Below are positions 1 to 43,533 of a stretch of DNA of 43,533 nucleotides, one piece after another. Position numbers and translations under genes: made by a program. Location of the stretch: assembly GCA_041687695.1 (NCBI GenBank), contig JAWLBL010000009.1, forward strand, positions 1-43,533. Reading direction: 5' to 3'. How positions within the stretch are numbered: position 1 is the stretch's first letter; each line of letters begins with the position of its first letter. The notes beneath the pieces are model-generated. The model was given only the letters and a program-made list of their open reading frames with translations, did no database searches and was not told the origin of the DNA. Source of the DNA: Myxococcota bacterium. GTDB taxonomy: Bacteria > Myxococcota_A > UBA9042 > PHBI01 > JAWLBL01.

Positions 1-185
1 TCCCGGCCCGACGCGGGTGCACGTCGCCGTCCCGGGACGACGCGGGTGCGAGTCGCCGTCCCGGGACGACGCGGGCTGGCTCGCCGTCCCGGGACGACGT
101 GGGCTGGCTCGCCGTCCCGGGACGACGCGGGTGCGGGTCGCCGTCCCAGGACGCCGCCGGTCCAGGTCGCCGTCCCGGGACGACG
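1..185. repeat. Tandem array of 28-29 bp units with palindromic core TCGCCGTCCCGGGACGACG
   Basis: Core starts at 24, 53, 81, 109, 138 and 167, with a partial copy at the window edge. Variable 9-10 nt linkers. The array ends 2 bp from the HNH gene stop codon. Confidence 0.9.
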
Positions 186-187
186 GG

Positions 188-1381
188 TCAGCGGGCCCGA
201 GGGATCCGATCGAGCGCGGATCGGGTGCGTCCACCTTCAGCCCGGGCGGCTCGCTTTCGCTGCATGAAGTCGGCGCCCAGCTCTTGTCGGGCGATGAGCT
301 GGTTGTGGGCCTGGCAGAGCAGGCTGATGTTGTCGGCCGAGTGAGCGCCGCCTTTGGCGAAGGGGGCGTGGTGGTGGAACTCCAAGCGCCGCTGCTCGCG
401 ACAGCGGCCTGACGGGCCATGATAGGTGCAGCGCAAGCCGTCCCGCTCGACCACGGCCCGCTTGACGTCGGCCGGGATGGCTCGGCTGCGCTCCTTGGGC
501 CCGGCCTGCTCACTCGTCTCGGCTGACTCTTGCGCTTCGGTCGGTTGCCCCCGCTCGGTCGTTCCTTCCGTGGGTCCGACGTTGCTCGACGCCTCGGCGC
601 GCTCGGCCGGAGCGGGGACGGCGGCCACCTTGCGGGACTTGGCCTTGCGACCCACGCCGAACCGCTGCTTCTTCTTGGCGGCCAGGAAGGCGTCCAACGC
701 CATCTCGAACAGGCGCTCGTAGTCCCCGGCGCCGACCTGATGGCCGGCCAGGGCCATCGCCTCCTCGAGCTTGGCCGCCACCCGGGCGTCGACGGTCAGC
801 TGGACCTTGAAGCGCGCCTCGGACAACGGCTCGACCCGATGCTTGGGTTTGGGCGCCGCCAGCTGGAGGCCGTCGTCCCGGGACGACTCGCTCGCCGCCG
901 TCTTCGCTGCGACCGGCGCCGCCGCCGAGCGCCGGGCCGGCAGCCGAACGACCCGTCCCGGCACGTCCGCCCGAGGCGTCCACCGGGCCATCAGAAGCTG
1001 AAGCTCCTGTCGCGTCTTCCCGGCCGCCTCCCGCAACCGCTCCTCGGCGTTGTCGTTCGACAGATGCTGGCGCAGCGCCCGCACGCCGCTCAGGCTGAGC
1101 CGCCCGTCGGCCACCATCTCCAACGCCAGCGGCCACTTGCGCGCCACCTCGACGACCTTGGTGTAGGTCCAGGCCTGATCCTCGGACACCCCCCACCGTG
1201 CCATGCACCAGTCGGCCAGCGTCGACGCCCCGTCCACCAGATGAAGGTCGCGCCGCACCACCTCGACCAGACACGCCAGCAGGTTGGCCGCCGCCTTGCG
1301 GTGCACCACGACCAGCCGGTCGGCCGTAGCCATCAGGTCCCCATCAGACAGTCGCTCCAGGCAGCCATTCCGTTCGCTCAT
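188..1381 (-). CDS. HNH endonuclease, DUF222/13E12-like architecture
   Basis: C-terminal RAIP..VKRAVVERDGLRC...C...LEFHH..PFAKGG.HS.DNISLLCQAHN is an HNH/McrA-type motif. Helical N-terminal region. GAGGAG RBS 8 nt upstream of the ATG. Confidence 0.85.
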   Translation of the reverse strand: MSERNGCLERLSDGDLMATADRLVVVHRKAAANLLACLVEVVRRDLHLVDGASTLADWCMARWGVSEDQAWTYTKVVEVARKWPLALEMVADGRLSLSGVRALRQHLSNDNAEERLREAAGKTRQELQLLMARWTPRADVPGRVVRLPARRSAAAPVAAKTAASESSRDDGLQLAAPKPKHRVEPLSEARFKVQLTVDARVAAKLEEAMALAGHQVGAGDYERLFEMALDAFLAAKKKQRFGVGRKAKSRKVAAVPAPAERAEASSNVGPTEGTTERGQPTEAQESAETSEQAGPKERSRAIPADVKRAVVERDGLRCTYHGPSGRCREQRRLEFHHHAPFAKGGAHSADNISLLCQAHNQLIARQELGADFMQRKRAARAEGGRTRSALDRIPRAR

Positions 1382-1411
1382 CGGCCCTGCTCCTCGTGTT
1401 CGGGAGCGAGA

Positions 1412-1420
1412 AGTGTAGCA
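1412..1420 (-). promoter_or_regulatory. Extended -10 promoter (TGcTACACT) for the HNH gene
   Basis: Minus strand TGCTACACT about 30 nt upstream of the ATG. No properly spaced -35. Confidence 0.5.
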
Positions 1421-1640
1421 CGAGGGGGTTGTCCACCTCGGATCGCCCCCTGGACGGCCGTTCAGGCCTCTCGAACACCCCGCGGCGACCCTCGACCCTG
1501 ATCAGCGCGCCCTCAGGCCTGCCAGAGGGCTTCCAGCGCCTGCCCAGGCCCGACCCTGGATCGGCGAATTCCTGCCCTCAAATCCTGTCAACAACTCTTT
1601 TGCCCTCCGCGGCCTCCATGTGTCGATTTTCGGCCGGACC

Positions 1641-1894
1641 CGCCGTCCCGGGGCGGAACTCTCGCCCGCCCACCCTGCGCCCGTCGTCCCGGGACGACCA
1701 ATTGAATACCTCTTCAATTAGCGCCCCTGGGTGCGACCGACCGGTCGTCGCGGGACGACGACCTGGGTCCGCCCCGTCGTCCCGGGACGATTAATTGCGC
1801 GCCCGTATAATTCTGCGTTCGCACCACCCTCGAACCTTGGCGCCCGCGCCCCGACCAGCGACCCCAGTCCGCATCGTCCCGGGACGACTAATTG
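1641..1894. repeat. Dispersed copies of palindrome GTCGTCCCGGGACGAC, three followed by YAATTG
   Basis: Copies at 1683 (perfect), 1744, 1776 and 1873 (one mismatch each), and a degenerate copy at 1641. CAATTG or TAATTG follows the copies at 1683, 1776 and 1873. Confidence 0.8.
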
Positions 1895-2154
1895 GGTGAC
1901 TGATTAATTGCAGTCTTGGCACCGAGCTCCTGTCCCCCTGCGCCCTCAGGCCGACCAGCGACCCGTCGCCCGCACCACGATCATCGCATGCGCCCGCCAC
2001 CCACGCCGAGCGTGCGGGACGCGAAGCGGCCCGGACGCCCGCACGGGGGCTGCGCCCCCGCGCCCCGCGTTGATGGCCCTCCAGCCGCAGCGGAGGCCGG
2101 GGTCAAGGGCTTTGTCGTCCGCGAGGAATTGGACCGCCCGCAGGGCGGGCCAAG

Positions 2155-2335
2155 GGGGACAAAGCCCTTGAGGCCGGCCGTAGCGGAGGCTACCGCGCCT
2201 CCCCATCGGTCACGCCAACAGGGGACAAAGCCCTTGAGGCCGGCCGAAGCGGAGGCTACCGCGCCTCCCCATCAGTCACGCCAATCGGGGACCAAGCCCT
2301 CGAGGCTGGCCTACGCTGCGGCAACCGCGCCTCCA
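2155..2335. repeat. Three tandem 66-bp repeats (GGGGACAAAGCCCTTGAGGCCGGCCG...)
   Basis: Units start at 2155, 2221 and 2287; the third is degenerate. TCAAGGGCTTTGTC (2103-2116) is an inverted copy of 2158-2171. Confidence 0.85.
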
Positions 2336-2439
2336 TTCACCCCTCACCTGCCCCGCCAGCTCCCGCCAGTACATGCCTGCCCCACCTCTCCCCACCTACC
2401 CCTCCCCCCTCCCCCACCCAGCTCCCCCCTCTCCTTTGA

Positions 2440-2468
2440 TTGCGACCCCGTCCTCCTTCCCCTACACT
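2440..2468 (+). promoter_or_regulatory. sigma70-type promoter TTGCGA-17-TACACT
   Basis: Canonical spacing, 9 nt upstream of GTG 2478. Confidence 0.55.
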
Positions 2469-2477
2469 GCGCCGGCC

Positions 2478-3533
2478 GTGCGAGAGACACCCTGGATCAT
2501 AGCCATCGGGTGCGCTGGTCTCCTGGCGCTGACGAGTTGCTCCCAGACGAACCGACCGGTCACGTTGGCCCAGGCCAGCGGACAGGGCGCCGTCGTCTCC
2601 GACGAGCCCTCCGAGGACGCCGAGCCCGAAGCGCCCCGCCCGTCACCCCGACGCGACAAGCACCTCCGGTTCGCCCGCGCCGGCCTTGGCCACGGCGAAG
2701 GGATCCGCCCCCGGACCCCCGAGGCCGGCGCGCGCCCGGCCGAGCGGCGCTGCCCGCAGGTCCGCGGGGCGCCGAACGTCTACATGATCGGCAGCTCGAC
2801 CATGGGCACGCTGCTGGGGCCGATGCTCAAGCGCCTGTTCGGCGCGTGGGACGTCGAGTCGCGCCGCTGGGGCAAGGCCTCGAGCGGCCTGGCCCGCCCC
2901 GACTTCCACGACTGGCCCAAAGAGGTCCCCGAGCTGGTCCGCAAGTACGACCCCGACGTGTTCGTCGTGTCGCTGGGCACCAACGACTTCCAGCCCATCA
3001 AGACCAAGAAGGGCTGGATTCGCACCGACGACCCCGCCTGGGACCGCGTCTACGCCGAGCGGGTCGACCGCATGCTGAAGGCGATGAGCGCGGGGCGTCA
3101 GCGCACCATCCTGTGGATCGGCCCGACCGCCTTCGCCAGCGAGAACGCGCGCAAGATGGCGCCGCGCATTAGCGACATCGTCAAGCAGCGCGTCGCCGCC
3201 TTCGGCGGTCCCGTGACCTACATCGACGCCTACCGGCGCACACTGACCAGGTCGGGGGCGCTCATCGAGACCGTGCGTGACGGCAGCACCGGCAAGCGCG
3301 TCAAGGCCTACCAGGGCGACGGCATCCACCTCACCACCGAGGGCGTGCGCTGGCTGTTGGCCGAGCCGGTGCTGCGCCACCTGGCGCCCTGCCTGGGTGT
3401 CGCCAAGGCCGGCCCCCTGCCCCGCCGCCAGCGCGACGACGGTCAGGCCGACCGCCTCGCCAGCAACCTGGACCGCCGCCTCGAGGCGGCCGCTCCACCG
3501 GACGACGCGCCCCCGACGGCGACGTTCGAGTAA
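2478..3533 (+). CDS. SGNH/GDSL-type hydrolase lipoprotein (DUF459-like)
   Basis: Blocks IGSS, GKASSGLARPDFHDW, SLGTND and DGIH. Start moved to GTG 2478, which gives a lipoprotein signal (LLALTSC) and fits the promoter. Confidence 0.8.
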   Translation: MRETPWIIAIGCAGLLALTSCSQTNRPVTLAQASGQGAVVSDEPSEDAEPEAPRPSPRRDKHLRFARAGLGHGEGIRPRTPEAGARPAERRCPQVRGAPNVYMIGSSTMGTLLGPMLKRLFGAWDVESRRWGKASSGLARPDFHDWPKEVPELVRKYDPDVFVVSLGTNDFQPIKTKKGWIRTDDPAWDRVYAERVDRMLKAMSAGRQRTILWIGPTAFASENARKMAPRISDIVKQRVAAFGGPVTYIDAYRRTLTRSGALIETVRDGSTGKRVKAYQGDGIHLTTEGVRWLLAEPVLRHLAPCLGVAKAGPLPRRQRDDGQADRLASNLDRRLEAAAPPDDAPPTATFE

Positions 3534-3680
3534 GAGCTCGGAAGCCGCCGCGTCCTATCGGGTTTCAAGGGCAGCGGGCCCTCGCGTGGGCGCCCGCGTA
3601 GACCCCGCGCCTCGGGTGCCGATGGTTGTGGGGCGCGGCTCGCCCGGGCCGCTCCCCCTCCCGTCGCTCCCCCGGGCGTA

Positions 3681-3709
3681 TTGAACGGCCCTCGGCGAGC
3701 GCCTAAGCT
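3681..3709 (+). promoter_or_regulatory. sigma70-type promoter TTGAAC-17-TAAGCT
   Basis: Canonical spacing upstream of ATG 3738. Confidence 0.5.
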
Positions 3710-3737
3710 TCCCCCCGCACCCCCGCGACGAGATCCC

Positions 3738-4130
3738 ATGACCCCGCTCAAGCTCGGAATCATCGCCTGCGCGCTCGCCGCGGGCATGCTCGTGACGGAG
3801 CTGCTGTGGCAGCCGGTCTTCACGGTCCGCCTGACGTCCAACATCTCGCTGCCGCTGTGGATCCTGGCCGCCATCTACGGCGCGCTGCAGCTGTACCTGT
3901 GGCGCATGACCCGCCGCGGCCTTGCGCTGACCGTCGACGAGCTGTCCACCTGGGGCGACAAGCTCGAGGACGCGACACCCAACATCGTCCGCGGCTACCA
4001 GGCCCACAAGCCGGTCGGCGAGATCGCCCGCGAGATCGAGTCGTCCCACGGCATCCCCAAGGACGTCACGCTCCGCTACATCATCGCCCTCGGCAAGCAC
4101 CTGCGCGCCCAGACCGACGCCACGGCCTGA
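3738..4130 (+). CDS. Small hypothetical membrane protein (two TM helices plus cytoplasmic tail)
   Basis: Two hydrophobic segments; GC-rich third codon positions; ATG at 3738. Confidence 0.7.
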   Translation: MTPLKLGIIACALAAGMLVTELLWQPVFTVRLTSNISLPLWILAAIYGALQLYLWRMTRRGLALTVDELSTWGDKLEDATPNIVRGYQAHKPVGEIAREIESSHGIPKDVTLRYIIALGKHLRAQTDATA

Positions 4131-4161
4131 CCGCCCTCGTCTCCGGACCGGCGCCGGAGCC

Positions 4162-4358
4162 GCGATGACCGCCCCGGCGAGGGTGTCGTATTGATGCGGG
4201 CTGAGGCGGCCATGGAGTGCTCCGGCTTGCCGGAGCCCCAGCCCCGGCGGCTTGCCGCCGGGATCTGGTCGCCAAACCCGGCGCAGCAAGCTGCGCCGGA
4301 TGGGGGCTCCACCAAGGTGGAGCACTCCGCTTGGGCTTTTGCGATGACCGCCCCGGCG
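4162..4358. repeat. Symmetric four-hairpin REP/MITE-like element within 18-bp direct repeats
   Basis: Direct repeat GCGATGACCGCCCCGGCG at 4162 and 4341. Inverted repeat GGAGTGCTCC/GGAGCACTCC at 4214 and 4319. Four perfect hairpins with CTTG or CAAG loops. Confidence 0.75.
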
Positions 4359-4373
4359 CCGGCGCTCCGAGGG

Positions 4374-4829
4374 TCAGGCAGGCTCGAGCTCGGCCGACTC
4401 GGCCGGCCCGTTCTCGGCGACCCAGCGCGCGTACTCCTCGGCGCCCAGGCAGGCCAGGTAGTGCACGGTCACGCCGCCCGGCGAGCGCGCCAGCAGCTCC
4501 TGCAGGATGCTGTCGAGGGTGTAGTCGGTGCCGGCGTAGAGCACCTTGATGACCGTCGCGTCCGGCGCCTCGACCACACCCGAGTAGAAGATGTGGTTGT
4601 CGCCGGTCACCGTGATGGTGCCGGGCATCTGCGCCCCGCCGTTGTACAGGGCGACCGCGCGCACCGGCGAAGGCAGCCCGCGGGCCACGGCGGTCTGGAT
4701 CTTCAGGGCCTCGGAGTTGCTCAGGGGCACTCCGAACTTGGTGTAGAAGACGACGCTGCAGTTGGCCGGCACGGTGTACTTCACGCCGAAGTTCACCGAG
4801 CCGTGCGCCGAGAGCACGTAGACATCCAT
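4374..4829 (-). CDS. Stv-like domain protein, putative His/Cys (clan CD-like) peptidase fold
   Basis: VLSAHG...VP.NCSVVFY..FG...VHYLAC pattern. AGGAG RBS before ATG 4829. Confidence 0.6.
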   Translation of the reverse strand: MDVYVLSAHGSVNFGVKYTVPANCSVVFYTKFGVPLSNSEALKIQTAVARGLPSPVRAVALYNGGAQMPGTITVTGDNHIFYSGVVEAPDATVIKVLYAGTDYTLDSILQELLARSPGGVTVHYLACLGAEEYARWVAENGPAESAELEPA

Positions 4830-4905
4830 CGGATCTCCTCCTGGCCCGTCAGGGCGGGTCGAGCTGGCAGGCACCTTCCCCGTGCGAGAGCGCCGTCCTT
4901 CGGCG

Positions 4906-7737
4906 TCAGGCGCTGGGAACGTCGAGGGTGAGACCGAGGGCGACGATGGGATCGGTCGGCGAGCCGTCGGGCTGCCACGCGGGCACCGCCTGCTGCGCGC
5001 CGAAGAAGCCGACCAGGACGCCGAGGCCGTTGGGGTCGCTCTTGGTGACGGTCGTGTCGCCCGGCTGCGCGACGCCGGTCGAGACCGAGGGCGTGCCGCC
5101 CTGCCCGTCGTCGAAGCTCAGCGACAAGCTGGTGACGGTGCCCTGGGTCTGCTTGCTCGCCGGGCTGCTGCTGCCCGTCACCGAGTAGCTGGTGAGCGTC
5201 CACGGGCCGATTTCGAAGGTCACCCATTGGTAGCCGAGCTTCTGGAGCACGTCGTCGGGCGTGCCCTGGCCGTGCTGGGCGCCGGTGGCGTCCTTCCACT
5301 TGATCGCCATCAGCTCGCTGCCGCTGTCGCCGCTCTGGAACGCCACCTGGATCGACACGACCGGGGACGAGGGCGTCGCGACGTCGAAGGCCGTCGCGGG
5401 CGCGGCGGCGTTGCCGACGGCGTCCGTCTTGGCGGGCGCGAGGACCAGCAGCGACACGCTCTGCACGCTCTCGTTGGGCGCCCCCGACTTGCCGTCCGGC
5501 AGCGGCCCGTCGGTGGTGAGGGTGTAGGTGAGCGGCGTCGGCGTGGCGGGCGCGGGCGTGGTCAGCACCTGCGAGCCGCTGTTGGCACGGCGTCCGTTGG
5601 GCAGGTCGAGCGCGACCGCCCCCGGGTCGATGCGCGCCGACAGCGAGTGATCGCACGTCCAATCGAAGTCGTAGGCGACGGCGGGCAGGACCCAGGGGAG
5701 GGCCTTGCCGGCGGCCGAGAACGGGTAGGCGTGCAGGGCCAGCGTGCCGGTCGACAGCAGGGGCTCGACGGGGGGTTGCAGGAGCTTGGCCGGGCCTTCG
5801 TTGCCGCTGCCGTCGATCGGGACCAGGCGGTACTGCACGTTCGTCGTGGCGTAGGGCAGGACGGCCTGGACGGTCCGCGTGCCCGTGGAGGCGGGGTCCG
5901 TGTTGTAAGGCGGCAGCTCGGCTTGCAGCTGGCTGGGCGTGCTGCCGACGATCTGCCACAGCTGGAGGTGGTCGGTCGCCGGGGTCGCCATCATGGTGAA
6001 GGTGAGGGTGTCGCCCGGCAGGGCGGACTGCTGGTCCACGCTGAAGATGACCGCCTGGGCGGGCGGGACGGCGAGCCGGACCGAGGTGGGCGTGGCGGAG
6101 TTGGCGCCGTAGCTCTGGAGCCGATAGGCGATGATCATCGCCGTGTTGCCGGTCCGGAACGGCTGGGTGGTCGACGAGATGAAGCCTGGGATGCCGTTGG
6201 CGTCCGGCGGGCCGGACAGCGTGAACGTGACGCTCTGGCGGGCCGGGATGACGCCCTGGCCCTGGGGCTTGATGCTGAGGGTCCAGTAGGTCCCGATGGT
6301 CCCCTTGGGCGGGTTGGCGACCTTGGTCTGGACGGCCTGCCAGTCGGGGTGCTCGGGGGTGACGATGATGGTGGTCGACGCCTCGGGTGAGCACAGGGCC
6401 CCGTTGGCGGGGTCGCCCCAGGGGAAGTAGACGTAGAAGAGGTCGACCGGCCCCGGGTTGGGATCGTCGATGGGCGGCAGCTCGGTCGAGGGCAGGCCGT
6501 TGCTGACCGGGAAGTCCTGGGTCGACTGGTTCTGGAGGCTGAAGGACAGCGTGGTGGCGTTGAGCGGGTTGGGGATCTGGACCTGCGAGACGGTCGTGAC
6601 GAGCACCTCGCCGTTCCAGGGGTAGCCGAGCTGCGGCTGCGGGGGCAGCTGAGGGACGAAGTCGTGGGTCTGGGGGGTGCCGGGGCCCGACGCGGCGAGG
6701 ACCCAGGTCCCGTACAGGGTCGTGCTGGAGGTCCAGGGGTTGGCCACCAGCGCGGCGACGTCGAAGCCGACCCCCGTGTTGGGTGCCAGGGTGGCCTTGG
6801 ACTTGGGTTTGGGCGCGAAGGCCCAGTAGGTCTGCAGGTTGGCGTCGGTCATCTCCTGGACGATCCACGCCGGGTCGGCCGCGCTGATCTTCATGGCCTT
6901 GGGGTCGTCCGGGTCCGGCGCCGGCGCCAGCTCGCCGACCTGGGTCCCCCAGTCGAAGTAGACGTAGAAGACGTCGACGTCGCCGGCCGGCGGGTCGGTG
7001 ATGGCCGGCAGCGTGTCGTCGTCACGGTCGTTGACGAAGACCGCCGGGTCGACGGGCGAGGTGTTCTTCAGCGTCACCGCCAGCGTGGCGCCCTGGAAGG
7101 GGTTGTAGACCGGGACCAGCGCGTTGGTGCTGGTGTTGGCGAACACCGTGCCCGTCAGCTGGAACACCATGGGCGGGGCCTCGTCATCGACGAGCGCGCG
7201 CAGCGGCTGCTCCTTCCAGACGACCAGCTTGCGGTGCCCCAGCGCGAAGTCCCGCACGGCCCAGGCCGCGGTCAGGACGGTCGATCCCACCGGGCCCGGG
7301 GCGACGATGTCGGTGAGATCGAGCGTCAAGGACGCCCCGGGATCGAGCGTGACCCGGCCGGTCGGATAGATGGCCCACGACACGCGCGACAGGCCCTCGT
7401 GCACCCGCGCGCCGGTGCTGGTCCACCCCTCGGTCGAGGGGTTGGCGGCCAGGCGGATGCGCTCGGCCAGCGCCTCGGGGGCCAGGGCGCCGGGCCCCGA
7501 GCCGGTGGGGAAGCTGAGGTAGACGCGGTCGATCGCGCACGGCGCGGTGTCGTCGAGATCGGGCGGCTCGACGCCCGCCCCGGCGTCGTTGCGGAAGCGC
7601 AGGGGCGCGGCGCCGGTGTTGGTGAGCGTGACCTGCAGGCCGCCTACGACCGGGTCGCACGCGTCGCCCGAGACGGGGACGCTGGACGGCGAGACGGTGA
7701 CCTTCAGAGGGAGCGCGAGGGGATCCGATGCGGGCAT
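4906..7737 (-). CDS. Large protein with three internal beta-rich repeats and a C-terminal jacalin-like lectin domain
   Basis: Three repeats of L..TL.N...D..Y..F..G...L...W. C-terminus FDV..VVSIQV...LVGFFGA...IVALGL. ATG 7737 has a GAGG RBS; the alternative start is 7785. Confidence 0.75.
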   Translation of the reverse strand: MPASDPLALPLKVTVSPSSVPVSGDACDPVVGGLQVTLTNTGAAPLRFRNDAGAGVEPPDLDDTAPCAIDRVYLSFPTGSGPGALAPEALAERIRLAANPSTEGWTSTGARVHEGLSRVSWAIYPTGRVTLDPGASLTLDLTDIVAPGPVGSTVLTAAWAVRDFALGHRKLVVWKEQPLRALVDDEAPPMVFQLTGTVFANTSTNALVPVYNPFQGATLAVTLKNTSPVDPAVFVNDRDDDTLPAITDPPAGDVDVFYVYFDWGTQVGELAPAPDPDDPKAMKISAADPAWIVQEMTDANLQTYWAFAPKPKSKATLAPNTGVGFDVAALVANPWTSSTTLYGTWVLAASGPGTPQTHDFVPQLPPQPQLGYPWNGEVLVTTVSQVQIPNPLNATTLSFSLQNQSTQDFPVSNGLPSTELPPIDDPNPGPVDLFYVYFPWGDPANGALCSPEASTTIIVTPEHPDWQAVQTKVANPPKGTIGTYWTLSIKPQGQGVIPARQSVTFTLSGPPDANGIPGFISSTTQPFRTGNTAMIIAYRLQSYGANSATPTSVRLAVPPAQAVIFSVDQQSALPGDTLTFTMMATPATDHLQLWQIVGSTPSQLQAELPPYNTDPASTGTRTVQAVLPYATTNVQYRLVPIDGSGNEGPAKLLQPPVEPLLSTGTLALHAYPFSAAGKALPWVLPAVAYDFDWTCDHSLSARIDPGAVALDLPNGRRANSGSQVLTTPAPATPTPLTYTLTTDGPLPDGKSGAPNESVQSVSLLVLAPAKTDAVGNAAAPATAFDVATPSSPVVSIQVAFQSGDSGSELMAIKWKDATGAQHGQGTPDDVLQKLGYQWVTFEIGPWTLTSYSVTGSSSPASKQTQGTVTSLSLSFDDGQGGTPSVSTGVAQPGDTTVTKSDPNGLGVLVGFFGAQQAVPAWQPDGSPTDPIVALGLTLDVPSA

Positions 7738-7754
7738 GAGCGGCCTCGAGGGGG

Positions 7755-10700
7755 TCAGGTCGGCTTGGCGGCCAGGCGCAGCCATCCGTCCACGAGCTGT
7801 TGGGGGTTGGGGGACAGGTCGGCCGACGCGTCGACCGGGCCGATGTCGGTCGTGGTCACCCAGTGGGTCGGGTCCGGGTGGGTGAGGAAGGACCAGGCGC
7901 CCGTCGCGTCGGCGGTGCGCGGCACGGGCAGCGCCACGCGCTGCGAGTCCATGACCAGCGGGCCGGTGGCGAAGGTCACCGCCATCTGGGCCAGCGCTGG
8001 CGCGGTCTGGGCCGTGTCCAGCGAGACGGAGACGGACGGGAGCGCGCCGCTGAGCGCGTGCACGGGCGCCCGCGGATCCACCAGCAGGGTCAGGGTCACG
8101 GGCGACGCGGCCGGGTCCGGGCTGAGCTGCACCGGGCTATCGCCGGGCGCGAGGCCGGAGACGACGAAGCCGCTGCGGTCGCCGTCCGGCGGGGAGGGCT
8201 GGCCGAAGGCCGTGTAGAAGCGCTGGAACGCCTTGGGGTCGGCCTGCTCGTCCCCGACGAAGTAGCCGACCAGGCCGTCGAGGCTGCGCGCCGTGTCGCC
8301 GAGCACGACCGGCAGGCGGAGGTTCAGCCAGCTGTTGGCGGGGTCGTACTGGTAGCGGCCCTTGGCGGCGTCCCAGGTGGGGACCGAGGTCGGGAAGGTC
8401 GCCGTCGACGGGCGGCTCTGCTGCGTCAGCCAGGTCAGGCCGCCCAGCGACTGGTCGTAGACGGGCCGGCCGAAGAGGTCGAGCGCCATGGTGGCGCGGA
8501 CCACGGCCAGCGGGCGGCCGATGAGGAAGGGCAGCGTCGGGTCCTGCCAGCCGCCGAGCGGGTTGACGGTCCACAGGGACTCGTCGATGGCGTCGAGGAA
8601 GTCGAGCAGCGGGTTCTGGCCCGGCTCGGCCTGGCGGCACAGGGTGAGGATCGCGTCGACGAGGGCTTGCAGGTGCGGGTCGGGAAGGGTCGGGGGCGCG
8701 CCCAGCGGGGCGTCGGTCCCGGGGGCCGGGTTCCAGCGCGCGCCGCCGACGCTGGGGCCGAAGTTACCGTCGAGGGCCTGCAGCTCGCCCAGCAAGCTCC
8801 CCGTGGCGTCGTAGAACATCAGGCTGGCGTCGAGCAGGTTCGGCAGGACCCAGCCGCTGATGGGGGTGGTCGCCGGGTCCGAGGTGGCCAGCGTCGGCTG
8901 CCCGTCGGCGGGGGAGGAGGCCAGGAGCTGGAAGCGGACGCGCGCCGGCTGGGACAGGCGCGGCGGCAGCTGGGCCCAGGCGTTGTCGGGCGAGGGCGAC
9001 GAGGGCGTCAGCGCCTGCGACAGCACCGGGGTCGTGAACGGGATGGGCTGCGCCTGCCCGAAGGCGTCCACGAGCTGCAGGCTGGTCAGCTTGAGCCAGC
9101 CGGCGCGGACGGGGTTGAACGAGAAGGCCAGGTCCGGCGCCAGGTCGCTGGCGCTGGCGAGGGCCGCGTCGATGTCCTGCGGGCTGGTCTCGACCGGGCC
9201 GTTCGGCTGCCAGGGGTCGACGGGCGGCTTGGGCTCGACCAGGCCGTAGACCTTCTTGCCGAAGGCCCCGTCGAAGGGGTCGACGACCGAGAGCTGCAGG
9301 GTCTGCGACATCATGGCGAGCGCCTCGTTGAAGCCGCCGAGGGCCTGCGAGACGATCTGGAGGTCGGCGATGCGCTTGGCGGCGTCGGTGAGGGCGGCGT
9401 CGTAGGGGTCGTCGGGGTGGCCCTGCACGTAGGTGGTGATCTGCGACGACAGCTGCATCGTCGTGTTCGGGTTGATGGGGATGCGGCCCGACACCGGCAT
9501 CGGCGTGGGGGCGACGACCGGCGCCTTGGCCCAGGTGTAGTCGATGGTCGGCAGGGGCGAGGCGGCCGGGGCGTCGGCGTCGGAGGCGTCGACGGTGAGC
9601 TGCCAGCCGGTGAGCGCGTCGGCGCAGGCGGTGTTGTCGTAGCTGGGGCTGAGATCGGCGCCCCACTGAAACGCGATGGGGATCCAGGGCTGGGCCCAGT
9701 CGACCAGGCCAAGGGGCGACGGGGCGAGCCCGGCGAAGCCGTAGTCGGCGAGGTGCGCGTTGGGATCGACCGGCGGGACGCCCGGCGTGCTGGGGTCGCG
9801 GTCGGTGTCGTAGATGGCGCGGAGCTTGGTCTGCTGCGTCTGGACGCTGGGCGCGAGCGCGGCGACCTGCGCGGCTGTCGGTTGGGCGACGCCGGCCTTG
9901 ACGAGGGCGGCCTGGGCGATGGCGCCGGACAGGGCCAGGTCGAGGAAGACCATCTCGGCGACCAGGGCGGGGACCACGTTGGGGAGCGGCCCGCCCGCCG
10001 GGAAGGCGGGCAGCGCGGCCGCCAGATCGGCGGCGGTGACCTCTTGGGGCGCGGACAGGCCAGGTCCCGAGACGGTCATCGAGGTGATGGTCTGCGGCGG
10101 CTGGTCGGGCGCGAACAGGCGGCAGGCCAGCAGGCCGTCCGACCTGAAGCGGCCGTCGCCTCCGTAGCTGAAGGACCGCTCGATGCCGTCGGCCCCGGCG
10201 ATGACCACCACCGGGTCGTTCGGCTGCTCGAAGCCGGGCATCGGGACGCTGATGAGCTCGTACCCCGGCAAGGCGGACGGCAGGGCCGCGGTGAGGGTGT
10301 CGATCTGGTCGTGGATCTGCCCGACCAGGCCCGACAGGGAGGTCAGCGCCTGCGCCAGCAGGCCGGGCGCGGCGCCCGAGCCCATGAGGACCGACTGCGC
10401 GAAGCCCTTGATGGTCGTGTCGGGCGGGTACCCCTGCCCGCTGGGGCCCAGGTTGGCCTGGATGTGGGCGTACCAGGTCGCGAAGAGGGAGCGCTGCAGC
10501 GACTGGACCTGCCCGCCGGTGAGGTCGGCCTGCAGCTGCAGGCGGTTGAGCTGGGCCAGGGCCTGGCTGATGGCGGCCGGGAAGGGGACGGCCGGCGGCA
10601 CCGGCGGGGGCGGCGGATCCGAGGTCGGCGTCTGCTTGGCCGGGATGGGCCGGACGTCCCAGGTCAGCCCGCCGTTGGTGGTCCCGAACTCGCGGTCGTG

Positions 10701-11927
10701 CATCACCTCGGCCAGGGCGTTGAGCCCGTCGGGGCCCTCGAGGGCCTCCATGAGGCCGTACTGCAGGGCGTCGAGCAGCGTCTCGAGGCCGACGTCGTCG
10801 GGGAGCTTGGAGGCCACCAGGGCCGAGAGCGCCTCGATGGACGTGTTGCCGATGGCGACCTGCGGCGAGACCACCTGCGGGACGCCGCTCTGATACGGCG
10901 CCTGCGGGCCCTCCCAGTCGACGCCGTACAGGACGCCCTGGCACAGGACGTCGCCGGGGAAGGGGTCGGGCGCGCTGGACGCCGCGGGCGGGTCCGACAT
11001 GCCCGGCCAGGCCCAGCCCAGCGCCTGCATGCGCGCGACCCAGGCGTCCGCGTCGGGCAGGCCGTCGAGCGGATTGCCGGTCGACTGCGAGTACCAGCCG
11101 ACGACCATGTAGGACAGCGTGTACGGGGGCGTGTCGCCGGGGGAGTCGAGATCGCTCAGGCTGTCGTAGAAGCCGAAGACCCCGAAGCTGTTCCAGTAGT
11201 AGGCGGCGAAGAACGGATCGCCGGGGCCGAGGGCGGTCAGGAAGGGCGGCACCGTCGAGGTCTCGCCGGTCCAGCCGGTGAGCGGGGTCATCGCGCCGAT
11301 GTACTGGGCCCCGACCGCCTGGGCGAGGGACTCGTCCTGGTCCTCGGGGCACAGCGACGGCCAGGCCGAGGTGAACGAGGACGCCGTAGTCCCCTGGTAG
11401 AAGGGGTTGGTCGCGAAGGGGTTGGTCGTCAGCGGCGACAGCGCGTCGCTCTGGACGACGAAGGCCGAGACCTTGGGCGGCGTGGGCAGGGCGTTGGGGT
11501 CGGGCTTGGCGTCCGAGGGCGGCGTCATGCTGCGGACGACGAGCCAGCGGTTCGGCACGCGCGGGTACTGCACGCCGCTGTCGCCGTCCACGGTGCCCTG
11601 GGTCAGGCCGTCGGGCAGCTTCCAGCGCAGGTGCACGCCGGTGGGGACGCTGGCGTAGTCGTCGCCGCCGGTGATGGCCGAGCCCAGGCAGCCGAACGAC
11701 TGCACGAAGCTGGGGCTGAGGTCGGCGTAGTTGGCGGCCATGTTCACGAAGCGGACGCTCGTGGGCACGTTGGTGGTCGCCACCAGGGCCGACAGCTCGA
11801 CGGGCACGACGACCTGGGGGCCGAAGAGGTTGGGGCCCGGGGTCGGGACGGCGCTGTCTTCGGGCGGCGTGACGGTGTTGCAGGTGTTGCCGCTGTCGAG
11901 GGAGGCGGAGCGGGTCGGGTGCGTCAT
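7755..11927 (-). CDS. Large uncharacterised protein of the DUF6603-associated cluster (1390 aa)
   Basis: Long ORF with coding-like codon bias. Motifs GVHLRWKLPDGL, YPRVPNRWLVVR, SYMVVGWYS and IGRPLAVVR. Central amphipathic helical segment. Confidence 0.85.
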   Translation of the reverse strand: MTHPTRSASLDSGNTCNTVTPPEDSAVPTPGPNLFGPQVVVPVELSALVATTNVPTSVRFVNMAANYADLSPSFVQSFGCLGSAITGGDDYASVPTGVHLRWKLPDGLTQGTVDGDSGVQYPRVPNRWLVVRSMTPPSDAKPDPNALPTPPKVSAFVVQSDALSPLTTNPFATNPFYQGTTASSFTSAWPSLCPEDQDESLAQAVGAQYIGAMTPLTGWTGETSTVPPFLTALGPGDPFFAAYYWNSFGVFGFYDSLSDLDSPGDTPPYTLSYMVVGWYSQSTGNPLDGLPDADAWVARMQALGWAWPGMSDPPAASSAPDPFPGDVLCQGVLYGVDWEGPQAPYQSGVPQVVSPQVAIGNTSIEALSALVASKLPDDVGLETLLDALQYGLMEALEGPDGLNALAEVMHDREFGTTNGGLTWDVRPIPAKQTPTSDPPPPPVPPAVPFPAAISQALAQLNRLQLQADLTGGQVQSLQRSLFATWYAHIQANLGPSGQGYPPDTTIKGFAQSVLMGSGAAPGLLAQALTSLSGLVGQIHDQIDTLTAALPSALPGYELISVPMPGFEQPNDPVVVIAGADGIERSFSYGGDGRFRSDGLLACRLFAPDQPPQTITSMTVSGPGLSAPQEVTAADLAAALPAFPAGGPLPNVVPALVAEMVFLDLALSGAIAQAALVKAGVAQPTAAQVAALAPSVQTQQTKLRAIYDTDRDPSTPGVPPVDPNAHLADYGFAGLAPSPLGLVDWAQPWIPIAFQWGADLSPSYDNTACADALTGWQLTVDASDADAPAASPLPTIDYTWAKAPVVAPTPMPVSGRIPINPNTTMQLSSQITTYVQGHPDDPYDAALTDAAKRIADLQIVSQALGGFNEALAMMSQTLQLSVVDPFDGAFGKKVYGLVEPKPPVDPWQPNGPVETSPQDIDAALASASDLAPDLAFSFNPVRAGWLKLTSLQLVDAFGQAQPIPFTTPVLSQALTPSSPSPDNAWAQLPPRLSQPARVRFQLLASSPADGQPTLATSDPATTPISGWVLPNLLDASLMFYDATGSLLGELQALDGNFGPSVGGARWNPAPGTDAPLGAPPTLPDPHLQALVDAILTLCRQAEPGQNPLLDFLDAIDESLWTVNPLGGWQDPTLPFLIGRPLAVVRATMALDLFGRPVYDQSLGGLTWLTQQSRPSTATFPTSVPTWDAAKGRYQYDPANSWLNLRLPVVLGDTARSLDGLVGYFVGDEQADPKAFQRFYTAFGQPSPPDGDRSGFVVSGLAPGDSPVQLSPDPAASPVTLTLLVDPRAPVHALSGALPSVSVSLDTAQTAPALAQMAVTFATGPLVMDSQRVALPVPRTADATGAWSFLTHPDPTHWVTTTDIGPVDASADLSPNPQQLVDGWLRLAAKPT

Positions 11928-11930
11928 GGC

Positions 11931-12935
11931 TCAGAGCCCCTCGAGGAAGGCGTCGAGGCCGGCGCGCGCGGCGCTGGCGCGGTCGCGGGTCCGGCGTTTT
12001 GGCGTTTGGGCGAGGAGCGCCGTCTCGGGCTTCCAGGTGATGGTCACGGTGGCGGTCTGGGGGGCGTCGACCAGCTCGACGGCCAGCTCGGCCGAGGTCA
12101 TCTGCGTCAGCGGGGCCTGGCCCTGCGCGGGAGGCGGCGGCCACTCGGCGGGGCCCAGCGCCGTGACCAGGTTGGCCGCGAGCTGCGCGACGTCGAGGAC
12201 GCGCTTGTCGGCCTGGCGCCAGTTGTCGGCCACCGTCCTGAGGTCCCGGGAGGGGCCCGGGTAGGTCCCGGCGAGCTTGACGCCCAGGTCGTCGTTCTGC
12301 TTGCCCAGCCCGCGGAGATCGATCTGCCAGCCGCCCTGCGGGTCGACCGACACGCCGAACTGCAGGCCCTGCGGCGGCTGCGTCAGATCGATCGAGGCGG
12401 CCAGCCCGGTGAACAGGGCGACGAGCACCTCGCTGGACAGGGTCGCGACGCGCACGTTACCGAGCGGCTGGCCGCTGGCGTCGCGCGCCCGGATCTGCAA
12501 GCCGGGGTAGTCGGCGACCAGGCGCGAGCGGATGAGGAGGCCGCTCTGGAAGGGGCCGTCGGTGCCCTGGCCCTCGGACACGAGCTGCTGCAGGTACGAG
12601 ACGATGCCCTGATCCTGCGCCTGGTCGAGGGTCGTGGTGCGCCCGATGCTGCAGGCGCCGTCGAGCAGGGCGCGGACCCAGTTGGGGTCGACGTAGAAGA
12701 AGCGCATGGACTCGGCCGGGAGCATGCGTGGATCGGCGACCAGGTAGTTGAAGGGCACCGGGGTGAAGACGGCGAGGCCCTCGAGGAAGCCGGTGACGAC
12801 CGGCGGGATGCCGGCGGCGGGGTCGTCGCCGGCGCCGCCGAGCAGGCCGACGAAGCGCTCGGGGTCGGCGGCGAAGGCCTTGAGCACGCTCGCGCGGGGC
12901 GGCGCGGGGCGGCGGAGAGGGGCGGCCTGGGTCAT
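11931..12935 (-). CDS. Uncharacterised protein of the DUF6603-associated cluster (334 aa)
   Basis: Motifs VPFNYLV.D..MLP.ESMRFFYVD.NW..LLDGA and GLLIRS.LV..YPGL. ATGA overlap with the upstream gene and a GAGGAG RBS. Confidence 0.85.
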   Translation of the reverse strand: MTQAAPLRRPAPPRASVLKAFAADPERFVGLLGGAGDDPAAGIPPVVTGFLEGLAVFTPVPFNYLVADPRMLPAESMRFFYVDPNWVRALLDGACSIGRTTTLDQAQDQGIVSYLQQLVSEGQGTDGPFQSGLLIRSRLVADYPGLQIRARDASGQPLGNVRVATLSSEVLVALFTGLAASIDLTQPPQGLQFGVSVDPQGGWQIDLRGLGKQNDDLGVKLAGTYPGPSRDLRTVADNWRQADKRVLDVAQLAANLVTALGPAEWPPPPAQGQAPLTQMTSAELAVELVDAPQTATVTITWKPETALLAQTPKRRTRDRASAARAGLDAFLEGL

Positions 12936-14491
12936 CGGGAGGGCTCCTCGGCGAGGCGGCGGCGCTCGAGGGCGAAGCGGCGCGCGCGGTTGGGGTTCTT
13001 GGCGAGGCGGTGGCCCAGGGGCCCGAAGGCGCCGGCTGCGCCCGTGGCGGGGTCGCCGACCAGGGCGGGGGCGATGCGCTGGGCCAGGGCCTCGGCGAGC
13101 GGGGCGCGGAAGGGCTGCGCGCCGAGCAGGCGGCTGGCCTCGCGCGGGACGGACAGGGCCCTGACGCGGGCGGCGGCCAGGGTGCGCGAGACGACGCGCT
13201 GCAGATCATTCTGCAGGCCGCGGCGGAAGCCCTGCAGGGCCTCGGCGAACTGCACGTCCTGCAGCGCCAGCAGGCGGCCGAGCTGCCAGGCCGCGGCGAG
13301 CGAGACGTCGAAGACGCCCAGGTCGGGGTCGAAGCGCAGCGCGGCGTCGGCGCAGGCCCAGCTGGCGTTCGGGTCGGGCGGCGGGAAGCCGGAGGCCGAG
13401 TCGTCGACGTAGACGCTGACGCCCTCGGCCATGGCGACCGGCACGAGCGGCCCGCGATAGAAGGCCGGGGTCGTCTCGCCCTGGCGGGTGACGTGGTTGA
13501 GCGCGACGAAGCCCTGGCCCAGCAGCCGCACGGCGTCGGCGTTCTGCTGGATCTCGGGCGTGAGATCGGTGGGCAGGGCGAGCGGCTGGGGGTCGAGGGC
13601 GGCGACGTCGGCGCCGAAGTTGGCGGTGACCTGGCCGTCGCTGACGTCGACGAAGGTCCAGCTGGACAGGACGGCCAGCCGGACGGTCTGGAAGGAGGCG
13701 AGCCGGTCGTAGCGGTCGCCGTCGGGCAGGAAGTCGGACAGCCCCTCGAAGGAGACCAGATAGACGCGGCTGGTGGTCGGCCCCGCGGAGGTCCCCGCGG
13801 CCGGGAAGCGGTTGGCGACGAGCGCGGCGAACCACCCCTCGGGGGAGGCGGGGGGCTGCACGCTGGCCGACTGGTCGACGTTGCGGACGTGCGCGAGCAG
13901 GGAGAGATCGGCCTGGCTGGGGGCGATCTGCGCGAAGAGCGCGGCCGGCAGGTCGACCATGTTGCAGGGATCGTCCTTGGACTCGCCGTCGTCGAGCTGG
14001 ATGCCGTCCGGGTTGAGGGCGGCGTCGTAGGCGGGCGTCAGCAGCTGGGCGGTGATCGGCGCGAGCAGATCGCCCACGGTCGCGCCGGCCGGCTGCGGGA
14101 TGGCGTCGAGGCTGCCGTCCGCGACGTCGTCGTCGCCGACGACCAGGAGGCCCAGGAAGGGCGTCGCGATCTTGCCGGGCGTCACCGGCGTGTTGGGGCT
14201 GATGACGCGCGACCAGGGGAGCGAGGCGTTGGCCAGGATGACCTGCGGCAGGAAGTTGCTGTAGATGCCGCGGCCGTTGGGGGTGGGGAAGCGGCTGAAG
14301 ACGGCGCCGGGGTCTATCGAGAAGCGCGGCCCGGCGACGGTGAAGGTGTACTGGGTCTGGTAGCGCGCCTGGCTCTGGCCGGCGGTGATGGCCTGCGAGA
14401 CGACCAGCTGGTAGGCCCCGGCGTCCAGGGCGGGCGGGATGGCCTGGGCGACCTGCAGCTGGGGCGTCGGGGTGGCGTAGACGGTCGGCAT
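12932..14491 (-). CDS. Uncharacterised protein of the DUF6603-associated cluster (519 aa)
   Basis: Motifs GPRFSIDP, LPQVIL...LPWSR, LAHVR, YLVSFEG, FYRGPLVP and DVSLAAAWQLGRLLAL. The GAGGAG RBS overlaps the upstream stop. Confidence 0.85.
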   Translation of the reverse strand: MPTVYATPTPQLQVAQAIPPALDAGAYQLVVSQAITAGQSQARYQTQYTFTVAGPRFSIDPGAVFSRFPTPNGRGIYSNFLPQVILANASLPWSRVISPNTPVTPGKIATPFLGLLVVGDDDVADGSLDAIPQPAGATVGDLLAPITAQLLTPAYDAALNPDGIQLDDGESKDDPCNMVDLPAALFAQIAPSQADLSLLAHVRNVDQSASVQPPASPEGWFAALVANRFPAAGTSAGPTTSRVYLVSFEGLSDFLPDGDRYDRLASFQTVRLAVLSSWTFVDVSDGQVTANFGADVAALDPQPLALPTDLTPEIQQNADAVRLLGQGFVALNHVTRQGETTPAFYRGPLVPVAMAEGVSVYVDDSASGFPPPDPNASWACADAALRFDPDLGVFDVSLAAAWQLGRLLALQDVQFAEALQGFRRGLQNDLQRVVSRTLAAARVRALSVPREASRLLGAQPFRAPLAEALAQRIAPALVGDPATGAAGAFGPLGHRLAKNPNRARRFALERRRLAEEPSR

Positions 14492-14501
14492 GCGGCGCTC
14501 C

Positions 14502-17500
14502 TCAGGAGGCGGGGATGGGGGGGAGCTCGCCGCCCGTCGTGACGAGCGAGGGGGCGGCCTGCAGCAGGGAGGGGGCGAACTGGCGCATCACGGGCGTGGC
14601 CGGATCGGTCACCAGCTGGCTCGAGCCCGTGGCGAGCGCGGCGAAGAGGCTGGCCCGGCGCGAGGTCGCGGGGGCGGCGGGCGCCAGCGCGGCCTGCAGG
14701 GCCTCGAGGGCCGCGGTCGAGGTCGGCGCGGGGGCGGTGGGCGGCGGCGCGGGGGTGACCTCGTCCCAGGTGACGGGGACCGGCCAGTCGTCGCCCTGGG
14801 CCAGGCGCGCCTGGGGGAAGCTGGGCAGGTGGTCGACCAGGGTGACCCGCTGGGCCTGGGGCATCGGGGTGAGGGTCAGCGAGGTCAGGGCCTGGGTCAC
14901 GCCGGCGCTGCCCGAGGCGGGGACGGTCGCGCTGGCGTCGGGCGACCAGAGCGAGTCGGGGACGCTGGAGGTGGCCGGGGTGGCGACGAGGAACTCGGTC
15001 GAGTAGGGCGCGTCGTCGAAGATCAGCGTGACGTCCAGCGGCGAGGTCAGGGCCGCCTTGGACATGGGCACCACCACCAGCGGCGAGGCGTTGGTGGCGA
15101 CGACCTTGGCGTCGGACTGCGAGTGGTCCGGGTTGTCGTTGGTCGTCAACTCACTGGCCGGGACGACGCTGCGGGCGACGATCGAGAAGGCGCCGGGGTC
15201 GACGATCCAGCCGCCGTTGGGGTCGCTGCCCTGGGCGCCCGCCGCGTTGCCGAGCAGGCCCGTCGCGACGCTGGCCGTGACGACCGAGGCGCTGTTGGGG
15301 GCTGGCGCGTCGTCGTCGCCGAGGGCCGCGAGGGCGCCCCCGGGGGTGGTGGCCGAGGTCTGCGGCAGGAACGACTGGTCGAACTGGCTCCAGTCGGCGA
15401 GCGGCGCGTTCGGGTTCTCGCTGGCTCCGAAGCCGATGCTGAAGGACAGGATGTACCAGTCGACGCGGACCCGGCCACCGATGGGGGGCCCGTACAGGCG
15501 CAGGGACGCGCCCATCTCGACCTTGAACGTGTGGTGCACGAACAGCAGATCGACGCGCAGCGAGGCGCCGATGGAGATGGAGATGTCGCCGACGAAGTAG
15601 AACGGCTTCCACCACACGATGAAGTCGGCGCGCGCGTCGAACCAGGCCGCGAGCGGGCCGGCCGAGAACGTGAGCGACTGGTCGAAGCCCGCCATGGCCG
15701 CGTGGGGCGTCAGGGCGAAGTAGCACCCGCCGCGCAGCTGGATGCTGTCGTCCGGCTGCCAGTGGTAGCCGACGCGGTCGACGCTGGGGTAGTACGACGG
15801 CGGCTGGAAGGCGGGGTGGTAGCCGCCCAGGGTCAGGACGAACTCGCCCGCGTGCGGGTTGGGCGGCAGGCCGCGGCCGGGGTCGAACCACAGGTAGAAG
15901 GCGAAGCCGCCGGTCAGGTGGACGTCGGGGGCGAGCAGCCACGAGTCGGGGGTCAGCGAGGCGCCGACGGCGACCTCGCCGCGGTCGGGCATGAAGGTGA
16001 CCGAGAACTGCAGCGTGACCTGGGCGATGGCCGTCGGGACGCTGGATTTGCCGCCGACGGCGACCGGGACGGTGAGCGACGAGGTGCCCATCAGCGAGAC
16101 GATGAGCTCGCGGCCGAAGGTGGCGACGAGCATCCCGAAGGACTGCAGCATCTCGTAGGTGGTGAAGCGCAGGCCGGCGGCGAGCCAGTAGTCGCCCAGG
16201 CTGGGCGTGGCCAGCTTGGTGAAGGCGGTGGCGATGTCCGTCGGGGCCGAGTGCGGGTCGTTCGCCCAGGCCACCAGCGGGAAGGCGGCGACGGCGTCGG
16301 GCTGCGGCAGGTGCAGCTGGCTGTTGAAGCCGAAGCCCAGGGCGCCGCCGGTGATGAAGAAGGAGGGCGGGCCGCCGATCGGGGCGTCGACGACGCCGTA
16401 GACGAAGAAGGAGGGCGAGCCGTCGAGCTCGGCGTATTGGCCCGCGGCCGAGATGCCGAAGGCCCCCGCGGCCACGGTGAGCATGCCGTCGTAGGCCGTG
16501 ACCGACTTGCCGCTGATGGTGAGGGTCTGCTTGACCAGGCCGCCGCCGATGGTGACGGAGCCTCCCTCGAAGGCGACGTCGAGCCCGGCCAGATCCAGCG
16601 TGTAGGCCGAGACGTCGCCCATGTGGGTGACGGGCAGGCCGATGTCGAGCTGGACGACGTCCATCTGCAGCGGTCCGACCGCGACCTGGCCGTCGAAGCC
16701 GAGCAGGAGGTGACCGGTCGAGGGCGGGGAGGCGCCGCCGGCCCAGCCGACGCCCAGGGCGCGGCAGTACAGCGGGCCGAGCTGGCGCTGGATGGGGATC
16801 CACAGCTGGTCGGGCGTGTCGCCGTCGCCGTCGCCGTGCAGGGCCAGGTGGAAGTTGCCCGCCGGGCTGCCGGCGCCGGCGAGCTGGGCGACGTAGGACA
16901 CGGCCCCCGAGAAGGCCGGGTTGGGCGTGTCGCTGCCGAGGGCGCTGCCCATCAGGTTGTTGGCGATGGGGTTGGAGCCAGCGGCCGGTGGGCCCGAGCC
17001 GGCGAGGGGGAGCGACAGGTCGTCCAGCTCGATGGAGGCGCCGAGCCAGACGGCCGGGGTCGCGTCGGCGTAGAAGTAGACGCGAGGCTGGATGGAGCCG
17101 AGGGCGAAGCCCGCCTTGGAGACGAGCGGCCCATTGCCGGTGCCGCGGACGTCGACGCCGACGCTGGCGAGGGTCAGGGCTGGCGCGAAGGAGAGCTGCG
17201 TCGGGGCGCCCTGGGCGTCGGTGACCACCTTGACGAGGTCGATGAGGATGCCCGGCTGCGTGGGCGTGGCGTTGGGCGGTTGGAAGCCGACCTTGGCCGT
17301 CTCGGCGATCCAGTAGGGCGAGGCGTCGGCGGACTGCCAGGCGCCGACCTGCAGGACGATGCCGGGCCAGGCGCCCGGCTGGGTCAGGGACAGGTCGCGC
17401 ACCGTAAGGTCGAGCGCGTAGTCCGTCCCGGAGCCGTCGCCGGCCTTGGTGCCCGCGAGGGTGACCAGGATGCGGTAGGGGTTGTTGGGGTCGCTCGTGT

Positions 17501-20500
17501 GGTCGATGTCGAGCAGGGGCACGCCGGCGGCGGCGACGGTCTCGAGCACGGCCGAGACCAGCCGCGTGACCACGGCCAGGAAGTCGACCTGGCCGTTCTT
17601 GACGAAGCTGGCGGCGAAGGCGGTCAGGTCGGCGACGGCGAGCGGCGCGGTGGGGCCGGCGAGCAGGCCGAAGGCGCTGAGGACCTGGGCCAGGGTCGGC
17701 CCGGTGGTCATCGACGGGATGAGCGAGGTCGTCAGGGCGCGGGTGACGGTGTCGACGCGCAGGGCGAGGTCGGCGAGCAGGGGCCCCAAGAAGGTCAGCC
17801 CCAGCTGGCGCAGCCAGGACTGCCAGGCGAGCGGGGCCGGCGGGGCGGAGGCGGTCGCGCTGACGAGGCCGGGGGACGGCAGGAGCGCGACGGCCGGGAA
17901 GGCGGCGTCTCCGGTCGGCAGACCCGCCGGGTAGAAGGTGAGCGACCAGGCCGGGGCGTCGACGGTGAAGACCAGCGCCGGGCCGAGGTTGACGGGCGGG
18001 ATGCGCGCGGACTCGGGCAGGAGGACCTGCGCCGTGGCCGTGGCCGTGAACGACAGGGCGACCGTGGACGTGCCCAGCCCCGCGGCGCCGACGCCCAGGC
18101 CCGCGGAGACCTGCACCGGGCCGAGGATCACGTTCGGCGTGATGATGACGCCGAGCACGGGATCGCCCGAGTCGGCGACGTTGCCGAAGGCGACGGTGAC
18201 GGTGGCCGCCTGGGTGCCCAGCGTCGGGGTGAAGGCGAGGCGCTGGCCGCCCGGCTCCAAGGTGAAGCCGGTGAGGCCGAAGCCGGGCGCCGCGCCTCCG
18301 GAGGCGTCGGTCGCCGCCTGGCCCGAGGCCGTCTGGCCCGTCAGGAGGGTGTACAGGCCCGGGATGGAGGTCGACAGGTCGGCGACGAGGCGGCTGGCCA
18401 GCCACTGGCCGGCGGCGGCCGGGCTGCGGGCGAACATCAGGACGGCGCCGGCCAGGGCGGTGGTGTCGAAGTCGGCCGTCTTGCTGGTGTAGTCGTCGTT
18501 CGGGTCGACGAGCTTGTCGATGCCGACCGCGTTGGCGGCGAGCTGGAGGCTGGCGACCAGCTCGGAGAGGGCGGCCGGCTTGTTCGGCCAGCTCTGGAAG
18601 GCGTCCCAGGCCTTCTGGGCGACCAGCGGGAACAGGGCCTTGGCGGCGCCCGAGAGGCTGAAGCCGGTGAAGGGGACCAGCGTGATGGCGGGGAACGGTG
18701 TGCCGCCCATCTGGCCCGAGAAGGCGAGGCTGAAGCCGGCGCTGGCCGAGTAGCCGGTGATGACCGTGACCGACGAGCCGGCGAAGGCGCCGGAGGCCGG
18801 GAGCGGGAGGGTCAGCGACAGGGTGCCGGCGGGCTGGACCGGGCCCGCGGGGACGCCGTCGCGGACGGGGACGGTGAGCGAGGCGTCGAGCTGGACCTCG
18901 ACCGGCGGCGCGGGGGCGGGGAGCGTCTCGTCGATGTGGACGGCGAGCACGAGGCCGGCGGTCGCGTCGGCCGCCAGCGAGAGGGTGCTGGTGGCGAAGG
19001 GGAGCCCCGTCAGGACGACGCCGTCGCCGGCCTGGTTGGCGGCCAGGGTGACGCCGGCCGGCCCGACGACCGGCGTCGCGACGAGGCTGGCGAGGAGCTC
19101 GGCGAGGCGCTGGAGGTCGAGGTGGCCCTGGCCGTCGCCGACGACGGCGGGGCTGAGCAGCCACTCGGTCGGATGCATGAAGAGGCCGACCAGCGAGGCG
19201 GCGCGGGGCGTGCCTCCGCCCAGCGGGGTCGTCGTGAGGCCGAGCGCGCCGAGGAGGGTGCGCGCGAAGGGGCTCGAGGGCAGGACGACCGCGTCGAGGA
19301 GGCCGGTGGTCGCGGTCGCCAGGACGAAGAGCGGGACCGTGCGGCCGAAGAGGGCCTGGACGCTTTGCCCGTAGGGGGTCGAGCCGTCGAACGGCGACGG
19401 GAGGCCGCACAGGGGGATGGGATCGAAGGGGGCCGGGGTGGTCGGATCGGGGGGCGAGGTCAGGGCGAGCGACCAGGTGGCGGTCGGCTGCGAGCCGGTG
19501 TCGAGCCCGAGGCCGATGGCCGCGGTGAGGCCGGCGCCGAAGACCGTGGACCACAGCGTCGCGGTGGCGCCGAAGGTGAGCGCCTTGAGGTCGACGGTGA
19601 ACGCCGGCGCGAAGCGGAGCACGTCGGCGAAGGCGAGCGGCTGGGCGAAGTCGAGCGTGACCTGGTTGCCGTTGGTCACCGTGAGCCGGAGGCCCCAGGG
19701 CAGCGGCGGCAGGGCGGTGGGCGTGGCGACCGCCTGCAGCTCGGTGACGACCTGGGCGAGGCGCGCGGGGTCGGTGAAGAGGGCCCCGAGCTGGTCCTCG
19801 AGGTAGGTGACCGGGTGGCTCCAGAGGTCGAGCCAGCGCTGGATGACGACGGCGTGTTTGCCGCCCGAGGTCTCGGTGAGGAGGCCGACCGCCTCGAGCA
19901 GCACGGACAGGGCGGCGAGGCCGGGCGGGAGCTGGAAGGTGCGGATGCCCAGCAGGACCTGCAGGTCGGCCATGAAGGCGGCCTGCCGCTCGGGGTCGGC
20001 GAGCACGGGGGCGAGGGTCGCCTGAAGGGCGCCGTAGGGGTCGGCGACGAGGGCCTGGAAGCCCGAGGCGCTGACGGCCTGGGGCGCGCCGGAGGTGTCG
20101 GTCGTCACCAGGCCCAGGTCGGCGAGCAGGGAGAGCGCGGCCTGCAGCGGCGTGTCGGGGGCGCCGGCGTCCAGGGTCTGGACCTGGCCGGTCAGCCAGA
20201 CCATGAAGGCGCCGAGCGTGTCGGAGACCAGCTGCAGGGCCTGCGTGTCCGTCGGCGGGATCGACAGGACGATGGGCTGAGTCTGCCCGGACAGGTCGAA
20301 GGAGACGGTGGGCGTCAGCACGCCCGAGGTGTCGAGGCCGCCGCCGAGGACGGCGCGTGTGACCGTCGCGCCGGTGGGCAGGGCGGCCAGGGCGTCGCCG
20401 CTGGCGGGGGTGAAGGTGCCCTCGAGGGTGAACAGGGGGATCGCGCCGTCGGGCTGCCCCTGCGCCCCGGGCAGCGCCAGGCGGGCGACGTCGGCGCGGG

Positions 20501-23444
20501 CGACGGTCTGGAACGCGATGGGGCCCAGGGTCGCCGAGACGACGCGCTGCAGGCCGAAGCCGAGCCAGCCGGGCGCGCCGTCCGTCGACGGGTCGCTCCA
20601 GAGCAGGGCCTCGACGTCGAAGACCTGCGGGAACGCCATCCGGTACGGGTCCTCGCGGTCCCCGGCGGGCGCGGTGGCTGGGGAGTTGGCGCCCAGCGCC
20701 CAGGCGACCAGCTCGACGGCGGTCGCCGCGTAGGCGGGCTTGGCGAAGAGCGCGGACAGCTGGCCGACCAGGAGGTCCCACGGGCCCTGGAAGAAGGCCT
20801 GCCCGTCGGTGACCACGATGGTCGGCCACTGCGCGTCGGGCAGCTTGCACGGGAGCTGACCGGCCGGAGCGCTTTCGAAGTAGTCGTACAGATCCGGCAG
20901 CAGGCCGAGCACGGTGGCCGCCGCGACGCCGAACGAGCCGCCGAGCTGCAGCAGGAAGGCGCCCGCCAGGTAGACCAGCGGCTGCGCGAGCTGGGCGAGC
21001 GCCTGTCCGGCCGCCGTCTCGGGCGTGAAGATGAAGGCCAGGTCGCCCAGGGCGATGGGCCCGGCCAGGCGCGCCGAGGAGAGCGTGACCTGGCGCGCGG
21101 TGACGCCGACGTACCAGCTGGAGGCCCGGGTCCAGCCGCCGCTGGCGACCAGCGCCGACGACGCGACGGTCAGGCCGGCGACCGCGAAGGACAGGGCCGA
21201 GGCGTCGTCGCCCGAGGTGGGCGGGGCGACCTCGATGCGGGCCTCGGCCCCCGGCACCCAGACCGCGCCCAGGCCGCCGCCGGCCGCGTCGGGCAGGTGC
21301 ACGGCCACGAGGCCGACCGAGGTGGACGTGGTGAGGGTGTCGCCGCCGACGTCGAGCTGGAAGCTGCCGGTGACGCCGAGCTGCAGGTCGGCGGGGGAGG
21401 CGCTGAAGGCCGTGAGCGAGAGCGTCACGCCGCCGGAGGCGAAGAGCGGGGTCGACCAGGGGTCGAGCTGGGTCCCGGCGCCCGAGGTCGAGGCGCCGGT
21501 CCATCCGAAGACCTGCGCGAGGCCGCCGACCAGGGCGACGAAGGGCGCAGGGCCGGTCTGCGGCGCGACCAGGCTGTCGCGGAAGTAGGCGGCCAGCCAG
21601 CCGGTCGGGGAGGCCAGGAGGCGATCGAGGGCGGCGGCGTCGAGCGTGCCGTCCGCCGAGAGCAGGGTCTGGAGGGGCCACGCGCTCTGGCCGGGCGGCG
21701 GGACGATGCCGAGCGCGGCGGCGAGCGCGGCCGGAGCGCCTGAGGTGACGCCGGCCTCGAAGCCGAAGAACTTCTGCAGCTGGGCGAGCGCCTCCTGGGC
21801 CAGGATCTGCTCGCCGACCTGGATCACCTGCGCGACGTTGGTCAGGTCGATGATGGCCCACGACCCGGCCGCCGAGGTCAGGTTGGTCAGCTGGACGGTC
21901 GGGGTCACGGCGCCGAGGGCGCGCTGGTAGGCGAAGCCGGCCTGGAAGGCGCCGATCTGGAAGGTGGCGTCGGCCGCGGCCGGGTCGGGGACCGAGACGA
22001 GCGGCTTGGACGGCTCCTGGTTGCCGAGGGCGACCGAGCAGGACAGGGTCGGGAACAGGGCCAGCCCGCCCTGGCCGTCGAGGGCCAGATCGAGGACGTC
22101 GGCGTGGGCGCTGGCGACGACCACGGGGACGGTGGTGGTCCAGGTCCCCGGGAGAGCGGCGCCGCCGAAGGCGACGGAGAGTCCGGGGACGAGGTGGGAG
22201 ACGCCGTCGGCGTCGACGTCGGACCAGGCGGTCAGGTCGACCTCGAGCGGGACCTGTTGGGCTCCGATGGCGATCGTGGTGTGAAACAGGGGCAGGGCGT
22301 AGGGCGAGGCCGAGGTGCCGCGTCCGGAGACGACGGCGCCGCCTTCGCGTCCAGACTGGCCTCGGAAGGCGTCGCCGAGGGTCTCGAGCCAGCCGGCCAG
22401 CGCGTTCGGAGTGGTCACGAGCGCGCTCGCCCAGGCGAGGAAGGCGCGCTTGGCGTTCTGCGCTCGGTCGGCCGCCGAGTCGCCGAGGCTCGCGACGAGC
22501 GACCAGTCGAGCGCCGGCAGGTCGCCGGCGACGCCGAGCAGCGCGAGGGCGTCCGTGAGCAAGGCCTGCACGCGCGCCTGCGTCTCGGGCGCGACGTGGC
22601 GGAGCACCTGGGCGGCTACGACGTTGAGGCCGGCGGCGATCCAGGTCGAGGCGCCGAGCGCCTGCAGATCCGAGAGCGAGTAGTTGCCGGTCGGCTGCCC
22701 GGGCAGGGTCAGGTTGACGAAGACGAGTTCGAAGGTGGGCAGCGCGCCGGTGAACGACACGCGGGCCGCGAACTGCAGGCCGTCGAACGAGACGGCGCCC
22801 GAGCCGAACAGGCCGGCGGCGCCTTGCAGCGTGACGCCCAGCTCGAGCGGGTGGTCCTGGTCGCCGATGACGAAGGAGACCGGCGGGCTGGCCTTGCCGT
22901 CCACCTGGACGAGCGGGACCGACACGTAGGGCGTGATGGTCAGGCCGTCCGTGTCGGGGTCGACCGAGGGGGCGATGGTGAAGGCGCGGTTGACGCCCAG
23001 GCCGAAGACGGTGCCGGGTGTCGAGGGCTGCGGGCTCGCGGCGACGATGTAGAAGGGGGACGGGCGGTTGGCGCCGGCCGCGCCGCCGGTCACCGGGAGC
23101 GGCAGGTTGTACCAGAGCGCGCCGTCGAAGGCCTGCGGCACCCCCAGGGTCTGGCCGGCCGCCGAGCCGATGATCTGAGTGAGCAGCGAGAGCGCCTGCT
23201 GGACGTCGATGTCGGCGAACCCGGGGGAGCGGGTGCCGTCGCCTCGGGTCCAGCCGCGGGGGTCCTCGAACCACGCGAAGTTCACTGCGAAGCGCGAAGC
23301 GTCGTCCGGGTCGGGCACGATGAGGCCGATGAGCCGGCCGATCGCGAGGGCGAGCGGCGCCAGATCGCCGGCGTCGAACGTGAGCTGTGGCGCGGCGACG
23401 TTCGGGGTGGCGGTCGCGTCGGGCGTGAACACGGACGAGCCCAT
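14502..23444 (-). CDS. Giant (~2980 aa) DUF6603-domain protein
   Basis: The region around 15420-16810 (W.PIQRQLGPL...PIGGPPSFFITG.ALGFGFNS.L..P...LTGGFAFYLWF...GEFVLTLGGYHP.F..P..YP...ALTPHAAMAG...W.PFYF) matches the DUF6603 pattern as I recall it. Start MGSSVF at 23444 with a GAGGAG RBS. Confidence 0.8.
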   Translation of the reverse strand: MGSSVFTPDATATPNVAAPQLTFDAGDLAPLALAIGRLIGLIVPDPDDASRFAVNFAWFEDPRGWTRGDGTRSPGFADIDVQQALSLLTQIIGSAAGQTLGVPQAFDGALWYNLPLPVTGGAAGANRPSPFYIVAASPQPSTPGTVFGLGVNRAFTIAPSVDPDTDGLTITPYVSVPLVQVDGKASPPVSFVIGDQDHPLELGVTLQGAAGLFGSGAVSFDGLQFAARVSFTGALPTFELVFVNLTLPGQPTGNYSLSDLQALGASTWIAAGLNVVAAQVLRHVAPETQARVQALLTDALALLGVAGDLPALDWSLVASLGDSAADRAQNAKRAFLAWASALVTTPNALAGWLETLGDAFRGQSGREGGAVVSGRGTSASPYALPLFHTTIAIGAQQVPLEVDLTAWSDVDADGVSHLVPGLSVAFGGAALPGTWTTTVPVVVASAHADVLDLALDGQGGLALFPTLSCSVALGNQEPSKPLVSVPDPAAADATFQIGAFQAGFAYQRALGAVTPTVQLTNLTSAAGSWAIIDLTNVAQVIQVGEQILAQEALAQLQKFFGFEAGVTSGAPAALAAALGIVPPPGQSAWPLQTLLSADGTLDAAALDRLLASPTGWLAAYFRDSLVAPQTGPAPFVALVGGLAQVFGWTGASTSGAGTQLDPWSTPLFASGGVTLSLTAFSASPADLQLGVTGSFQLDVGGDTLTTSTSVGLVAVHLPDAAGGGLGAVWVPGAEARIEVAPPTSGDDASALSFAVAGLTVASSALVASGGWTRASSWYVGVTARQVTLSSARLAGPIALGDLAFIFTPETAAGQALAQLAQPLVYLAGAFLLQLGGSFGVAAATVLGLLPDLYDYFESAPAGQLPCKLPDAQWPTIVVTDGQAFFQGPWDLLVGQLSALFAKPAYAATAVELVAWALGANSPATAPAGDREDPYRMAFPQVFDVEALLWSDPSTDGAPGWLGFGLQRVVSATLGPIAFQTVARADVARLALPGAQGQPDGAIPLFTLEGTFTPASGDALAALPTGATVTRAVLGGGLDTSGVLTPTVSFDLSGQTQPIVLSIPPTDTQALQLVSDTLGAFMVWLTGQVQTLDAGAPDTPLQAALSLLADLGLVTTDTSGAPQAVSASGFQALVADPYGALQATLAPVLADPERQAAFMADLQVLLGIRTFQLPPGLAALSVLLEAVGLLTETSGGKHAVVIQRWLDLWSHPVTYLEDQLGALFTDPARLAQVVTELQAVATPTALPPLPWGLRLTVTNGNQVTLDFAQPLAFADVLRFAPAFTVDLKALTFGATATLWSTVFGAGLTAAIGLGLDTGSQPTATWSLALTSPPDPTTPAPFDPIPLCGLPSPFDGSTPYGQSVQALFGRTVPLFVLATATTGLLDAVVLPSSPFARTLLGALGLTTTPLGGGTPRAASLVGLFMHPTEWLLSPAVVGDGQGHLDLQRLAELLASLVATPVVGPAGVTLAANQAGDGVVLTGLPFATSTLSLAADATAGLVLAVHIDETLPAPAPPVEVQLDASLTVPVRDGVPAGPVQPAGTLSLTLPLPASGAFAGSSVTVITGYSASAGFSLAFSGQMGGTPFPAITLVPFTGFSLSGAAKALFPLVAQKAWDAFQSWPNKPAALSELVASLQLAANAVGIDKLVDPNDDYTSKTADFDTTALAGAVLMFARSPAAAGQWLASRLVADLSTSIPGLYTLLTGQTASGQAATDASGGAAPGFGLTGFTLEPGGQRLAFTPTLGTQAATVTVAFGNVADSGDPVLGVIITPNVILGPVQVSAGLGVGAAGLGTSTVALSFTATATAQVLLPESARIPPVNLGPALVFTVDAPAWSLTFYPAGLPTGDAAFPAVALLPSPGLVSATASAPPAPLAWQSWLRQLGLTFLGPLLADLALRVDTVTRALTTSLIPSMTTGPTLAQVLSAFGLLAGPTAPLAVADLTAFAASFVKNGQVDFLAVVTRLVSAVLETVAAAGVPLLDIDHTSDPNNPYRILVTLAGTKAGDGSGTDYALDLTVRDLSLTQPGAWPGIVLQVGAWQSADASPYWIAETAKVGFQPPNATPTQPGILIDLVKVVTDAQGAPTQLSFAPALTLASVGVDVRGTGNGPLVSKAGFALGSIQPRVYFYADATPAVWLGASIELDDLSLPLAGSGPPAAGSNPIANNLMGSALGSDTPNPAFSGAVSYVAQLAGAGSPAGNFHLALHGDGDGDTPDQLWIPIQRQLGPLYCRALGVGWAGGASPPSTGHLLLGFDGQVAVGPLQMDVVQLDIGLPVTHMGDVSAYTLDLAGLDVAFEGGSVTIGGGLVKQTLTISGKSVTAYDGMLTVAAGAFGISAAGQYAELDGSPSFFVYGVVDAPIGGPPSFFITGGALGFGFNSQLHLPQPDAVAAFPLVAWANDPHSAPTDIATAFTKLATPSLGDYWLAAGLRFTTYEMLQSFGMLVATFGRELIVSLMGTSSLTVPVAVGGKSSVPTAIAQVTLQFSVTFMPDRGEVAVGASLTPDSWLLAPDVHLTGGFAFYLWFDPGRGLPPNPHAGEFVLTLGGYHPAFQPPSYYPSVDRVGYHWQPDDSIQLRGGCYFALTPHAAMAGFDQSLTFSAGPLAAWFDARADFIVWWKPFYFVGDISISIGASLRVDLLFVHHTFKVEMGASLRLYGPPIGGRVRVDWYILSFSIGFGASENPNAPLADWSQFDQSFLPQTSATTPGGALAALGDDDAPAPNSASVVTASVATGLLGNAAGAQGSDPNGGWIVDPGAFSIVARSVVPASELTTNDNPDHSQSDAKVVATNASPLVVVPMSKAALTSPLDVTLIFDDAPYSTEFLVATPATSSVPDSLWSPDASATVPASGSAGVTQALTSLTLTPMPQAQRVTLVDHLPSFPQARLAQGDDWPVPVTWDEVTPAPPPTAPAPTSTAALEALQAALAPAAPATSRRASLFAALATGSSQLVTDPATPVMRQFAPSLLQAAPSLVTTGGELPPIPAS

Positions 23445-23685
23445 GCGCGCTCCTCGGGCACGAGGTGGGGTGCGACGCCGCCCCAACGCAGCGGACTACG
23501 TCTTCGACGTCACTCGGGTCGGTAGTGATGGATGAGCGCGCCCACCATGCACGACCCACCGCGGTCTCGCAACCGCGGCCCCCGACGCCCCGTCCCGCGC
23601 CCTGCAGCGCAGCAACGCGCTCTACTTTCAGTCCGTTGCGCGACGCACGCGGCGCTCCGGACACCCGCGCCCAGCCCGCGCTGTT

Positions 23686-23720
23686 AGAACGTGAAATACC
23701 GGCAGAACGTGAAATTCCGG
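23686..23720. promoter_or_regulatory. 17-bp direct repeat AGAACGTGAAATWCCGG x2, candidate transcription-factor site
   Basis: Copies at 23686 and 23704 with one mismatch. AT-rich island about 240 bp upstream of the operon. Confidence 0.45.
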
Positions 23721-23926
23721 ATGGCGATGTCCGGAGACCACGCGCCCCCGTCCACGTCGCATGCGGCACGGCCTGGCCGCGTGCGCGCGGCCCACCCGCC
23801 CGACCTGGGCGGGCGTGGACCCCGGCCCCTCCGCCGAGGTCCACGCCCGCTGGTCGCACCGCCCCCCCTCATGGTCGGTGTTCGCGTGCGCGCGGCGGGG
23901 CCCGCACCCTCGCCGCGCGCTCGGGC

Positions 23927-24283
23927 TCAGGCGTGGCCGTGCTGCCCGCTAGAGCCGCCCCGCTGCTTGCCCCTGCCCTGGCGGCCGCGCTCCCCGACGT
24001 CGACGCTGTCGCGGCTGACGAGCTTGTTGAAGCGGCTGTCGCCCGTGTCCTGGTACAGGAACGCCAGCTGGTTGGCCTCGAAGCTGTCGAAGAACTCGTC
24101 CCACGAGATCTTCTCGAGCGTGTCGACGCCGCTGAAGCCGGTGAAGTCGATCCGCAGGATGCCCGGGTCGCCCTTGCCGCCGCTGCCCTTGACGTGCGCC
24201 GGACAGCCCCCGCGGGCCTCGACCCACTCGCGAATCGTCTCGTGATCGATCGTCGCCTTGGCGCTTCGCTCGCTGCGTGCCAT
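23927..24283 (-). CDS. Conserved small hypothetical protein (T.DH..IR.W.E.RGG.PA family)
   Basis: Recognisable motif TIDHETIREWVEARGG.PA...GILRIDF...ISWDEFF..FE...LAFLYQ. AGGAGG RBS. Confidence 0.8.
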   Translation of the reverse strand: MARSERSAKATIDHETIREWVEARGGCPAHVKGSGGKGDPGILRIDFTGFSGVDTLEKISWDEFFDSFEANQLAFLYQDTGDSRFNKLVSRDSVDVGERGRQGRGKQRGGSSGQHGHA

Positions 24284-24427
24284 CGGGGCCTCCTGTCCGC
24301 CTCTTTCAAGGAAACCCTAGTCGCAACGGCTACTTACACAACCGCTTGACCGGGCGCCGGGCGGATCGAGGGGCGGGCGCTCGCGCGGCTCGACGCGCGC
24401 GAACCGCGGCCGCCCCGCCCCACGGGC

Positions 24428-27208
<2,781 letters not shown>

Positions 27209-27325
27209 GCTGACCACGGCGCGGACGGTAGGCGGCGCCGGGACGCCGCGCAACATCGTGCGCTGCTCGGACGTTCAGGCCGGCGGCGCCCCCCACGAGT
27301 CCGTGGAAGGCCCGCTGGCTACGCC

Positions 27326-28984
<1,659 letters not shown>

Positions 28985-29056
28985 TCAGCCGGGTCGGCTA
29001 GCGGAAAACCCGTGAAGTTCGGGTAGGTTCCAAGCGATTGACCCGGAGGTCGCGCC

Positions 29057-29085
29057 AAGATACTGACGCCCCCCCGGCCTGTCAA
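29057..29085 (-). promoter_or_regulatory. sigma70 promoter TTGACA-17-TATCTT for pyrG
   Basis: Perfect -35 and canonical spacing, about 110 nt upstream of the ATG. Confidence 0.7.
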
Positions 29086-29143
29086 CGAGGACCTTTCCCC
29101 CGGCCCGCGCCCCGCCCGCCTTCGCGCGCGGTCCCTCGGCCCC

Positions 29144-29917
29144 TCACAGGCCCTTGCGCTCGGCGGCCAGCTCGGCCTCGGACTTGCGCACGTACGCCGG
29201 GTCCAGGGGCGCGCCCTCGGCGGGCCGGCCGGCCGCCTCCCACTCACGCAGGGCCACCGCGGCCACATGCCGCGCCGGAAGCACGTGCCAGTGGGGCGGC
29301 GCCGCCCGGACGCACCCGTACGCCAGCGCGCCCGACCCGAAGACGTGCAGCGGCGCGTCCGTCACCTCGCGCACCGCGGCCAGCAGCGCGTCCGCCGGCG
29401 CCACGCGGGCCGGCAGCAGGGGCTCGACCGGCCCCTGGGCCGGGACCCGGTAGGCGGCCCCGTAGACCTCGCCCTTGCGCGCGTCGATGAGCGGCACCGC
29501 CACCCCCGGCGCGCCCGCGGCGTTCAGGGCCAGCGCGTCCAGGCTGCCGACCTGCCACACCGGCACACCCAGCCCCATCGACAGCCCCACCGCCGTCGCC
29601 ATCGCCACGCGCACGCCGGTGAACCCGCCCGGCCCGCGCCCGACCGCCACCAGGCCCAGCTGCTCGCGCGTCACGCCCTGCCGCGCCAGCAGCTCCTCGA
29701 GCAACGACAGGACGACGTCCGAGTGGTGGACGCCGCGGTAGCTCGTGACCTCCTCGAGCAGGCGCCACTCGCCCTCGGGCCGCCCGACCTCCTCGGGCAC
29801 GCGCACCAGCGCCGCGGTCACGTGCTCGCCCCCGCTGTCGAGCGCGAACACCACCGGCCCCTGCGGCCCGGTCGGCGCCTTGGCCCGCCGCGTCGGCTTC
29901 CCTCCGGGCCCGGTCAC
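29144..29917 (-). CDS. tsaB: tRNA threonylcarbamoyladenosine biosynthesis protein TsaB
   Basis: ALDS, HS..L, VGRGPGGFTGVR, IDARKGEVY, P.YVR.SEAE. GTG start overlaps the rseP stop (GTGA). Confidence 0.92.
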   Translation of the reverse strand: MTGPGGKPTRRAKAPTGPQGPVVFALDSGGEHVTAALVRVPEEVGRPEGEWRLLEEVTSYRGVHHSDVVLSLLEELLARQGVTREQLGLVAVGRGPGGFTGVRVAMATAVGLSMGLGVPVWQVGSLDALALNAAGAPGVAVPLIDARKGEVYGAAYRVPAQGPVEPLLPARVAPADALLAAVREVTDAPLHVFGSGALAYGCVRAAPPHWHVLPARHVAAVALREWEAAGRPAEGAPLDPAYVRKSEAELAAERKGL

Positions 29918-31560
29918 GCCGTCGGCCCGAAGAAGACCTTCTCGATGTCGTTCTTGAAGGCCAGCACCATCAGCACCAGGATGAACGCGAAGCCCAGGTA
30001 GGTCGCGATCTGCCGCGTCCGCAGCGACACCGGCCGCCGCCGCACCGCCTCGAGCGCCAGGAACAGGATGTGGCCGCCGTCCAGGATGGGCACGGGCAGC
30101 AGGTTGATGAGCCCCAGGTTCACCGACAGGAAGATCATCAGCCGGAAGAAGTACTCCCAGCCGAACTCGCTGGTCTGCGCGGCCAGCTGCCCGATGAGCA
30201 GCGGCCCGCCGATGTCGTCGATGGGCACGGCGCCGCGGAACAGGCCGGCGATGCTGGCCACCGTGTCGCCGATGGCCTCGGTCGTGCCGTCCCACATCTG
30301 GTCGAGGGCGTAGGTCAGCCGCCGCGGGTTGTCGACCAGGGGCAAGGCGTCGGTGTAGCCGCCGCCCTGGGCGCCGAACACCTGGATCTTGCGGTTGGGC
30401 TGCATCTGCGTGGGGAAGGGGACCTCGATCATCGTGAAGGCCGCCTCGAGCGTCTGCCCGTCGCGCTGCCAGGTGACGGTCTGCTCCTTCTTGGCGTTCG
30501 CCAGCACGGCGCGGCTGATGTGGTCCCACGAGGACGGCTTCTGCCCGTTGACGGTCAGGATCTGGTCGCCCGGGCGCAGGCCGATCTTCTCGGCCGGCGA
30601 GCCCGCGACGACGTTGCGGACGACCAGCTCGGCGCTGTCCAGGCCGCGCAGCCCGTCGCCGGGCGGCACCGTCACGGTCACTGGCTGGGCCACGGTGACC
30701 TGCAGGCCGGCGGTGGGCGCGGTCTCGGGCCGCAGCAGCCCCAGGGTCGCGGGACGCCCCTCGGCCTTGCGCAGCGCCGCCTCGAGCTGGTCCAGGCGCT
30801 CGATGCGCTGGCCGTCGACCGCGACCACCTGGTCGAAGGTCCTGACGCCCGCCTGGGCGGCCGGCGAGCCGGGCGCGACCGTGACGATGGGCAAGAGGTA
30901 GTCCGACCCGATGCCGATGCGCGCGACCTGCTCGGTCAGGCCCAGCTCGGGCACGCGGCTCTCGGTCTCGAGGCGCGGCCGGATGTCGGCGGACAGGCGC
31001 TGCCCGTCGCGCTCCCAGACCACGTTGACCGCCTCCTCGGGGCGGCTCGACACGACGCGCGACAGCTCCCACAGCGCCGTGATGGGCTGCCCCTCGACCT
31101 CGACGATGCGGTCGCCAGGGCGGATGCCCGCCTCGTGCGCCGGGCTGTCGGGGGCGACCGTGCCGGCCTGGCTGGGCACCGTCTTGTCGACGTTGAGGCC
31201 CAGGCCGAAGAACAGGAAGAAGGGCAGCAGCAGGTTGAACGCCGGCCCGGCGGCGACGATGAGGAAGCGCCGCCACACGGCCTTGTGGTTGAACGACACC
31301 GAGCGCGCGTAGTCGGGCACGTCCTCGGACGGGTCGTCGCCGTACATCTTGACGAAGCCGCCCAGCGGCAGGGCCGCGATGACGTATTCGGTCGGCGGCA
31401 TCGGCCCCTTCTTGCGCCCCTTGAACGAAAACAGGGTGGGCCCGAAGCCGATGGAGAAGGTCACGACGTGCACGCCCATCGCGCGGGCGAGCAGGAAGTG
31501 GCCGAGCTCGTGGAAGAAGATGAGCCCTCCGAGCAGGAGGACGAAATAGATGAAGCCCAT
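29914..31560 (-). CDS. rseP: RIP metalloprotease RseP with multiple PDZ domains
   Basis: HELGH, FSIGFGP, AAGPAFN, NLLPVPILDGG. Confidence 0.96.
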   Translation of the reverse strand: MGFIYFVLLLGGLIFFHELGHFLLARAMGVHVVTFSIGFGPTLFSFKGRKKGPMPPTEYVIAALPLGGFVKMYGDDPSEDVPDYARSVSFNHKAVWRRFLIVAAGPAFNLLLPFFLFFGLGLNVDKTVPSQAGTVAPDSPAHEAGIRPGDRIVEVEGQPITALWELSRVVSSRPEEAVNVVWERDGQRLSADIRPRLETESRVPELGLTEQVARIGIGSDYLLPIVTVAPGSPAAQAGVRTFDQVVAVDGQRIERLDQLEAALRKAEGRPATLGLLRPETAPTAGLQVTVAQPVTVTVPPGDGLRGLDSAELVVRNVVAGSPAEKIGLRPGDQILTVNGQKPSSWDHISRAVLANAKKEQTVTWQRDGQTLEAAFTMIEVPFPTQMQPNRKIQVFGAQGGGYTDALPLVDNPRRLTYALDQMWDGTTEAIGDTVASIAGLFRGAVPIDDIGGPLLIGQLAAQTSEFGWEYFFRLMIFLSVNLGLINLLPVPILDGGHILFLALEAVRRRPVSLRTRQIATYLGFAFILVLMVLAFKNDIEKVFFGPTA

Positions 31561-31604
31561 GGACCTTCCGGGAAGAGCTGCTTCGGCCGCGCGTTACGTC
31601 GGCC

Positions 31605-31633
31605 AGCATAGAGGCAGCACGGCACGGCGCCAA
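31605..31633 (-). promoter_or_regulatory. sigma70-type promoter TTGGCG-17-TATGCT for rseP-tsaB
   Basis: Canonical spacing, about 45 nt upstream of the ATG. Confidence 0.5.
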
Positions 31634-31786
31634 GACTAAGGCGAGCGGCCTCCGTGTTGTTCCCGGCCTGCGCGAGCGGGCCGCGCGGCCCTTGCCCGAC
31701 GCGCCGGCCTGCCTTACCCATCGCCGTTCACCCCGTCACGGCCGCCCCCTTGACGGCCGCGCCACCGCTGAGAGACTCACCGCTTC

Positions 31787-31980
31787 ATGCCGCACACGTT
31801 CTGTCCCGTCTGCTCCGACGCGCTGCCGCCTCGCGCCGACAACCGCCACCACCCGTTCTGCAGCGCCCGCTGCAAGACCATCGACATGGGCAAGTGGCTC
31901 ACCGGCGAGTACGCCATCCCCGGCGAGGACGCGCCACCCGAAGACCTCCCGCGACGCAGCACCGCCGAAGAAGAGGACGC

Positions 31981-31984
<4 letters not shown>
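31787..31984 (+). CDS. yacG: DNA gyrase inhibitor YacG
   Basis: CPVC...PFCSARCKTIDMGKWLTGEYAIP zinc finger. Confidence 0.92.
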
Positions 31985-34154
<2,170 letters not shown>

Positions 34155-34155
<1 letters not shown>

Positions 34156-35720
34156 TGCCGCTTCGCCGCCCTCGCCTCGTCGCCCTGACCACCGCCCTCG
34201 TCGCCGGGATGATGACCATGACCGCCACCCCGAGGTCCGCCTCCGCCGCCCCTGCTGCCGCTGGCGCCAGCGCCCCGCTCTCGCTGCCCGCGGTCGAGCG
34301 CTTCCAGCTGCGCAACGGGCTCGAGGTCCTGCTCATCCCCAACGCGACCAACCCCTACGTCGAGATGCAGCTCGTCGCGCGCGCCGGCTCGGCCCTCGAC
34401 CCCGCCGGGCAAGAGGGGCTGGCCGCGCTGACGGCGACCATGCTGACCAACGGCACGCCCACCCTCAGCGAGGAGGAGGTCGCGCGCACCCTCGAGGCGA
34501 TGGGCGCCGAGCTCAGCGCCTGGGCCGATCTACAGACCTTCAACGTCCGCGGCTCGGTCATCACCCTCGAGCCGCGCGACCTCGAGCGCTTCCAGGGCCT
34601 CTTCGTCGACGTGGTCCGCAACGCGACCTTCCCCGAGGACTCGCTGGCCAAGACCCGCACCCTGCGCCTGTCGGCCCTCAAGCGCCTCGCCGACGACCAC
34701 AACTCGCTGGCCAACCTGGGCCTGATGGCGGCGCTGTACAGCGGCACGCCGCGCGGCCGCCTGTCGACCGGCACGCTGACCACGCTCCCCAAGCTGCAGC
34801 GCGCCGATCTGGTGGCCTTCCGCGACCGGGTCGTCGTCCCGCGGCACAGCGTGCTGGCCATCGGCGGCAGCTTCGACCCCCAGGCGATGCGCGCCTGGGT
34901 CGAGCAGGCCTTCGGCGACCCCAGCTGGGGCGAGGGCGTCTGCACCCCAGGCGAGATCGAGGGCCGCTGCGCCCAGCTGTGCAAAGACGGGCAGTGCCTG
35001 ACCAACCCCTTCGCCAACCGCGCCGAGCCCAAGCGCCCCATGTCGGCGGCGGGACGCGGCCGCACCGTGCTGCTGCTCGACCGCGACGACCCCAGCATCA
35101 ACCAGATCCAGTGGCGCCTGGGCCAGGACGGCGACGTCACCCTGCTCGACCCGGCCTGGCCCGCCTTCCGGCTGGGCACCCACATCCTGGGCGGCGACTT
35201 CACCTCGCGCCTGAACCAGGTCCTGCGCGTCAAAGAGGGCCTGACCTACGGCGCCCGCTTCGCCGTCGACTTCGGCGGGCAGCACTCCGGGCCCATGTAC
35301 GTCTCGACCTTCGTGTCGCCCAAGGACCTCGGCCGCGCCGTCGAGCTGTCCCTCGTCGAGCTCCGCGGGGTCGTGGCCCAGCCGCCGCCCGAGCCCGAGC
35401 TGACCGCCGCCAAGGCCAAGATCATCAACCAGTTCCCCTTCAAGTTCGAGACCGTCTCCGACACCCTCGAGCAGTACCTGCACCTGACGGTCGACGGCGT
35501 CCCGGTCACCTGGCTAGAGGGGTACACCGCGGCCCTCGCCGCGCCCACCGACGCGCAGGTCCACCAGAGCCTGGGCCGCCTCGACCCCGACCGCATGGTC
35601 CTGGTCGCCGTCGGCAACCGCGACCTCATCCCGACGCTGCAGCGCTTCGGACAGGTCCGCGTGGTCAAGGTCAGTGACTTCTTGTCCACCGGCCTCGAGA
35701 CGTCCACAGTGGCCCCATGA
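34155..35720 (+). CDS. M16 family peptidase, non-catalytic partner subunit
   Basis: LRNGL, GS..DP..GLA.LT..ML, ILGG.FTSRL...LRVKEGLTYG. No HxxEH. Signal peptide present. Confidence 0.9.
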
Positions 35721-36475
35721 CCACGCTCGAACCGCTCGTTCGCCAGGACCTCGAAGACGAGGTCGTCCGCCTGTCCCTGTCCGCCGGCGCGGGCAACCCC
35801 ATCTCGCCGGCGCTGGTCGCCGCCTTCGAGCAGCACCTGGCCGACCTAGAGGTCGACGCCCCGCGGGCGCTGGTCCTCGACGGCGGCCCGGGCAAGCTCT
35901 TCTCGGGCGGCTTCGATCTGAAGACCGTGCTCGACTTCAGCCAGCGCCAGATGCGCGGCTTCTTCCGCGACTTCTGCGAGACGGTCGCGCGCCTGGTCGA
36001 GCTGCCGGCGCCGACCTTCGCCGCCGTGCACGGCCACGCCATCGCGGGCGGCTTCATCCTGCCGCTCGCCTGCGACTTCCGCGTGGTGCAGAGCGGCCCG
36101 CTCAAGCTGGGCCTGGGCGAGGTGGACCTGGGCATCCCCGTCCCGGCCGGCACCCTGGTGCTGCTGGGGGCGCGGACCACGCCGGCCACCGCGGCGCGCC
36201 TGTCGATGTTCGCCACCATGATGACCCCGGAAGAGGCGGCCGACGCGGGCTACGCCGACGTGGTGGCGGCCGACGCGCAGGCCGAGGCGGTCGTACTGGC
36301 GCGCACCTTGGCGAACAAGCCCGGCGCGGGCGTCCGGGTCACCAAGCAGATCCTGGCGCGCCAGTTGGCGCAGCAGATGCGAGAGGCCGACCAGCGCTGG
36401 CTCGACCGCTTCATGGAGGCGTGGTTCGCCGACGAGGCCCAGGACAAGCTGCGCGCGCTGACCGAGCGGCTGTGA
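35717..36475 (+). CDS. Enoyl-CoA hydratase/isomerase family protein
   Basis: FSGGFDL, AAVHGHAIAGG, LACDFR, GLGEV.LGI. Confidence 0.92.
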   Translation: MTTLEPLVRQDLEDEVVRLSLSAGAGNPISPALVAAFEQHLADLEVDAPRALVLDGGPGKLFSGGFDLKTVLDFSQRQMRGFFRDFCETVARLVELPAPTFAAVHGHAIAGGFILPLACDFRVVQSGPLKLGLGEVDLGIPVPAGTLVLLGARTTPATAARLSMFATMMTPEEAADAGYADVVAADAQAEAVVLARTLANKPGAGVRVTKQILARQLAQQMREADQRWLDRFMEAWFADEAQDKLRALTERL

Positions 36476-37143
36476 GGCCGGCCGCGGCGGGCCTGCTCCC
36501 GTTGCCGATCCTGGTCCACCACGACGGCGTGATCGCCATCGACAAGCCGGCCGGCCTGCCCTCGACCGGGCGCACCCTGGACGACCCCGACTGCGCGCAG
36601 GCCCGGCTGATGGCGCAGCTGGGCCGGCGAAAGGTCTGGGCCGTCCACCAGCTCGACGCGGGCACCACCGGGCTCAACCTCTTCGCGCTGCGCAAGGCGC
36701 GGGTCGCCGAGGTGGGCGAGGCCATGCGCCCCCCGCGTGGCCGCAAGACCTACCTGGCGGTGGCGCGCGGCCGCTGGGAGGGCGGCGAGCGCCTGGTCGA
36801 CCTGCCCATCGGGTCGGCCCGTGGCGTCCCCGCCGTCACCCGCGACGGCAAGCCCTCGCAGACGCGGGTGCGCCCGCTGGCGGTCGGCGCCGACGCCAGC
36901 CTGCTAGAGGTCGCCCTGCTGACCGGCCGCACCCACCAGGTCCGCGTCCACCTGGCCGCCGTCGGCCACCCCCTGATCGGCGACGCCATGCACGGCGACC
37001 CCGGCGGCCCCACCTTCGGCCGCCCCGCCCTGCACGCCCATCGGCTGCGGCTCGATCTGCCCGCGCCGCTCGACCGGCTCGAGGCCCCCGCCCCCGCCGA
37101 CCTCCGGCGGCTGTGCCTCGCCCTCGGCCTGGAGCTGCCATGA
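36472..37143 (+). CDS. RluA-family pseudouridine synthase
   Basis: DKPAGL, VHQLD.GTTG, KTYLA, TGRTHQVRVH, GHPLIGD, LHA. GTG start overlaps the upstream stop. Confidence 0.9.
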   Translation: MRPAAAGLLPLPILVHHDGVIAIDKPAGLPSTGRTLDDPDCAQARLMAQLGRRKVWAVHQLDAGTTGLNLFALRKARVAEVGEAMRPPRGRKTYLAVARGRWEGGERLVDLPIGSARGVPAVTRDGKPSQTRVRPLAVGADASLLEVALLTGRTHQVRVHLAAVGHPLIGDAMHGDPGGPTFGRPALHAHRLRLDLPAPLDRLEAPAPADLRRLCLALGLELP

Positions 37144-37778
37144 CCGACGACAAGGCCCGCCTGCGCGGCGCCCTGGGCGGCAGCCTGCTCTTCGAGCAGC
37201 CCCGCTACGCCGAAGAGGCCGCCGCCTACCGCGCCGCGTGCGCCACCGGCCGCCCCACCCTGCTCGAGGTCGGCTTCGATCACGGCTTCCGCCTGCTGGC
37301 CACCGCCCAGCACAACCCCGGCTGGCAGGTCGTCGGCCTCGAGATCCGCCGCCACCGGGTCGACATCGCCAACGCCCGCGCCCAGCGCGCCGGCCTGAGC
37401 AACCTGCTCGCCTGGCGCGCCGACGCCCGCACCGTGCTGGCCGCCCTCACCCCGGACGCCTGCCTGGACGTGCTCGAGGTGCTCTTCCCCGACCCCTGGT
37501 GGAACGCCGCCCACCGCCAAAAGCGCCTGCTGCTGACCCGCCCCTTCCTGGACGAGGCGGCGCGGGCCCTCAAGCCCGGCGGCCTCATGCACCTGGCGAC
37601 GGACGTGCCCCGCTACGCCGCCGAGATCGAGGCCGTGCTGGCCGACCACCCGGCCTTCGCCGTCGACCCCGCCGCCCTCGCGCAGCGCCCCCCCTGCCCC
37701 GCCCAGAGCCGCCGCGAGTGGAAGTGCGAGCGCGAGGCCATCGCCGTCCACCGCTTCGCCGCCCGCCGCCGCCCCTGA
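37140..37778 (+). CDS. trmB: tRNA (guanine-N7)-methyltransferase TrmB-like
   Basis: LEVGF..G, GLEIR, FPDPW..H.KR, LKPGG...ATD. Confidence 0.8.
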   Translation: MTDDKARLRGALGGSLLFEQPRYAEEAAAYRAACATGRPTLLEVGFDHGFRLLATAQHNPGWQVVGLEIRRHRVDIANARAQRAGLSNLLAWRADARTVLAALTPDACLDVLEVLFPDPWWNAAHRQKRLLLTRPFLDEAARALKPGGLMHLATDVPRYAAEIEAVLADHPAFAVDPAALAQRPPCPAQSRREWKCEREAIAVHRFAARRRP

Positions 37779-37845
37779 CGGCGCAGCGAGCTGCGCCAGG
37801 CCGGAGCACGAGCGAGCTCGTGCAGTCCAATGGCGCCCCCGGGCA

Positions 37846-38000
37846 TGGCAACCGGATTGCCGGGCCTGGCAACCGGACTGCCGGGCCTGGCAACCGGACT
37901 GCCGGGCCTGGCAACCGGACTGCCGGGCCTCTGGCGGGCGTTGGCAACCGGACTGCCGGGCCTGGCAACCGGACTGCCGGGCCTGGCAACCGGACTGCCC
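37846..38000. repeat. 21-bp tandem repeat TGGCAACCGGACTGCCGGGCC, 7 copies (4+3)
   Basis: Starts at 37846, 37867, 37888 and 37909, then a 12-bp insert, then 37942, 37963 and 37984 (partial). Confidence 0.95.
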
Positions 38001-38102
38001 GAGCTTGCTCGGGCTCGTGGGTCGCGCAGCTCGCTGCGCGGGATGCCAAGGATGACCTCCCAACCGGCGCATCCAGCTGCACGTGACGTCCGGACCGCAC
38101 GT

Positions 38103-38248
38103 TGGAGTGCCCTCGCTCGCGAGGGCTCGTCGGATCAGCGCCGCTCGCGGCGCTCGCCAGCTCCGCGACCCGCCGCCGCTCCTGGAGTGCCCTCGCTCGC
38201 GAGGGCTCGTCGGATCAGCGCCGCTCGCGGCGCTCGCCACCTCCGCGT
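38103..38248. repeat. Two 80-bp-period REP-like units with double hairpins
   Basis: An identical 57-mer TGGAGTGCCCTCGCTCGCGAGGGCTCGTCGGATCAGCGCCGCTCGCGGCGCTCGCCA at 38103 and 38183. Confidence 0.9.
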
Positions 38249-38274
38249 CGCGAGGCCCTCTGCGCCCGCCGCCG

Positions 38275-39204
38275 CTACTTCAGCTGCCGCAGCCGCGCGC
38301 AGGCGACCTCGTCCTTCAGCTCGCAGGCCTCGCCCAGCAGCTTCTTGGCGCGCTGCGGGTTCTTGGGCCCGCCTTCACCCTCGGCCAGCATCACGCCCAG
38401 GTTGGTGCAGGCGGTGGTGTCGCCGGCCGCGCAGGCCGTGTCGTACAGGCGCCGCGCCTCGGCCAGATCCTTGCCGCCACCCGCGCCCTCGCGCAGAGCC
38501 GTGGCCAACGCCACACACCCGCGGATGCTGCCGCCGTCGCAGGCCTTCTGGAACAGCGGCCGCGCGTCCTTGAACTTGCGGTTGATGTAGAAGACCCGCC
38601 CTTCGCTGGCGCAGCCGTCCATGTAGCCGGCGTCACAGGCCTTCTTGAACAGCTCCGCCGCCTTGGGCTCGTCCTGCTCGCCGCCCAGCCCGCGAATCAG
38701 CAGCGTCCCCAGCGCATCACACGAGGCCATCTGCCCGCCGTCGCAGGCCTTGCCGTGCAGCGCGCGCGCCCGCTCGGGGTCGCGGGTGCCCGGCGGGCCC
38801 TCGATCAGCGCCGTCGCCAGCTCGCGGCACTTGTCCATCGCGCCGCCGTCGCACGCCTTGGCCAGCTCGGCGCTGGGCCCCTCGTCCTCCACCGGCTCGG
38901 GCGCGGCCGGCGCCGCGGTCTCCTTGGCCGCCTCTGCGGTCGACCCGCACTTCAGCTTGCTCTCGAAGGTCGGCTTGCTCGCCCCCACCGGCGAGGAGAC
39001 GCGGATGACCCCCTCGCAGGCCTGCCCGTCCTTCTTGCCCGTCACGCCCCAGGCGTCGCCGCCCTCCACCTTGGTCAGCGTCACCTCGGTCAGCCCCTGC
39101 GCGGCCAGCTCGTCGAGCGCGGCCTTCTGGTGGTCGCCGCAGCCGGCGAGCGCGGTCATCACCAGGGCCAGCAGCGAGGTCGGCATCCATGCGAAACGGT
39201 TCAT
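38275..39204 (-). CDS. Sel1-like repeat (HcpA/C-type, Cys-rich) lipoprotein
   Basis: Repeated KACDGG...C..LG/LA...G motifs. Lipobox LAGC after ATG 39204. Confidence 0.88.
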
Positions 39205-39332
39205 CTTCTCGGTCTCCCAGGGCAGCTCCGGCGCGCACCGTAGCACGTCGCAGACGGCGGTTGAACCCGCGGTCCGGCCTGCTATTCTCCGCCGTCCCAA
39301 CCACCCCGTCCCCCTGTCCCAGGAGCCACGCC

Positions 39333-40106
39333 ATGGAGCTCTCGTCCGTCGTCGCCCTCGTCACCGGCGGCGCCTCCGGCCTCGGCCGCGCCACCGCCCT
39401 GCGCCTCGCCCGCGACGGCGCCAAGGTCGTCATCGCCGACCTCGCCCGCACCAGCGGCGGCGGCGTCGCCGAAGAGGCCGGCGAAGGCCGCGCCTTCTTC
39501 CAGGCGACCGACGTCACCAGCGAAGCCGACGTCAACGCCGCCCTCGACGCCGCCCAGGAGCGGTTCGGCCGCGTCCCCAACGTGGTCGTCAACTGCGCCG
39601 GCATCGCCATCGCGCAGCGCGTCCTGTCCAAGGCCGGCCCGCACCCGCTCGACGCCTTCAACAAGATCCTCGCCGTCAACGTCGGCGGCTCGTTCAACAC
39701 CATCCGCCTGACGGCCGCCCGCCTGCAGGACACCGAGCCCAACCAGCACGGCGAGCGCGGCGTCTTCATCAACACCGCCAGCGTCGCCGCCTACGACGGC
39801 CAGATCGGCCAGGCCGCCTACTCGGCCTCCAAGGGCGCCATCGTCGGCATGACCCTGCCCATCGCGCGCGATCTGGCCCGCAGCGGCATCCGCGTCGTGA
39901 CCATCGCCCCCGGCCTGTTCAAGACGCCGATGCTGGCGGGCCTGCCCGAGAAGGTGCAGGCCGAGCTGGGCGCCCAGGTCCCCTTCCCGGCGCGCCTGGG
40001 CGACCCCGACGAGTACGGCCAGCTGGTCGAGGCGATCGTCACCAACCCGATGCTCAACGGCGAGGTCATCCGCCTCGACGGCGCCATCCGGCTGCCCCCG
40101 AAGTGA
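39333..40106 (+). CDS. SDR, 3-hydroxyacyl-CoA dehydrogenase type II (HSD10-like)
   Basis: [58 protein letters not shown]. Confidence 0.95.
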
Positions 40107-40134
40107 CCTGTCAGGCGCGGCGGTCGCCCCCGGC

Positions 40135-41340
40135 TCAGCCCCGGGCGGCCGCCAGCGCCTCGTCGACCGCCTCGACCACCCGCTCGACCTCGCCCAGCCC
40201 GTTGGGCCAGTGCGGGGCCAGGCGCAACAGGCCGTCGGGCGTGCTGACGGCCACCCCGCGCTCGGCCAGCGCGGCCGCCAGCGCCATGGCGGTCGTCCCC
40301 TGGGGCGGCCGCAGGCTCAGGCTGCCGCTGCGGCCCTCGGCCCAGGGCGCGCGCATCGACGCGAAGCCCCGCTCGACCAGCTGCGGCTCGATGCGATCGT
40401 GCCAGGCCTGCACGTGCTGGTAGATGGCCTCGACGCCCAGCTGCTCGATGAGCCCCACCGAGGCGTCCAGCGCCGCCAGCCCCACCCCGTTGAGCGCGCC
40501 GGTCTCGACGAAGTCGGCCTTGCGGCGGATGGGCCGGTCGTAGCGCAGGTGGCCCTCGCCCTCGACCAGGAAGCGGATGGGCTCCTCGTGGCTCAGCCAG
40601 CCGGCCGTCCGCGGGACCAGCTCGCCCACCCGGTCGGGGCGGATGTACAGAAAGCCGCAGCCCTCGAGGCCCATCAGCCACTTGTGGCTGCCGCAGGCCA
40701 GGTAGTCGACGCCCAGCGCCCGCGCGTCCAGCGGCACGACCCCCAGCGCCTGGATGGCGTCGACGAAGACCTGGGCGCCGTGGGCGTGGGCCAGGCGGGT
40801 GATGGCCTCGAGCGGCATGCGCAGGCCGGTCTGGAACTGGACGGCGCTGACGGCGACCAGGCGCGCCCCCTGGCGCAGCTCGGTCTCCAGGGCCCGCAGC
40901 CCGGCGGCCGGGTCGACCCGGTAGGTGTCGGCGTCCAGCAGCACGACCTCGACCCCGTGGTCGACCGTGGCCTGCTGCCAGGGGGTGATGTTCGTCGGGA
41001 ACTCGCCGCGGAAGCCGATGACCCGGTCGCCGCGCCGCCAGGGGAAATCCAACGCGATGGTCGACACGCCGGTGGTGGTGTTGGCGACGAAGCCGATGTC
41101 CTCGGCGCCCACGCCGATGAGGCGCCCGAGCCGCGCGCGCAGCCCCTCGCGGCGGTCGCGCCACTTCAGGAAGGCGCCGACGCCCTTCCTCGCGTAGTCG
41201 CCGACCACCTCGTGGGCGACGGCGCGCACCGGCTCGGAGGGCGGCGAGATGGCGGCGTGGTTCAAGAAGGCGCGCGCCTCGAGGTCGGGGAAGAGGGCGC
41301 GGTCACCCAGGCGGGGAGCGGGCAGGGTTGGCAGGTTCAT
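40135..41340 (-). CDS. Class V PLP-dependent aminotransferase (cysteine desulfurase-like fold)
   Basis: FLNHAA, NTT.G, VDAIQ.LG, CGSHKWLMG. Confidence 0.9.
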   Translation of the reverse strand: MNLPTLPAPRLGDRALFPDLEARAFLNHAAISPPSEPVRAVAHEVVGDYARKGVGAFLKWRDRREGLRARLGRLIGVGAEDIGFVANTTTGVSTIALDFPWRRGDRVIGFRGEFPTNITPWQQATVDHGVEVVLLDADTYRVDPAAGLRALETELRQGARLVAVSAVQFQTGLRMPLEAITRLAHAHGAQVFVDAIQALGVVPLDARALGVDYLACGSHKWLMGLEGCGFLYIRPDRVGELVPRTAGWLSHEEPIRFLVEGEGHLRYDRPIRRKADFVETGALNGVGLAALDASVGLIEQLGVEAIYQHVQAWHDRIEPQLVERGFASMRAPWAEGRSGSLSLRPPQGTTAMALAAALAERGVAVSTPDGLLRLAPHWPNGLGEVERVVEAVDEALAAARG

Positions 41341-41346
41341 GGCGAG

Positions 41347-41432
41347 GGTCTAACGCGATCGGAGGGCTGGGCCAAGGGGCTGGCCGACCCGGCGCGCCGT
41401 CGATTGCGGCCGCGGGGTCCGGTGCTTACGAT
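41347..41432. promoter_or_regulatory. Back-to-back divergent sigma70-type promoters, likely leaderless
   Basis: Minus strand: TTGGCC-17-TAGACC, 6 nt before ATG 41340. Plus strand: TTGCGG-17-TACGAT, 8 nt before ATG 41441. Confidence 0.5.
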
Positions 41433-41440
41433 GGCTCGCC

Positions 41441-42427
41441 ATGCATCAGCCCGAGCCCGCCTTCGAGATCGATGTCGCCGTCTACCGCAGCCCCGCGCTG
41501 GCCCGCTACGGGTTCGGCGCCGGGCACCCGTTCGGGCCCGACCGGCTCGACGCCTTCTGGGGCGCCATGGTCGACCGGGGGCTCGACACGCGGGTGACCG
41601 TCTGCGCGCCGCGCGAGGCGACCCGCGAGGAGATCGAGCGCTTCCACACGCCCGAGTACGTCGACCGGGTCGAGCTGCTGTCGATGCACGGCGCGGGCTT
41701 CCTCGACGAGGGCGACACCCCGGCCTATCCCGGGGTCTTCGAGGCGGCCTCGACCGTAGTCGGCGCCTCGCTCGAGGCGATGAAGCGGGTGATGGCGGGC
41801 CAGAGCCGGCGCGCCTTCGTGCCCATCGGCGGGCTGCACCACGCCATGCGCCACAAGGCGGGGGGCTTCTGCGTCTTCAACGACTGCGGCGTCGTCATCG
41901 AGACGTTGCGGGCCCAGTACGGCATCGAGCGGGTCGCCTACGTCGACATCGACGCCCACCACGGCGACGGCCTGTACTACCCCTTCGAGGACGACCCCCA
42001 CGTGGTCATCGCGGACATCCACCAGGACGGCCGGACGCTCTACCCGGGGACCGGGGCCGCCGGCGAGACCGGGCGCGGCGCGGCCAAGGGCACCAAGCTG
42101 AACCTGCCGCTGCTGCCCTTCGCCGACGACCAGGCCTTCTTCGCCGCCTGGGAGCAGGCCGAGGCCTTCCTCGATGCCCAGCGGCCCCAGGTGGTCCTGC
42201 TGCAGTGCGGCGCCGACTCCATCGCCGGCGACCCCATCACCAACCTGCAGTGGTCGCCCGCGGCCCACGCCCACGCCGCGCGGCGCCTGTGCGCGCTGGC
42301 CGAGCGCCACGCCGGCGGCCGCATCATCGGCTTCGGCGGCGGCGGCTACAACCGCAGGAACCTGGGCCGGGCCTGGAGCGAGGTGGTCTCGGTCTTCCTC
42401 GACGCCCCGCCCGACGGGGGCGCGTGA
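41441..42427 (+). CDS. Histone deacetylase family / AcuC-like protein
   Basis: GHPF.P.R, GGLHHA, GFCVFND, YVDIDAHHGDG, YPGTG, GADS..GDP, GGGGY. Confidence 0.93.
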   Translation: MHQPEPAFEIDVAVYRSPALARYGFGAGHPFGPDRLDAFWGAMVDRGLDTRVTVCAPREATREEIERFHTPEYVDRVELLSMHGAGFLDEGDTPAYPGVFEAASTVVGASLEAMKRVMAGQSRRAFVPIGGLHHAMRHKAGGFCVFNDCGVVIETLRAQYGIERVAYVDIDAHHGDGLYYPFEDDPHVVIADIHQDGRTLYPGTGAAGETGRGAAKGTKLNLPLLPFADDQAFFAAWEQAEAFLDAQRPQVVLLQCGADSIAGDPITNLQWSPAAHAHAARRLCALAERHAGGRIIGFGGGGYNRRNLGRAWSEVVSVFLDAPPDGGA

Positions 42428-42891
42428 GGTTCGTCTGCGACCGCATGTTCGCGCGCCTGGGCCGCTGGCTGCGCGCGGCCGGGCACGACACGGTGCTGGC
42501 CCCCGAGGCCTGGGCCGACCGCCAGATCGTCGCCTGGGCCGCCGCCGAGGGTCGGGTCGTCCTGACCCGCGACCGCAAGATGCTCGAGCTGCGCGAGGCC
42601 GCGGGCGGCCACGTCCGGGTGCTGCGCGCCGACACTCTCGACGCCGCCGCCCGCGAGCTGGCGGCCGAGCACGGCCTCGACTGGCTGCGCGCCCCGCTGA
42701 CCCGCTGCCTGGTCGACAACACCCCCATCGCCCTCGCCGCCCCCGACGCGCTGGCCCTCATCCCCGAGGGCGCCCGAAAGACGGCCACCGAGGTCTGGCG
42801 CTGCCCCTCCTGCCAGCGCCTGTACTGGGAAGGCGGCCACGCCCACCGCATGCGCCAGCGGCTCGAGGCCTGGGCCGCCGGGGCGGCCTGA
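42424..42891 (+). CDS. Mut7-C RNase domain protein (DUF82/DUF5615-like)
   Basis: RFVCD.M..RLGRWLR.AG.DT, VLTRDR, RC..DN, C..C.RLYWEG.H. GTG start overlaps the HDAC stop. Confidence 0.88.
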   Translation: MRFVCDRMFARLGRWLRAAGHDTVLAPEAWADRQIVAWAAAEGRVVLTRDRKMLELREAAGGHVRVLRADTLDAAARELAAEHGLDWLRAPLTRCLVDNTPIALAAPDALALIPEGARKTATEVWRCPSCQRLYWEGGHAHRMRQRLEAWAAGAA

Positions 42892-42924
42892 GCCGAAGCC
42901 ATCGCGAACGCGGCCTTTGGAGGC

Positions 42925-43533
42925 GCTCGCGCCGGCCATGCCGGCGCTCTGGACCGCGCGGGTGCCGAGGAGGCGCGACCATCGGACAGCGCAGGCAAGG
43001 CCTGCGCGGTCCATAGCCGCCTGCGGCGGCGGAACGGCGCCTCAGGCCCCGAACTAGGCCGCACGGCAGTTCGCGCCGGCCATGCCGGCGCTGTCGTTCG
43101 CGCCGCAGGCGCCATGGAGCGCGCCACGGGGGCTGCGCCCCCGAGCCCCGCGTTGTGGCGTCGGCTGCGCCGACGCGACGGTTCCGGCGCTGTTGTTCGC
43201 GCCGGCCGCGCGGGTGCAGAGGAGGCGCGACAAGCGCACAGCGCAGGCAAGGCCTGCGCGGTCCATAGCCGCCTGCGGCGGCGGAACGGCGCCTCAGGCC
43301 CCGAACTAGGCCGCACGGCAGTTCGCGCCGGCCATGCCGGCGCTGTCGTTCGCGCCGGCCGCGCGGGTGCAGGGGAGGCGCGACGATCGCACAGCGCAGG
43401 CAAGGCCTGCGCGGTCCATAGCCGCCTGCGGCGGCGGAACGGCACACCAGGCCCCGCGCTGGGTCGCTGGGCGTCCGCGCCGGCCGCGCCGGCGCTGTCG
43501 TTCGCGCCGCAGGCGCTATGGAGCGCGCCGGCC
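42925..43533. repeat. BIME-like mosaic of long palindromic repeats
   Basis: Block ACAGCGCAGGCAAGGCCTGCGCGGTCCATAGCCGCCTGCGGCGGCGGAACGGC at 42986, 43238 and 43391. Recurrent CCGGCGCTGTCGTTCGCGCCG units. Runs off the window end. Confidence 0.9.

Follow-up and report, generated by a model that had tools for sequence, protein, structure and literature searches.

The question raised by this locus is whether six adjacent genes, which face the same way and fill positions 4374 to 23444 of the window (the whole stretch of 43,533 nucleotides analysed here), encode one machine, and what such a machine would do. We tentatively favour, at somewhat less than even confidence, an undescribed released particle that binds its targets by swappable arms, engages membranes through its largest subunit and brings enzymes with it. 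All six genes, which lie on the minus strand, passed a check of their open reading frames: gene A (14502 to 23444, 2980 aa), gene B (12932 to 14491, 519 aa), gene C (11931 to 12935, 334 aa) and gene D (7755 to 11927, 1390 aa) are assigned to core subunits, gene E (4906 to 7737, 943 aa) to a variable arm, and gene F (4374 to 4829, 151 aa) to a stand-alone Stv domain. The intergenic gaps from A to F are 10, −4, 3, 17 and 76 bp, and the ribosome-binding site reads GAGGAG for A, B, C and F, GAGGGG for D and GAGG for E. The GC content at the third codon position is 0.93–0.98 for the six genes, and the codon-position pattern was wrong in all five overlapping long frames tested. The number, sizes, gaps and ribosome-binding sites of the genes described in the earlier note were all confirmed by the reading frames, the upstream sequence and the codon-position GC. 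Each gene is present in one copy, and no paralogue was found in the genome.

Pfam names only DUF6603 in A and Stv in F, and searches of NCBIfam, PHROGs and PADLOC with the six proteins gave no useful match. No T6SS, tail or transporter family was matched by the six proteins in any of these four collections, which agrees with what had been read from the letters at the outset. MYXO-CTERM gave three matches above the cut-off in the genome, in keeping with the myxobacterial-type host that the earlier note had proposed. The flanks are ordinary, with a GDSL-like DUF459 gene on one side and FtsK and CTP synthase on the other, and neither a sigma-70 promoter nor a terminator at the 3' end was found. 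About 240 bp upstream of gene A lies a tandem 17-bp direct repeat (23686 to 23720, no strand assigned; 16/17 identical, period 18, A+T-rich for the genome) with a pattern unique in the genome, which is possibly a regulator site. A 118-aa gene with its own ribosome-binding site (23927–24283, minus strand; no Pfam match) lies 480 bp upstream of A and is followed by a hairpin at 23809–23850. Just downstream of F, an exact 18-bp direct repeat (4162–4179 and 4341–4358) and a 26-bp inverted repeat within 4214–4328 may be REP-like or may mark a boundary of the cassette. An open reading frame at the start of the contig (188–1381, minus strand) shows a weak C-terminal HNH match (E = 1.7e-4).

GTDB species genomes hold at least 328 core-related stretches, the number of coding stretches matched with an alignment of 60 relatives of B, and a profile of A matched 3217 clusters at 50% identity with E ≤ 1e-30. 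The best 80 of the 328 were fetched, and these 80 loci were selected on B. According to their titles, they span Proteobacteria, Acidobacteriota, Bacteroidota, Actinomycetota, Bacillota, Cyanobacteria, Nitrospira and others, and the same core is present in both monoderm and diderm hosts. BLAST with the window proteins gave matches to A and to C in 77 of the 80 loci each, to D in 73 and to E in 2, but none to F. All four core genes were found in 69 loci, and their order was A-B-C-D in 69 of 69, with median gaps in cassette loci of 7, 3, −4 and 16 bp. Among the remaining 11 loci, nine run into the end of a contig, the C slot of one holds a gene under the BLAST cut-off, and one (L058) is without A. 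B and C are fused in 29/80 loci and B stands alone in 50/80; A, B and C are fused in two metagenome proteins (P0275 and P0276). These fusions imply that the encoded proteins are physical partners. Across 50 loci, the pairwise identities of the four core proteins rise and fall together (Pearson 0.85–0.94). A conserved, syntenic multi-gene unit across bacteria, as claimed beforehand, is thus supported by the order, the co-varying identities and the fusions, and the neighbourhood check for non-syntenic homologues found synteny held in every full locus.

The tree of 57 D proteins mixes phyla, and the D protein of the window groups with an actinobacterial locus (support 0.999) that also has a long-form A. 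By these comparisons, the genes of the cassette travel together. We found it on 9 plasmid records, including pSCL4, the megaplasmid of the laboratory strain Streptomyces clavuligerus ATCC 27064, where a complete cassette (L127:8801-22017) consists of an MBL-like gene, A, B+C, D and an arm. One copy adjoins transposases and a CATRA/CHAT conflict locus, and searches for B in phage records and in IMG/VR gave no match. The spread over bacteria and fungi named in the earlier note holds for bacteria; on the fungal side it amounts to one B+C fusion protein in a record named for the lichen fungus Squamulea.

Within the phylum of the window, DUF6603 exceeded the cut-off in 12 of 301 genomes and in none of six sampled genomes of the same order. 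The other eleven DUF6603 genomes comprise six with A-B-C-D, one with A-B-C without D (G227), one with a contig too short, and three which, like two further loci of one A-B-C-D genome, have a divergent layout with similar sizes. The divergent subtype (L027, L028, L029/L030, L035 and L036) has proteins of about 1150, 850–980, 1200–1570 and 510–590 aa. Its five loci in four genomes gave weak B-profile matches in two and no C or D matches, and they were left out of the cassette count. PhoD-like genes lie upstream in two of the divergent loci. The sparse occurrence in the phylum and the presence of the core in many non-predatory lineages do not bear out the predatory use suggested earlier, and a predation-specific role was rejected.

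These data also bear on the possibility that the six genes lie together by chance or with only loose linkage and share no product. The invariant order of A to D, the overlaps, the fusions and the conserved slot for the arm refute it for A to E; it holds for F as far as tested. As an account of all six genes, it is scarcely credible. F is a full Stv domain (PF21527, E = 1.7e-10, 42.1 bits against a cut-off of 24.2), and in an alignment with another Stv protein its His9 and Cys127 fall on the corresponding residues. The small putative Cys-protease of the earlier note is supported, as a His-Cys, protease-like Stv protein, by these two candidate catalytic residues. A search of 62 genomes found Stv in 2, with the other match outside the fetched cassette locus, which indicates that F is a local accessory. 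The claim that all six genes form one machine fails on this point, given the absence of F from the BLAST matches in the 80 loci, and a fixed six-gene machine was rejected since F is not conserved with the core. The PDB sequence search with F gave no useful match, and its single metagenome match was rejected as chance, as it has neither the His nor the Cys and no core gene nearby. In the available part of the preprint that defined it (bioRxiv 10.1101/2022.08.23.504947), the Stv domain ends Rhs and C80-peptidase toxin proteins, and a toxin or protease role is proposed. Those proteins and F both carry the conserved His and Cys, whereas F stands alone at the end of a DUF6603 cassette. F may be cargo, a processing protease or a passenger.

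The only core protein with a named domain is A, where DUF6603 (PF20248) covers residues 2218–2755 (15180 to 16793, minus strand; E = 1.9e-128, 429.6 bits against a cut-off of 27) and profile positions 1–498 of 502. The AlphaFold2 model of the last 832 aa (pLDDT 79) predicts an open 26-strand meander followed by a small beta/alpha tail. The strands are 5–19 aa long, with a mean of about 12, and come in runs of 10, 8 and 8. Face analysis of 50 sequences indicates that one face of the predicted sheet is hydrophobic and nearly charge-free: in the last eight strands it is 41–100% large hydrophobic and 0–3% charged, and in the first strands it is less clean. The best Foldseek rows were the SlpA barrel (E = 5e-5, TM 0.21, rmsd 20), FadL and an apoB100 fragment, 318 of whose 423 residues were aligned to the model (Foldseek E = 3.5e-3; VIA Z 11.8, rmsd 14). 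VIA ranked porins, Tom40/VDAC and apoB together at Z 11–12.6, mostly with rmsd 9–16, and the lowest rmsd was 5.8 over 236 residues, to SlpA. These high-rmsd matches indicate that the predicted sheet is locally like a barrel wall with a different curvature, and the likeness of the model to porin walls and to the apoB100 belt is a loose one (rmsd about 6–16 Å). No VPS13, ATG2 or TamB chain was among the best 50 VIA matches listed for A; we take AsmA and TamB to belong with the RBG lipid transfer proteins.

The A protein of the window is a rare long form, in which strand-rich and helix-rich segments alternate along an N-terminal extension of 2200 aa. Its only full-length relatives found were P0272, P0241 and L039. 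Among 221 relatives, the N-terminal part has a median of 807 aa, and the total length of A varies from about 950 to more than 3000 aa. The earlier note had called A repetitive, which is weakly supported by profiles and not by self-BLAST, in which no repeats were found. Profile matches relate three segments at residues ~350–480, 640–760 and 910–1040 (20325 to 22397, minus strand), each made of a helix, a G.GT..DP[WY] motif and strands; the off-diagonal matches among four long-form A proteins reach E = 9e-8, and the profiles add one tandem pair at residues ~1100–1240. The PDB sequence search with A gave no useful match, nor did ESM Atlas with residues 300–1250. In loci with a short A (about 950–1070 aa), small unannotated genes in clusters of 10 and 4 lie just upstream (e.g., L045:6493-6945, L046:6279-6938 and L080:6342-6827) and resemble detached N-terminal strands of A.

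The predicted sheet raises an alternative in which the sheet of A and its helical inserts wrap or channel lipid in the manner of the apoB100 belt or of a bridge, with B, C and D as a cap; the arm would tether the assembly to a surface, and the producer would use the enzymes to harvest or remodel lipids. The one-faced 26-strand sheet, with strands close in length to those of the apoB belt (mean 11 aa in the available text of PMC11839476), the alignment of most of the apoB100 fragment and the varying length of A are consistent with such a scaffold. However, the apoB match is tied with porins at high rmsd, the bridge-like lipid transfer proteins are absent from the best matches listed, and the five-strand RBG repeat is absent from the model. 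Fast-changing arm tips and a spread that crosses phyla also fit conflict better than housekeeping. With the lipid-acting enzymes considered below, we regard this scaffold as unlikely, though the likeliest of the alternatives. A related idea takes A for the bacterial equivalent of the apoB100 belt, an extended amphipathic sheet, helical inserts included, which would wrap lipid or cut out a patch of target membrane; together with B, C, D and an exchangeable arm, A would make up a targeted lipid–protein particle with membrane-acting enzymes. This we consider unlikely and speculative.

B, C and D belong to no known family. The model of B (pLDDT 74.7) predicts a long N-terminal beta-hairpin, an Ig-like sandwich with inserts and a long C-terminal helix. 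Foldseek gave no match to it at E ≤ 0.001 in PDB or BFVD, the best VIA Z was 4.6, and the fold searches returned only common Ig-like and helix matches. Against PDB sequences, C gave nothing below E 0.2 and D nothing below E 0.028; ESM Atlas placed D in unnamed clusters only. Exact patterns of D alone against GTDB found no relative, and relatives were later found by the B alignment. In the alignment of 57 D proteins, the ends are strand-like and conserved, with a central helical segment at ~450–560. In 17/56 D relatives there is an extra C-terminal domain of a type shared with arm proteins, which suggests that the arms dock on D; D is probably the attachment point of the arm.

E consists of three repeats (residues 20–149, 207–335 and 382–511), which appear Ig-like from their sequence pattern, followed by a strand-rich stalk and a tip. 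A profile of the repeat matched three times in E (E ≤ 9e-19) and in 35/63 genes after D elsewhere, and 58/63 genes after D fall in one BLAST cluster. Their ends differ: among 49 scanned genes in this position, 17 carry Kelch, 9 Fib_succ_major, 5 a lactonase/WD propeller, 4 a tail collar (3 of them weak), 1 radical SAM and 13 none. In one close pair of loci (L083/L107), the core is 92–96% identical, the arm is 69% identical over residues 1–531 and the tips are unaligned; in another (L074/L102), the core is 63–70% and the arms are 38–56% identical. The arm diverges faster than the core in close pairs, and some tips cannot be aligned. Phage-fibre modules (collar, S74 chaperone and Gp10_C) lie nearby in several loci. 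The attachment part proposed before is therefore supported in the form of a variable arm by the repeat profile, the variety of tips and the divergence in close pairs. The glycan-binding lectin tip proposed with it is not. The tip of E (4909 to 5445, minus strand; last 179 aa) has no database match, neither in Pfam nor in PDB sequences nor in a scan of the genome with Jacalin (PF01419), and 300 other genomes gave matches in 4, only at E ≥ 0.001. By eye alone, it resembles a jacalin-type beta-prism. Separately, in two loci from gut Clostridia (L060:16955-17944 and L079:8455-10797), the gene in the arm slot is fused to a radical SAM/SPASM domain or followed by one.

Signal peptides were called by a crude rule of our own, which flagged A in 2/68 cases, B, C or B+C in 0/127, D in 1/71, arms in 1/64 and upstream genes in 1/51. 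The leaderless subunits reported earlier are supported at the level of this rule. Among 324 flanking proteins compared with Pfam (a chosen subset, mostly co-oriented), no recurring export or lysis gene was found. Since the subunits have no signal peptides and the locus no transporter, release would probably occur by lysis or another non-classical route. The same rule flagged 17/51 genes lying two after D, mostly one 22-member propeller family of 610–780 aa with Sec-type signal peptides, which follows the arm in one clade and is not in the window. An example is L040:18337-20319, a candidate exported partner or immunity protein.

This propeller family is relevant to a second alternative, a surface appendage or adhesin, in which the core would build a scaffold on the envelope of the producer itself and present arms and enzymes there, with no delivery into other cells. 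The presence of the family in 22 loci, and Ig-like arms with lectin-fold and fibre tips, agree with an appendage, as does a glycosyltransferase-2 gene after the arm in a five-locus cluster (L080, L082, L085, L095 and L105, about 18400–20450; two confirmed by domain scan), which hints at glycosylation of the product. However, core and arms have neither signal peptides nor anchors, and the same core is found in hosts of both monoderm and diderm type, where no export gene is conserved with it. An appendage is therefore considered improbable.

In favour of the released particle, the main support for delivery is a variable hydrolase slot upstream of A, as identified from domain matches in other loci and thus hidden from a reader of the window alone. 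Among 60 loci with enough upstream DNA, 22 have a hydrolase within 2.5 kb upstream of A: EEP in 8, MBL in 7, patatin in 3, PLD in 2, alpha/beta in 1 and M14 in 1. The EEP and MBL genes are mutually related and do not count as independent events. Catalytic motifs are present in most of these enzymes, and PhoD-like and subtilase genes lie upstream in three further loci. In most cases the enzyme gene directly adjoins A without an intervening gene, and no immunity gene is evident in that position. One A relative has a weak N-terminal MBL match. No recognisable upstream enzyme was found in the other 38 loci or in the window.

The content of the slot also bears on the alternatives. Patatin and PLD act on lipids, and the EEP and PhoD families include lipid-acting members, which favours the lipid-carrying scaffold; the peptidases (M14 and S8) that also occupy the slot speak against it. 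Patatin and PLD serve as defence effectors as well. A third alternative is an intracellular complex that serves in stress, in defence or in the remodelling of membranes: its variable arm would detect an invader or a ligand inside the cell, and the enzyme would carry out the response. The leaderless subunits and the patchy, mobile distribution on plasmids and beside transposases and a conflict locus are consistent with it. However, PADLOC matched none of the six proteins, the tips are of extracellular binding types (Fib_succ_major and tail collar), and no NTPase or sensor domain was found in the core proteins. We consider an intracellular complex quite improbable.

The released particle that we favour would work as follows. 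A, B, C and D would assemble in the cytoplasm into one large particle, E would dock on D as an exchangeable arm and pick the target, and the hydrophobic sheet of A would engage the target membrane by inserting into it or pulling lipid from it. A variable leaderless enzyme would thereby be brought to or across that membrane, after release of the particle without Sec or Tat. Elsewhere the enzyme would be the one encoded just upstream of A; in the window, where this slot is empty, F or the N-terminal extension of A are candidates. We infer assembly, release, target binding, membrane engagement and toxicity from gene-level facts and a predicted sheet. Several observations count against the particle: the missing enzyme in 38/60 loci and in the window, together with a raw hydrolase count in which the EEP and MBL genes are related; the Sec-type signal in the propeller gene of the 22-locus clade, which does not fit a purely leaderless particle; the genome without D, the locus without A, the unassigned tip of E and an F that is not conserved with the core; and the absence of an evident immunity gene and of a recurring export or lysis gene.

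As for existing descriptions, RefSeq labels one homologous plasmid locus as a DUF6603 domain-containing protein followed by hypothetical proteins. The PF20248 family has no assigned function, and none of B, C, D and E belongs to a known family. Within the main texts of the open literature searched, no paper names DUF6603 or PF20248, and likewise none was found for IPR046538, which we take to be the InterPro number of DUF6603. A keyword search of titles and abstract starts in the open literature returned nothing that describes the cassette, and the available main text of the Lipocone paper (10.1101/2025.01.14.632903; supplements outside the scope) contains no description of it. The core is thus widespread, with at least 328 stretches in GTDB, yet no part of it has an assigned function, a solved relative or a paper.

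The closest comparison proposed in the earlier note was with the Tc toxins TcA/TcB/TcC (available parts of PMC7264150 and PMC10847048). In common with the cassette, these combine within a single locus subunits of great size that have no leader, receptor-binding parts that vary and an enzyme that varies too, and their release by lysis is a plausible parallel. In contrast, the Tc enzyme is a C-terminal tail held in a cocoon, whereas that of the cassette has its own gene upstream or is fused N-terminally. No TcA, SpvB or RHS family was matched in the six proteins, the A, C and D profiles gave no TcA-type match by sequence, and the listed fold matches of B or of the C-terminal part of A include no Tc chain, only an Rhs core at E = 0.038. 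Membership of the Tc family was rejected because RHS/SpvB features were not found in the six proteins, and the functional analogy drawn in the earlier note reduces to a likeness in logic. The one SpvB match of the genome lies on another contig (G000:C16:169176-169658) in a 2088-aa open frame.

The Streptomyces umbrella toxin particle UmbA/B/C (available part of PMC11062931) shares with the cassette a scaffold, exchangeable arms with binding tips and a polymorphic effector. UmbC, as described there, contains ALF repeats, carries a signal for Tat export and ends in a toxin, whereas none of these was found in the cassette, which spans many phyla: no ALF family was matched in the six proteins, and the N-termini of the core are not signal-like under the crude rule. 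With regard to contractile systems, no sheath, tube, spike or baseplate gene was found in the six proteins or in the flanking proteins scanned, except for the collar, Gp10_C and S74 modules, and VasE gave no match in the host genome (G000, 99% complete); judged by the families scanned, the cassette is neither a T6SS nor a tailocin.

For the sheet itself, the bridge-like RBG proteins VPS13 and ATG2, whose repeat consists of five strands and a helix-loop (available part of PMC7613979), have in common with A a long meander, one hydrophobic face, helix-loop crossings and a length that varies among homologues. A differs in its modelled runs of 10, 8 and 8 strands and in having no membrane anchor or export signal; RBG membership was rejected since the five-strand repeat is absent from the modelled C-terminal 832 aa. 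Outer-membrane barrels match at Z up to 12.6, whereas A has no signal peptide and occurs in monoderm hosts; several copies of A might still form an oligomeric barrel. The apoB100 belt (PDB 9coo) is a continuous amphipathic sheet with helical inserts (available text of PMC11839476), and it shares with A this type of sheet, the strand length, the inserts and the local match, but the rmsd is 14, the identity is 6–10%, porins score equally, and there is no sequence homology. If the comparison were true, an apoB-like particle would represent a principle of delivery unlike syringes, pores and Rhs cocoons, distributed across bacterial phyla and into fungi. The novelty of the cassette lies in its parts; its design, which combines a scaffold with an arm and an effector, follows the logic of conflict systems already known.
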